The translations under genes were made by a program, and so were the position numbers. A stretch of DNA of 64,000 bases, from assembly GCF_964204645.1 (NCBI RefSeq), contig NC_134030.1, forward strand, positions 1,223,355-1,287,354, written 5' to 3'. This document shows positions 1 through 64,000 of this stretch, one piece after another. The stretch comes from Tubulanus polymorphus (lineage: Eukaryota > Animalia > Nemertea). The notes under the pieces were generated by a model. That model did not search any database. It was not told the DNA's origin and saw nothing but the letters and a program-made list of their open reading frames with translations. Position 1 is the first letter of the stretch, and each line of letters begins with the position of its first letter.

Positions 1-523
1 ATTGGCGATATTAAGAAGAAAAAAGAAATTCGTAAAAATTGCATTATTTAAAGTACTTAAAACCTATTCATAAATAACAATGCGGTACCGCTACATAACA
101 GATGGCACCACTATACGGTCGTTGCTACTACTAGACTGGTTACCTGTATAATAAGTACAATACAATGAATTTTATTCGCACGGTGACGTATGTATTGGCA
201 TTGAAGCGCTCACTTATAATTCTATTGTTTTGAATGTGGATACTATGTAGACCCAGAAAACAACGAAGGCTGCATTACGATTGCACCTTACACACAGGGC
301 CACCTTCGGTTATCGGAGTCAGTCGACTTATAATAGTCCCGAGTAACTCATGTCAAATGTCGGAACTATATTCCGGAAATAGTTCGAAAATCAAGCGCAT
401 TCGGTTATTAGTTCCAACCACTGGTCGACTAGCTACCTATTACCGAATTTGGCCCAGCCTGTCTAACTCTGGATTCGCAACTGGCAACCGAGTTAAGTGC
501 TTCTCGCTAGCCAGGTTGCCGCT

Positions 524-622
524 AAGCGGCCACCAGTCTATAATATTAACCCAATCACACGTCTGTCACTCGCTGATTCGCTACGCATCTGATTGGCTAG
601 ATATATAGACTGGTGGCCGCTT
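524..622. repeat. Perfect 19-bp inverted repeat enclosing two inverted CCAAT boxes
   Basis: aagcggccaccagtctata (524-542) and tatagactggtggccgctt (604-622); the spacer contains ccaatca and tgattgg in opposite orientation. Confidence 0.85.
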
Positions 623-1205
623 GACCATTGAGGCAAGCGAGGATGGTTGCGTGACTTATCGAAATGTTCGCTTGCCACAGCAGGAATACCGTCCAATGTA
701 ATAAGTGTTTATGTATTAATTGTAGGAATGCCTGGTGATGTAGATCAAGTTCACAGAAACTGAAAACAGAAAGAAACCTTGCGGAATCTATTGTGTATAA
801 ATAAATATATTTATTATCGTGTTGTGTTGTTTATTCTGAGTGCGATCTGTGGTGATTCAACCACTTGGTCCTCTCAAGTTTTTTTCCCCATCCAAATTTT
901 TGAATCCGTTTGCGCCGTTTTGACTGAAGTGATCTTTAAATTTGTATTAGTTCTAAGACTTAGACAGGTCTTAAATTCTTTCAGTTGCGGCCACCTCTCG
1001 ACAAAAATCTATTGTACTAATCCTTAATAACTTCTAATCGCATGCGTCGAAAGGTGGCTGTCATAGATGGAATTAGAGATATGATCGATGTCTAAGATGA
1101 ATACAATTGCGTTTAATTTGAAACTGCTAAACAGTTGCAGTAAGAGTTAAATAACGATCATCACTGTATCTATGCTTGTGATGATTGTTCCACTCTCAGT
1201 AATTA

Positions 1206-1393
1206 CAGAGCTGCCAACTGTTACTGATTTCCAGTATTAGTTAGTATTTTATAACGAGAAATACTGATCTGATTTGTGAAGGTCTTGCCGTTGATTACTG
1301 ATTAATTGAACATTCCTTTCATATTTCAATGAAACCTTACTGAAAAAAATTCAATTTGCTACTGATAGGACTTTTCAAAGGTTGGCAGCCCTG
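1206..1393. mobile_element. MITE (non-autonomous DNA transposon)
   Basis: Imperfect 13-bp TIRs cagagctgccaac / gttggcagccctg, flanked by TA on both sides, with internal tactga repeats. Confidence 0.7.
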
Positions 1394-1925
1394 TAGTTAT
1401 CTTGGTCTCGCAACTTTACCACCTCAGTACCGGCGACGCATCACTCGTAATCCTCGCCTTCCATGCTGCGCATTTAGCTATCCTCGCTTGCCGGGGTTTA
1501 ATTGGTTCTGCCCAATCAGATGCGTTGTTTTTCTACCAATAAGGGGCGCCAATTTAAACCCCGGCAAGCGAGGATTAATTTGTCAGCGTTGCCACCGTTA
1601 GCTCCAGTACTGTGCCATTGTCAGTTAGACTGGGTCTGAAATGGTGGTGGCAAGCTGCAGGTCTGGACTGCGCGACCAACATTTTCCGTTCCTACATCCG
1701 AAATCTACACGTTTTCTTGGCACGTGGTAATAAGAGTTTGGTTGGTTTTTGTTCGAACGCGCGTCTGGTAGTAGACTGGTTGCCAGTTTACATTAGACTG
1801 GTTGCCGGTCTCTTCCTGTAGACCGTTTACCGGTCTCTATCTTTTATTAGAGACCGGTTGTGCCCATCCTCCATTTTACATTTTCGATGCATGTCAAATA
1901 AGGTCAAACATGTAAAGTAGCAGGT

Positions 1926-2025
1926 TACTTCCTGGTTAAGATGGCGTCTCTTCGAATCTGCTTGGCTTCGAGCGATATTAAAATTGTCCTTTATAATGGA
2001 CGGAAAGACATTAATTGCTGTAAGT
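1926..2025 (+). promoter_or_regulatory. Possible TSS/first exon (ETS-like and YY1-like motifs, ATG, GTAAGT donor)
   Basis: acttcctgg and aagatggcg at 1927-1946; ATG at 1996 (MDGKTLIA) followed by gtaagt at 2020; no downstream exons identified. Confidence 0.3.
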
Positions 2026-2269
2026 ATCAGATAAATCCGCTGATAATTTACCTGGTATTCGGAATACCGACTAACAAGGATCGAAATCTAATGCGAGGTG
2101 AGCTCTGCCGCGACCGTCACTGAATACAGAACATTCTGAAGGAACAGAGGAGATCCTTCCTATAACTACCGTTCGTGGGATGTATTTAGTGAATTGATGT
2201 TTTAATACAGTGTTGTAAAATGACTATATTTAGTATCCGAATAAAGTTTACAATTGCTGAACTCCTTAG

Positions 2270-2861
2270 TGCTTTGTGAGATCAGATATTTGGATCCACC
2301 TCAGCCAACTGATTTCCTGATACAGACAGCAAGTTGGGACAGTCAAATTAAGAGATTTGGTCAAGACAAGTTACTCAGATCACACTGGAAATTCGCAATA
2401 TCCTCTCTCCTCATGGACCACACATTGTCAATGTTGACTTTGCTAGAAATCGATTATAAAATTCATCACGACCAATTCTTTTTCACTGAATTCAATATTT
2501 ATTGTTCACTTCTGGTACAAAATCTTGTTCAGCCCCTGACAAGAGAATAAACAATGACACTACGTATTTCATGACATAGAACAGTAGTTTTTTTTGCATC
2601 GACAAATTGGGACGATCCTGATATCCCTGATTTGAATGATAGTGTCTTTAGAATCATAAAGACCATGTCTCGACCAGACAGATAATCCAATCACAATTCA
2701 AATTGAAGGCTCGCTAGTGCAGTTATTCACAGAATCCAGCTCTTTAAACCTCATCAGTTCATCAGAATCGAGGAGTTTCACCGCCTGTTATTTGGAATCT
2801 CATTTCATGACAGCTAGTGCTGATTCTTTATTCTCTTTGATTACTGCATGATGTTATCATT
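2270..2861 (-). pseudogene. Decayed coding exon, possibly containing a TIR domain
   Basis: Acceptor ttttaatttcag at ~2862; broken frames read YVVSLFILLSGAEQDFV, RIGRDEF, KVNIDNVW and EISWLRW, resembling TIR box 1-3 spacing; many stops and frameshifts. Confidence 0.3.
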
Positions 2862-5487
2862 CTGAAATTAAAATACATATCACACTTATAATTAAACCTG
2901 GATTGACTTTACAAATTAATGGTTCAGAATCCATTTTTCAAATTTACCTTGATGCATTGCAATCTATTCTTTTTATGTTGAGCTAATTTGATACGCATTA
3001 CTTCAATTTCTTAAAACATCCTACGAGTTGTGACTCACAAAATCATCACTAAAACGCCACAATAATCTACAATAGATAATGAATATAGCTTTTGTGAAAT
3101 AGCACTCATATTCCATGTTCACATCTTACGAAGTAAGTAAGTAGGTGAAGTTACCTCGTTGGTGTGATTATTTTCACTGGATCAACTGCTGATGTCCAAT
3201 GTCGCATAAAGAACAATCAATCAATCGCCTCGAGTGAACAAATAAGTTGCCTCTGCTGCATGGTTCAGTATGTTAGTAGTGGTAGTAGTATTGTATGTAT
3301 TGTTACCGATATTTTCGGTACCACACGCTAAACAAGTGCCTGCAGAAGCGTTACCCGGCAGTTTTAATGAAATTTCGTTCTTCATTGATATAAACAAGAA
3401 AATTAATTTTGATAAACTATTTGACGCCTGCGAAAAAATGTAGAATTTCTAGGATAAGCTAATGTGGATTTGCAAACTTGAAATCGAAGTTTTAAGAAAT
3501 TTGAGGAATTATAACATTTGGCGATTGGGTAGATGATACTTCGACTGTAGGTATAGTGGTTTAATTTTTTTATTGAAGATTGTCAATAATTGATAACTTG
3601 CGACCGACTTCATTCATTCATATTTGCCTCTAAGCTGGTCTGCAACTTCATTGCCTCCATAGTTGAAGAAAGAGCTCTTCTGATGTCTGCTTCATCATGA
3701 CTTCGAGCATATCGTGTGGCTTAGAAGGCTGGCCCGGTCCCCGGGCCCGGGTTTGGCTGTCACTCGATATACTAAAAATTTAGTCTTGAGTCTGGGTTGA
3801 AGTGGACATTGTCATTTAAAATAATTTGTTTATGTTATTCTCTATGAATTACTCGTGTGTCTTGTGGGTTGTATTTTCTTACTTTAAAATGTGTAACTTT
3901 ATTGAATTTGGGAATTTAAATCCCGGAATTTCAATGTAATAACGATCATAAAGAATTGAATTGAATTGTCACCTAATACACTTGCCATCAGAGCACGCGG
4001 AGCCGTATGTAACAGCTAGGCTATTATAAATTGCTAATCTCATGAAACCTGCATATCCCCCTAATATCGAACATATTTTCTAAAAAATTTGAATATTGAA
4101 ATTATATGTTTACACATTTGAATATTGACCGCTTGTAGCCGCTGATGAAATTCACACCGGCCCTACACAGATCGTAGATAGCTTCGTCATTCCACCAACA
4201 TCCCCATGTCAGGGTCTGACTTTAATATCAGACTTCCGCATCGTGTATACATCCGCCATTTACTTATCATTTCTATTTATGCCTGCCGCTTCTGATATAA
4301 TCATACATCCTTAACTATTACAATACGTCTTCTAATGATATTCAATGCAATATAACATTCCGACGTTCAAATAGAGGTCATTACATAATCACAGGAAGCC
4401 TTTCTACATGTTTGTCAATAATATTTTGCCAAATAGCTTGTATGTGTACACATAGACCTGTGACGTTTTGCACATCGATTTACGGTTGTCGTTTGTAAAA
4501 TGACGCTGAATGGTTAACATTGTTCAGGTTTCATAATAGTAACGTTTTATAAGGCGTCAAAATGACTTTAAAGAGGTCCATGCGGGAACGTAAATCGCGA
4601 CTCTGTGTAGGCGGCCATGTTACATAGTTCACGTGATGAAATACTGAAATCTGATTGGATCCGTAGATTCCGCGGAAAATGGCGGACGGGCAAAACCTGT
4701 CCCATATTGAATGGCACAGGCAACCAGTCTAGTTTTCTAAACGATGTATTTATTACTCGCGTACCACAATATTTATTACTCGCGTACCACAGTCGGACAA
4801 TCGACCTATGTACGATCTCCACCGTCGCGTGCTGCCTTTACATAAACAATAAGCGGTAAATCTGTGAACTAATTTCTAACCTCACTTGCCACAGTAAGAC
4901 ACCGATCGGCAGCCGACGAAGTTAATCCCAGTCCAGTGACTAAATCGCAAATTTAGCACCAGAGGCTGAAAGTTGTTGGGAATGCGTGGCTGTAAATCAT
5001 AAATAAAATATATATTAAACTAAAAGTATGTGTTTATGTTGATGGTTGAGTTTTTGTCAAGGTGTGGAATGCGCGTTTGTGCCGATCATACAGCAACTTA
5101 TGATTGTTTGTACATCACAGCCAGAACCCAGGTCCACTCATTAGGATCCAGTTCCACAGATCAGGATCCAGCTCCTAGGATCCAGTTCCACAGATCAGGA
5201 TCCAGCTCACAGAATCCAGTTGCATATAGTTTGATCCAAGGTTAGACTTAGTAATATGTTCATTTCCACAGTGTTAGTCTTGACTTTAATTTTGAGCATA
5301 CAAAAACATCTCGATTCAACGGACGGCTAATTACGATTCAAGAGAGGCTTCTAGGTATAATGTGAACAAATGTTTTAAATGAAGTTAAATGATTTAATGT
5401 AGATAGTTTAAAGTCGATGAGCCTCTGATTTTAATCTATACATGTTCACGGATTTGTCCCATTATAACCTATTTCTTATAATCACAG

Positions 5488-6952
5488 GTCAGCGGTCGCC
5501 ATTGTGTCCGGATTCAGGTTGAATTTTGATCGACTTTTTTCACAATGGAATCGGTGCGCATTCCTTTACCGGATATCGATCGTATGGTATTGTTATAGAT
5601 AATCGCTTGGATGGACCGCAACTCTTCCGATCCATTTTACCTGACCAGCACCTTCCTTTCGACCACTGGACACCAGACAGCTAGCACCTCCTGTGAAAAT
5701 TCTCCCAGAACCCGAACGTGTTTGGTAAGTGTTAACATTTGACATAACCATTAGAAATTTATTCGTAATAAACTTTATGAACTTGTTTCATTTCCGCTTA
5801 TGTTTTCCGCACCCAGTTGAACAGTTTAAGAATGATTTTGACTCTTTAAAAGTTAAATTTTTTGACGATGAAATAAATTACTCTTACTAAACAATTCATT
5901 TCAAATGTGGCTGACTCTTGACTGGTTAAACTCAATTCGATTGACTTTAAGCCCGGGTTAATATTGATACTGCTCTATTAAACCAGCCCCTGTTCTCAAT
6001 TTTTTAGTTTTATTGCCAACAATTCGTACTTAACCGTTTTTAGCTTAATGTTCTCACAAACTCGCTAGGCCATGGTGTCAAATTTTAATTTCATTGAAGT
6101 TTTTACTGTTTAATACATGTCATCTAAATTTTAATTTCAAAATCAAAATAATTTGAAGTGTTCAATGTGTTGTCCTCTTTTGTAGGATAGCGAAAACACA
6201 CTGTTGGAAATAACTGAAGTCTGAACAAATCGTTAAGAAGCGCAATTCTTTTTGGTGAGTAAGTATATATCGCTTTCTTTCATCATTTTCATTCTTTTAC
6301 AACTCCCAGTCTTAAATGTATCAATCAGTTTCCCTCAGGCCAGGTACCCATCTTGGGTGGAGCAGGGAGGTCACCTCCCTGAGTGTCGTGCGGAATTCGA
6401 ACACGCGAGTTGGCTTCCCAGATTCGAACGCGACAACCACGGCTCGCCCGCCGCTGTTAAATCTTTCGTAATTTTTTAGGAGTCCTAAAACCGTTTTTAG
6501 TCTGAAAAAAATTGTATTCAAAACTTCTGAAAAAAACTATTTACTTATTGAGATAATACGCAAATTCATTTCTGAAATCCCTTTGTCGAACCGGGTGATT
6601 TATCTCATCGCTATATCTGCGGCGAAAAAACCGATATGCGCGAGCAGTTCTGAACGGCGGGGAATCCCCGTAACGTTCTCCGCAGCAAAGCCACGTGACA
6701 CGACTAACTTGTACGTGCGTGCTCCGTATTAGTGAAGACACTGTTACTGGGGTCATCATTCTAAAACAAGGTTATTCACGAGATGCTGGTTCAGAGATCG
6801 CCGCCAGTACTCTTAGACTAGTTGAGGTCGCACTCTAGAGCAGCGAGATTTATAAAATAGATACCGCGCCCTTTGAATTGATGTCAGTATTCTTTAGATC
6901 TCTCAAACCGGCTGAGTAACCTTTGAATTTTATGTTTTCTAGCATTTGCTGG
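5488..6952 (+). ncRNA. Putative spliced non-coding transcript (exons 5488-5724, 6186-6254, 6944-6952)
   Basis: Pyrimidine-rich AG acceptors and gtaagt/gtgagt donors at each boundary; no long spliced ORF; the first exon has nested inverted segments (aatggaatcgg/ccgatccatt, tgtccgg/ctggaca). Confidence 0.35.
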
Positions 6953-6971
6953 TGAGTCATCGATCCACACC

Positions 6972-7178
6972 GGGGACCTCACCTAGGAGCAGCAAGTAGG
7001 AGCATCCACTGGGACCACACCTAGGAGCAGCCACTGGGACCACACCTAGGAGCAGCCACAGGGACCACACCTAGGAGCAGCCACACCTAGGAGCAGCCAC
7101 TGGGACCACACCTAGGAGCAGCCACAGGGACCACACCTAGGAGCAGCCACAGGGACCACACCTAGGAGCAGCCACAGG
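6972..7178. repeat. 25-bp minisatellite (gggaccacacctaggagcagccaca), ~8 copies
   Basis: Direct tandem units visible. Confidence 0.95.
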
Positions 7179-8011
7179 AGGGACTGACCTGAATTGGGAA
7201 TCACTGAATGGAAAAGATAAGTAGAGATATATTTATTATTAAACTACAATATTTTTGGAGTACAGGTCTTGAGATGTTTTCAAACTTCCCATCATCTCTT
7301 CAGGTGTTTCTGTTGTAGTATGTGGTTATTTTTCTGTTCAGGTGTCGCCCCCATATTTTTCTGATTGCTAGCAAAAAACAGGGTTAAATTGCTGTATCAA
7401 GCATATTACGATGTTAGATTAATTTGTTCTTGTTGTTCAGGCGTTTCTGCAGTTTTTGAATGTTTTAATGTAAAGTCCATCACCGATTTACACACCACAT
7501 TCAGGTATTCTCTATCGTGATAAATTGTGAATCAAAAACTTACATATTTAGACTTAATTAGAAATTCATTGGTTCAAAAGGTTTTCATTTATAAAAAAAT
7601 GTTAAAATTGATTGAAAATAATTACATTGTTTTAATGGGAGTGATTTTTCGACCCTAATTAACATCGAAAAAGTTAAACAGAAAATTTAGAAAAAAATAA
7701 TGAAATAAATAATAAAATAGATAAGTAAATCTAGTCCTGCTTTCACAAAAAAGTTTTGTTCAGACTTTTTGGGAAATTGGATATATATATATAACTTATA
7801 TTTATTTTAATCATCAGGTATAATATAGCAATTGACTTGAAATGAATATCATACTAGTATTTATAAACATACAAATCTTCATTAACAAACTAGGGCAAAA
7901 CATCCCAAAAACGTTAGTTAAAGATATATCATAATTCATTTACTCATTTCAAAATTAGATTTACCATATTTACATATATCATATCATATATCGTTATCTC
8001 AATTTTTATGG

Positions 8012-8560
8012 TTATTCAACTACCTCAATTCTGGGATTTATTAAATAGCAACAATTGTGCAAAATCTTAGTATTTTCACTGGTGTCACTTTCTTCTTTTT
8101 GCCGCTGCCTTTTATTTAAAGAAAACACGTTGGCCTTCGTCAATTTGATAATAATAATTGTCTTATTTGGAAAGAAATTCTTGGATTCAGAAAATATAGC
8201 ACTTGTATCTGAATTCTTGGAAATATTCATTGAATCATCAATCGAAGTGACAAAAATTTGACAAAAAATACTTTTAGTGGATAAATGGTGGTTGTAAGCG
8301 GGATTGTTAGACGGAGAGGGGAGATAGAGGAACCACTCGTCTTTTCTTCTGATGCTGTCCTGTCTTGCATTCTGTGACGCAGATTGTAGTTGGATAAACA
8401 CAGCTGATATCTCATTATCATCGTAATTGAAATGTATGTTGTACCTCTGAATCTGCATTCTTTTTGGCGGCCGAGGTCCACTTGTTCCCTCACTAGAACT
8501 GCTGTCCGATCCTTTTCTCTTTCTCGAGGTTTTGGAATTAATTTGAAAAGTTTCGTCCAT
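8012..8560 (-). CDS. 182-aa ORF of unknown function with a bipartite NLS-like segment (RKRK...PPKR); possibly a pseudogene
   Basis: ORF track; the same frame continues upstream past one TAA; a RRGADPSRSS variant of the family's RGAGPS motif lies at ~8690-8720 in another frame. Confidence 0.3.
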   Translation of the reverse strand: MDETFQINSKTSRKRKGSDSSSSEGTSGPRPPKRMQIQRYNIHFNYDDNEISAVFIQLQSASQNARQDSIRRKDEWFLYLPSPSNNPAYNHHLSTKSIFCQIFVTSIDDSMNISKNSDTSAIFSESKNFFPNKTIIIIKLTKANVFSLNKRQRQKEESDTSENTKILHNCCYLINPRIEVVE

Positions 8561-9045
8561 CAGCTCTTAGCCGTTGAGAAGTACTGCGTGAAAATGAGCA
8601 AAACTAGTAATCATAGCTTGACCTGGTTTCTCAATGATGATGTCACTGGGAAAGCCTTTTGGAATAGTTGAAAGGCTTGATGTTAATACTTGATCTGGAT
8701 GGGTCCGCGCCCCTTCTATAGTGTCAAAAATATATAAATTGTGAAATTTTCCAATTTGGATGCTGTTCTGGGAAATGAAAGGATAATTTCACTCTGTTTT
8801 TATCATTTGGTTTTAACGGATAATTCTTGCTGGAAACTACCGTCTTGTGTCTGAACACTCGATATATCGATTTCACTTGTGTGTGTGTCATTAGCATGTG
8901 TTGCTTGAAATGTGACTTTTGCTCAAACTATTGACAGCATATTACAGTTTGATTCCTTATTATCACCAGTAGTCATTGCACGCTTTAATCTAACATTGCT
9001 AAGGTAATTTTAGGTAATTGCCCTCCCATTCTATCTGGTGTGCAG

Positions 9046-9560
9046 CTATCTGATAGGCCGCTGCTGAGGCGTATTAATCCGATTTTGGGGAGGGGCAGCA
9101 GCGGGCGACAAAGGTGGTGGTAATATCCTATCGGGAACCAAGTTTCTTTTAAATTCCTCCACCAATTCCCCGAACGGACATTCGTCTAAAATGTTGATGA
9201 CTGTAAAATAAAAATAGGGAGAAATACATTAAACAACAAGTCGAATGGTTTTGATGCTACGGTTAAGAATTCTGGTACTCGGCGAGGTTAAACATTCATT
9301 TCTTAAACTTTACAATCGATTGTCACATTGATGGCGCCATCTATCCTTTCTAAAAACAACTATAGGATTTCAATTGCACAATGTTAATACTACGGATCAA
9401 CAGTTATTATTAGATTTTGATTATCAGTGACATACGTCACACTAAATGATATTGTATGAAAATAGTTAAACTACTTACACTCCGGTAGAAATAAACGTAC
9501 AAACTCCTCCCGCCGGAACGCACGTCGAATTCTAAAAGCAAGTGTTCCTGCTTGACAAAA
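9046..9560 (-). pseudogene. Truncated paralog of coding exons 7-8 of the orphan gene
   Basis: Exons ~9560-9479 and 9200-9046 splice in phase 1 to GTLAFRIRRAFRREEFVRLFLPEFINILDECPFGELVEEFKRNLVPDRILPPPLSPAAAPPQNRINTPQQRPIR*; flanking intron sequence is homologous to 44176-44230 and 45896-45957. Confidence 0.85.
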
Positions 9561-9799
9561 CTAGTTTGAATAAGAGCTGTTTGTTTTAATGAGATGAACT
9601 GAATCCATAGAATTATGTAACTGAACCTAAGTGTGTCCAGTTCCCAAATAAGGATTTGTATTTTTCTAACCCATTTACGTAAGATATCAACAGACAGGGT
9701 TCATTCAGAGGTCAATCCTAAATGTCCCTCCCTTGAGAAAAGTGGCGTTTCAGGTGATCAACAGATAAAAATTCATTTAAAATCTGAATCTTTGGCTTT

Positions 9800-11762
9800 T
9801 CTATAAACAGATTGCAGATTGCATTGGCTTGAAACCTGCTTTTGGCATCTAGAAAAATAAGTAAAAATCATTTGAAAATACATTTTATAATGAGTCCGTC
9901 AAACAGTTCAATGCTTTCTTACACTTATTCTTAACAAAGTATGAATAAATTAGCATGAAAACAGTACATTTGTAATTGCAGCAGCTTAGCCGCTTGAAGT
10001 CGAAGGGTCTGCCCCCCCCTGTTTTTCTCTGAGCTTTCGGCATCTAGTAAGATAACTATGATATAATGATATTAATAGAAAAATTTAAAGTAAAAGTATT
10101 GAATAAATTGAAGATACATCATATAATCGAGGCAGTCAAACAGTTCAGTACTTTCTTACAACTATTCTTAATCATGAATAAATTAGCATGGAAACAGTAA
10201 ATGTGTACTTACAGTAGCATACGGGCTGGAACTTGAGGGGCCCGCGGCCCAGGTTTTTCTAATTGCTTTAGGCATTGTTGTAATGCATGGTATGAATAAT
10301 TAGCATAGAAGCAGTACATTTGTAATTGCAGCAGCTTATGGGCTGGAGGTCGGGCTGGAAGTCGAAGCTTCTGCGCCCCCTGTTTTTCTCTGAGCTTTCG
10401 GCATCTAGTAAAATAACTATGATATAATGATATTAATAGAAAAATTTAAAGTAAAAGTATTAAATAAATTGAAGATACATCATATAATCGAGCCAGTCAA
10501 ACAGTTCAGTACTTTCTTACAACTATTCTTAAGCATGGTATGAATAAATAAGCATGGAAGCAGTAAATTTGTACTTACTTTATTATACGGGCTTGAATGT
10601 GAGGGGCCCGCGCCCCGTGTTTTTCTTGTTGCTTTAGGCATCTTCTAGAAAAACAAGTAAAAATATTAAATCATTTGAAAATATATCAGTCAGTCTTATT
10701 CTGGTTCAGTGAACTGATTCTCTATATGGTGCATGTAGGGGTCCAGGGACACCACATCCACTAATTCTCTATATGGTGCATGTAGGGGTCCACTCTATAT
10801 GGTGCATGTAGGGGTCCAGGGACACGTATTGTTAAAAAGAGGCAGTTTAACGTCGTACCACAGGACAAATAGATAAAAATCACTGATAAAATGTATGGAT
10901 AAAACGTATTGTTAAAAAGAGGCAGTTTAACGTCGTACCACAGGACAAACAGATAAAAATCACTGATAAAATGTATGGATAAAACGTATTGTTAAAAAGA
11001 GGCAGTTTAACGTCATACCACAGGACAAACAGATAAAAATCACTGATAAAATGTATGGATAAAACGTATTGTTAAAAAGAGGCAGTTTAACGTCGTACCA
11101 CAGGACAAACAGAGTGCAATAATCAATGATTTTAATCCAAATAAGATCTTTTTAGTTGTGACTGTTTGAATTGAGAGGCGGCGATCTCGCTAGTGAGCCA
11201 AAAGACAGACACTTGAAATGAAAATAATATAAATAGTCAATTTCATTCGACATTTTTATTATGACGTTCATTAATTAAAAAATTAGCATGAAAGCAAAGA
11301 ATTTATAATTACAGGAGCATATGGGCTTGATGTTGAGGGACGCCCTTGTCCGCTGGGTGCCTTTTTCGTGGCTTTTGATATCTAAAAAAATTAGTAATAA
11401 TATTAAATAAATTGAAAATATATCATATATCGAGCCAGTCAAACAGTTCAGTACTTTCTAACAACTATTCTTAATCATGAATAAATTAGCATGGAAACAG
11501 TAAATTTGTACTAACAGTAGGATACGGGCTTGATGTTGAGGGCCCGCACCCCACGTTTTTTTCACTGCTTTCGGCATTATCTAGAAAAATAAGTAAAACT
11601 ATAAAATCATTTGAAAATACATAATATATCAGATTGTGGTAATCATGGTAATCATGGTATGAATAAATTAGCATGGACGCAGTAAATTTGTTCTAGCACC
11701 ATTTGTACTGGACGTGAGGGTGCCCTCGCCCGCTGGGCGTTTTTGCAGCTTTAGGCATATAG
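9800..11762 (-). pseudogene. Cluster of ~8 copies of the 'MPKA...GPSTSSPY' first coding exon, intact and decayed
   Basis: For example MPKAIRKTWAAGPSSSSPYAT|gtaagt (~10212-10274), MPKATRKTRGAGPSHSSPYNK|gtaagt (~10579-10641) and ISKATKKAPSGQGRPSTSSPYAP (~11313-11381); most copies keep the acceptor and the downstream intron flank. Confidence 0.85.
10824..11113. repeat. 80-bp tandem repeat, ~3.6 copies
   Basis: acgtattgttaaaaagaggcag... recurs at 10824, 10904, 10984 and 11064. Confidence 0.95.
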
Positions 11763-11859
11763 AAAAAGTAAAAATATTAAATCATTTGAAAATATATCTA
11801 GCCTCTCATACAGTTAAGTACTTTTACTTGCCTTATTCTTAAGCATGATATAAATGAAT

Positions 11860-12180
11860 TATGCTGGGCGTGAGACAGAAACGGAAAGAAAACAGACCGG
11901 CCCAATTCCCGGCCACCTTCATACCGAATGTTGAGTCAAAAAGGTGCTTTGGGCTTTAAAGAATTGAAGACACTATTGTAAGCCGAAATAATTGTGGAAT
12001 TGGACTAAAATTAAATCAAAAAATATGTGGTACATGTTATAGTTGATTTTTTTTCAGTGAAGGCATATTAGGCGCACATGAACGACTCATGCGTTCAAGG
12101 CATATCCCTTCACTGAAAGAATATTTTTTAAATCGGTTAACAAATCCGGAATTGTCCCCGAACGAAGCCGCTCCTCCAAT
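11860..12180 (-). pseudogene. Fragment of the orphan gene's last exon/3' UTR
   Basis: Reverse complement of ~47635-47955; reads EERLRSGTIPDLLTDLKNILSVKGYALNA*. Confidence 0.85.
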
Positions 12181-12336
12181 AGGAATCTCCCAGAGGCAAT
12201 TTAATTGATGGGCACATTTTCAAAATTTGTTTTGGTTAGCGGGCCCCCGACACAGAGTTATGAAAACTGGTCACAACTTTTAACTACATACAAAAAAATT
12301 GAATGCATTGAAATTGTATTTGGAGACTGAACTTAC

Positions 12337-12377
12337 TTGGTGCTTGAAAGTCGGGAGGCGTCTCTGGAGGGGTGCTA

Positions 12378-12408
<31 letters not shown>

Positions 12409-12455
12409 TGTTGTTGTTATTTGACAGATTAGAAACAGGCGTCTCCGGAGGGGTG

Positions 12456-12509
<54 letters not shown>

Positions 12510-12553
12510 TGTTGTTATTTGACCGATTAGAAACAGGCGTCTCCGGAGGGGTG

Positions 12554-12586
<33 letters not shown>

Positions 12587-12844
12587 GATTCACCGACTGT
12601 AAATGGAAATAATATAAAAATAAATGCAACAGAAAATGAACACAACAGGCACTTATTATACGGTAGTTCAGTAGAATGAAGGGGTCTGGGTAGAAAAACG
12701 TGTATTCTAAGATTACTAGTATATATTTCCGTGAGGAATTTCATAAAAACCGGCACGTACGAGGGAAGTGAGGCATGTGAGATTGAGGGCGTCACTGATA
12801 CTTACATTTAGCAGCGGTGACCTTGCCTGCGAGGCAAACCGACG
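12337..12844 (-). pseudogene. Paralog of coding exons 5 and 6 with expanded, internally duplicated CAG tracts
   Basis: Exon 12844-12806 RRFASQARSPLLN|gtaagt; exon ~12596-12337 with (cag)n; 12280-13130 is an inverted copy of ~32365-33125. Confidence 0.8.
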
Positions 12845-13256
12845 CTAGAAATGAAAATAAAAAAATACATTAGTCAAATTCATTAACGTTGCTAAGTTCA
12901 AGGTGCTGGTTTTTTAAACAATTTTAATAAGAAAAAAATATTCAGGTATAGCTAGCACTATATCAGGAACGTAGCTTGAGGCGGTTCGGGGGGTTCGAAA
13001 ATTCAGTTCCTCGCAAAGAAAAATTAAAAACAGAAATGTTAAACTTACAAATATTGAAATTTGTTCATTTAATCAAAACCTTCGTTATATCAATAGAAAT
13101 CGCCCAGAGGCAATTTAATTGATGGGCACATTTTCAAAATTTGTTTTGGTTAGCGGCCCCCGACACAGAGTTATGAAAACTGGTCACAACTTTAACCGTT
13201 TTAGCTCCATACAAAAAATTGAATGCGTTGAAATTGTATTTGAAGACTGAACTTAC

Positions 13257-13561
13257 TTCGCGCTTGGAAGTCGGGAGGCGTCTCTGGCGGAAGAGATGCG
13301 CTTCTGCTGCTGCTGTTGTTGTTATCCGAATTCAGAGGTGGCGATCGGCCTGGCGACCCAAAGTAGAGACGCTAGAAATTAAAAAATAATATAAATATAT
13401 TAGTCAATTTCATTAAAAATTAAATTTTCAACATTTTTATTGTAACGTTCATTAGTTAACAAATTAGCATGAAGCGATGAATTTGTACTCACAGGTGCAT
13501 ATGGACTTGATGTAGAGGGACCCCCTTGTCCGCTGGGTGCCTTTTTGGTGGCTTTTGACAT
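13257..13561 (-). pseudogene. Compact paralog: exon 1 spliced to a fused exon 5/6, open frame
   Basis: 13561-13493 MSKATKKAPSGQGGPSTSSPYAP|gtgagt, 121-nt intron, then 13371-13257 RLYFGSPGRSPPLNSDNNNSSSRSASLPPETPPDFQAR ending in phase 1 at gtaagt. Confidence 0.8.
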
Positions 13562-14438
13562 CTAAAAACATTAGTTATAATATATAATAATATGAAAATA
13601 TATCATATATCGAGCCAGTCAAACAGTTCAGTACTTTCTAACAACTATTCTTAATCATGAATAAATTGAAAATATATCATATATCGAGCCAGTCAAACAG
13701 TTCAGTACTTTCTTACAACTATTCTTAATCATGAATAAATTAGCATGGAAACAGTAAATTTGTACTAACAGTAGGATACGGGCTTGATGTTGAGGGCCCG
13801 CACCCCACGTTTTTTTCACTGCTTTCGGCATTATCTAGAAAAATAAGTAAAACTATAAAATCATTTGAAAATAAATTATATATCAGATTGTGGTAATCAT
13901 GGTAATCATGGTATGAATAAATTAGCATGGACGCAGTAAATTTGTACTAGCACCATCGTTTGTACTGGACGTGAGGGTGCCCTCGCTCATTGAAATTCCC
14001 TTTTGTTTACCATGAGGTAACATTTCAGATGGAGCCACTTTGACTATAATAAACGGTTGTAGTTCTACTGTTCACTGCTTCAGGTTTTCTATTGCAATAT
14101 GTCACTATTGAACAAGAAACAAGAAATCAATCGAAGTTTGTCCGAACTGGTTTTTCAGTTTTTCTCCACTCGTCTATAACGGGCTATCAATCAATATGGT
14201 CGAAAGTGCAGAATGTTCCAGCTGATAAAAACTGGGTTCCAAAATAATCAGCCCTTTGCATGTGATGATGCGAACGATCTGCCTGGGTGCACCCTGGTAT
14301 AGATTTGACGATGCAGTAATGTATGACGGACATTACCTGTCAGTAGCAGAAGCAGGGTTTAATATTCTATATATATATATAAATTTCGGTTTCAAGCTCA
14401 AGAATGATGACTTCAAACAGGCGTTTACGATAACTTAC

Positions 14439-14510
14439 GTCAATTCCGGACATCGAAATATTGAACCGTTGTTGTTGTTGTTGTTGTTGTTGTTGTTGCT
14501 GCGCTGTACC
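14439..14510 (-). pseudogene. Paralog of polyQ coding exon 2
   Basis: GTA(Q)nRFNISMSGID|gtaagt; 14100-14770 is an inverted copy of ~29633-30290. Confidence 0.8.
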
Positions 14511-14765
14511 CTATAAAAGAGAAAACATATTCATACAATGACAAGAAATAGGACAGACGCGAAATCAGAGTTTATCTAACAGTTTATCTCTAGGACGGAT
14601 GTGGCTGTGAAATCAGACAGTTTATCTCTAGGATGGACACGTCTGTTAACTGTTGCCACTGGTTACCTCGAAAAAACCGTTCCTGATATAACTAAATAGT
14701 TTCCATAGCAACCAGACGAGGTCAAACAATGCAAATTGAGAGATAATAAGGTAATGGATTCGAGG

Positions 14766-15484
14766 GGGTCTGTCTTGAGGTTGTTGGTTGTTGCAGCAGC
14801 TATGGGTCAGTCTTGAGTTTGTTGGTTGTTTTAGCAGCTATGGGTCAGTCTTGAGTTTGTTGGTTGTTTCAGCAGCTGGGTCAGTCTTGAGTTTGTTGGT
14901 TGTTTCAGCAGCAGCTATGGGTCAGTCTTGAGTTTGTTGGTTGTTGCAGCAGCTGGGTCAGTCTTGAGTTTGTTGGTTGTTGCAGCAGCTGGGTCTGTCT
15001 TGAGTTTGTTGGTTGTTTCAGCAGCTATGGGTCAGTCTTGAGTTTGTTCATTGTTGCAGCAGCAGCAGCTATGGGTCTGTCTTGAGTTTGTTGATTGTTG
15101 CAGCAGCTGGGTCAGTCTTGAGTTTGTTGGTTGTTTCAGCAACAGCAGCTATGGGTCAGTCTTGAGTTTGTTGGTTGTTTCAGCAGCAGCAGCTATGGGT
15201 CAGTCTTGAGTTTGTTGATTGTTTCAGCAGCAGCAGCTATGGGTCAGTCTTGAGTTTGTTGGTTGTTTCAGCAGCTATGGGTCAGTCTTGAGTTTGTTGG
15301 TTATTTCAGCAGCAGCAGCTATGGGTCAGTCTTGAGTTTGTTGATTGTTGCAGCAGCTGGGTCAGTCTTGAGTTTGTTGGTTGTTTCAGCAGCAGCAGCT
15401 ATGGGTCAGTCTTGAGTTTGTTGGTTGTTTCAGCAGCAGCAGCTATGGGTCAGTCTTGAGTTTGTTGGTTGTTTCAGCAGCTAT
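14766..15484. repeat. Minisatellite of 35-44 bp (gggtcagtcttgagtttgttggttgtttcag(cag)nctat)
   Basis: Tandem units with a variable number of cag; a second array lies at 18820-19240. Confidence 0.95.
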
Positions 15485-15656
15485 GCAAAAACTGAAAATA
15501 CAATCGAAGACAATGTTAAAATCCTGATCTGATTTGTATAGTGTAAGTGAATGGTTTTGGGGTTCGGACTGTCTGCCCACACGAGAACACCCGACCCTCG
15601 CGCTACTGCTGCATATGACTGCTCAGTGCGTCTGAGGAGCCTTGATGGACACTTAC

Positions 15657-16406
15657 CGGCGTAGTAGGCGATAAACCGGTGTCGAAACCCCGCTGGGCGG
15701 CGTTTTTGGCAAAAACTGAAAATACAATCAAAGACAATGTTAAAAACCTGATCTGATTTGTATAGTGTAAGTGAATGGTTTTGGGGTTCGGACCGTCTGC
15801 CCACACGAGAACACCCGACCCTCGCGCTACTGCTGCATTTGACTGCTCGGTGCGTCTGAGGAGCCTTGATGGACAGAACACACCATTGATGGAATAATGG
15901 TCAATTCAGTCTAACCTCGTTAAAACTCTGTAAATGTGAGTTAAACTCATTGAAATTCCCTTTTGTTTACCATGAGGTAACATTTCAGATGGAGCCACTT
16001 TGACTACTGTTCACTGCTTCAGGTTTTCTATTGCAATATGTCACTATTGAACAAGAAACAAGAAATCAATCGAAGTTTGTCCGAACTGGTTTTTCAGTTT
16101 TTCTCCACTCGTCTATAACGGGCTATCAATCAATATGGTTGAATGTGCAGAATGTTCCAGCTGATAAAAACTGGGTTCCAAAATAATCAGCCCTTTGCAT
16201 GTGATGATGCGAACGATCTGCCTGGGTGCACCCTGGTATAGATTTGACGATGCAGTAATGTATGACGGACATTACCTGTCAGTAGCAGAAGCAGGGTTTA
16301 ATATTCTATAATATAAATTTCGGTTTCAAGCTCAAGAATGATGACTTCAAACAGGCGTTTACGATAACTTACGTAAATTCCGGACATTGAAATATCAAAC
16401 AGTCGA

Positions 16407-16438
<32 letters not shown>

Positions 16439-18190
16439 TTGTTGTTGTGTTCTAGTAGCGTACGGGCTTGACGTTGAGGGCCCCGCGCCCCGGGTTTTTT
16501 TTGTCGCTTTTGGCATTATCTAGAAAAACAAGTAAAAATATTAAATCATTTGAAAATATATCAGTCAGTCTTATTCTGGTTCAGTGAACTAATTCTCTAT
16601 ATGGTGCATGTAGGGGTCCAGGAACACCACATCCACTAATTCTCTATATGGTGCATGTAGGGGTCCAGGGACACCACATCCACTAATTCTCTATATGGTG
16701 CATGTAGGGGTCCAGGGACACCACATCCACTAATTCTCTATATGGTGCATGTAGGGGTCCAGGGACACCACATCCACTAATTCTCTATATGGTGCATGTA
16801 GGGGTCCAGGGACACCACATCCACTAATTCTCTATATGGTGCATGTAGGGGTCCAGGGACACCACATCCACTAATTCTATATATGATGCATGTAGGGGTC
16901 CAGGGACACCACATCCACTAATTCTCTATATGATGCATGTAGGGGTCCAGGGACACCACATCCACTAATTCTCTATATGGTGCATGTAGGGGTCCAGGGA
17001 CACCACATCCACTAATTCTCTATATGATGCATGTAGGGGTCCAGGGACACCACATCCACTAATTCTCTATATGGTGCATGTAGGGGTCCAGGGACACCAC
17101 ATCCACTAATTCTCTATATGATGCATGTAGGGGTCCAGGGACACCACATCCACTAATTCTCTATATGGTGCATGTAGGGGTCCAGGGACACCACATCCAC
17201 TAATTCTCTATATGATGCATGTAGGGGTCCAGGGACACCACATCCACTAATTCTCTATATGGTGCATGTAGGGGTCCAGGGACACCACATCCACTAATTC
17301 TCTATATGATGCATGTAGGGGTCCAGGGACACCACATCCACTAATTCTCTATATGGTGCATGTAGGGGTCCAGGGACACCACATCCACTAATTCTCTATA
17401 TGGTGCATGTAGGGGTCCAGGGACACCACATCCACTAATTCTCTATATGGTGCATGTAGGGGTCCAGGGACACCACATCCACTAATTCTCTATATGGTGC
17501 ATGTAGGGGTCCAGGGACACCACATCCACTAATTCTCTATATGGTGCATGTAGGGGTCCAGGGACACCACATCCACTAATTCTCTATATGGTGCATGTAG
17601 GGGTCCAGGGACACCACATCCACTAATTCTCTATATGGTGCATGTAGGGGTCCAGGGACACCACATCCACTAATTCTCTATATGGTGCATGTAGGGGTCC
17701 AGGGACACCACATCCACTAATTCTCTATATGGTGCATGTAGGGGTCCAGGGACACCACATCCACTAATTCTCTATATGATGCATGTAGGGGTCCAGGGAC
17801 ACCACATCCACTAATTCTCTATATGGTGCATGTAGGGGTCCAGGGACACCACATCCACTTAGTTGTTGGGCCCGGGCGCTTTCACCCTTCTTGCTGAAAA
17901 TCAACTGATATCCTGAATTCTGACTAATTACAGATTGAAAACTGTAATTCACAAGTGCAATAATCAATGATTTCAATCCAAATAAGATTTTCTTAGCTAC
18001 AGTTTAATCATTACCAAGTGGAGCTAGGAGCTGATCTAATGTGTTTTTCATCAGCTAATCATTCATATTTAGGCCTCTATCTAATACATCTGTATGATAC
18101 TTACGATGATTTTAAACGAATCTGACTGTCCAATACGACGTCTGTGAAACGAATGATTCGATCAGCTGACCGCTGGTCACTGTTCAGTAG
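15657..18190 (-). pseudogene. 5' part of a paralogous gene: 5' UTR exon (~18190-18104), fused exon 1/2 (ATG 16516 to 16373), frameshifted exon 3 (15715-15657)
   Basis: UTR exon homologous to 24930-24980; MPKATKKTRGAGPSTSSPYATRT(Q)nHRLFDISMSGIY|gtaagt; the exon 3 copy is 59 nt and breaks the frame. Confidence 0.8.
16588..17859. repeat. 47-bp satellite (cactaattctctatatggtgcatgtaggggtccagggacaccacatc), ~27 copies
   Basis: Near-identical tandem units without spacers; same family at 10712-10824, 27406-28596 (inverted), 56590-57075 and from 63983 (inverted). Confidence 0.98.
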
Positions 18191-18422
18191 TGTTCGCTAT
18201 AAAAGAGAAAACATATTCATACAATGACAACCAATTCATATATATAGGAGTATAATATAATGATAATAATAGAAAAACTATCAGATTAAGAAATAAAGAA
18301 TATCATAATATCAAATAAATTGAAAATCCATCATATATCGTGCCACAGTTCAGTACTTTCCTTACAACTATCCTTAATCATGGTATGAATCAATTAGCAT
18401 GAAAGCAGTAAATTTGTACTTA

Positions 18423-18805
18423 CAGCAGCATACGGGCTTGATGTTGAGGGGCCCGCGCCCCGGGTTTTCTTTAAAGCTTTTGGCATAATTCGTAATGTGG
18501 ATGGGCTGGCGTCCCATGTTTTTTGTTTGCTTTTAGCATACTTGAATGGTTAATGCTTGACATCTCTCCCAGATTGTATTGGCTTGAAACCTGCCTTATT
18601 GGTATCTAGAAAAATATGTATAACTATTTAATCATTTGAAAATACATTTTATGATTAGTCAGTCATACAGTTCAGTACTTTCTTACACTTATTCTTAAGC
18701 ATAGTATGAATAAATTAGCATGAAAAGAGTAAATTTGTAGTTACCAGCATACGGGCTGGGAGTAGAGGGGCCGGCGCCCCACATTTTTTCATGGCTTTTG
18801 GCATT
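18423..18805 (-). pseudogene. Further MPKA exon copies
   Basis: MPKALKKTRGAGPSTSSPYAA|gtaagt (~18425-18487), a decayed MLKANKK copy, and a frameshifted MPKAMKK..GAGPSTPSPYA (~18745-18804). Confidence 0.8.
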
Positions 18806-18819
18806 GTTTTCTTTGTTTG

Positions 18820-19240
18820 TGGCAGCAACTATGGGTAGGTCTGTCTTGAGTTTGTTGATTGTTGCAGCAGCTGGGTCAGTCTTGAGTTTGTTGGTTGTTT
18901 CAGCAGCTATGGGTCAGTCTTGAGTTTGTTGGTTGTTTCAGCAGCTATGGGTCAGTCTTGAGTTTGTTGGTTGTTTCAGCAGCAGCAGCTATGGGTCAGT
19001 CTTGAGTTTGTTGGTTGTTTCAGCAGCAGCTATGGGTCAGTCTTGAGTTTGTTGGTTATTTCAGCAGCAGCAGCTATGGGTCAGTCTTGAGTTTGTTGGT
19101 TGTTTCAGCAGCAGCAGCTATGGGTCAGTCTTGAGTTTGTTGGTTATTTCAGCAGCAGCAGCTATGGGTCAGTCTTGAGTTTGTTGATTGTTTCAGCAGC
19201 AGCAGCTATGGGTCAGTCTTGAGTTTGTTGGTTGTCTTGA
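18820..19240. repeat. Second array of the 35-44-bp minisatellite
   Basis: Same unit as 14766-15484. Confidence 0.95.
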
Positions 19241-19674
19241 TTTTTTTCTTCAGGAATTCAAGAACAAAGTAGTTGCATGTAGGTAGACACATTCATGAAT
19301 CACTCAGTGTCTTCCTGTCCCACCATAACTTCCTTGATCCTCATTACTCGGATTTATTCTCTGAACCACTTTTCCATGTTTGTTGTGGTTTGTTTGTTTT
19401 GATTTGCTGGTGGTTTAAGCATGCATGTTGAGGGAGCTCTATCAATCCAGGAACAGTCAGCTCACAAGCAGCCCCTGCCCAAAAGGTTTTGACATTATAT
19501 TTTCAAAAGCTCTAGTTGTTCTGTAGAACCGAGAGCGGAGCTCTGACTTGTTCCCCTCACTGCTGAGGTCTACTTTCTCTGATTCGCTGATTGGCTTCTC
19601 TTTGGTACATATTGGATGATCAAAAACTAGAAACTGTCATGCGTTTATTCATTTTGGTATATGTTAAAATTCTT

Positions 19675-20048
19675 TTACAGTAAAGGCATATTAGGCACAT
19701 CAAAACAAACCCGGAATTGTCCCCGAACGAAGTGGCTCCCTCCATTCTCCATCAGTATGCCGGGCCACCACCTCTACCTCTCGGGCCACTCGATCCCTCG
19801 CCAGCTTTTTGGGCGAGTGAACGAGTGACCGCCCGAGATACGGATGGAGGAGCAGGACCCGCACCATCCCCAGCCCCACCACCATCCCTCCTCGGCCTCT
19901 TCCTATTAATTCTTACCCCTTCCTCCTGATTGCCTTGATCAGCTGCGCCATCCGCAGGGGCAACTCTTGCCTCCCCTCCCTGAGGAGCCACGACGACCGC
20001 AACTTTTCTTTTCCTTTTCGTGCGAGTTTTTTTTGGCGGTGGTCGTGT
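19675..20048 (-). pseudogene. Frameshifted copy of the last coding exon
   Basis: Acceptor ctctttacag, then TRPPPKKTRTKRKRKVAVVVAPQGG...RKRPRRDGGG; a frameshift gives QKAGEGSSGPRGRGGGPAY*. Confidence 0.85.
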
Positions 20049-20340
20049 CTGTAAAGAGAAAAAAATGAACAATAAGTATTTAGTATAATACACCTATGTG
20101 CGTATAATACACCTATGTGAGTCCTTCGCTATTAAACACATAGAACTGTGGAACTGGATCCCGAGGCTAATCTAAATGCGCGCAATTGAGTCCAAGTGCA
20201 ACTAAAGCACACAACTGCGGATCAGATAAATCATTGGTAGATTCACTTGTAAAATATCTCGCTAAGAACAAACTAAAAACTGTAGAATGTTGTTGAAACT
20301 GTTGTGTGTTATTCATTTGGGTATATGTTATATTTGAATT

Positions 20341-20990
20341 TTTTTCAGTGAAGGCATATTAGGCGCACATGAACGTCTCATGCGTTCAAGGCATATCCCT
20401 TCACTGAAAGAATATTCTTTAGATCAGTTAACAAATCCGGAATTGTCCCCGAACGAAGTGGCTCCCTCCACTCTCCATCAGTATGCCGGGTCACCACCTC
20501 TACCTCTCGGGCCACTCGATCACTCGCCAGCTTTTTGACGAGTGACCGCCCAAGATACCGATGGAGGAGCAGGAGGAGCAGGACCCGCACCATCTCCAGC
20601 CCCACCACCATCCCTCCTCGGCCGCTTCCTATTTATCCCCTCCCCTTCCTCCCGATTACCTTCGTCAGCCGCACCATCCGCCGGGACCACTCTTGCTCCT
20701 CCTCCCTGCGGAGCCACGACGACCGCAACTGGTACTTTTCGGTTTCTCTTGGTTTCCCACCATCTTTCAAAAGAGAACTATCGATATATCATTAGCTACA
20801 AGGAAACTTTTCAGAAACTTTTTCAGGTCATTCTTTCTTGTATTATTAGCATTTGATTCTCTATATATCGTCAGAACATGGACTCAGAGTGTTTCTTTAA
20901 TGGTTAAGAATGTCTCTTTAACCAACATCCCCCTAGCCTGCTTCCTACATATCCCTTCCCTTTCCTCCTGATTACCTTTGATCCCCACTG
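20341..20990 (-). pseudogene. Second copy of the last exon (deletion/frameshift) plus an older diverged fragment
   Basis: ORFs 20520-20717 and 20378-20611 match 47379-47714 in two frames; ~20925-20990 reads KGNQEEREGICRKQARG versus EGNREEGEGINRKRPRR. Confidence 0.85.
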
Positions 20991-21666
20991 CCTAGCAGCT
21001 AACAGCTGCTGCTATTTTATCTGGTTTACATGTTTTGCAGATAGTGTCTGTTATGCTATAGTTGTTCTTTTAATCGTTTAACTTCTTCATCTGAAATTTC
21101 ATTATTCTAATTTCAGTTTCACGCAGAAATGGTTCATGAAAATCTGCATTGAGACTGGGACGAAATGTGCATTGAGACGGATGAAATCTGCATGAACAGA
21201 GATATACTTTAAGATCCCCATTTTATCCATCGGAGTGAATGTACATCCACTACTCACAGGTAGCAAACCTACAAACGCTAAACACTCATCCCTGGGCCCT
21301 GATTCAAAATATAAAAAAAAAAGATTAAATTAAGAATTAACATTTTTATGAATCAGTGATCAGTTTCATAAAATAATTCCTAAATTAATTTTAGGGGTTT
21401 ATTATTTCAGATTGAAATGAATTCTTCATGTTTATGCAATTCTCATTATCTTTCATTGCAGCATTTATATATTCAATTTTAATCATACATGTGAAATATA
21501 TAATGTATTTTCAGGGAAACGTAAACAAGAAAGGAAGGGAAGAAAGAGAAGGGAAGAAAGAGAAGGGAAGAAAGAGTTGGATGATTAATGCGCACTTATT
21601 CTCCATTCCGAATTCCTGTACTCGACTCTAGGTGATCATCATACGAACGAGATATAGAAAAAAAAA

Positions 21667-22360
21667 CATTACTGAAGTCATCTCTATTTTTTAGTCTCAA
21701 TTTGTATTTCTAATTCAATTTACTAAGTGTGTAAGTCATCATTTGGATAAGTCGTCACATTACTGAAGTCATCTCTATTTTTTAGTCTCAATTTGTATTT
21801 CTAATTCAATTTACTAAGTGTGTAAGTCATAATTTGGATAAATCGTCACATTACTGAAGTCATCTCTATTTTTTAGTCTCAATTTGTATTTCTAATTCAA
21901 TTCACTAAGTGTGTAAGTCATCATTTGGATAAGTCGTCACATTACTGAAGTCATCTCTATTTTTTAGTCTCAATTTGTATTTCTAATTCAATTCACTAAG
22001 TGTGTAAGTCATCATTTGGATAAGTCGTCACATTACTGAAGTCATCTCTATTTTTTAGTCTCAATTTGTATTTCTAATTCAATTTACTAAGTGTGTAAGT
22101 CATAATTTGGATAAATCGTCACATTACTGAAGTCATCTCTATTTTTTACTCTCAATTTGTATTTCTAATTCAATTTACTAAGTGTGTAAGTCATCATTTG
22201 GAAGTGTAAGTCATAATTTGGATAAATCGTCACATTACTGAAGTCATCTCTATTTTTTAGTCTCAATTTGTATTTCTAATTCAATTCACTAAGTGTGTAA
22301 GTCATCATTTGGATAAGTCGTCACATTATTGAAGTCATCTCTATTTTGAAGTCTCAATTA
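21667..22360. repeat. 91-bp tandem repeat, ~7.5 copies (~3.3 copies in the duplicate at 58608-58915)
   Basis: cattactgaagtcatctctatttttt... with period 91. Confidence 0.95.
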
Positions 22361-24824
22361 GTATTCAGTTTACTTCAGATAACGTAATTTGGTTTAATCA
22401 CAAGTCGTCAACATTATAATCAATGTAACTACAGTGACTACATTATTGTCCTTTTATTGAGAAATTTATGTTAATTTTTGATTTCTGGGATAAATCAAAA
22501 TTCAAATGTTATCATTTTTTGTATCAAAAATTGTAAAAAATTGAATAATTTGTGTGCTATTTAAACATTCAGTTATGGGGAGTTTTAAGCTCAGAAAACT
22601 TTGAGCCTGTTTATACAAGTGTTGTAACAAGTGTTGAACAATTCAAAGATCATGTTGTTTATACTTTGTCATGTTAGAAAAAATGTTTTCTAGTATATTG
22701 ATGTTTCTAAAAAAACATATGATTCAACTTTAAAAGGCCAACAAGCCTTCTAATAAAACTAGTTTGTCATATATATATATATTACTTGGTCATTGTCAAG
22801 TTTTTTAAAAAATATTTTGGTTTTCTCAGCTTTCTCTGGTGGAAATTTCTTCGTGGAATTCCTCTTCTATACAAGTTCCTCCTCAGACTGTTTTTATGCG
22901 AGAGTTTATAACAACCGGATCCTCAGAAAATGGTCGGAGTGCCAAGTCTTCGATTTAAGATCACCAGTCTTATCTGAGACCATAAGTTCACTAGCAAGTT
23001 TCACTAGCGATTCCAACAGCTATAGGATGGAACAGTATTATAATATAGGTCACCACTGTGCAATTGAGCCCAGATCATCAGAAAAAGATAAAAGTGAAGA
23101 TATGTGATGGGATTCATTGAAAATTTTGCATATATAATTAATTCATTGAACTACTTAATTTGTATGATTTATTTTTTGGGAATTTTCGAATTTGTCATCA
23201 ATAACTAGTATATATTTCTTTTCAAGTTGTGAGCGATCTAGTTCTCTGTCGACCCATTGAAAATGAATCGACTCTGAACTGTAGAACTGGACCCAGGGAG
23301 CTGAATCTCGCGTGCCACAGCAAGATACAGAGCTCTTCAATGTCTTAACCGTCAGGTGCTGCCCCTAAACAAATCAATTGCGGTAAATCTGTGAACTAAC
23401 TTATAGCTCGCTTGCCAGAGTAGAATCATAGCGAGCTGTCTAAAATCTTGAACCGTCTAGTGCTGCCCCTTAATCGATATGTATCGGAAAAGTGAATTTA
23501 TTACTCGCATGCCACAGTAGTTGAGTAGTTGGAACATCACGATAGACTCGTTTTTCTGTGCAGCTATAACGGGAACTATTTCAGATCTGATAATGAATAT
23601 AAACTCAGTCACAGTTCGATAACAAACGCCGCTGGGTGAAATTGATGTAAACAAATAATCGTGTTGAAATTGAATTTAGTTTAAGATATATTTTCGTGGT
23701 AGTTTTTATTTTCAAGCTGTTTACGTTCACTTCAAATGATGAAACGATGAAACCATATTAAATACATCCCTGTTTTAGTGGGGATTTTGAGTTTTGGTCC
23801 TTTCCGTATCTTCTAGAAACATCAAGTAGAAAGGCATTAACTAAACCCTATGTCTTTAACTTCAGGAGTCTATATGGAGTTTTCGGATGCCTCTTTTCCT
23901 CACTTCTTGCATTCGTCACTATTAGAAATCCGGACAAACTGAATTCAGTTCGACGAGGCCGAAGAACAGAAGACCAAAGAGTGATCTGCACTAGCCGCAG
24001 GGTTCGTGTTGGCTTGGATCGGTGGGAGGCAATCAAACCCCGACATGTGAAGATGTATCCTCAAAAATGGATACCGGAACGCTTCTCTGGTTTACGATGA
24101 TTAGTCTGCAGGGATAACTCTTTGGCGGGGCGTGATCGCGTGAAAAGCCCAAACTAAACCTTCAGAGTTCACTGTACTACAGCATACAACATCTGATAAC
24201 TTGCATAATAAAGCGCGGCGTGCATGAAAAGAATTGTATAAATGCGGGCAAGATTCCGTGCCCTGGCAATCGAACGCCGGAGTGGAGGTATTCCATACAC
24301 TGGTAGGTGAGTCGGAGCATAGACTGGTTGCTCGTCCCATAGAGACCGGTAACCAGTCTAGCCACCTCACGATCAGTCTACATTGAAATACCATTACTGA
24401 AATATGGTTGACGGAAATATTCATTTTATATCAGATTCTAAAATATTTTCTCGTATTGAATACAAAATTTTTATTATCTTAATAAGATAAATCTGCCAAA
24501 GCTCAACAATTTAAATTAGTGAAAACCGATGTGCGAAGTCGTCAATTCAGTAGCCCGATAGAGCCCGGTAACCAGTCTAACTGACAATGTTCATTGCGCG
24601 GGAATGAACGGGCAACTAGTCTACGATGAAAAATCATTTCTGAAAAATTATGAACGGAGATATTCATTTTACTTTGAATTTTGAATTATCTTATAAAACT
24701 GACAGCCATATTAACCAAAGTATTAATAGTAAATCTGATAAAATCTAATACCGGTTTTAGAATAGGTGAAAACTGATTTATGTGAAGCCGTCGGTTCAGA
24801 AGACTGATCCGTAGAATCGTTCGC

Positions 24825-24987
24825 CACTTTCTTCCGGTCCACTTACTTCCGCGTTTGTGATTTGCATACAAGTAGTTTGAATGTTAAATGTATTAAGCCG
24901 CGTGTTGATTGGTTGAGGTCAGTGCGGTTTACTGAACGATGACCAGCTGTCAGCTGATCGAATCATTCGTTTCACAGACATTACGAC
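24825..24987 (+). promoter_or_regulatory. Putative promoter and non-coding first exon of the orphan gene
   Basis: ETS-like cttccgg 24831 and acttccg 24845, octamer atttgcat 24860, CHR-like tttgaa 24876, inverted CCAAT 24907, gtaagt donor at 24988; a homologous exon sits upstream of the MPKA exon in the - strand paralog (~18104-18190). Confidence 0.65.
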
Positions 24988-25609
24988 GTAAGTATATTTT
25001 ACATCTTTGATCAAAAATTGTAGTGTAAAAAAACTCCAAACTAAGGCCTCTATAAATGATCGATTGACTTTAAATGATTACTTTAGCACAGCTCTTGTAG
25101 ACAATGATTAGGTGTCATAGTAGTTTAGCTCGAAAGTGCACATATAAGGTTAATTTTCATCCCTTATTTAGAGACCGAGGTATTGAGCGTCCATTTCAGC
25201 CCTTAAAACATCATCAACCTACCTCAAACTGACTGTTTTTAAATCCAGCAATAGTTACCTAACTATTGACTCATCATGGATTCGATTCAAAAACAATTTT
25301 AGTGATCATAGTGATTCGAAACGTTTGAATTTTTGAAAAACACGAATGCTAAACGACGGATCCGGACTTCGATTGCGGCCCAATGGCAGAGTTGATTTTC
25401 TTATTTGGAATTTGAAGATATAAATCACTGAAATCAATTGGTTTTCTCAACCAAAATTAAAATTAAGAAGAATTTAGGATGGAGATGTTTGATTTTCATT
25501 TTGTCTAAAATGCCGACTTAAAAATTAATTCAATTGAATCAAATTAATGAATTCATCATTTCACGATATTATAGATAATCAAAATGTGAATATGAAATCA
25601 CCTTTTCAA

Positions 25610-27350
25610 TCGCTGTTTTTGGGTAAGATCGCAGTTTTTAGGTAAGATCGCAGTTTTTAGGTTAGATCGCTGTTTTGAGGTTAGATCACCGTTTTTGGTT
25701 AGATTGCTGTTTTGTGTTAGATCACTTTTTTGTGTTAGATCGCTGTTTTGTGTTAGATCGCAGTTTTTAGGTTACATTGCAGTATTTGGGTTAGACCGCA
25801 GTTTTTTGTTAGATCGCAGTGTTTAAGTTAGATCGCTGTTTTGGGTTAGATCACAGCTTTTGTGTTAGATCGCTGTTTTAGGTTAGATTGCAGTTTTTAA
25901 GTTAGATCGTTGTTTTTAAGTTAGATTGCTGTTTTGGGTTAGATCACAGTTTTTGTGTTAGATCACAGTTTTTGGGTTAGATCGCTGTTTTGGGTTAGAT
26001 CACAGTTTTTGTGTTAGATAGCTTTTTTTAGGTTAGATTGCTGTTTGTGGGTTAGATCGCTGTTTTAGGTTAGATCACAGTTTTTGGGTTAGATCGCTGT
26101 TTTGGGTTAGATCACAGTTTTTGTGTTAGATCTGCTGTTTTTGGGTTAAATTGCTGTTTTTATGTTAGATCATTGTTTTTTGTGTTAGATCGCAGTTTTT
26201 AGGTTAGATCGCAGTTTTTGTGTTAGATCGCATTTTTGTGTTAGATCACTGGTTTTTTGTTAGATCGCAGTTTTTAGGTTAGATCGCTGTTTTTAGGTTA
26301 GATCGCTGTTTTGTGTTAGATTGCTGTTTTTAGGTTAGATCGCTGTTTTGTGTTAGATCGCTGTTTTTAGGTTATATCGCAGTTTTTGTGTTAGATCGCT
26401 GTTTTTGTGTTAGATAGCAGTTTTTAGGTTAGATCGCCGTTTTGGGTTAGATCAGTTTTTGTGTTAGATCGCAGCTTTTAGGTTAGATTGCTGTTTTTAG
26501 GTTAGATGCCTGTTTTTCTGTTAGATCCCTTTTTTTTCTTAGATCGCAGTATTTAGGTTAGATCGCTGTTTTTGAGTTAGATTGCTGTTTTTGAGTAAGA
26601 TCGCTGCTTTTGAGTTAGATCAATGTTTTTGGGTTAGATCGCTGTTTTTGGGTTAGATCGCTGTTTTTGGGTTAGATCGCTGTTTTTGGGTTAGATCGCT
26701 GTTTTTGAGTAAGATCGCTGCTTTTTGAGTAAGATCGCTGCTTTTTAGTTAGATCGATGTTTTTGGGTTAGATCGCTGTTTTTGAGTAAGATCGCTGCTT
26801 TTTAGTTAGATCGATGTTTTTGGGTTAGATCACTGTTTTTGGGTTAGATCGCTGTTTTTGTGTTAGATCGCTGTTTTTGTGTTAGATCGCTGTTTTTGGG
26901 TTAGATCGCTGTTTTTGTGTTAGATCGCTGTTTTTGGGTTAGATCGCTGTTTTTAGGTTAGATCGCTGTTTTTGTGTTAGATCGCTGTTTTGGGGTTAGA
27001 TCGCTGTTTTTGGGTTAGATCGCTGTTTTTGGGTTAGATCGCTGTTTTTGGGTTAGATCGCTGTTTTAGGTTAGATCGCTGTTTTTGAGTAAGATCGATG
27101 TTTTTGGGTTAGATCGCTGTTTTTGGGTTAGATCGCTGTTTTTGTGTTAGATCGCTGTTTTTGGGTTAGATCGCTGTTTTAGGTTAGATCGCTGTCTTTG
27201 GGTTAGATCGATGTTTTTGGGTTAGATCGCTGTTTTTGGGTTAGATCGCTGTTTTTGGGTTAGATCGCTGTTTTTGGGTTAGATCGCTGTTTTTGTGTAA
27301 GATCGCTGTTTTTGGGTTAGATCGCTGTTTTTGGGTTAGATCGCTGTCTT
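25610..27350. repeat. 18-19-bp satellite (gggttagatcgctgttttt), ~90 copies
   Basis: Tandem units; more homogeneous in the 3' half. Confidence 0.98.
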
Positions 27351-27405
27351 TGTGTTTTTGTCAATCATCATATCAAGATTTGCAATCCCAGTTGCCTTCA
27401 AGTTT

Positions 27406-28596
27406 CATATAGAGAATTAGTGGATGTGGTGTCCCTGGAACCCTACATGCACCATATAGAGAATTAGTGGATGTGGTGTCCCTGGACCCCTACATGCAAC
27501 ATATAGAGAATTAGTGGATGTGGTGTTCCTGGACCCCTACATGCACCATATAGAGAATTAGTGGATGTGGTGTCCCTGGACCCCTACATGCACCATATAG
27601 AGAATTAGTGGATGTGGTGTCCCTGGAACCCTACATGCACCATATAGAGAATTAGTGGATGTGGTGTCCCTGGACCCCTACATGCACCATATAGAGAATT
27701 AGTGGATGTGGTGTCCCTGGACCCCTACATGCACCATATAGAGAATTAGTGGATGTGGTGTCCCTGGACCCCTACATGCACCATATAGAGAATTAGTGGA
27801 TGTGGTGTCCCTGGACCCCTACAGGCACCATATAGAGAATTAGTGGATGTGGTGTCCCTGGACCCCTACATGCACCATATAGAGAATTAGTGGATGTGGT
27901 GTCCCTGGACCCCTACATGCACCATATAGAGAATTAGTGGATGTGGTGTCCCTGGACCCCTACATGCACCATATAGAGAATTAGTGGATGTGGTGTCCCT
28001 GGACCCCTACATGCATCATATAGAGAATTAGTGGATGTGGTGTCCCTGGACCCCTACATGCACCATATAGAGAATTAGTGGATGTGGTGTCCCTGGACCC
28101 CTACATGCACCATATAGAGAATTAGTGGATGTGGTGTCCCTGGACCCCTACATGCACCATATAGAGAATTAGTGGATGTGGTGTCCCTGGACCCCTACAT
28201 GCACCATATAGAGAATTAGTGGATGTGGTGTCCCTGGACCCCTACATGCACCATATAGAGAATTAGTGGATGTGGTGTCCCTGGACCCCTACATGCACCA
28301 TATAGAGAATTAGTGGATGTGGTGTCCCTGGACCCCTACATGCACCATATAGAGAATTAGTGGATGTGGTGTCCCTGGACCCCTACATGCACCATATAGA
28401 GAATTAGTGGATGTGGTGTCCCTGGACCCCTACATGTACCATATAGAGAATTAGTGGATGTGGTGTCCCTGGACCCCTACATGTACCATATAGAGAATTA
28501 GTGGATGTGGTGTTCCTGGATCCCTACATGCACCATATAGAGAATTAGTGGATGTGGTGTCCCTGGACCCCTACATGCACCATATAGAGAATTAGT
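27406..28596. repeat. 47-bp satellite in inverted orientation, ~25 copies
   Basis: Reverse complement of the 16588-17859 unit. Confidence 0.98.
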
Positions 28597-28667
28597 TCAC
28601 TGAACCAGAATAAGACTGACTGATATATTTTCAAATGATTTAATATTTTTACTTGTTTTTCTAGATA

Positions 28668-29905
28668 ATGCCAAAAGCTTTAAAGAAAACCCGGGGAGCG
28701 GGCCCCTCACATTCAAGCCCGTATAATAAAGTAAGTACAAATTTACTGCTTCCATGCTTATTTATTCATCCCATACTTAGTATTTTGTACCCCTGGGTCC
28801 AGTTTCACAAAAAGGATAAACGCCTTAATCGATTTAAGATAAACTGAATTAATGAAGAAATTAAATCGATTTAAGAGTTAAACCTGTTTGTGAAACTAGG
28901 CCCTGAATTGCATCTAGAATGAAAAAAAGAAAAAAAAATATTGAATATAACGTTGGTGAAATATTTCTGGATCTTTCTGGATTTCTGCTCAATGCATCGT
29001 TTAGTAAAATATCGATATTCTCTAAAAGTAAAGATATAAGAATAAAAATATTGTATTGAATCGTGATTAGTTACTGTATGCGCTGCTAGTTGTTGCCCAA
29101 CCCATAGCCTCATTTCTCTCCATTCTAAATTTGCATTGTTTAACATTGTCTGGTCGCTATGGAAACTATTTATTTAAGTTTCTTTGTTGTATCCATGGCA
29201 ACAGTAACGTTTAGGTAGTGGCACCAATTATGGGTCCCAACGTTCCCATGGCGATACATGAGAACATTTATCCTATTTTTGACCTTCATGACGTAAGATG
29301 GTAGTGAGTCGATGACGTCATTTTCGTCTCACCACTAATGAAAAAAAAAATGAAATGAAAAAAAAGGAAGAAATCGTTAGAATTACGTTTATAAAATTTT
29401 TCTGGATCGGCTAAATGTATTGTTCCATTAAATATCGACATTCTCTAAAATTATAGGCATCAATATCAAAATGATGATACAGCAGACTCCGCTTAACTCT
29501 GTTCTATTTGGACCATTAATTAACCGAATACCAACTTTTTAAAATTTTAGGATTTTAACTTTAAGGATCAGAAAATGTGTATGCAATTTCAACCGGGTAC
29601 CGAGTAGGGTGGCCGAGTCTACTGTAGTCTGCTGCCCCCTCGAATCCATTACCTTATTATCTCTAAATTTGCATTGTTTGACCTCGTCTGGTTGCTATGG
29701 AAACTATTTAGTTATATCAGGAACGGTTTTTTCGAGGTAACCAGTGGCAACATTTAACAGGCGTGTCCGTCCTAGAGATAAACTGTCTGATTTCACAGCC
29801 ACATCCGTCCTGGAGATAAACTGTTAGATAAACTCTGATTTCGCGTCTGTCCTATTTCTTGTCATTGTATGAATATGTTTTCTCTTTTATAGGGTACAGC
29901 GCAGC

Positions 29906-29936
<31 letters not shown>

Positions 29937-32900
29937 GCAACAACAACAACAAAAATTCAATATTTCTATGTCGGGAATAGACGTAAGTTATCGTAAACGC
30001 CTGTTTGAAGTCATCATTCTTGAGCTTGAAACCGAAATTTATATTATAGAATATTAAACCCTGCTTCTGCTACTGACAGGTAATGTCCGTCATACATTAC
30101 TGCATCGTCAAATCTATACCAGGGTGCACCCAGGCAGATCGTTCGCATCATCACATGCAAAGGGCTGATTATTTTGGAACCCAGTTTTTATCAGCTGGAA
30201 CATTCTGCACATTCGACCATATTGATTGATAGCCCGTTATAGACGAGTGGAGAAAAACTGAAAAACCAGTTCGGAAAAACTTCGATTGATTTCACTCACA
30301 TTTACAGAAATTTGGTCCGACCCCAAAACCATTTACTTACACTATACAAATCAGATCAGGTTTTTAACATTGTCTTTGATTGTATTTTCAGTTTTTGCCG
30401 ACAACGCCACCGAGTGGTGTACCGCCTTCTACACCGGTAAGTGATAACTATTTTCTAATAAATCACGCTTATTTCAATCTGTAATTTGAAAATAGAGGGT
30501 AGTAGCTGTTATGTATAAATTATGCTAATTAGGAATAAATTCAAATTCGATTAAGTCTCATCATCGTAGAAGTCATATATTAATGATGCTATCTCTAAAG
30601 TTGTCATTTAAATTAAGTGTTATATTTACTACTTCATTTGCTTCATGACCCAAAAACCTCTACTATATAACTACTGGTTTTGTTCTAATCTTGGAGAATT
30701 TGCTGCAAAATTTACTTATCATTTGTTTAACAGTTTTTATTGAAAACCTGAATCAGTGATACATGCATTCATGAATATCCATCTAATATTTTGTTTTATT
30801 TTATCTTTACAGGATTTATCACCGATACAGCACATGGACGTAAGAGATTAAACATTGATCTTGAATTTTAAGTTCAAACTAATTTATTTTTTTATCTCAC
30901 TCGGGACTATAGTTATTGCGTTCACTTTGCGTCCAGTTGTCTCGGCTAGTTTTTGATTTATCGTGTTGATAATTGGTTTATATACTCAAACTCAAAATAT
31001 CGGCGCAATTGGAATTAAGATGGCGCACTTGTATGTCCATTTTTTTCCCCGGCAAAATTAGCACTTTAGCAGATTTTAAGGATCAATTCTGTTGTTATAT
31101 TACATTGAAATCAGAGTTTAATATATATCGGTATAGAGCAGGTTTTTGCTCTAGTTATAAATAAAGTTATAAATAATCTCATGACATGTTCTGTATATGT
31201 GTAGTGAGTTTCAATGTCTTTGGTTCCTTTTAAACCAGGGGGAGTTAAATTTGAAAATGTCAGATCGTCGAGCATTTCAGACCGCTTCCAAAGTGGGTCC
31301 CTGCACCCCTAGTTATACCGTTAATATTTTAATAATATATTGATATACCATACATTGATATCGGTCTTGTAATTGGATCAACAACCATGAGATCAAAACA
31401 CAGCAAATATGAACCTGCTGTGAATCAATAGATTTGTGATAAATGTAATGAAATTGTTATTTTTCATATTGACTTTTTGAGTTAAGGGTCTGTTGTATAA
31501 GAGTATTTGGTCTCGCGTGTCAATGTATGATATCAATCTGTATTTCCTCGTTCCAATGTTTAAAAGGTGTTCGTCACCTTATATTAATAAACTACTTTTA
31601 CCGTTAGATGGCGCCATAAGTGTGATATTTGATTTATGGGATACCCGCAAAACCAGCTATTCCACCAGATGGCGCAACGAGTAGTAGGTCGTTCGTTGTC
31701 AGAATTAGTTCATTTTCGATGAACTTTGAACTGGTTTGAAGAAGAAATACTTTCATTCTTCTACTCTGATATCGGTTTAGTTTTCATTAATAATTGATTC
31801 ATTTAAGAGAACAATTCATTCAGATTTAATTGAAATGTACAAGAAAATCGAACGCAGACGACCAACTATTTACTAGCGACACCTGGTGGATCCTCGCCTG
31901 CCATAAGTGGAATCCTCGATTGCTACAGTAAGACTGCGGGTATCCCATTGTTTGGCGTGTGAAGTAAAGTAAAGTTAGAAAACGGATGTTTAACTTTGTT
32001 GTGAAACGAAAGCGTTTTGGAGATTTTTAAACCAATCAAATCAATATTTTGATATTACGCTTGAAACCCTTCCCACTCATATTCTACTTACTAAGTATAT
32101 ATTCTTGTTTCCGTGGAAATCATGGTGAGTGGCGCCATCTATACAGTGGAGTTAGCTTTATAAATCGAGCTTGCTTCGACAAGTGGCTCCATCTATTCCC
32201 TAATACTGAAGCGAGGTAACCAGCAGCGCCCTCATATACAGGAAATGAACGCCTATCAAGTTTAACAATGCACGGTGTATTGACCACAGCGACAGGTGAT
32301 AATTATATCAATGTTGCTTAGCTATTGCCATAGACAGGTCCGTAGCGTTTGACTGGACCAGAACGGGGCCCCCTAACCAAAACAAATTTTGAAAACGTGC
32401 CCAGATAAATTGCCTCTGGGAGATTGATTTAACGAGGTTTTGATTAAATGAACAAATTTTAATATTTGTAAGTTTAACATTTCTGTTTTTAATTTTTCTT
32501 TGCGAGGAACTGAATTTTCGAACCCCCCCGAACCGCCTCAAGCTACGTTCCTGATATAGTGCTAGCTATACCTGAATACTTTTCTCTTATTGAAATTGTC
32601 TAAAAAACCAGCACCTTGAACTAATGAACGTCATAATGAAAATGTTTAAAAATTCAACCGTTAATGAATTTGACTAATGTATTTTTTTTATTTTCATTTC
32701 TAGCATCAGTTTGCCTCAGAGGCAAGGTCGCCGTCGCTTAATGTAAGTATCAGTGACGCCCTCAATCTCACATGCCTCACTTCCCTCCTAATGTAACCAT
32801 TTTTATGAAATTCCTCAAGAAAATATATACTAGTAATCTTAGAATACACGTTTTTGTACCCAGACCCCTTCATTCTACTGAACTACCGTGTAATAAGTGC

Positions 32901-35900
32901 CTGTTGTGTTCATTTTCTGTTGCATTGATTTATATATTATTTCTATTTACAGTTGTCAAACAACAGCAGCAGCAGCAACAGCAGCAGCAGCGCACCCCTC
33001 CCGCCGGAGACGCCTCCCGACTTGCAAGCAAGAAGTAAGTTCAGTCTTCAAATACAATTTCAACGCATTCAATTTTTTGTATGGCGTTAAAACGGTTAAA
33101 GTTGTGACTAGTTTTCATAACTCCGTGACGTCATATTTCCATCGAGTACCGGACCCTTTCCTATGTTTTTTGCCAATTTGGATTGAATGATCGCCAGCGG
33201 TTTTTCTATACGACCCGGCTCTGCTGTATTGCATTTAGCCATCCTTTTTCTTGGCGTTTTTATAAGAAGGTGTTTGATTTTGTCTCTAAGGGATTTAGGA
33301 ATTTAAGAGACACTTGTACTTTCTATGCAGTGAGTTTGTTCTGTTTTTGTTCCCTCGTGAATTTTATTTTTGTTTGAATCAAATCAAATCAGTGCATCTT
33401 TCTTGAATTGCGTGTATGTTATAATATTATGTAAGTTATAACGTTAAAATATCTGTTATATTTAAACCGAATATTTAATTGTTGTATTTTGAATGCGATA
33501 ATGCCGCTACCTGCTAAAGTCCAGCGTCGTCATCGTGAGGGATGCGGTCATCTGTTCGGGCCCTGATTACGTTCTGTGTTCATCCTGTTGGGCTACATCG
33601 GGCGTTATATGAGTTAATCCTTCCTCGACTTGCGGATTGTGGTCGGAAGATCTATGGGTTCGGGCCGATAAGTCCCGGAAACAGAAAGTACAGTTTCTGC
33701 CGATGTGCCCATTGATGTCTCTATTTCAGAACATCACAGCGGTCGCCGGCTGTACAAGCACGGTCGGCTTCCCAACTCCTTTCTCTGAGGAGGATCGCTG
33801 GTTCTCTAGTAACGGTCAGTCACCAGTCAATCAACGGTTCAGCTGGTTCAGTTTCCCAGGTATCGGCGCGCGACAGTCGGGATACCTGCACAGGAACTCA
33901 GGTCCGGTCCGGGCTACTCCGAGCACCGGTCCGGTCCAGGCCTCACTGGGTAATGAACATCTGGTCCGGTCCGGGCGGCTTCGAGCACCGGTCCGGTCCA
34001 GGCATCACCAGATACTGAACATCCTGTCCAGTCAGCTCCGTGCACCGGTCCGGTCCAGGCATCACCGGGTACTGAACATCTGGTCCGGTAGCTTCGAGAA
34101 CTGGTCCGGTCCAGGCATCACCGGATACTGAACATCCTGTCCGGTCAGCTCCGTGCACCGGTCCGGTCCAGGCATCACCGGATACTGAACATCTGGTCCG
34201 GTCAGCTTTGAGAACCGGTCCAGGCATCACTGGGTACTGAACATCTGGTCCGGTAGCTTCGAGAACTGGTCCGGTCCAGGTATCACTGGGTACTGAACAT
34301 CTGGTCCGGTAGCTTCGAGAACTGGCCTGGTCCAGGCATCACCGGGTACTGAACATCTGGTCCGGTCAGCTCTGTGCACCGGTCCGGTCCAGGCATCACC
34401 AGTTACTGGTCCGGTCCGGGCAGCTTTGAGCACCAGTCCATTCCAGGCATCACTGAGTACTGAACATCCAGTCTGGTCCGGTCCAGGCAACACCGGGTAC
34501 TGATCATCCAGTCCGGTCCGGTCCAGGCATCACTGGGTACTGAACATCTGCTCCGGTAGCTTCGAGAACTGGTCCGGTCCAGGCATCACCGGGTACTGAA
34601 CATCTGGTCCGGTAGCTTCGAGAACTGGTCCGGTCCAGGCATCACCGGGTACTGAACATCTGGTCCGGTAGCTTCGAGAACTGGTCCGGTCCAGGCATCA
34701 CCGGGTACTGAACATCTGGTCCGGTAGCTTCGAGAACTGGTCCGGTCCAGGCATCACTGAGTACTGAACATCCAGTCTGGTCCGGTCCAGGCATCACCGG
34801 GTACTGATCATCCAGTCCGGTCCGGTCCAGGCATCACCGGGTACTGAACATCCAGTCTGGTCCGGTCCAGGCATCACCAGTTACTGAACATCCAGTCCGG
34901 TCCGGTCCAGGCATCACTGGGTACTGAACATCCAGTCCGGTCCGGTCCAGGCATCACCGGGTTCTGATCATCCAGTCCGGTCCGGTCCAGGCATCACCGG
35001 GTACTGAACATCCAGTCCGGTCAGCTCCGTGCACCGGTCCGGTCCAGGCATCACTGGGTACTGAACATCCAGTCCGGTCCGGTCCAGGCATCACTGGGTA
35101 CTGAACATCCAGTCTGGTCCGGTCCAGGCATCACCGGGTACTGAACATCCAGTCTGGTCCGGTCCAGGCATCACTGGGTACTGAACATCCAGTCTGGTCC
35201 GGTCCAGGCATCACCGGGTACTGAACATCCAGTCTGGTCCGGTCCAGGCATCACTGGGTACTGAACATCCGGTCCGGTCCGGTCCGGTCCAGGCATCACC
35301 GGGTACTGAACATCCAGTCCGGTCCAGTCCAGGCATCACCGGGTACTGAACAGGGTTCGTCGCGGTGCTTGAAAAGCTTGAAATGGCTTGAATTTGAAAA
35401 ATACTACTCAAGCGCTTGAAAACAGCTTGAAAATAGATCGAAAGCTTGAAATAATTATTTTTGACTTGAAATAAAAAGTTATGGCTTGAAATGCTTGATT
35501 ATCACAAATTTTCTTCTTCGCGAATTTTTTTCGATGAAATCGCAGACAGAATATGTTCTTGAGTTGTTTCTACGCGTGCGTCATGTTTTAGGCATCAATA
35601 AAGAAATTAATTGAATTGTATTGAATCGCTATGAGGCTCTTGTGGTGAAACTCTACGGTGTCTGGAGACATGAACATACGGGGAAATTTCAGTCATGCAT
35701 GTTATCGAGCATTGATGTAAAATGGCATTGAAATCCCACACCAGGAGTGAGAGCCATGTTGAAGGCACCGCGACCTAGTCAAAGTCATTGAACATTACAA
35801 ATTTCGTATTAGGCCATACAAAAATCAAGGTCTGTTTGCCGTCATCCGACCGACCCGACTTCAAAGGTACCCAGTGGAAACTTTTTTCTTGGATTCATTG

Positions 35901-38900
35901 AAATAAATTGTATTTTTGATACAAATGGCCGACCCACTGCCGATGTATGAGCTATGTATGTTTGAAGTTAAGTGTGCATCATGTGAAAACATGCCTCGAC
36001 TATTTACTTGAAGTTTTCCAGGAAACTGGCAGTGTTCCAATAAGCTGCCATTCATTCTAAAGCTGGTAATGTTATAGCGTGCATATATTCAATCTACTGT
36101 TTCATTTTGAACGCAGATTTCGGATGTTGTTTCCGCTAAAAGTGGTGATGATAAATTTGTTGTTTTTTTTTGCCCCAAAATTTTGCAAAAAAAATGATGC
36201 TACCTTCCTACTGACTTATCCCAAAAATTTTAGTAGGTGTAACGGCAAAACAGACAATTAATTTGGGATGGCCAAATATCCAAATCTTGATTGATATGAA
36301 TATTTAAGCTAGGAAATGCTGAAAATCATTGTGATGAACAGGTTTCATCTCTAACAGAATCGTATCAACTCGGAGGTTCCACTGGAATCAAAATTTTACC
36401 TCTTTTTTAACATTTTTATACGAACCTGTTCAAAATAGGCAAATTGGCTGCGACTAACGAAAATTGCTTCCAACGTGCCTTAAAAAATAGCTTGAAAATG
36501 GTATAAATCTAGCTTGAAATGGCTTGAATTTCACTTGAGCTTGAGACAATGAACCCTGCTGAACATCTGGTCCGGTCAGCTTCCAGCACCGGTCCGGTCC
36601 AGGCATCACCGGTTACTGAACATCCGGTCCGGTCAGCTTCCAGCACCGGTCCAGGCATCACCAGGTACTGAACATCCGGTCCGGTCAGCTTCCAGCACCG
36701 GTCCGGTCCAGGCATCACCGGTTACTGGTCCGGTCCGGGCAGCTTTGAGCACCGGTCCGGTCCAGGCATCACTGAGTACTGAACATCCAGTCCGGTCCGG
36801 TCAGCTCCGAGCACCGGTCCAGGCATCACCAGGTACTGAACATCTGGTCTGGTCCGGGCGGCCTGGCATCAATGTTTCGAATTTAAAACATAGTTATCAT
36901 GGTTCTAGGTTTGGTAGAGGGCGCTCTTCTACCAGATGCAGGAGCGAGGTCACCTTCACGGAGATCGAGATCGAGGGATTATGATTGATTCTGTAGGAAC
37001 CATCATCATTCATCAGTTCAGGTCGAGGGACCGTTTAGGAAGTTCACGTCTTTGACGTCGAGGGACCGTTTAGGAAGTTCACGTCTTTCACGTCGAGGGA
37101 CCGTTTAGGAAGTTCACGTCTTTCACGTCGAGGGACCGTTTAGGAAGTTCACGTCTTTCACGTCGAGGGACCGTTTAGGAAGTTCACGTCTTTCACGTCG
37201 AGGGACCGTTTAGGAAGTTCACGTCTTTCACGTCGAGGGACCGTTAAGGAAGTCGTCACAATAATCAGGATTTCCGCGATTTCGAAAGTCAGATTTTAAA
37301 CTTGTTATTGTCATTGTAAGCTACCGCAGTTACAGGTAAGCCTATTCTTGATTGCCCGAGACAGGCGTGCAGATATTGTTCCCGACTTAAGTTTTTGGTT
37401 GATTTTCTTGTGACTTGTTTGTTTTAGGGGTGAGATGGATGAGCCTTATTGTTTTTTGACATATATAGGTCATCCAAGATGGCCGCCACAGCCATTTCAA
37501 TGTGTGAAATAGCCATTTTGAAGCTTGTGACAACTCTACAATCTACAGTTTCAGACCAATTTACCAATTACTTATTCTGTGGTTTCATAATGGTAGGAGA
37601 ATGAGCCTTATTGTTTTTGACATATATAGGTCATCCAAGAAGGCCGCCACAGCCATTTAAATGTGTGAAATAGCCATTTTGAAGCTTGTGACAACTCTAC
37701 AATCTACAGTTTCAGACCAATTTACCAATTACTTATTCTGTGGTTTCATAATGGTAAGAGGATGAGCCTTATTGTTTTTGACATATATAGGTCATCCAAG
37801 ATGGCCGCCACAGCCATTTCAATGTGTGAAATAGCCATTTTGAAGCTTGTTACCGCTCTACGGACTTAAGTTTTAAGCTTAAGACTTAAGATGGCCACCA
37901 CAGTTATATCAATGTGTTAAATCTTATCCGATTTGGAGCTTGTTACTGCTCTAAGATGTAGAGGTTTAGAGGTTTATAATTTCATTCATACTTGTACTGT
38001 GGTTTATTTATGGTGGTCAGAGGATGAGACCTATTACAATTTGCATTCTCTACTTGACTCACTGGTCAACGGTTAATATCTAGTTTGATAAATGTGGAGC
38101 ATGTCGGTGAATCATCCCCCCCCCTCCCCCGGACTCTGATCTCAATGTCTGATGTCAATCGTCAGCAGTTTCAATGGAATAGGCTCGATTAGGTGTGGAA
38201 CAAGTGGAATCCTCGATTGCCACAGTCAAACCTAAAGTATTAAGAGCTCAATTAGGTTCTTCTTTGCGTCTCTTCTCCGGTTGGAGTGCTCCAGTTTCCA
38301 CCGAATGGAGGAAGATTCGAGATGTGCAGATTCAAGTCCACCATGCGGACTCCGGCTCCGGCTCCGGCAGCTCAAGGTTCAGCCCGAACTCACACAATGC
38401 CATCTCAAGCATCCGTACTTTCTCAAGCGGCTACTAATGCTGTTTGGAGAACAAGTGCACAGCTCCAACATTCTCGTGCCCCTTCTGGTCAGAATAATTC
38501 TAGTTCATATCGGGGAATGCTCCTAAAAGGAGTTCTTCCTCTCGGAGAAACTCAAAATGAATGCTCGGGGCCAGTGAGAGGTTGTCTATAACGAGCAGCC
38601 ACCTACTGATCCGGCGTTCCCGGGTCGTATCACGGCGGCTACTGTCTTCAATTCTGAACACCTCCCGACATGCGCCCGAAAGCAGGTCACGAGACACTAA
38701 TCTCGTTAGCTCTCAAAGATCTGGCCAAAAAGAGAGCAATAGAACCAGTACGGGACGAAGCCACATCCGGCTGGTTTTCATGAATATTTATGCTCCTGAA
38801 GACCACAGGGCGTCGATGGACTGTCATTCCTCGAGTGGCACCTGGATATCCCGAGGCTTCCGATGACTAAAACAGGGAGGTAATTCAAGGTCTCCGTCGA

Positions 38901-41900
38901 GGTTAATGGGCGGCTTCATTGGACCTGAAAGATGTCAGGTTCCTATTCACCCGAAATCTCATCAATTTCACAGAATGAAGTGGAAACGCCGCCAGTTCCA
39001 GTTCAGGTCTCTTCCAGTCGGCCTCAGTACAGCCCACGCCCTGGGTATTTACCAGCTTGGGTCAAGTCCAGAAGGTACACTACACTCCAGGGCTGGGTTT
39101 CATAGATATGGAAGAAAAATAATTCCAGGGAACATTTTGAAATTTGTCAGTTATAACCATGGTTTCTCATTGTTAGTATGGTGGTTGAGGATTTATCCCT
39201 TTGGATAACTTTGATACTCAGTCTATGAAACCGGGTCCTGGAGTATTTGTCTGTTGGTTTACCTCGACGACTGGTTACTAGTACCAAACTCGACTATAGA
39301 ATGTCAGGAGGCGGTGACCGCTGTCGATCGCTGTCGTAGACTTAGTTCACCAGTTCCGCGTAAACTAAGTAAAATCTCACTTGATGCCGTCCCAACAGTT
39401 CACATCTCCGGATCAGCACGGTCTTTCCGTCCATGGCTCGAGTAGCCAAACTTCAAGAAGCGTAGTTACCACAAACGAGAGGACAGCTAGTTATCGGTGA
39501 CGCCTGTGGCTAAATGCAATACCGCACTGCCAGGGGTCGTATCTCTGGCTATCTACACATTCAGAGAATATTAACTAAAACCATAGGAAAGGGTCAAGCA
39601 CTACTCCGAAAAAAAACTAATTTTATTTCCAAAAAATTATGATATTATATGGATTGCATGCTGTGTGGAAGAAGTTTTCAAAATTATTTAGGAGCTTATT
39701 ATAATTTGAATGCATGAATTGAGAGCAATTTGAAATGTGTTGATATCCGAAAGTGTCTCCATTGACTTCACTCATTCACCTGATGAAGCTTCTATACATT
39801 AGTACCCAAAGCTTGTGTGTCAAATAAACTAGTTACACGTCCTATAAAGTACTACTTGTCTCGTTATATATTCTAAACCCCAGTTAACAATTCCAGTAAG
39901 TCAGGTTTAGGGAATAGATATTTAAACCTTGAGATGATACCGATGTGATACAATTCCAGTAAGTCAGGTTTAGGGAATAGATATTTAAACCTTGAGATGA
40001 AACCGATGTGATACAATTCCAGTAAGTCAGGTTTAGGGAATAGATATTTAAACCTTCAGATGATACCGATGTGATACAATTCCAGTAAGTCAGGTTTAGG
40101 GAATAGATATTTAAACCTTGAGATGATACCGATGTTATACAATTCCAGTAAGTCAGGTTTAGGGAATAGATATTTAAACCTTGAGATGAAACCGATGTGA
40201 TACAATTCCAGTAAGTCAGGTTTAGGGAATAGATATTTAAACCTTCAGATGATACCGATGTGATACAATTCCAGTAAGTCAGGTTTAGGGAATAGATATT
40301 TAAACCTTCAGATGATACCGATGTAATACAATTCCAGTAAGTCAGGTTTAGGGAATAGATATTTAAACCTTGAGATTAAACCGATGTTATACAATTCCAG
40401 TAAGTCAGGTTTAGGGAATAGATATTTAAACCTTGAGATTAAACCGATGTAATACAATTCCAGTAAGTCAGGTTTAGGGAATAGATATTTAAACCTTCAG
40501 ATGAAACCGATGTGATACAATTCCAGTAAGTCAGGTTTAGGGAATAGATATTTAAACCTTGAGATGAAACCGATGTGATACAATTCCAGTAAGTCAGGTT
40601 TAGGGAATAGATATTTAAACCTTCAGATGATACCGATGTGATACAATTCCAGTAAGTCAGGTTTAGGGAATAGATATTTAAACCTTCAGATGAAACCGAT
40701 GTGATACAATCCCAGTAAGTCAGGTTTAGGGAATAGATATTTAAACCTTCAGATGAAACCGATGTGATACAATCCCAGTAAGTCAGGTTTAGGGAATAGA
40801 TATTTAAACCTTCAGATGATACCGATGTAATACAATTCCAGTAAGTCAGGTTTAGGGAATAGATATTTAAACCTTGAGATGATACCGATGTGATACAATT
40901 CCAGTAAGTCAGGTTTAGGGAATAGATATTTAAACCTTCAGATGAAACCGATGTGATACAATCCCAGTAAGTCAGGTTTAGGGAATAGATATTTAAACCT
41001 TGAGATGAAACCGATGTGATACAATTCCAGTAAGTCAGGTTTAGGGAATAGATATTTAAACCTTGAGATGATACCGATGTTATACAATTCCAGTAAGTCA
41101 GGTTTAGGGAATAGATATTTAAACCTTCAGATGAAACCGATGTGATACAATTCCAGTACGTCAAGTTTAGGGAATAGATATTTAAACCTTCAGATGATAC
41201 CGATGTAATACAATTCCAGTAAGTCAGGTTTAGGGAATAGATATTTAAACCTTGAGATGATACCGATGTGATACAATTCCAGTAAGTCAGGTTTAGGGAA
41301 TAGATATTTAAACCTTGAGATGAAACCGATGTAATACAATTCGATTAAGTCAGGTTTAGGGAATAGATATTTAAACCTTGAGATGAAACCGATGTGATAC
41401 AATTCCAGTAAGTCAGGTTTAGGGAATAGATATTTAAACCTTGAGATGATACCGATGTGATACAATTCCAGTTAGTCAGGTTTAGGGAATAGATATTTAA
41501 ACCTTGAGATGATACCGATGTGATACAATTCCAGTAAGTCAGGTTTAGGGAATAGATATTTAAACCTTGAGATGAAACCGATGTGATACAATTCCAGTAA
41601 GTCAGGTTTAGGGAATAGATATTTAAACCTTCAGATGATACCGATGTAATACAATTCCAGTAAGTCAGGTTTAGGGAATAGATATTTAAACCTTGAGATG
41701 ATACCGATGTGATACAATTCCAGTAAGTCAGGTTTAGGGAATAGATATTTAAACCTTGAGATGATACCGATGTGATACAATTCCAGTAAGTCAAGTTTAG
41801 GGAATAGATATTTAAACCTTCAGATGATACCGATGTAATACAATTCCAGTAAGTCAGGTTTAGGGAATAGATATTTAAACCTTGAGATGATACCGATGTG

Positions 41901-44900
41901 ATACAATTCCAGTAAGTCAGGTTTAGGGAATAGATATTTAAACCTTGAGATGATACCGATGTGATACAATTCCAGTAAGTCAGGTTTAGGGAATAGATAT
42001 TTAAACCTTGAGATGAAACCGATGTGATACAATTCCAGTAAGTCAGGTTTAGGGAATAGATATTTAAACCTTCAGATGATACCGATGTAATACAATTCCA
42101 GTAAGTCAGGTTTAGGGAATAGATATTTAAACCTTCAGATGATACCGATGTGATACAATTCCAGTAAGTCAGGTTTAGGGAATAGATATTTAAACCTTCA
42201 GATGAAACCGATGTGATACAATTCCAGTAAGTCAGGTTTAGGGAATAGATATTTAAACCTTCAGATGATACCGATGTAATACAATTCCAGTAAGTCAGGT
42301 TTAGGGAATAGATATTTAAACCTTCAGATGAAACCGATGTAATACAATTCCAGTAAGTCAGGTTTAGGGAATAGATATTTAAACCTTCAGATGAAACCGA
42401 TGTGATACAATTCCAGTAAGTCAGGTTTAGGGAATAGATATTTAAACCTTCAGATGAAACCGATGTGATACAATCCCAGTAAGTCAGGTTTAGGGAATAG
42501 ATATTTAAACCTTCAGATGATACCGATGTGATACAATTCCAGTAAGTCAGGTTTAGGGAATAGATATTTAAACCTTCAGATGAAACCGATGTGATACAAT
42601 CCCAGTAAGTCAGGTTTAGGGAATAGATATTTAAACCTTCAGATGATACCGATGTGATACAATTCCAGTAAGTCAGGTTTAGGGAATAGATATTTAAACC
42701 TTCAGATGATACCGATGTGATACAATTCCAGTAAGTCAGGTTTAGGGAATAGATATTTAAACCTTCAGATGAAACCGATGTGATACAATTCCAGTAAGTC
42801 AGGTTTAGGGAATAGATATTTAAACCTTGAGATGATACCGATGTAATACAATTCCAGTAAGTCAGGTTTAGGGAATAGATATTTAAACCTTGAGATGATA
42901 CCGATGTTATACAATTCCAGTAAGTCAGGTTTAGGGAATAGATATTTAAACCTTGAGATTAAACCGATGTAATACAATTCCAGTAAGTCAGGTTTAGGGA
43001 ATAGATATTTAAACCTTCAGATGAAACCGATGTGATACAATTCCAGTAAGTCAGGTTTAGGGAATAGATATTTAAACCTTGAGATTAAACCGATGTAATA
43101 CAATTCCAGTAAGTCAGGTTTAGGGAATAGATATTTAAACCTTCAGATGATACCGATGTCATACAATTCCAGTAAGTCAGGTTTAGGGAATAGATATTTA
43201 AACCTTGAGATGAAACCGATGTGATACAATTCCAGTAAGTCAGGTTTAGGGAATAGATATTTAAACCTTCAGATGAAACCGATGTGATACAATTCCAGTA
43301 AGTCAGGTTTAGGGAATAGATATTTAAACCTTCAGATGATACCGATGTGATACAATTCCAGTAAGTCAGGTTTAGGGAATAGATATTTAAACCTTCAGAT
43401 GAAACCGATGTGATACAATTCCAGTAAGTCAGGTTTAGGGAATAGATATTTAAACCTTGAGATGAAACCGATGTTATACAATTCCAGTAAGTCAGGTTTA
43501 GGGAATAGATATTTAAACCTTGAGATGAAACCGATGTGATACAATTCCAGTAAGTCAGGTTTAGGGAATAGATATTTAAACCTTCAGATGATACCGATGT
43601 AATACAATTCCGGTAAGTCAGGTTTGATATTTAAACCTTGAGATGATACCGATGAATTTAGCAATTTTGAATGAATTAAACCAATATGAGATTTCGATCC
43701 TAAGAATATTGGAAGCTTGTGTTTAACGTTACTAAATATTAATATTATATAAAGCTAGAAGGACACGAGCGTATCCATTTTTCGCCCGATCGCGACGATT
43801 AAATTCGCCGGTGAATTTATACGCCCGATACGAGCGGGTACCGATCTATCTATAAATCGGCCATCACGGTGATTTCGTCGCCCGCCGACATTAAACATGT
43901 TCGATATTTACGCCGGTGTTCGGGTCACTTGTTAATTCGCTCGGCTTGTCGGCAAGCTTAAAAAGATTTAGAAAAAACTAGAAATTCTCATTCCTGAATG
44001 AACTGGATTCATCTGGGTTCAGTTTCATGAGACACAGTTCAAACTGCTCTTGAATTTGAGTTTGTAATTAATGTATGTGATTATAATGAATTGTATTTTT
44101 GTTTTACAGCTTTGGCATTTCGGTTAAGTCGTGCGTTCCGGCGGGAGGAGTTCGTCAGAATATTTCTACCGGAGTGTAAGTAGTTTAACTATTTTCATAC
44201 AATATCATTTAGTGTGACGTGTGTTACTGATTCAGGCACGGATCCAGGAATGTTTCCAAGACGGGGTTCATAAAAATGCTGACTAAAATCTCTAATAATA
44301 GCCGGGGCCTATACGGCATATTTTTTGGCCAAACATAAGGCCTTTTTTTAATAGCATGGTTTGGTTGCTCCCAAAATTTGAAGAAACATAAAATAAAAAA
44401 GAATTAGAAAAAAATTTTTTTATTCCTGTCTGTGAAACAAATTCAGTGAAAAACCGAGCAAAAAAGATTTTTCACCTCGGCCGAATGAGAATCCTGGATT
44501 GAACGATGAAACAATTGAAAAACGCGAAGTTCTTTTTTGATCGCAGTGTGCAGAATTCAAACTTTCCAAGAATCATTTGTTCGGACATATGTATATTGCC
44601 CTATTGACAGTTCCCTCTTCCTTCTAAAAGTGATTTTATCTCACTGAGGGAATTTTTAAAAAATTTTCTCTGAAATGATATGGTAGCGTTTTTTTTTTTG
44701 CTTTAAAAATTTTTTGGTAGCCGATCAGCGGGGTCACGACCCCTGAAACCCTCCCTGGATCCGCGCCTATGATATCTCCTCAAAATCTAATAAAAACTTT
44801 CAATGAATTAATGCTGTAATGACGATATGTAGCCATCTGTCTATTTGAATGCATTTGCAAAAAGACAAAAAGAAATAGTAGCAGAATTTTGGCTAAAAGT

Positions 44901-47714
44901 TTAGAATACCCAAATTCAACATTGCTTGCAGCAGACGGTATTTCCGCCATTTTGGTTAACAGGGGATTCCCCCCTCCGGTACTTCCCATGATCAATAGTG
45001 TCTATGACGCGTTGCGTACGGAATGCCATGGAATTCCCTCACATGATTTATGATAATAATGTTTACTTGCATTCTGATTGGTTAAAATCGCGTGTAGTTT
45101 GAACGTAGGCAATGTTTACATTTGTAACGTCACCGGCGAGTCGCTGACATTAACGTAGTCATTGAGTTAACATTATCTTGCACTGAATGGTGATATCAAT
45201 CGCATTCATTTTATAAATATTTTGAATATGAATTTGTTTTTATATATCAACTGCGAGTAACAGTGTTACGCTATTGAGTCTTAAGAGACAGCCTTTATGG
45301 ACCTTATTGGTTGTTATAACTCACAAGCTGACTGAGTTAGCATTCTGGATCCGTCAGATTAGTTACTTCTAGAAAATATGTTAGTCACATTTTCTGACTA
45401 TATTCTGGAAAACAGTGGAAGCTTGTATCCACCCTAGATTAGAACCAATCAGAATAGAACCAATCAGAATACACTATTTTACAGAAAATGTATTTATGAC
45501 AATTGCGTAAGGTTTTAGTAAAATAGTGTTTTTTCTCGAGTAGTTGCCGAAGAAGCATAAAAATTTGATTCAATTTCATTCAGATTTAAACAAACAAATC
45601 GAATTTCATTTCATTCAGCGCAAACTTCAAATCTAATTAAAATTTTGTTCAGTATGAATAAGTTGCAAATCATTGAGAGGAAAAAATAATTAATTGTGTT
45701 ACTTAAAAAAATCACAATTGTACTGTGTTTATCAAAACAGGAGACCACAGGACCTTTGGTCCTCTAGTATTCTTTTCCTAGTTATTCCAAAAACACTAAA
45801 ACAGTCCAATCAGCGATCGCTGCCAGACCAACACGATTACATTGAAATCAAACTTAAGTAACATCAGGCGCCCCCTGTTGGAATAATATTCATAGCCGTA
45901 GCATCGAAACCATTCGACTTGTTGTTTAATGTATTTCTCTCTATTTTTATTTTACAGTGATGAACATTTTAGAAGAATGTCCGTTTGGGGACTTGGTGGG
46001 GGAATTCAAAAGAAACTTGGTTCCCGATAGGATACCACCACCGGTTAATCCTATGTCGCCCGCTGCTGCCCCTCCCCCACGTCCATTAAATTCGCCTCAG
46101 CAGCGGCCTGTCAGACAGCCGCCCCCGGCCGCCACTCGTTCGTCAGACAGAGTCCGGGGACGGCTGTTTGAAGGAGATCTGACGGAGGTAAGAATCTTTA
46201 TTTGTTTTCATATTTTATTCAGGATATCAGTTGAAGTTCAGCAAATAAATTACCAGACCTGTAAACAGAAGAGTAGTCATAAATTTCCATTTGCGGGTAA
46301 AACCCCATAGTCGAAAACCTTCGGTTATTGATCTATATCTGCTTAAGACCAATGGTTGTACACACGAGTGCGAAAACTTATCGCTCAAACTTTGATTGTA
46401 TCCATGGTAACGCGTACAGTATACTATGCGTGACTTACCGTTTCCTATCACTGGAATACAATACTGTTTTTGACCATGAGCGCCATCTGCGGCGGTCATA
46501 ACGGACTGACTGGTGATTGGCTGAAATGCTCGTCTACCGTGGTGACGATTATTCGGTGTTACACGTGCAGCAGACACGTCTCTGAATATCTAACATTTGA
46601 TTGTTGTAACTCATCGGGAAAAATATGTTTATGAGTCGATTTTTTGTCGAAATTTTGTTCGGCAGAAAATTGGCTGCGTACGTCAAGAAGGCGGCTGATA
46701 TTTGTATCGTGTGACCCCTCGTCCCGGTAATATGCCGACCCACGTACACCTGAGACCAGTTGCATAGTCAGAGCTTAGAATTAAGACCGTTTTAAGACCA
46801 ACTTAGTTCTATAGCCAATCTAATAACTTAAGACCAGTCTTTAGATTTAAGACCACTTTTGGACTTAAGTCTTGACCATGGAATCGGCCCCAGATGCTTA
46901 TTCCGCTGTATTGGATGCTGACGTGCTCGTGTCTTCCAGCAATGTTGTTATTCACCAAAAATATCATGTTTTGTTCGAATAACACAATTCATCTGAGTCT
47001 GGGTTTAACGGATGACACGTTCAAACAGAACTACGAAATCAATATCAGAAGTCCTTTTATATTGAAACGGTCCCAGAAGTCCCTGTTATAATGGGTACTT
47101 TTTCAAAAAAAGTAACGAGAACTCCGATGGCTTTCCGTATCGGTAAAAACTAACTATTTCTATGAGCGTCACTCGTAGATTTACCGAAACGCCACCTTGT
47201 GACACGATATCCTAACTACGTATAGGTGTTTTATTTGCTGAATCGCTGGTTTCTCATTCTCATTTTTTATACTTGTGTTTAATTTTATACTAAACAAATT
47301 TTTCACTTTTTCTCTTTACAGACACGACCACCGCCAAAAAAAACAAGAACAAAAAGGAAAAGAAAAGTTGCGGTCGTCGTGGCTCCGCAGGGAGGAGGAG
47401 CAAGAGTGGTCCCGGCGGATGGTGCGGCTGACGAAGGTAATCGGGAGGAAGGGGAGGGGATAAATAGGAAGCGGCCGAGGAGGGATGGTGGTGGGGCTGG
47501 GGATGGTGCGGGTCCTGCTCCTCCTGCTCCTCCATCCGTATCTCGGGCGGTCACTCGTTCACTCGCCAAAAAGCTGGCGAGTGAACGAGTGGCCCGAGAG
47601 GTAGAGGTGGTGGCCCGACATACGGATGGAATGTGGGAGGAGCGGCTTCGTTCGGGGACAATTCCGGATTTGTTAACCGATTTGAAAAATATTCTTTCAG
47701 TGAAGGGATATTAG
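28668..47714 (+). CDS. Orphan gene, 9 coding exons, ~344 aa: join(28668-28730,29893-29982,30392-30436,30813-30839,32704-32742,32953-33034,44110-44175,45958-46187,47322-47714)
   Basis: All introns GT-AG with pyrimidine tracts; intron phases 0,0,0,0,0,1,1,0 give one 1035-nt ORF: MPKALKKTRGAGPSHSSPYNK|GTA(Q)17KFNISMSGID|FLPTTPPSGVPPSTP|DLSPIQHMD|HQFASEARSPSLN|LSNNSSSSNSSSSAPLPPETPPDLQAR|TLAFRLSRAFRREEFVRIFLPE|LMNILEECPFGDLVGEFKRNLVPDRIPPP...VRGRLFEGDLTE|TRPPPKKTRTKRKRK...NILSVKGY*; paralogous exons show synonymous and conservative changes. Confidence 0.78.
28796..28902. mobile_element. MITE, PIF/Harbinger-like
   Basis: TIRs ggtccagtttcacaaa / tttgtgaaactaggcc with 3-bp ctg duplication on both sides. 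Confidence 0.75.
29153..29751. promoter_or_regulatory. Intronic cluster of RFX X-box-like and CRE motifs
   Basis: gtcgctatggaaac 29153, gtatccatggcaac 29189, gttcccatggcgat 29242, gttgctatggaaac 29691, gtaaccagtggcaac 29737; tgacgtaa 29289, tgacgtca 29313. Confidence 0.45.
31636..31948. mobile_element. MITE-like element with CTCF-like motifs in its subterminal inverted repeats
   Basis: Perfect 14-bp TIR atgggatacccgca / tgcgggtatcccat; inner inverted pair tccaccagatggcgc / gcgacacctggtgga. Confidence 0.65.
33895..36870. repeat. GC-rich ~40-60-bp minisatellite (ccggtccggtccaggcatcaccgggtactgaacat...) inside the DIRS gag region, split by a DNA transposon
   Basis: Arrays at 33895-35350 and 36559-36870. 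Confidence 0.95.
35351..36558 (+). mobile_element. Internally deleted hAT-type DNA transposon with 5-bp TSD (hAT5-like)
   Basis: TIR cagggttc / gaaccctg; TSD ctgaa at 35346-35350 and 36559-36563; subterminal gcttgaaa repeats; zinc-finger-like fragment MALKSHTRSESH at ~35722. Confidence 0.8.
37022..37255. repeat. 35-bp tandem repeat, ~6.7 copies
   Basis: gtcgagggaccgtttaggaagttcacgtctttcac. Confidence 0.95.
37310..38130. mobile_element. Insertion with internal ~162-bp tandem repeats, possibly a non-autonomous Helitron/Helentron-type element
   Basis: Three-plus units containing caagatggccgcc...gccattttg (37441, 37603, 37764); short inverted motif gctacc...ggtaagc at the 5' end; family assignment inferred from architecture only. 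Confidence 0.4.
39887..43654. repeat. 63-bp satellite, ~60 copies
   Basis: caattccagtaagtcaggtttagggaatagatatttaaacctt(g/c)agatga(t/a)accgatgt(g/a/t)ata. Confidence 0.99.
44233..44770. mobile_element. MITE, Harbinger-like, absent from the paralogous intron
   Basis: TIR aggcacggatccagg / cctggatccgcgcct; the empty site is visible at ~9410-9450 on the - strand. Confidence 0.8.
46750..46893. mobile_element. Short palindromic MITE
   Basis: Imperfect TIRs ctgagaccagttgcatagtc / gaccatggaatcggccccag; internal ttaagacc repeats. Confidence 0.7.
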
Positions 47715-48317
47715 GTGCCTTGAACGCATGAGTCGTTCATGCGCGCCTAATATGCCTTCACTGAAAAAAAATCAACTATAACATGTACCACATATTTTTT
47801 GATTTAATTTTAGTCCAATTCCACAATTATTTCGGCTTACAATAGTGTCAATTCAATTCTTTAAAGCCCAAAGCACCTTTTTGACTCAACATCCAGTATG
47901 AAGGTGGCCGGGAATCGGGCCTGTTTTCTTCCATTTTTGTATCCCGCCCAGCATACTGGTTGTTGACTCGAAAAGGTGCTCGCTCTGGGAGCTTATCAAA
48001 GGCAGGTGATGGGAAAGGTGCCATCACACACTCTCCTTTGATAAGTTTCCTAGAGTGTCACGGGCTTTAACGGGTTGAATTCACTATAATACCAATTTTC
48101 CAAAATCAATTTAATTTCTTTCAGGCCATTCTTTTTCCATGTTTTTCTGGTACATGTTATGGTTGATTTCCATTTTCGAAAATCCGGAATTGAAGCCGTT
48201 CGAAGTCGGGGGGATGGTGGTGGGGTTGGGTTAGTTTAGGGTTCCTCTCTGATTACCTTCTTTAGCTCATCATCCGTGCAGGTGGCGCTTGCTCTTCTAG
48301 CCGGTGTTCCCTGGGGT
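47382..48317 (+). other. ~930-nt nested fold-back RNA structure spanning the last exon (CDS + 3' UTR)
   Basis: At least 11 properly nested complementary segment pairs with G-U wobble on the + strand (see findings); closes just before AATAAA at 48344. Confidence 0.8.
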
Positions 48318-48329
48318 AAACATTTTAAA

Positions 48330-48825
48330 TTTAAAAAATCAAAAATAAAAAAAAAATTATAAAATCTTTAAAAATCTCATCTCATTTCATCCAATTTATT
48401 TATTTGCGGGTGCGATGCCTATCGCACCCATTCATGTCATCCATCAAAAAAAAAATTAAAACTAAAAACGAAAAAAAATATAAAAATTTAAAAAATCTCA
48501 TCTCATTTCATCCAATTTATTTGCGGGTGCGATTCCTATCGCACCCATTCATGTCATTCATCCAAAAAAAATAAAAAACGAAAAACGAAAAAAAAATATA
48601 AAAATTAAAAAAATCTCATCTCATTTCATCCAATTTATTTATTTGCGGGTGCGATTCCTATCGCACCCATTCATGTCATTCATCCAAAAAAAAATAAAAA
48701 ACTAAAAACAAAAAAAAAATATTAAAATTAAAAAATCTCATCTCATTTCATCCAATTTATTTATTTGCGGGTGCGATTCCTATCGCACCCATTCATGTCA
48801 TTCATCCAAAAAAAATTTAAAAACT
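48330..48825. repeat. ~122-bp tandem repeat x4, each with a perfect 9-bp GC-rich hairpin
   Basis: gggtgcgat-(t/g)cct-atcgcaccc at 48408, 48525, 48647 and 48769, between A-tracts. Confidence 0.92.
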
Positions 48826-49064
48826 AGAAATTAAAGTTCTAAGTTTGTTGTTAGATTCTATTCAAAGAACGTTGTAAAGTTCTTAATTTGTCGTAAAAAA
48901 CGTTAGAAAAAAAGAACTTCTTAAAGTTCTCAATCTGCCGTAAAATGCAATTGAAAAGATTATAACTCACATGAAAATTAAAAAGATAAAATAATTTATA
49001 AATAATCATTAATAAAAATTGAACTTTGGTCTCGCAATGTTTCCCCGTTATGCATTTTTTACTC

Positions 49065-49627
49065 GTCGTCAAACATCGGCAGCTCATCGTCGATACTCGC
49101 AGCTCGATACACACCAGCAGCTTGTCGTCGATACACACCAGCAGCTCGATACACACCAGCAGCTTGTCGTCGATACTCACCAGCAGCTCGATTCACACCA
49201 GCAGTTCGTCGTTGATACACACCAGCAGTTCGTCGTTGATACACACCAGCAGTTCGTCGTCGATACACACCAGCAGTTCGTCGTCGATACACACCAGCAG
49301 TTCGTCGTCGATACACACCAGCAGTTCGTCATCTATACACACCAGCAGTTTGTCGTCGATACACACCAGCAGTTCGTCGTCGATACACACCAGCAGTTGG
49401 ATACACACCAGCAGCTCGATACTCAGCAGCAGTTTGATACACACCAGCAGCTCGTCGATACACACCAGCAGTTCGTCGTCGATACACACCAGAAGCTCAA
49501 TACACACCAGCAGCTCGTCGTCGATACACACCAGCAGCTCGTCGATACACACCAGCAGCTCGATACTCACCAGCAGCTCGATACACACCAGCAGCTCGTC
49601 GTCGATACACACCAGCAGCTTGATACC
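49065..49627. repeat. 18/21/24-bp minisatellite (gatacacaccagcagctc(gtc)n)
   Basis: Units are multiples of 3, so several frames are open (DTHQQFVV repeats). Confidence 0.95.
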
Positions 49628-50595
49628 AAAACAGCTTTTAGCTGGTGAAAACCTACCCCCCATCGGGGTTAAACATGATCAAGCTATTATTCTAGGAATA
49701 TAACTGTTGCAAGGGAAGTTAAGATTCATTAACCTAAACTTGATACAAAGAGATTATTGCTAATTATGAATTTCAAGGGTTTAAAAACTGATTTAAAAAT
49801 CTTGAAAGACGCTCGGTCTCACTAGAGATTTTCATCTTAAAGATTTATTGTCCTCTTACTATTGTTTAGGTGATCTATAATTTGGTAAATGCTGCTGTTG
49901 GAAAGATGCCAGAAGAAAGTTGATTCGTGCACATCTTCACTTCACGTATTTATTGCACAAGGCGCCGACTTGCACCTGCACTACACCATTCACACTTCAC
50001 CACTTCTGCATCTTTATCAATTAATTCTGGCATCTATTTGAAAATTACTTTAAACATCAGATCTCAAACTGAAACATTGAGGTATTGAATTTCAAACTGA
50101 AATATCGAGCTATCGAATCTCGATCTCAAATGTTTACTGGAAGCCATATTTGATGTTGTATTATTCATCATAGATTGTTTAGTGTTTTCTGGCATATGCG
50201 GGCCATTTAAGATGGTCAGATAAATTCCCCGGTGGAAAATATATCTCGTGGAAGAGTCATGGAAATGAAAAATATCTTATGTAGATGTGAAGTTAGGAAC
50301 CTTGCAACAGTTATTCCACCTGAGGATAATTTGATATAAGATGAATCAGTTATTGGATCATTTAACTGAAGCCAAATATAGTGAAAAATCTTAGTAAAAA
50401 TTTGTCTCAAACTACAATTGAAAGGACTTATCACAGTTCTAATTCGACTCTAGGTGCGTTCAGAAGAACTTCTTAACAGTGAAAAAACTTGACTAAAAAT
50501 CAGGAATCGACCCTGTTCATTGATAAGATTTGATCTTTATTTGAAGATTAAGAATCAAACTCGCTAATTCACAATTTTTGGTAGTAAATACTGTT

Positions 50596-50802
50596 GATCC
50601 ATCATATTCGCAGCCCCCCGTGGGCTTACCAATCCATCATACGTGCAGCCACCTTGCGCTTACCAGTCTATCATACTCGCAGCCCCAGTGGGCTTTTCGA
50701 TCCATCATACGTGCAGCCCCCGTGGGCTTACCAGTCCATCATACTCGCAGCCCCAGTGGGCTTATCAATCCATCATACGCGCAGCCCCCTTGGGCTTATC
50801 AA
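50596..50802. repeat. ~34-bp tandem repeat x6
   Basis: atccatcatacgtgcagcccccgtgggcttacca. Confidence 0.9.
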
Positions 50803-50986
50803 TGAGAAACATTCAGACATAGTAACCGTTTTACTCGTGCTTTTCAACGACACCGTCTTATCACTCTGTAGAACGGCGATCGCAGCGTGAAATTTGTAAT
50901 CGTATTTCTCCGCTGAATTTGAATATTTGATACGCGACGCGCGTGATTGAAGCTTTGTTTATGTTCGTGCTTGCCGCGATGAATTG

Positions 50987-51271
50987 TCATAAATATATCC
51001 TCCGTACAGGAGGACCATGAAAAGGTTTGAAGGGATCCCTAGTTAGCGCTTGTCCAGGTTTGGCTCTGGACCCGCTTGTTCGACTAGGCATCTTGTTGGA
51101 AATTTTGTCGACTGAAACTTCCGTAACTTTCGTTTTAGACCTCGCTGCTCGAAGAGCCGTTGCTGCGTCGGTTACTGTCATGCTTCGGCACAATTTTGAA
51201 CGATTGTTGGAAACCGCCTTGTTCTTCTGCTGCAGATGTTGACTGTGTCGTACCCACAGTAAAGTAGCCAT
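50987..51271 (-). CDS. 94-aa basic ORF, unknown
   Basis: ORF track; starts in an aagATGg context; raised GC; no recognisable domain. Confidence 0.2.
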   Translation of the reverse strand: MATLLWVRHSQHLQQKNKAVSNNRSKLCRSMTVTDAATALRAARSKTKVTEVSVDKISNKMPSRTSGSRAKPGQALTRDPFKPFHGPPVRRIYL

Positions 51272-51687
51272 CTTAAATTCAAATAGTTTCGGACATTTGA
51301 GGTCCTCATCAACTCCGAGTCTTCATTCAACTGCAGTTACTGCCATTTGCCAGTGTCTGATGTAGAAGTTCTGACTTGACATTTTGATTTTCAGAATTAA
51401 GACCTTTTTTCTATTAAAGAAATTAGATATTGGTTAAAAAGAAATTAGATATTGGTTAAAAAACAAGTGAATAATTGTTTGTAAGAAAAAAGAAAATCAT
51501 GTTAGAAAAAAATATAGATGTAAAAAAATATAGATGTAAGAAAAAAAAAATATATTGTAAATCGACAAGACGACAGAACCAGCATCAGCAACAACAACAT
51601 CAGAGGAAGCAGTAACCAGTTATTTATCAGCTCCATAAATTACTGAAACGAAATCCACAACTCGGAAACCAACCACACTCAACTCTA

Positions 51688-53350
51688 GAATTGTTCATAC
51701 AACTGTCAACATGGAGTTCATCTCACAAGCAAATTAGGTAATTATCTTATGAAATTGTATGAATTGCCAATTTAACATTTTTGCATTTCAAGTAGGTGTA
51801 ATTGAATGTTTGTCAACCTTACTCTTATAAAACTGTGTTAACCGTTGAACAGGATTCTAAGACTGTGCAGAAAACCCGTTATCGCTGCTTTGCACCTATA
51901 ATTATCTGATAAATTAGTATGGAATGCCAATTTTACATTTTTGCATTTAAGTTTAAGTGAGTTTAAAATCACGTTTCATTTGTTGTTTATTTTGTCTTTT
52001 CAGTTTTCAATTTGCCGAGGTCAGTCATCAAAAACTGTTACAACGGAAACTAAGATAACAAAGACTTGATTTGGCAAAGATTGAAGAAATCCTGCGAAAA
52101 GATTATTCATGAATTGTTCATACAACTGTCAACATGGAGTTCATCTCACAAGCAAATTAGGTAATTATCTTATGATTTTGTATGAAATGCTAATTTTTAC
52201 TCGTTAATTTTTTACAAATAAGTTGACTTTGAAATCTTTATTAATTTCTTGTTTATTTTGTTTTTTCAGTTTTCAATTTGCCGAGATCAGTCATCAAAAA
52301 CTGTTACAACGGAAACTAAGATAACAAAGACTTGATCTGGCAAAGATTGAAGAAATCCTGCGAAAAGCTTATTCATGAATTGTTCATACAACTGTCAACA
52401 TGGAGTTCATCTCACAAGCAAATTAGGTAGTTATCTTATGATTTTGTATGAAATGCTAATTTTTACTCGTTAATTTTTTACAAATAAGTTGACTTTGAAA
52501 TCTTTATTAATTTCTTGTTTATTTTGTTTTTTCAGTTTTCAATTTGCCGAGATCAGTCATCAAAAACTGTTACAACGGAAACTAAGATAACAAAGACTTG
52601 ATTTGGCAAAGATTGAAGAAATCCTGCGAAAAGCTTATTCATGAATTGTTCATACAACTGTCAACATGGAGTTCATCTCACAAGCAAATTAGGTAGTTAT
52701 CTTAGGATTTTGTATGAAATGCTAATTTTTACTCGTTAATTTTTTACAAATAAGTTGACTTTGAAATCTTTATTAATTTCTTGTTTATTTTGTTTTTTCA
52801 GTTTTCAATTTGCCGAGATCAGTCATAAAAAAACTGTTACAACGGAAACTAAGATAACAAAGACTTGATTTGGCAAAGATTGAAGAAATCCTGCGAAGAG
52901 ATTATTCAAGAATTGTTCATACAACTGTCAACATGGAGTTCATCTCACAAGCAAATTAGGTAATTATCTTATGGTTTTGTATGAAATGCTAATTTTACAT
53001 TTTTGCATTTAAGTTTAAATGAGTTTAAAATCACGTTTCATTTGCTGTTTATTTTGTCTTTTCAGTTTTCAATTTGCCGAGATCAATCGTCAGAAAACTG
53101 TTTCAACGGAAACTAAGATAACAAAGACTTGATTTGGCAAAGATTGAAGAAATCCTGCGAAGAGATTATTCAAGAATTGTTCATACAACTGTCAACATGG
53201 AGTTCATCTCACAAGCAAATTAGGTAATTATCTTATGATTTTGTATGAAATGCTAAATTTTACTCGTTATTTTTTTACTAATAAGTTGACTTTGAAATCT
53301 TTATTTATTTCTTGTTTATTTTGTCTTTTCAGTTTTGAATTTGCCGAGAT
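51688..53350 (+). ncRNA. ~266-bp tandem exon-intron repeat; five non-coding hairpin exons (52004-52160, 52270-52426, 52536-52692, 52802-52959, 53066-53223)
   Basis: Each unit has a ttttcag acceptor, a 157-158-nt exon closed in all three frames, and an ag|gta donor; the exon 5' half is an ~85-nt imperfect hairpin. Confidence 0.6.
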
Positions 53351-53449
53351 TCACATGTAGCAGATATAATGGAATTAAGTATTGAGAACCGCAACTTAAC
53401 AATAAACCGGATCAACTTAATATAGTGCTGAGGACCAAAAATAAAGGAT

Positions 53450-54235
53450 AAACCCGACCAGTGTAATTCAGTGTCGAGAACCGCAGTTAAACGATGAACC
53501 CGACCAGTGTAATTCAGTGTCGAGAACCGCAGTTAAACGATGAACCCGACCAGTGTAATTCAGTGTCGAGAACCGCAGTTAAACGATGAACCCGACCAGT
53601 GTAATTCAGTGTCGAGAACCGCAGTTAAACGATGAACCCGACCAGTGTAATTCAGTGTCGAGAACCGCAGTTAAACGATGAACCCGACCAGTGTAATTCA
53701 GTATTGAGAACCACAATTAAACGATGAACCCGACCAGTGTAATTCAGTATTGAGAACCACAATTAAACGATGAACCGGACCAGTGTAATTCAGTGTCCAG
53801 AGCTGCAGTTAAACAATGAACCGGACCAGTGTAATTCAGTGTCGAGAACTGCAGTTAAACGATGAACCCGACCAGTGTAATTCAGTATTGAGAACCACAA
53901 TTAAACGATGAACCGGACCAGTGTAATTCAGTGTCCAGAGCCGCAGTTAAACAATGAACCGGACCAGTGTAATTCAGTGTCGAGAACCGCAATTAAACGA
54001 TGAACCGGACCAGTGTAATTCAGTGTCAAGAACCACAATTAAACGATGAACCGGACCAGTGTAATTCAGTGTCGAGAACCGCAATTAAACGATGAACCGG
54101 ACCAGTGTAATTAAGTGTCGAGAACCACAATTAAACGATAAACCGGACCAGTGTAATTCAGTGTCGAGAACTGTAATTAAACGATGAACCGGACCAGTGT
54201 AATTCAGTTTCGCAATAACCGCAATAAAACGATAA
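53450..54235. repeat. 46-bp tandem repeat, ~17 copies
   Basis: gaaccgcagttaaacgatgaacccgaccagtgtaattcagtgtcga. Confidence 0.97.
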
Positions 54236-54402
54236 TCTGGAGTTGTAATAGTGTTGTGTATTTGCGTAGTGGATCAAGTGGAAGGATTTTAAGTGTATTT
54301 GGTGACTTTAATTCGTTCGCATCCAACAGAATCAACAAAGACATTACAAAAAACGACAAAAAATGATTGAATGTAAATGCATTGAATTTAGGTTTGATGA
54401 TC

Positions 54403-55320
54403 AAGATAATCACTGATCAAGATTGACAGTTATAATCCATAATTGTTGAACTTGATCAGAGATTTTCAAGATCGATTTTAAGGTGATTCAGAAGTTTAAA
54501 TCTGATGTTTTAATCTCTGGGACTCAGATATTAAATCAATAGATTTTTACTGCTGAATGATCTTCATGTACAGATGAGCTACAATTGTTCCTAGTGTGTT
54601 CTGTTAAGACTGATTAAAGGGTGGAAAAACTTGACTCAAATTCAAATTGAGTCGAGTTTTTCCAAGATAATCTCTGATCAAGATCAGCAGTTACCGGTAT
54701 AATCCATAATTGTTGAACTTGATTGGTGATTTTCAAGATCTGTTTTAAGGTGATTCACAAGTTTAAATCTGATGTTTTAATCTCTGGGTTCCAGATATTA
54801 AATCAATAGATTTTTACTGCTGAATGACCTTCGTGTTCAGATAAGCTACAATTGTTCCTAGTGTGTTCTGTTAAGAAAGGGTGGAAAAACTTGACCCAAA
54901 TTCAAATTGAGTCGAGTTTTTCAAAGATAATCTCTGATCAAGATCGGCAGTTATAATCCATAATTGTTGAACTTGATTGGAGATTTTCGAGAACTGTTTT
55001 TAAGGTGATTCAGAAGTGTGAATCTGATGTTTTAATCTCTGGGTTTCAGAGATTAAATCAATAGGTTTTAACTTCTGAATCACTTCGGGTTTAGGTAAGT
55101 TAAAGTGTTTCCTATTGTAATCTGTTAAACTGATTAAAGGGTGGAAAAAATTGATTCAAATTAATAATCTGAATCACAATTCACAATTAAATGAACTTTT
55201 TTAAGGTGATTCAGAAGTATAAATCTGATGTTTTAATCTCTGGGTTTCAGAGATTAAATCAATAGGCTTTACTTCTGAATGACTGTTAGGTTTTGATAAG
55301 TTGTAAGTTGTTCCTATTGT
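54403..55320 (+). ncRNA. ~260-bp tandem repeat x3.5, each unit with three long hairpins (hpRNA/pri-miRNA-like)
   Basis: Stems of ~25, ~38 and 17 bp; many copy-to-copy substitutions keep pairing through G-U. Confidence 0.6.
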
Positions 55321-55651
55321 TTAATGAATTGGTAGAAATTCTATTTTTAGGTGACAGGTCAAATAGATTAGAACAGTAATTTATGCAGAGGTTGAATTAA
55401 TTTAATGTTTGATATACCAAAGAATGGTTTATTGTGAAGATTTAATTAAAATCTTAAATAAAGAGTTGTTCAATTTCATAAATGTTTTGTTTTCGATGAA
55501 GTTTTTTCATTTTCTGGATTTGAGGAATTTGACTTTAAACACATCGGTGGATTCAGCACAGTTCTGTGGACACAGTTTTTGGACCGAGACACAGCTCAAG
55601 ACCCAGTAACAAGTTCAACTGGACTCCATCCCAAAAAACCCTGGGCCCTTC

Positions 55652-56537
55652 AAACCTTTAAGTAAGATGCTCACTTACAGATTCATAAAATTGACCCTTA
55701 TTATCTTGTCATCTGCAGAACCATCTCAAGAGGCTTAAACCAAGAATTTCTTGTAATGTTCAACAAATGTGAATTACATTAAGTAATTTTTGAGATCGAC
55801 TAGCACCAGTATTGAGTTTTTTCTAAATCACAGTCTACTTATTTTATATTCATCCACGATTTCATAGCTCTTTAACTATTCAACCCTTTCCCTGATGGGC
55901 CCTGGCCCCAATTGCTGAACCCAGTTCTCCAAGTCTAACGTCTGGGTTTAATGGTTTATCAGAGAATTAATGGATTAATTGGAAATAATCTAACAATCAA
56001 TAAAGTTGTTCTTTTTTGATACGGGCTAGAAGTTGAGGGGCCCGCGCCCCGGGTTTTCTTTAAAGCTTTTGGCATTATCTAGAAAAACAAGTAAAACCTT
56101 TAAGTAAGATGCTCACTTACAGATTCATAAAATTGACCCTTATTATCTTGTCATCTGCAGAACCATCTCAAGAGGCTTAAACCAAGAATTTCTTGTAATG
56201 TTCAACAAATGTGAACTACATTAAGTAATTTTTGAGATCGACTAACACCAGTATTGAGTTTTTTCTAAATCACAGTCTACTTATTTTATATTCATCCACG
56301 ATTTCATAGCTCTTTAACTATTCAACCCTTTCCCTGATGGGCCCTGGCCCCAATTGCTGAACCCAGTTCTCCAAGTCTAACGTCTGGGTTTAATGGTTTA
56401 TCAGAGAATTAATGGATTAATTGGAAATAATCTAACAATCAATAAAGTTGTTCTTTTTTGATACGGGCTAGAAGTTGAGGGGCCCGCGCCCCGGGTTTTC
56501 TTTAAAGCTTTTGGCATTATCTAGAAAAACAAGTAAA
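55652..56537. repeat. ~441-bp tandem duplication, each unit ending in a - strand MPKALKKTRGAGPSTSSPY exon lacking its donor
   Basis: 55652-56096 repeated at 56096-56537; ATGs at ~56075 and ~56517. Confidence 0.9.
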
Positions 56538-56589
56538 AATTATTAAATCATTTGAAAATATATCAGTCAGTCTTATTCTGGTTCAGTGA

Positions 56590-57075
56590 ACTAATTCTCT
56601 ATATGGTGCATTTAGGGGTCCAGGGACACCACATCCACTAATTCTCTATATGGTGCATGTAGGGGTCCAGGGACACCACATCCACTAATTCTCTATACGA
56701 TGCATGTAGGGGTCCAGGGACACCACATCCACTAATTCTCTATACGGTGCATGTAGGGGTCCCGGGACACCACATCCACTAATTCTCTATATGGTGCATG
56801 TAGGGGTCCAGGAACACCACATCCACTAATTCTCTATACGATGCATGTAGGGGTCCAGGGACACCACATCCACTAATTCTCTATATGGTGCGTGTAGGGG
56901 TCCAGGAACACCACATCCACTAATTCTCTATACGATGCATGTAGGGGTCCAGGGACACCACATCCACTAATTCTCTATATGGTGCGTGTAGGGGTCCAGG
57001 AACACCACATCCACTAATTCTCTATACGATGCATGTAGGGGTCCAGGGACACCACATCCACTAATTCTCTATATG
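56590..57075. repeat. 47-bp satellite, ~10 copies
   Basis: Same unit as 16588-17859. Confidence 0.97.
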
Positions 57076-57347
57076 TCGAGGGAGCTCTATCAATCAAGGA
57101 ACAGTCGGCTCACAAGCAGCCCCTGCCCAAAAGGTTTTGACATTATATTTTCAAAAGCTCTAGTTGTTCTGTAGAACCGAGAGCGGAGCTCTGACTTGTT
57201 CCCCTCACTGCTGAGGTCTACTTTCTCTGATTCGCTGATTGGCTTCTCTTTGGTACATTTTAGATGATCAAAAACTAGAAACTGTCATGCGTTTATTCAT
57301 TTGGGTATATGTTAAAATTCTTTTACAGTAATGGCATATTAGGCACA

Positions 57348-57701
57348 TCAAAACAAATCCGGAATTGTCCCCGAACGAAGTGGCTCCCTCCACTCTCCAT
57401 CAGTATGCCGGGCCACCACCTCTACCTCTCGGGCCACTCGATCACTCGCCAGCTTTTTGGCGAGTGAACGAGTGACCGCCCGAGATACGGATGGAGGAGC
57501 AGGAGGAGCAGGACCCGCACCTGCCCCAGCCCCACCACCATCCCTCTTCGGCCTCTTCCTATTTATCCCCTCCCCTTCCTCCCGATTACCTTCGTCAGCC
57601 GCACCATCCGCCGGGACCACTCTTGCTCCTCCTCCCTGCAGAGCCACGACGACCGCAACTGGTACTTTTCGGTTTCTCATGGTTTCCCCACCATCTTTCA
57701 A
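57348..57701 (-). pseudogene. In-frame copy of most of the last coding exon (117-aa ORF)
   Basis: Matches 47379-47670 in the same frame; lacks the original acceptor and the 3' UTR pairing arms. Confidence 0.75.
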
Positions 57702-60700
57702 AAGAGAACTATCAATATATCATTAGCTACAAGGAAATTTTTCAGAAACTTTTTCAGGTCATTCTTTCTTGTATTATTAGCATTTGATTCTCTATATATC
57801 GTCAGAACATGGACTCAGAGTGTTTCTTTAATGGTTAAGAATGTCTCTTTAACCAACATCCCCCTAGCCTGCTTCCTACATATCCCTTCCCTTTCCTCCT
57901 GATTACCTTTGATCCCCACTGCCTAGCAGCTAACAGCTGCTGCTATTTTATCTGGTTTACATGTTTTGCAGATAGTGTCTGTTATGCTATAGTTGTTCTT
58001 TTAATCGTTTAACTTCTTCATCTGAAATTTCATTATTCTAATTTCAGTTTCACGCAGGAAATGGTTCATGAAAATCTGCATTGAGACTGGGACGAAATGT
58101 GCATTGAGACGGATGAAATCTGCATGAACAGAGATATACTTTAAGATCCCCATTTTATCCATCGGAGTGAATGTACATCCACTACTCACAGGTAGCAAAC
58201 CTACAAACGCTAAACACTCATCCCTGGGCCCTGATTCAAAAATAAAAATAAAAGATTAAATTAAGAATTAACATTTTTATGAATCAGTGATCAGTTTCAT
58301 AAAATAATTCCTAAATTAATTTTAGGGGTTTATTATTTCAGATTGAAATGAATTCTTCATGTTTATGCAATTCTCATTATCTTTCATTGCAGCATTTATA
58401 TATTCAATTTTAATCATACATGTGAAATATATAATGTATTTTCAGGGAAACGTAAACAAGAAAGAGAAGGGAAGGGAAGAAAGAGAAAGGAAGGGAAGAA
58501 AGAGAAGGGAAGAAAGAGTTGGATGATTAATGCGCACTTATTCTCCATTCCGAATTCCTGTATTCGACTCTAGGTGATCATCATACGAACGAGATATAGA
58601 AAAAAAACATTACTGAAGTCATCTCTATTTTTTAGTCTCAATTTGTATTTCTAATTCAATTTACTAAGTGTGTAAGTCATCATTTGGATAAGTCGTCACA
58701 TTACTGAAGTCATCTCTATTTTTAGTCTCAATTTGTATTTCTAATTCAATTCACTAAGTGTGTAAGTCATCATTTGGATAAGTCGTCACATTACTGAAGT
58801 CATCTCTATTTTTTAGTCTCAATTTGTATTTCTAATTCAATTCACTAAGTGTGTAAGTCATCATTTGGATAAGTCGTCACATTATTGAAGTCATCTCTAT
58901 TTTGAAGTCTCAATTAGTATTCAGTTTACTTCAGATAACGTAATTTGGTTTAATCACAAGTCGTCAACATTATAATCAATGTAACTACAGTGACTACATT
59001 ATTGTCCTTTTATTGAGAAATTTATGTTAATTTTTGATTTCTGGGATAAATCAAAATTCAAATGTTATCATTTTTTGTATCAAAAATTGTAAAAAATTGA
59101 ATAATTTGTGTGCTATTGAAACATTCAGTTATGGGGAGTTTTAAGCTCAGAAAACTTTGAGCCTGTTTATACAAGTGTTGTAACAAGTGTTGAACAATTC
59201 AAAGATCATGTTTTTTATACTTTGTCATGTTAGAAAAAATGTTTTCTAGTATATTGATGTTTCTAAAAAAACATATGATTCAACTTTAAAAGGCCAACAA
59301 GCCTTCTAATAAAACTAGTTTGTCATATATATATATATATATATATATATATTACTTGGTCATTGTCAAGTTTTTTAAAAAATATTTTGGTTTTCTCAGC
59401 TTTCTCTGGTGGAAATTTCTTCGTGGAATTCCTCTTCTATACAAGTTCCTCCTCAGACTGTTTTTATGCGAGAATTTATAACAACCGGATCCTCAGAAAA
59501 TGGTCGGAGTGCCAAGTCTTCGATTTAAGATCACCAGTCTTATCTGAGACCATAAGTTCACTAGCAAGTTTCACTAGCGATTCCAACAGCTATAGGATGG
59601 AACAGTATTATTATATAGGTCACCACTGTGCAATTGAGCCCAGATCATCAGAAAAAGATAAAAGTGAAGATATGTGATGGGATTCATTGAAAATTTTGCA
59701 TATATAATTAATTCATTGAACTACTTAATTTGTATGATTTATTTTTTGGGAATTTTCGAATTTGTCATCAATAACTAGTATATATTTCTTTTCAAGTTGT
59801 GAGCGATCTAGTTCTCTGTCGACCCATTGAAAATGAATCGACTCTGAACTGTAGAACTGGACCCAGGGAGCTGAATCTCGCGTGCCACAGCAAGATACAG
59901 AGCTCTTCAATGTCTTAACCGTCAGGTGCTGCCCCTAAACAAATCAATAGGGGTAAATCTGTGAACTAACTTACAGCTCGCTTGCCAGAGTAGAATGATA
60001 GCGAGCTGTCTAAAATCTTGAACCGTCTAGTGCTGCCCCTTAATCGATATGTATCGGAAAAGTGAATTTATTACTCGCATGCCACAGTAGTTGAGTAGTT
60101 GGAACATCATGATAGACTCGTTTTTCTGTGCAGCTATAACGGGAACTATTTCAGATCTGATAATGAATATAAACTCAGTCACAGTTCGATAACAAACGCC
60201 GCTGGGTGAAATTGATGTAAACAAATAATCGTGTTGAAATTGAATTTAGTTTAAGATATATTTTCGTGGTAGTTTTTATTTTCAAACGATGAAACCATAT
60301 TAAATACATCCCTGTTTAAGTGGGGATTTTGAGTTTTGGTCCTTTCCGTATCTTCTAGAAACATCAAGTAGAAAGGCATTAACTGAACCCTATGTCTTTA
60401 ACTTCAGGAGTCTATATGGAGTTTTCGGATGCCTCTTTTCCTCACTTCTTGCATTCGTCACTATTAGAAATCCGGACAAACTGAATTCAGTTCGACGAGG
60501 CCGAAGAACAGAAGACCAAAGAGTGATCTGCACTAGCCGCAGGGTTCGTGTTGGCTTGGATCGGTGGGAGGCAATCAAACCCCGACACGTGAAGATGTAT
60601 CCTCAAAAATGGATACCGGAACGCTTCTCTGGTTTACGATGATTAGTCTGCAGGGATAACTCTTTGGCGGGGCGTGATCGCGTGAATAGCCCAAACCAAA

Positions 60701-61361
60701 CCTTCAGAGTTCACTGTACTACAGCATACAACATCTGATAACTTGCATAATAAAGCGCGGCGTGCATGAAAAGAATTGTATAAATGCGGGCAAGATTCCG
60801 TGCCCTGGCAATCGAACGCCGGAGTGGTATTCCATACACTGGTAGGTGAGTCGGAGTAGACTGGTTGCTTGTCCCATAGAGACCGGTAACCAGTCTAGCC
60901 ACCTCACGATCAGTCTACATTGAAAAACCATTACTGAAATATGGTTGACGGAAATATTCATTTTATATCAGATTCTAAAATATTTTCTCGTATTGAATAC
61001 AAAATTTTTATTATCTTAATAAGATAAATCTGCCAAAGCTCAACAATTTAAATTAGTGAAAACCGATGTGCGAAGTCGTCAATTCAGTAGCCTGATAGAG
61101 CCCGGTAACCAGTCTAACTGACAATGTTCATTGCGCGGGAATGAACGGGCAACTAGTCTACGATGAAAAATCATTTCTGAAAAATTATGAACGGAGATAT
61201 TCATTTTACTTTGAATTTTGAATTATCTTATAAAAATGACAGCCATATTAACCAAAGTATTAATAGTAAATCTGATAAAATCTAATACTGGTTTTAGAAT
61301 AGGTGAAAACTGATTTATGTGAAGCCGTCGGTTCAGAAGACTGATCCGTAGAATCGTTCGC

Positions 61362-61524
61362 CACTTTCTTCCGGTCCACTTACTTCCGCGTTTGTGATTT
61401 GCATACAAGTAGTTTGAATGTTAAATGTATTAAGCCGCGTGTTGATTGGTTGAGGTCAGTGCGGTTTACTGAACGATGACCAGCTGTCAGCTGATCGAAT
61501 CATTCGTTTCACAGACATTACGAC
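61362..61524 (+). promoter_or_regulatory. Duplicate promoter and first exon; start of another gene copy continuing beyond the window
   Basis: Near-identical to 24825-24987, donor gtaagt at 61525, followed by the same 19-bp and 47-bp satellites. Confidence 0.65.
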
Positions 61525-62141
61525 GTAAGTATATTTTACATCTTTGATCAAAAATTGTAGTGTAAAAAAACTCAAAACTAAGGCCTCTATAAATGATCGA
61601 TTGACTTTAAATGATTACTTTAGCACAGCTCTTGTAGACAATGATTAGGTGTCATAGTAGTTTAGCTCGAAAGTGCACATATAAGGTTAATTTTCATCCC
61701 TTATTTAGAGACCGAGGTATTGAGCGTCCATTTCAGCCCTTCAAACATCATCAACCTACCTCAAACTGACTGTTTTTAAATCCAGCAATAGTTAACTATT
61801 GACTCATCATGGATTCGATTCAAAAACAATTTTAGTGATCATAGTGATTCGAAACGTTTGAATTTTTGAAAAACACGAATGCTAAACGACGGATCCGGAC
61901 TTCGATTGCGGCCCAATGGCAGAGTTGATTTTCTTATTTGGAATTTGAAGATATAAATCACTGAAATCAATTGGTTTTCTGAACCAAAATTAAAATTAAG
62001 AAGAATTTAGGATGGAGATGTTTGATTTTCATTTTGTCTAAAATGCCGACTTAAAAATTAATTCAATTGAATCAAATTAATGAATTCATCATTTCACGAT
62101 ATTATAGATAATCAAAATGTGAATATGAAATCACCTTTTCA

Positions 62142-63927
62142 ATCGCTGTTTTTGGGTAAGATCGCAGTTTTTAGGTAAGATCGCAGTTTTTAGGTTAGAT
62201 CGCTGTTTTGAGGTTAGATCACCGTTTTTGGTTAGATTGCTGTTTTGTGTTAGATCACTTTTTGTGTTAGATCACAGTTTTTGTGTTAGATCGCTGTTTT
62301 TGGGTTAGATCGCTGTTTTGTGTTAGATCGCTGTTTTAGGTTAGATCGCAGTTTTTAGGTTACATTGCAGTATTTTGGTTAGACCGCAGTTTTTTGTTAG
62401 ATCGCAGTTTTTAAGTTAGATCGCTGTTTTGGGTTAGATCACAGTTTTCTGTTAGATCGCTGTTTTAGGTTAGATCGCAGTTTTTAAGTTAGATCGCTGT
62501 TTTGGGTTAGATCACAGTTTTTGTGTTAGATCGCTGTTTTAGGTTAGATCGCAGTTTTTAAGTTAGATCGCAGTTTTTGTGTTAGATCGCTGTTTTAGGT
62601 TAGATCGCAGTTTTTAAGTTAGATCGCTGTTTTGGGTTAGATCACAGTTTTTGTGTTAGATCGCTGTTTTTAGGTTAGATCGCAGTTTTTTAGGTTACAT
62701 TGCAGTATTTGGGTTAGACCGCAGTTTTTTGTTAGATCGCAGTTTTTAAGTTAGATTGCTGTTTTGGGTTAGATCACAGCTTTTGTGTTAGATCACAGTT
62801 TTTGGGTTAGACCACAGTTTTTTTGTTAGATCGCAGTTTTTAAGTTAGATCGCTGTTTTAGGTTAGATCGCAGTTTTTAAGTTAGATCGCAGTTTTTGTG
62901 TTAGATCGCTGTTTTGGGTTAGATCACAGTTTTTGGGTTAGATCGCTGTTTTTGGGTTAGATCGCTGTTTTGGGTTAGATCACAGTTTTTGGGTTAGATC
63001 GCTGTTTTTGGGTTAGATCGCTGTTTTTGGGTTAAATTGCTGTTTTTGTGTTGGATCATTGTTTTTGGGTTAGATCGATGTTTTTGTGTTAGATCGCATT
63101 TTTGTGTTAGATCACTGGTTTTTTGTTAGATTGCAGTTTTTAGGTTAGATCGCTGTTTTTGAGTTAGATCGCTGTTTTGTGTTAGATCGCCGTTTTGTGT
63201 TAGATCGCCGTTTTTAGGTTAGATTGCTGTTTTTAGGTTAGATCGCTGTTTTTGAGTTAGATCGCTGTTTTGTGTTAGATCGCCGTTTTGTGTTAGATCA
63301 CAGCTTTTAGGTTAGATCGCCGTTTTTAGGTTAGATTGCTGTTTTTAGGTTAGATAGCTGTTTTTAGGTTAGATCGCTGTTTTTAGGTTATATCGCAGTT
63401 TTTGTGTTAGATCACTGTTATTGTGTTAGATAGCAGTTTTTAGGTTAGATCGCTGTTTTTGAGTTAAATCGCCTTTTTGGGTTAGATCACAGTTTTTGTG
63501 TTAGATCACAGCTTTTAGGTTAGATTGCTGTTTTTAGGTTAGATCCCTTTTTTTTCTTAGATCGCAGTATTTAGGTTAGATCGCTTTTTTTGGATTAGAT
63601 CGCTGTTTTTGGGTTAGATCGCAGTTATTGTGTTAGATCGCAGTTTTTTGTTAGATCGCTGTTTTTGGGTTAGACCGCAGTGTTTAGGTTAGATTGCAGT
63701 TTTTGGGTTAGAACACTGTTTTTCTGTTAGATCGCATTTTTTTGTTAGATCGCTGTTTTAGGTTGGATCGCTGTTTTAGGTTAGATCGCAGTTTTTTGTT
63801 AGGTCGCTGTTTTTGGGTTAGAAAGCTGTTTTTGTGTTAGATTGGTGTTTTTAGGTTAGATCGCTATTTTTGTGTAAGATCGCTGTTTTTGGGTTAGATC
63901 GCTGTTTTTGGGTTAGATCGCTGTCTT
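62142..63927. repeat. 18-19-bp satellite (duplicate array)
   Basis: Same unit and same flanks as 25610-27350, with a different internal arrangement. Confidence 0.98.
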
Positions 63928-64000
63928 TGTGTTTTTGTCAATCATCATATCAAGATTTGCAATCCCAGTTGCCTTCAAGTTTCATATAGAGAATTAGTGG

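Follow-up and report, generated by a model that had tools for sequence, protein, structure and literature searches.

A Probable Lineage-Specific, Highly Amplified Gene Family with Very Small Exons in the Nemertean Tubulanus polymorphus

Introduction

Two kinds of described systems come close to the locus reported here. The first comprises the micro-exon genes (MEGs) of schistosomes, whose coding regions consist mostly of tiny symmetric exons and whose products have a signal peptide, are secreted or membrane-anchored, and vary by alternative splicing of the micro-exons. One account (PMC4350168) describes MEGs as confined to platyhelminths. The second kind comprises ampliconic or macrosatellite tandem arrays, in which head-to-tail units of high identity each hold a complete gene, as in mammalian TSPY and DUX4/D4Z4 and Drosophila Stellate/Su(Ste) and Dox. 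The Drosophila systems Stellate/Su(Ste) and Dox/hpRNA (PMC11745323, bioRxiv 10.1101/2021.08.05.454923, PMC10618873) serve here as an analogy for the silencing of such arrays.

We analyzed a stretch of 64,000 nt of contig NC_134030.1 from T. polymorphus (the window; positions are counted from its first letter). Our comparisons indicate that the locus at ~24.9-47.8 kb very probably encodes a protein in nine exons, likely preceded by one non-coding exon at the 5' end, and that it belongs to a lineage-specific, highly amplified family. From its sequence, we infer that the locus is transcribed and that a single transcript links all nine exons. Like the schistosome MEGs, the gene contains consecutive tiny symmetric exons (63, 90, 45, 27 and 39 nt, phase 0-0), its family is multi-copy and lineage-restricted, and the variable part of its protein evolves fast while splicing signals are kept. 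Unlike in MEGs, only about one third of its coding region lies in symmetric small exons (exons 1-5 and 7, 330 of 1035 nt, 32%), with 60% in exons 8 and 9 (623 nt), and its product has no signal peptide and looks nuclear, not secreted or membrane-anchored. It also comes from a different phylum, and no sequence similarity to MEGs was found.

The family is arranged as an ampliconic tandem array, and it shares with TSPY, DUX4/D4Z4, Stellate/Su(Ste) and Dox long units that contain a complete gene each and are very highly identical. It differs from these in having no homology to them; both its unit of 30-36 kb and its gene, which takes up ~23 kb with introns full of satellites, are unusually large. 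By analogy with Stellate/Su(Ste) and Dox hpRNA, antisense and inverted sequence near the family could give silencing RNAs.

Gene Structure

The coding exons (Table 1) span positions 28668-47714 of the forward strand and join to a 1035-nt open reading frame (ORF) with a single terminal stop, encoding 344 residues. This agrees exactly with a sequence-only reading of the window, which had predicted nine exons of these lengths, joined in phase to a stop-free ORF of ~344 residues. All eight acceptors consist of a pyrimidine tract followed by (C/T)AG, and all eight donors are GTAAG. Exon 1 probably begins at 28665, because the acceptor AG ends at 28664. The long ORFs of the gene are confined to exons 8 and 9. 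A strict scan for splice sites and phase-0 exons in 24-46 kb of both strands returned four of the gene's exons on the forward strand and none on the reverse strand. As exons 1-5 are all phase 0-0, the reading frame would survive if any of these exons were skipped. The repeat-filled setting described previously was also evident, as the introns hold large satellites with units of 19, 47, 57 and 63 nt. Searches of the other long ORFs in the window with Pfam, including reverse-transcriptase-like ORFs in intron 6, found nothing, and no Rfam family reached its gathering score anywhere in the window.

Upstream of the coding exons, the putative core promoter and 5' non-coding exon is 87-88% identical to diverged copies of the gene on another contig (the C8 copies, of which C8a and C8b are the paralogues most used below), in surroundings that cannot be aligned. 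At the 3' end of the gene, a hairpin with a stem of ~30 bp (dG -45.9 kcal/mol, z -9.8) is predicted to enclose the stop codon. Its sequence is nearly invariant among copies of the same subfamily (family A). In the sister subfamily (subfamily B), a hairpin of other sequence occupies the same place, with a stem of ~40 bp and z of -9.5, so that the predicted structure is conserved between subfamilies and the sequence is not. An AATAAA follows farther downstream of the window gene's hairpin, at 48344. The hairpin is not of the histone 3' stem-loop type (6-bp stem, 4-nt loop), as there was no Rfam match in the window and its much longer stem overlaps the stop codon.

The GC-rich motif in intron 7 is kept in C8a, C8b and C8c, and it occurs once in the window versus 0.01 occurrences expected by chance. 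Read on the opposite strand, it resembles the core motif of CTCF.

Table 1. Predicted features of the locus, with exon lengths in the diverged paralogues C8a and C8b.
Feature	Position in window	Strand	Length (nt)	Phase	Length in C8a/C8b (nt)	Remarks
Putative core promoter and 5' non-coding exon	24876-24987	+				TTTGAA at 24876; inverted CCAAT (ATTGG) at 24908; GTAAGT donor at 24988
Other intronic and upstream satellites	25609-27356, 27406-28596, 33903-35352					Tandem Repeats Finder
Coding exon 1	28668-28730	+	63	0-0	69	ATG at 28668
Coding exon 2	29893-29982	+	90	0-0	45	polyQ from CAA/CAG microsatellite; 84 and 87 nt in close copies
Coding exon 3	30392-30436	+	45	0-0	51	Proline-rich, T-P sites; 39 and 48 nt in close copies
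Coding exon 4	30813-30839	+	27	0-0	30	
Coding exon 5	32704-32742	+	39	0-0	45	
Coding exon 6	32953-33034	+	82	0-1	61	polyS microsatellite and PPETPP
63-nt satellite, 59 copies	39887-43625					Inside 11-kb intron 6; Tandem Repeats Finder
Coding exon 7	44110-44175	+	66	1-1	66	Basic and hydrophobic helix-like segment
GC-rich motif GGCGCCCCCTGTTGG	45867-45881	+				Intron 7, 77 nt upstream of exon 8
Coding exon 8	45958-46187	+	230	1-0	233	Proline-rich linker ending in RV.GRL.EG(D/E)L motif
Coding exon 9	47322-47714	+	393		393/387	130 codons and TAG; basic clusters, Gly/Ala/Pro stretch, C-terminal module
Predicted hairpin, near-perfect	47695-47766	+	72			5' arm holds last codons and stop codon

Copy Number, Arrays and Antisense Fragments

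The genome contains 34 full-length, stop-free copies of exon 9, about 33 of them with an intact exon 8 alongside, and in 29 loci the patches that represent exon 1, exons 5-6 and exon 7 occur in collinear order. The tandem units of family A are spread over three contigs. On C6 there are 17 copies on the forward strand, spaced at 30-36 kb, or at ~60 kb where an antisense cluster intervenes, and C3 has ten copies. Among array copies exon 9 is 98-100% identical. Subfamily B has nine copies, in which exons 8 and 9 are shared with family A at 43-45% protein identity and in the same phases; the sole nucleotide similarity between the two subfamilies is at the 3' end of intron 7. Upstream, subfamily B also has many phase-0 micro-exons, the strict scan returning 16 candidates on the forward strand and none on the reverse strand. 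The locus had been described as an intact orphan gene; it is intact and we detected no relative outside this genome, but it is not single, being one of ~33 loci with a nine-copy sister subfamily. A copy number of this order would reflect a demand for dosage or intragenomic conflict.

In the C6 array, every ~60-kb gap is occupied by clustered pieces of exons 1-3 and 5-9 together with flanking intron sequence, and all of these pieces run antisense to the genes. Within the window, such fragments occur at 9042-20755, scrambled and with 84-95% identity, and a further antisense cluster lies at 55995-57909. In addition, an inverted pseudo-copy of exon 9 lies ~10 kb downstream of many units; the one in the window (57352-57670) is 94.7% identical, and equivalents are present downstream of at least seven other units. 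These observations are consistent with a selfish or conflict-driven ampliconic gene, that is, a germline driver or the product of a dosage arms race, with small RNAs from the antisense clusters, the pseudo-copy and the hairpin restraining the family. The near-identical tandem units on three contigs, the antisense clusters in every ~60-kb gap on C6 and the antisense exon-9 copies downstream of units all point in this direction. However, antisense debris can be a mere by-product of rearrangement in unstable arrays, and the conserved half of the protein is under purifying, not obviously diversifying, selection (see below). We consider this explanation possible but unlikely. A still more speculative version is a self-contained system of conflict or regulation, in which ~33 sense genes for a fast-evolving nuclear protein, interleaved antisense copies and a perfect 30-40-bp hairpin at the end of each mRNA would feed a titrating small-RNA pathway, or in which 3'-end formation would rely on the hairpin instead of polyadenylation. 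We regard such a system as quite doubtful.

Properties of the Predicted Protein

The predicted product has a pI of 10.4, is rich in Pro, Arg and Ser, and is mostly disordered. Its N-terminal third (~115 residues) is encoded by six small exons, five of them symmetric (phase 0-0), and is of low complexity, with polyQ, polyS and S/T-P sites; in-frame indels in this part distinguish the copies. The C-terminal two thirds contain the conserved RV.GRL.EG(D/E)L motif, a basic cluster of the nuclear-localization type and a predicted four-helix module of ~55 residues. The N-terminus is basic, not hydrophobic, and shows no signal peptide; the highest 19-residue Kyte-Doolittle mean is 0.91, with no hydrophobic segment in the protein. 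We infer that the product is nuclear and probably associated with chromatin or RNA. The earlier suggestion of a nuclear-type product is supported by the pI, by conservation of the cluster KKTRTKRKRK, and by the lack of a signal peptide or hydrophobic segment.

Homology and folding queries were single exons or segments, the joined 344 residues being used only for frame, composition, alignment and dN/dS. Pfam searches with exons 2, 6, 7, 8 and 9 gave nothing above the cut-off, and phmmer with exon 9 had no matches among 1.84 billion representative proteins. A profile of exon 9 and subfamily-B exon 9 searched against 5.8 billion proteins returned low-complexity noise or nothing. The best match in a PDB profile search had an E of 0.19, and a protein atlas held no usable match. 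AlphaFold2 predicted helices at low confidence (pLDDT 54 for exon 9 and 64 for the last 62 residues). With a model of the C-terminal part, Foldseek found no match in the PDB, VIA-align gave a best Z of 7.0 (an NLR helical subdomain), which is below the meaningful range for helical bundles, and an atlas shape search reached a TM of at most 0.51, to unrelated bacterial proteins. That no family had been recognized previously is in keeping with these sequence, profile and fold searches. A C-terminal helical stretch, which the same reading had proposed as a domain of ~45 residues, is present in the translation; a module of ~55 residues in four helices is predicted there, at low AlphaFold2 confidence.

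As modelled, the C-terminal 62 residues can be superposed on peptide-binding MLLE/PABC-type bundles of 4-5 helices (6h7a, 3ntw, 7pze) with Z of 6.0-6.5 and rmsd of 2.0-2.7 Å over 57-60 residues, at a Z below the meaningful level for helical proteins. NLR subdomains score alike, and sequence identity to the MLLE/PABC bundles is 4-10%. We mention this possible resemblance of the C-terminal module as a lead only.

The sequence-only reading took the product for a nuclear CDK substrate or a regulator of the cell cycle or germline, and pointed to motifs resembling phosphodegrons and a cyclin-docking site. The features that it named (polyQ, polyS, LPTTPPSG, PPETPP, VRGRLFE, KKTRTKRKRK and RKRPRR) are all present in the translation. 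Six of the eight S/T-P sites are conserved in C8a/C8b, as is PPETPP, and the basic cluster fits nuclear import. The putative promoter combines TTTGAA with an inverted CCAAT box, a pairing seen in many G2/M promoters. These two elements are short and unspecific, however, and richness in S/T-P is typical of any Pro/Ser-rich disordered region. None of the eight sites matches the complete CDK consensus [ST]Px[KR]. The proposed cyclin-docking motif fails on inspection: VRGRLFE lacks a strict R-x-L, does not conform to [RK]-x-L-(x)-[FLIV], and its Phe is not conserved, since the C8 copies have RGRLS at this site and subfamily B has DGRLW. The six [RK]xL matches in the protein as a whole are about the chance level for its composition. 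On balance, we think a CDK substrate improbable.

Conservation of the Exons in Diverged Paralogues

The gene model is supported by C8a and C8b, in which each of the nine exons is retained with its splice sites and phase. The ORFs of the two paralogues are uninterrupted (330 and 328 residues), and differences in exon length from the window gene (Table 1) are always multiples of three. Two close copies are likewise intact, at 341 and 340 residues, their exons 2, 3 and 6 differing in length without loss of frame. Full-length integrity was examined in five copies, and in these the six upstream exons keep their acceptors, donors, phases and open frames; the 5' halves of C8c and C8d, two further C8 copies, were sought and not traced. 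In C8a/C8b the ATG of exon 1 is kept with its acceptor and GTAAGT donor, exon 2 keeps its acceptor and polyQ, the equivalent of exon 3 has comparable sequence around its acceptor, with GTAAGT as the donor, exon 5 keeps a TCTAG acceptor and GTAAGT donor, and the phase of exon 6 is unchanged. Exon 7 is 66 nt long in each copy examined and differs from that of C8a by five synonymous and four conservative changes. A 1-nt indel just before its acceptor indicates that the stretch upstream is intron. Part of the in-frame length changes sit in trinucleotide microsatellites, in which the frame stays even without selection.

Relative to C8a, dN/dS was 0.31 overall, 0.34 for exons 6-7, 0.37 for exon 8 and 0.155 for exon 9, and against the C8 copies it was 0.28-0.37 for exon 8 and 0.14-0.16 for exon 9. 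Exons 7-9, the C-terminal two thirds of the predicted protein, are under purifying selection by this measure. Exons 1-5 are too diverged from the C8 copies, with dS saturated, so their coding status rests on the ATG, phase, splice sites and open frames and not on dN/dS. In a comparison of exons 1-7 between the window and C8 copies, the 50-nt intron flanks were 64-98% identical, the exons 41-83%, and unaligned background ~55%. Exon 4, for example, is 63% identical, and the 50 nt of intron upstream of it are 94-98% identical. The small exons would depend on such conserved intronic flanks for their splicing.

Some of these data might suggest that the gene is limited to its 3' part (exons 7-9 or 8-9), and that the small N-terminal exons are conserved non-coding sequence or belong to another transcript, as the identity of exons 1-6 to their counterparts in the C8 copies is close to background and long ORFs occur only in exons 8 and 9. 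This is very unlikely. The in-frame ATG of exon 8 (45960) is replaced by ATA, GTA or ATC in C8 copies and by GAA in subfamily B; because it is not conserved, it is not the start codon, and the ORF requires the upstream exons. Exon 7 opens in phase 1 behind a conserved acceptor, and the ATG of exon 1 and the splice sites, phase and frame of the six upstream exons are kept in the five copies. Furthermore, the conserved PPETPP..LQAR crosses from exon 6 into exon 7 and is preserved via synonymous changes, e.g., AGA to CGT. The paralogue alignments also ruled out that exons 1-7 are chance AG..GT stretches in microsatellites, with the gene beginning at ATG 45960.

That the array is decaying or never was functional, its ORFs being intact merely from the youth of the copies, is extremely unlikely: the C6 and C3 copies are 92-100% identical, so that their intactness says little, but C8a/C8b are still intact at a dS of ~0.56-0.60 from the window copy, with dN/dS of ~0.3, and subfamily B is still open in the same exon phases despite its low protein identity.

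Other candidate exons were considered and rejected. Three further conserved patches, at 29179-29259, 31202-31298 and 46467-46590, show indels of lengths not divisible by three or are missing splice sites. Joints in DNA-type contigs that aligned to 43700-48340 are rearranged DNA copies and not splices; these contigs cover introns too. Reads of one presumed RNA run gave no alignment to exons 7-9.

Conclusions

The nine-exon gene of T. polymorphus illustrates that an unannotated gene buried in repeats can be validated by paralogue comparison alone. Its family adds a large member to the multicopy micro-exon genes, with products that appear nuclear and disordered as opposed to the secreted products of schistosome MEGs. 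Intron flanks that are conserved better than the exons they adjoin are of interest for the splicing of tiny exons. The regular antisense exon debris in the array is of interest for ampliconic gene arrays and their control by small RNAs, and the hairpin, conserved in structure and not in sequence, for small-RNA control of multigene families. If the self-contained system of conflict or regulation were real, it would be a first ampliconic system of the driver/suppressor type described in a spiralian.

Gene Model and Comparative Evidence

The exons proposed by the sequence-only reading were relocated by their lengths and splice sites in this 268-Mb animal genome, where the window occupies C6:1223355-1287354. 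The nine in-phase exons, which that reading had joined into an open reading frame (ORF) of ~344 aa, were recovered as a sequence of 1035 nt whose sole stop is terminal and which encodes 344 aa. All acceptors consist of a pyrimidine tract and (C/T)AG, all donors read GTAAG, and the motifs that had been named in the protein are all present in the translation of the joined exons. A strict scan of 24–46 kb that required phase 0 and strong splice sites returned four of the proposed exons on the + strand and none on the - strand.

Positions of the coding exons, antisense fragments and diverged comparison copies (window positions unless a contig is named)
Feature	Position	Strand	Details
Exon 1	28668-28730	+	phase 0-0
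Exon 2	29893-29982	+	phase 0-0
Exon 3	30392-30436	+	phase 0-0
Exon 4	30813-30839	+	phase 0-0
Exon 5	32704-32742	+	phase 0-0
Exon 6	32953-33034	+	phase 0-1
Exon 7	44110-44175	+	phase 1-1
Exon 8	45958-46187	+	phase 1-0
Exon 9	47322-47714	+	phase 0-0
Antisense fragment cluster	9042-20755	-	84-95% identity
Antisense fragments	55995-57909	-	scrambled exon pieces with intron flanks
Inverted exon-9 copy	57352-57670	-	94.7% nucleotide identity
C8a	C8:15134600-15154999	-	diverged copy used for comparison
C8b	C8:16312300-16332299	-	diverged copy used for comparison

Comparison with two diverged paralogues on contig C8 (C8a and C8b) revealed that nucleotide similarity to the window was left only in short collinear patches, nine of which correspond to the nine exons together with the directly adjoining intron sequence. 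The exons of C8a measure 69, 45, 51, 30, 45, 61, 66, 233 and 393 nt; all differences in length from the window are multiples of 3, and the phases are identical. Both ORFs are intact (330 and 328 aa) and the exon 1 ATG is preserved. The PPETPP..LQAR stretch of exon 6 was kept despite synonymous changes, including AGA to CGT, and exon 7 differs from that of C8a by five synonymous and four conservative changes. A 1-nt indel lies just upstream of the exon 7 acceptor, which indicates that this stretch is intron.

The paralogues also overturned the alternative that exons 1–7 had been picked by chance from microsatellites, leaving a gene of exons 8 and 9 read from an ATG at 45960. That ATG is ATA, GTA or ATC in the C8 copies and GAA in subfamily B, a sister subfamily sharing exons 8 and 9, so the reading frame must enter from the upstream exons. 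Nei–Gojobori dN/dS against C8a was 0.34 for exons 6–7, 0.37 for exon 8 and 0.155 for exon 9; for the whole ORF it was 0.31 at a dS of 0.56, with dS saturated for exons 1–5. Two close copies, in the next C6 unit just past the window end and on C3, were likewise intact and encode 341 and 340 aa; their exons 2, 3 and 6 changed in length without breaking the frame. Of the ~33 intact partners of exons 8 and 9, most are 92–100% identical and their intactness says little; the C8 copies are diverged. We regard the predicted model of nine coding exons as verified by this comparative evidence.

Intron Flanks and Repeats

In exons 1–7, the 50-nt intron flanks on each side are 64–98% identical between the window and C8a/C8b and the exons 41–83%, against a baseline of ~55% for an unrelated alignment. 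The splicing signals are thus better preserved than exons 1–7 themselves. In vertebrates, very small exons (micro-exons) depend on intronic signals, and by analogy the conservation of the flanks would agree with such reliance. Between the copies of the gene under study (family A) and subfamily B, nucleotide similarity survives only in the final 35 nt of intron 7 and the acceptor. The schistosome MEGs are as described in PMC4350168.

Several other elements were observed in the non-coding parts of the gene. Upstream of exon 1 are two large satellite arrays, one of 19-nt and one of 47-nt units, and the 11-kb intron 6 holds arrays with unit lengths of 57, 35, 161 and 63 nt, along with a degenerate stretch resembling reverse transcriptase. 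In intron 1, 29179-29259 is conserved with the C8 copies and contains two CCATGG palindromes; its indels, with lengths not divisible by 3, ruled it out as an exon. The sequence GGCGCCCCCTGTTGG (45867-45881) lies 77 nt ahead of exon 8 in intron 7, and its reverse complement resembles the CTCF core motif. Three diverged copies on C8 retain it, and the window contains it a single time (0.01 expected). An ~85-nt element in intron 8 (46793-46876) had a contig depth of ~227,000 in one DNA run, compared to ~700 around it, and many loose contig ends lie there. The element is a short repeat of very high copy number and resembles a MITE or SINE.

Gene Ends and Stop-Codon Hairpin

In the block at 24876-24987, which is 87–88% identical to the C8 copies, an inverted CCAAT box occurs; GTAAGT comes after the block, and an acceptor sits three bases ahead of the exon 1 ATG. 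Together these point to a likely 5' non-coding exon near 24.9 kb, which agrees with the gene start originally proposed. At the 3' end, the C8 copies remain similar as far as 47789. The window's first AATAAA stands at 48344; neither AATAAA nor ATTAAA was found within 800 nt of the stop in C8a or C8b.

The TAG stop is located in the 5' arm of a hairpin (47695-47766) with a near-perfect stem of ~30 bp (dG -45.9 kcal/mol, z -9.8), nearly invariant across family-A copies. The subfamily-B hairpin (L025:3073-3170) has another sequence and a ~40-bp stem (z -9.5), and likewise begins in the last codons and encloses the stop. That a hairpin of different sequence occupies the same place in both subfamilies argues for function; it could have a role in 3'-end formation, as a Dicer substrate or in translational control.

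A Tandemly Amplified Family

Intact full-length exon 9 has 34 copies in the genome (18 on C6, 10 on C3 and 6 on C8), and exon 8 adjoins 33 of them; at 29 loci the patches of exon 1, exons 5–6 and exon 7 are arranged collinearly. Seventeen C6 copies lie on the + strand, spaced 30–36 kb apart, and the window's own unit is ~36.5 kb (24104 aligns with 60646). The "orphan gene" of the sequence-only reading stands in that no relatives were detected outside this genome, but it is not a singleton, having ~33 loci. Short-read contig depth over the gene was ~20–50x that of the variable stretch 48040-48340, a ratio that is not a copy number, and this high depth fits collapsed copies.

Each ~60-kb gap in the C6 array is filled by a cluster of fragments of exons 1–3 and 5–9, which are scrambled, retain intron flanks and are all antisense to the genes; exon-9 copies among the antisense fragments of the window have 90–95% nucleotide identity. 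In many units an exon-9 copy that is inverted and contains a stop also lies ~10 kb downstream. In two DNA runs, contigs show a joint leading from exon 9 (47497) back into exon 8 (46142), with an identical insertion of 38 letters; this joint is a rearranged copy in the sequenced individuals, probably a scrambled fragment. At C8:15158588-15172302, codons 1–91 of exon 9 occur as six tandem copies spaced 2.7 kb apart, in open frames of 136–145 aa, each near a fragment of codons 81–109. This is a derived mini-array and possibly a chimeric gene.

Subfamily B comprises nine copies on C11, C9 and C8. Its exons 8 and 9 share 43–45% protein identity and identical phases with family A, and both carry the same basic cluster past the junction, the RV.GRL.EG(D/E)L motif and the same motifs at the C-terminus. 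Upstream it has numerous phase-0 micro-exons, with 16 strict candidates found on the + strand and none on the - strand. At ~1443-3117 of a joined subfamily-B stretch (L048+L025; C11:2072000-2087000), 48/36-nt micro-exon repeats occur about every 320 nt, and the recurring micro-exon encodes a (T/Q)KP(T/A)...IPAR peptide. The ~320-nt repeat is an exon–intron cassette amplified in tandem within the gene.

Predicted Protein

The predicted protein has a pI of 10.4 and a GRAVY of -0.84, is rich in proline (45 residues), arginine (34) and serine (31), and has neither a hydrophobic segment nor a signal-like N-terminus in its sequence. The product is predicted to be basic and disordered and is probably nuclear; the earlier label "nuclear" is plausible. 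Its N-terminal third varies between copies (pN 0.04 compared to 0.002–0.004 elsewhere, with in-frame indels), and the C-terminal part is nearly invariant.

Searches for relatives and folds used exon-by-exon sequences, with exons joined only in local scripts. No sequence relative was found in Pfam, the PDB, 1.84 billion representative proteins or, within the tool's length limits, 5.8 billion clustered proteins. AlphaFold2, given the paralogue alignment, modelled the final 55 residues as four short helices, with low confidence (pLDDT 54 and 64). Foldseek gave no match to the predicted C-terminal structure and an atlas search nothing convincing; VIA-align gave Z scores of 7.0 to NLR helical subdomains and 6.0–6.5 to MLLE/PABC, below the meaningful range for helical bundles.

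A CDK/cyclin reading of the predicted protein is weak. Six of its eight S/T-P sites are conserved and none has the full CDK consensus. The proposed RxLF cyclin-docking-like motif, VRGRLFE, is not R-x-L and lacks a conserved Phe; six further [RK]xL matches are close to chance expectation for this composition. The CCAAT and TTTGAA elements of the putative promoter lack the specificity needed to support such a reading.

Overall, our comparisons support a real-looking, comparatively validated gene belonging to a large lineage-specific, tandemly amplified family, of interest for its stop-codon hairpin, the conserved flanks of its micro-exons and the antisense exon debris that recurs regularly in its array.

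Follow-up and report, generated by a model that had tools for sequence, protein, structure and literature searches.

A reading frame predicted to pair with its own 3′ UTR in an amplified gene of the nemertean Tubulanus polymorphus

Among the systems closest to the structure described here, the bicoid 3′ UTR is grouped with the translational control element of Drosophila nanos. Drosophila hpRNAs are characterized by G-U-rich stems, and so is the present fold, which spans positions 47382-48317 of a 64,000-nt stretch of genomic DNA (the window). The nanos element, which is recognized by Glorund and dFMRP, is a 3′ UTR Y built of a base stem and two stem-loops (PMC9262583). The Y-shaped module in our fold shares this outline and its modular construction, with a G-tract and double-stranded motifs as (here putative) protein sites. 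It differs in its size (246 nt versus 90), in the absence of any sequence relation and of a Smaug-type loop visible by eye in the Y module, and in its enclosure within stems formed with the reading frame. Like the duplexes recovered by STAU1 hiCLIP, the long stems are intramolecular, at least 20 bp long, poor in bulges, bridge hundreds of nucleotides to kilobases and lie in the 3′ region of an mRNA (PMC10164587). In contrast to the STAU1 duplexes classified within 3′ UTRs, 115 predicted pairs connect coding sequence with UTR and are nested within a branched fold of 936 nt that shows covariation. Pre-miRNA-sized hairpins in exons of coding transcripts are known from the Microprocessor-cut DGCR8 mRNA and eIF4H exon 5 (PMC4006729) and resemble our hairpins H1 and H2, but those are local, whereas here a long-range coding:UTR cage and twin G-tracts are added.

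The hpRNAs, such as Nmy/Tmy versus the Dox family, are separate inverted-repeat transcripts that are cut by Dcr-2 and carry a fold-back arm antisense to a fast-evolving amplified family (PMC10317233). The nemertean structure has such an arm and likewise doubles back on one strand through stems that tolerate G-U pairs. Unlike hpRNAs, it is the coding mRNA itself, is branched, contains helices of at most 22 bp and occurs in a phylum reported to be without DICER2. It lacks an extended duplex for several phased cuts (the outer stem of ~58 bp is bulged and followed by multiloops) and a separate dedicated locus, as the antisense arm corresponds to exon 9 of the gene itself. With a protein-coding host gene and short, branched stems, the fold is not a Drosophila-type hpRNA. 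No description of the same architecture was found by the searches made, and a cellular reading frame paired with its own 3′ UTR under evolutionary support is rarely documented.

The host gene comprises 344 codons in nine exons on the + strand. Its frame is clean when phase and stops are checked exon by exon, which identifies + as the sense strand. Exon 1 (28665-28730, ATG at 28668) would encode a basic N-terminus with a PY-type nuclear-signal-like motif at its end. Exons 2-6 (29893-29982, 30392-30436, 30813-30839, 32704-32742 and 32953-33034) are small, AG/GT-bounded and Q/P/S-rich. They are followed by exon 7 (44110-44175, phase 1-1), exon 8 (45958-46187, phase 1-0) and the coding part of exon 9 (47322-47714), which contributes 130 codons and ends in TAG at 47712-47714. 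Among paralogues, pN is 0.08-0.47 versus a pS of 0.34-0.64 in exon 7, and pN is also below pS in exon 8, for which 79 matches exist in the genome. The host gene is under purifying selection, and the encoded protein is basic, mostly disordered and probably nuclear. Protein databases were searched per exon rather than with the joined gene model. Exons 8 and 9 gave zero matches in Pfam, a 5.8-billion-protein set, 50% representatives and the ESM Atlas, which makes the gene an orphan at this search sensitivity. A secreted toxin was rejected as the product, since the start is not signal-like and only a single Cys is present.

An earlier note had drawn nested pairs and branches over the last exon, and all 12 of these helices are contained in the minimum-free-energy structure of 47382-48317. 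Most arms form 8-31 predicted pairs (e.g. 18/18, 22/22, 25/28, 26/29 and 22/22), the outermost being the weakest (8/13). The 17-bp stem 47552-47568/47575-47591, described there as perfect, is an exact reverse complement, and the fold does start ~60 nt past the splice acceptor and end 27 nt before the AATAAA at 48344. The + strand folds with -430.2 kcal/mol, where shuffles average -306.7 +/- 7.4 (z -16.7), and the - strand with -366 (z -13.4). Of 21 other 936-nt stretches sampled within the window, even the best has only about half the energy excess over shuffles seen here, and mean pair probability reaches at least 0.9 in 12 of 14 helices. On the + strand, 33 G-U pairs and zero single A-C mismatches are found, versus 14 and 8 on the - strand, an asymmetry that recurs in both L018 and L019, two of the paralogues.

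The outer long-range stem (~58 bp with bulges) joins a coding 5′ arm at 47385-47450 to a 3′ arm at 48242-48316 that is antisense to the gene's own exon 9. Its duplex energy is -88.6 versus -53.4 +/- 5.4 for shuffled arms (L018 -87.8, L019 -80.8). Hairpin H1 (47517-47643, z -12.1) is coding throughout and capped by a 20-bp stem at 47549-47594. Stem 2 pairs coding positions 47644-47671 with 48180-48207, and hairpin H2 (47695-47766, z -10 to -11) consists of 31 bp with a 4-nt loop and A-rich single-stranded flanks. The stop codon UAG is predicted to be fully paired within H2 in all copies read. Stem 3 (47769-47790/48148-48169, 22 bp), whose 3′ arm lies with that of stem 2 in 48148-48207, encloses the Y module at 47842-48087 (z -11.1). 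This module is formed by a base stem (47842-47869/48062-48087) and the branches H3 (47872-47980) and H4 (47981-48057), which abut inside a junction and are left without single-stranded flanks once the Y base forms. Variation in H3 is mostly apical, and H4 hardly varies. Intact copies fold more stably than antisense fragments, both in H1 (-84 to -89 versus -57 to -76 kcal) and in H2 (-46 versus -30 kcal). The longest uninterrupted helix measures 22 bp, and multiloops separate the stems. In total, 225 coding nucleotides of exon 9 are in predicted pairs, which corresponds to two thirds of the coding nucleotides of the fold and includes the stop codon.

Two features go beyond the earlier note, namely the amplification of the gene and two G-tracts. 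G-tract 1 (47482-47512, coding) and G-tract 2 (48208-48241, 3′ UTR) are each unpaired, contain four runs of at least three G and have a 20-nt core in common. They face each other within one junction and are the sole quadruplex-type motifs on the + strand of the window. Their loops of 8, 2 and 7-8 nt and the absence of competing predicted pairs agree with a quadruplex motif. With both quadruplexes the predicted energy drops from -430 to -449.5, whereby ViennaRNA chooses two-tier variants. The region of G-tract 1 (47479-47516) has 0/38 substitutions in L016-L019. G-tract 2 has 2/34 variable columns versus 36/130 in its flanks (p 0.006), and its core is exact in 32/32 copies that have a 3′ arm. 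Against a reading as selection, many young antisense fragments also carry exact G-tract 1. Within the 75-78% 3′-arm relatives on C4, no match to the G-tract 2 core was listed with one mismatch allowed.

The paralogues serve as a natural experiment, in which the stems are altered at 15-23% of their sites yet stay paired, the enclosed loop grows by kilobases and the G-tracts hardly change. Between the window and L018, 35 pairs changed, of which 24 were kept and 11 broken, against 24.5 expected to break. Eight were kept by two-sided change (0.98 expected, 0/20,000 shuffles). Between the window and L019, 30 of 47 changed pairs were kept, six by two-sided change (1.2 expected, p 0.0008). Watson-Crick pairs drifted 17 times to G-U and twice to A-C (p 0.0004, or p 0.005 when a 1.5:1 mutational bias is allowed). 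Synonymous divergence at third positions is 0.08-0.135 in paired and 0.23-0.32 in unpaired codons, compared with 0.24-0.45 in exon 8; the paired-unpaired difference gives Fisher p 0.002 for L019 and 0.09-0.11 for L018 and L016. Insertions of 1.8 and 4.5 kb, placed just inside stem 3, leave the coding:3′ UTR pairing of L018 and L019 in place. These copies were folded with short A linkers in place of the inserts, and in the whole 3.6-kb L019 exon, folded as well, the outer stem re-forms with 50 pairs. Compensatory change, strand-biased G-U drift, synonymous constraint and pairing across kilobase inserts thus bear out the earlier proposal of selection on an RNA whose 3′ UTR pairs with its own coding sequence, and the fold is very probably selected at the RNA level. 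L017 counts against this conclusion, as its exon-9 frame is open and its 3′ outer arms are lost. As the comparison uses three related lineages of one genome and takes the structure from the window copy, the covariation ranks below R-scape grade. The relatives at C4:8.93 Mb, C8:7.80 Mb, C6:16.48 Mb and C2:16.33 Mb, those on C1, C5 and C10, and the C9/C11 protein paralogues were left out of the comparison.

The sense strand has no AATAAA from the stop codon to the 3′ arm, inserts included, so that the 3′ arms would belong to the transcript. Downstream follows a 122-nt tandem repeat (48332-48830, + strand) with a 9-bp hairpin, UCAU-rich flanks and an A-rich spacer that contains the AATAAA at 48344; all 150 matches listed adjoin family copies. 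The repeat region is a candidate for the 3′ end of the transcript, with the caveat that this AATAAA belongs to a tandem-repeat spacer and is missing from L019. By eye, the repeat lacks the flanking lower stem of an ENE-type triple helix, and that reading was rejected. Three read runs, compared with 4646 letters of the locus, cover the introns with zero splice joints and therefore behave as DNA. Another run, guessed to be RNA, gave one 223-nt contig with a tandem H3/H4 relative and no strand information.

The most likely reading, held tentatively and at a little under an even chance, is a cis-acting "closed" state of the mRNA for storage, repression or localisation. Since two thirds of the coding nucleotides are predicted to be paired, stop codon included, the full fold should be incompatible with elongating ribosomes and would mark a closed, untranslated mRNA. 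The long stems would be bound by double-stranded-RNA-binding proteins of the Staufen/ADAD type and the junction by G-tract or quadruplex binders of the hnRNP F/H or FMRP type, while the Y module could act as docking site. The mRNA would then be stored, repressed or transported until it is opened by translation. Stems that keep their shape and loops that keep their sequence are the pattern that protein docking predicts, and, like translational-control and localisation elements, the fold shows conserved secondary structure on the mRNA's sense strand. From the ampliconic, fast-evolving gene, a germ-cell setting may be guessed.

The main alternative, possible though rather unlikely, is that the fold instead serves RNase III. 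Drosha or Dicer-1 would release miRNA-like RNAs from H2, H3 or H4 or cleave the mRNA itself in a DGCR8-like autoregulation, or the long stems would yield siRNAs whose 3′-arm strand, antisense to the family's coding sequence, makes the amplified gene self-limiting. Exonic hairpins and DGCR8 mRNA are cut by Drosha (PMC4006729), and nemerteans retain siAGO (PMC11114477). The flanked, ~31-bp H2, the near-invariance of H4 with mainly apical variation in H3, the duplication of hairpin modules, the tandem H3/H4 relative in the presumed RNA contig, a 3′ arm that follows the changes of its coding partner in L018 and L019, six Piwi-domain loci in the genome, and antisense scrambled exon copies that resemble silencing loci all fit this explanation. 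Several observations do not. Nemertea are reported without DICER2, and the siRNA signature of a nemertean is weak (PMC11114477). A single Dicer-dimerisation-domain locus was found in an exon-wise search that can miss a diverged paralogue. H3 and H4 lack single-stranded flanks in the Y, and H2, with 31 of the ~35 bp typical of a pri-miRNA stem, closes with just 4 nt rather than an open apical loop. No described pri-miRNA family matches the fold: its Rfam matches score 22-27 bits where gathering would take 67-211, and nothing in the window reaches gathering level. The G-tracts are left unexplained. The Dicer processing after the Drosophila hpRNA model suggested earlier has lost ground in view of a coding host under purifying selection, helices of no more than 22 bp, the one Dicer-dimerisation locus and the reported lack of DICER2 (PMC11114477). 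With siAGO kept and DICER2 reportedly lacking, the fold offers a defined double-stranded substrate to ask for the fate of endogenous duplex RNA in nemerteans.

An unlikely, more specific model combines both ideas: the coding:3′ UTR helices would clamp the two G-tracts into a duplex-flanked quadruplex junction. This would act as a translation-sensitive switch, closed when untranslated and opened by ribosomes, and control whether the mRNA of an amplified and perhaps selfish gene is stored or cleaved by RNase III, in an animal apparently lacking Dicer-2.

Editing by ADAR is improbable. The 3′ UTR would be an editing-complementary sequence that recodes exon 9 or its stop, or hyper-editing would retain the RNA in the nucleus. 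Imperfect long duplexes span the coding sequence, the UAG is paired in H2, and four ADAR/ADAT-type deaminase loci are present in the genome. However, a target A opposite C is absent from the sense strands of the window, L018 and L019, a UAG-to-UIG change would add just Trp-Val-Pro, and the Y module and G-tracts stay unexplained. Stop-codon read-through as the main function was rejected separately, as the next stop follows three codons further.

Arrays at chromosome ends contain 29 near-identical copies of the gene, and diverged paralogues complete the family. The arrays run head-to-tail near contig ends, with mixed copy orientation on C8, in units of 30-64 kb that retain introns and satellites. 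The Y module occurs in three tandem copies in L019, in four equal-scoring copies on C5, C6 and C10 and as dispersed relatives elsewhere. In a genome scan, a structure model and a sequence-only model scored the best full-length Y modules about equally, while weaker ones lost 9-32 bits (uncalibrated). Exons 1-3 and 5-9 also occur next to the gene as antisense, scrambled copies, in a region rich in satellites and scrambled fragments. An ampliconic orphan gene with such copies may be tied to genetic conflict. A mobilisation or packaging signal is very improbable; the 30-64-kb unit would be selfish and spread by a helper retroelement or conflict-driven amplification, with the fold and 122-nt repeats as 3′ recognition structure. 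The terminal head-to-tail arrays, the equal-scoring Y modules and the likeness of the 122-nt repeats to hairpin-plus-tail 3′ ends speak for it. Against it, the window shows no conspicuous frame of at least 90 aa for a transposase, polymerase or capsid protein; all that can be read by eye is a decayed DIRS-like RT fragment. Introns and satellites are retained in the units, much as in segmental duplications, the C8 copies are in mixed orientation, and exact H3/H4 DNA patterns matched no viral or metagenome contigs. Least probable is a neutral by-product of inverted duplication, with hairpins templating DNA repair in a repeat region prone to rearrangement. Satellites and scrambled fragments do fill the region, hairpin-templated conversion can mimic compensatory change, and L017 lost its 3′ arm. 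Conversion at the DNA level, however, does not predict a one-strand G-U bias with zero A-C, pairing across 4.5 kb, the decay of H1 and H2 in antisense fragments or unpaired tracts that stay conserved. Most array units also carry a + strand copy of exon 1 upstream of exon 9, and a 13-mer of the stem 2 5′ arm recurs as inverted pairs in array copies.

The folding of the last coding exon and its 3′UTR into one branched structure (47382-48317), as claimed in the earlier note, was confirmed by structure prediction. Compared with dinucleotide shuffles, the 936-nt stretch has z −16.7 for the + strand (−430.2 kcal/mol) and z −13.4 for the − strand (−366 kcal/mol). All 12 helices listed by the note were recovered in the predicted structure, and its perfect 17-bp stem was exact on checking. 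The expected strand asymmetry was also seen, with 33 G-U pairs and no single A-C mismatch in the + strand fold vs 14 G-U pairs and eight A-C mismatches on the − strand. Mean pair probability is at least 0.9 in 12 of the 14 helices. The predicted fold pairs 225 of the 333 coding nucleotides that it contains, joins coding sequence to UTR through 115 pairs, and places the stop codon within hairpin H2 (47695-47766).

The structure sits in the ninth and last of nine coding exons (28668-47714), which, read exon by exon, give 344 codons with GT-AG introns throughout, compatible phases, and no internal stops. Exons 7 to 9 show pN < pS against the paralogues, so this is a real coding gene. Amino-acid identity to the diverged paralogue L019 is 43%, 58%, and 87% in exons 7, 8, and 9; exons 7 and 8 diverge fast despite pN < pS, and exon 9 is better kept. 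The predicted product is basic and Pro/Arg/Ser-rich, with one cysteine and stretches resembling nuclear signals, and is probably nuclear. Protein searches with single exons as queries found no relatives outside its own genome (exons 8 and 9 against Pfam, a 5.8-billion-protein set, 50% representatives, and the ESM Atlas). Within the genome, protein relatives at 45% identity lie on contigs C8, C9, and C11. CTCF-like motifs were read by eye at 45865-45880 (intron 7) and 46478-46495 (intron 8), with similar ones in paralogue L017.

Exon 9 and the UTR occur in 29 copies of ~99% identity (18 on C6, 10 on C3, one on C8). Most of these are arranged head to tail, 30-64 kb apart and close to contig ends; five diverged copies (89-95%) lie on C8. 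Exon 1 is present upstream in most array units; it (28668-28730) and its copies range from 63 to 100% amino-acid identity, with exon 9 of those units at 98-100%, and the N-terminus is possibly fast-evolving or shuffled. A decayed DIRS-like reverse-transcriptase fragment (38880-39300, read by eye) lies inside the repeated unit.

Evolutionary support for the fold, as judged from sequence comparison, is unusually good. In paralogues L018 and L019, satellite-rich sequence of 4.5 and 1.8 kb splits its two halves just inside stem 3 (47769-47790/48148-48169), and the stems are retained. In tests that cover three mutually related lineages and take their reference structure from one of them, 24 of the 35 pairs changed between the window and L018 still pair, eight of them kept by two-sided change (0.98 expected; 0 of 20,000 shuffles reached 8), as do 30 of 47 for L019, six by two-sided change (p 0.0008); broken pairs number about half of those expected. 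Some changes at paired sites alter amino acids. Drift from Watson-Crick pairs led to G-U 17 times vs twice to A-C (p 0.0004). Synonymous divergence at third codon positions is 0.08-0.135 at paired vs 0.23-0.32 at unpaired sites, significant for L019 only. The outer duplex (47385-47450/48242-48316) has −81 to −89 kcal/mol in the window, L018, and L019 vs about −50 with shuffled partners, and it also forms on folding the L019 exon in its full 3.6-kb length. In L017 the 3′ arms are gone, and the exon-9 frame is still open; at L017:380-400, where these arms are deleted, an extra H3 copy is fused directly to a 122-nt repeat.

Exons 1-3 and 5-9 recur as scrambled fragments, all antisense to the gene, on the − strand at 9042-21000 and 56013-57909. 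H1 (47517-47643) and H2 are weaker in these fragments, several exon-9 pieces carrying deletions that weaken both. The regions are possibly a piRNA-type silencing locus.

Two G-tracts on the + strand, in the reading frame (47482-47512) and in the UTR (48208-48241), share a 20-nt core; no other four-run G3 motif occurs on that strand of the window. Both are predicted to be unpaired and to stand opposite one another in the junction that links the outer stem to stem 2 (47644-47671/48180-48207). Variable columns number 2 of 34 in the UTR tract vs 36 of 130 in the flanking paired sequence (p 0.006), and 32 copies carry the core of this tract without a mismatch. Four paralogues show no change in the coding tract, but this counts for less, since many young fragments also keep it intact.

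The fold matched no Rfam family, and its sequence is unrelated to any named element. It departs from an hpRNA both in stem length and on the separate-locus criterion. Closest in mode of working would be a structured 3′UTR control element, from which the predicted fold differs by reaching into the reading frame. Elongating ribosomes must unwind helices of this kind, so the complete fold would belong to untranslated mRNA. Protein docking fits best, because the stems keep shape rather than sequence, the loops keep sequence, and a Y-shaped 3′UTR module is copied as a unit. We therefore favour, tentatively, a closed mRNP in which the folded mRNA would be stored, repressed, or transported. Precedents are the long-range duplexes bound by Staufen (PMC10164587) and, in Drosophila, the nanos TCE, which Glorund and dFMRP recognise (PMC9262583).

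The main rival, processing by RNase III, is the less probable reading. In its favour, H4 (47981-48057) is nearly invariant, H2 resembles a Microprocessor substrate except that the loop is small, and the 3′ arm runs antisense to the gene family. Counting against it are the shortness of the helices, the recovery of one Dicer locus in the genome, and the reported absence of DICER2 from nemerteans together with a weak siRNA signature (PMC11114477). ADAR editing is improbable, a mobilisation signal slightly more so, and a neutral by-product the least probable of all. The closed mRNP and these alternatives are not fully exclusive of one another.

The Y-shaped 3′UTR module (47842-48087), formed by a base stem with H3 (47872-47980) and H4, occurs three times in L019, and L018 has one additional, well-paired H3. 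Module relatives of 78-84% identity lie at several further genome sites. Four dispersed ones (C5:13135715, C6:18210788, C10:4851213, and C10:5250174) have equal model scores (120.6 bits), which suggests recent spread within another repeat. H4-only matches are arrayed on the + strand of C8:15042412-15066560 at 2-5 kb spacing, adjoining a − strand family remnant. Five 3′-arm relatives (75-78%) stand in tandem at C4:8931082-8935849 with a ~1.08 kb period, adjoining an H4 match, and three outer-arm pieces at C1:31528062-31528420. The locus was found in no RNA run. Three read sets over it showed DNA-like behaviour; a fourth, guessed to be RNA, contained one contig with a tandem H3/H4 relative of ~192-nt period, a weak hint that bears on another locus only.

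The 122-nt repeat follows the family copies and occurs nowhere else among the matches listed. The AATAAA at 48344 lies inside its A-rich spacer and is absent from the L019 equivalent; no sense-strand AATAAA was found upstream of the 3′ arm, inserts included. An exon-intron cassette at 51978-53350 forms a 266-nt tandem, whose tested hairpin is not significant (z −1.4). At 54403-55162 lie 267-nt tandem units, in which the first hairpin tested is significant whichever strand is folded (+, z −3.75; −, z −3.35) and the next segment is not.
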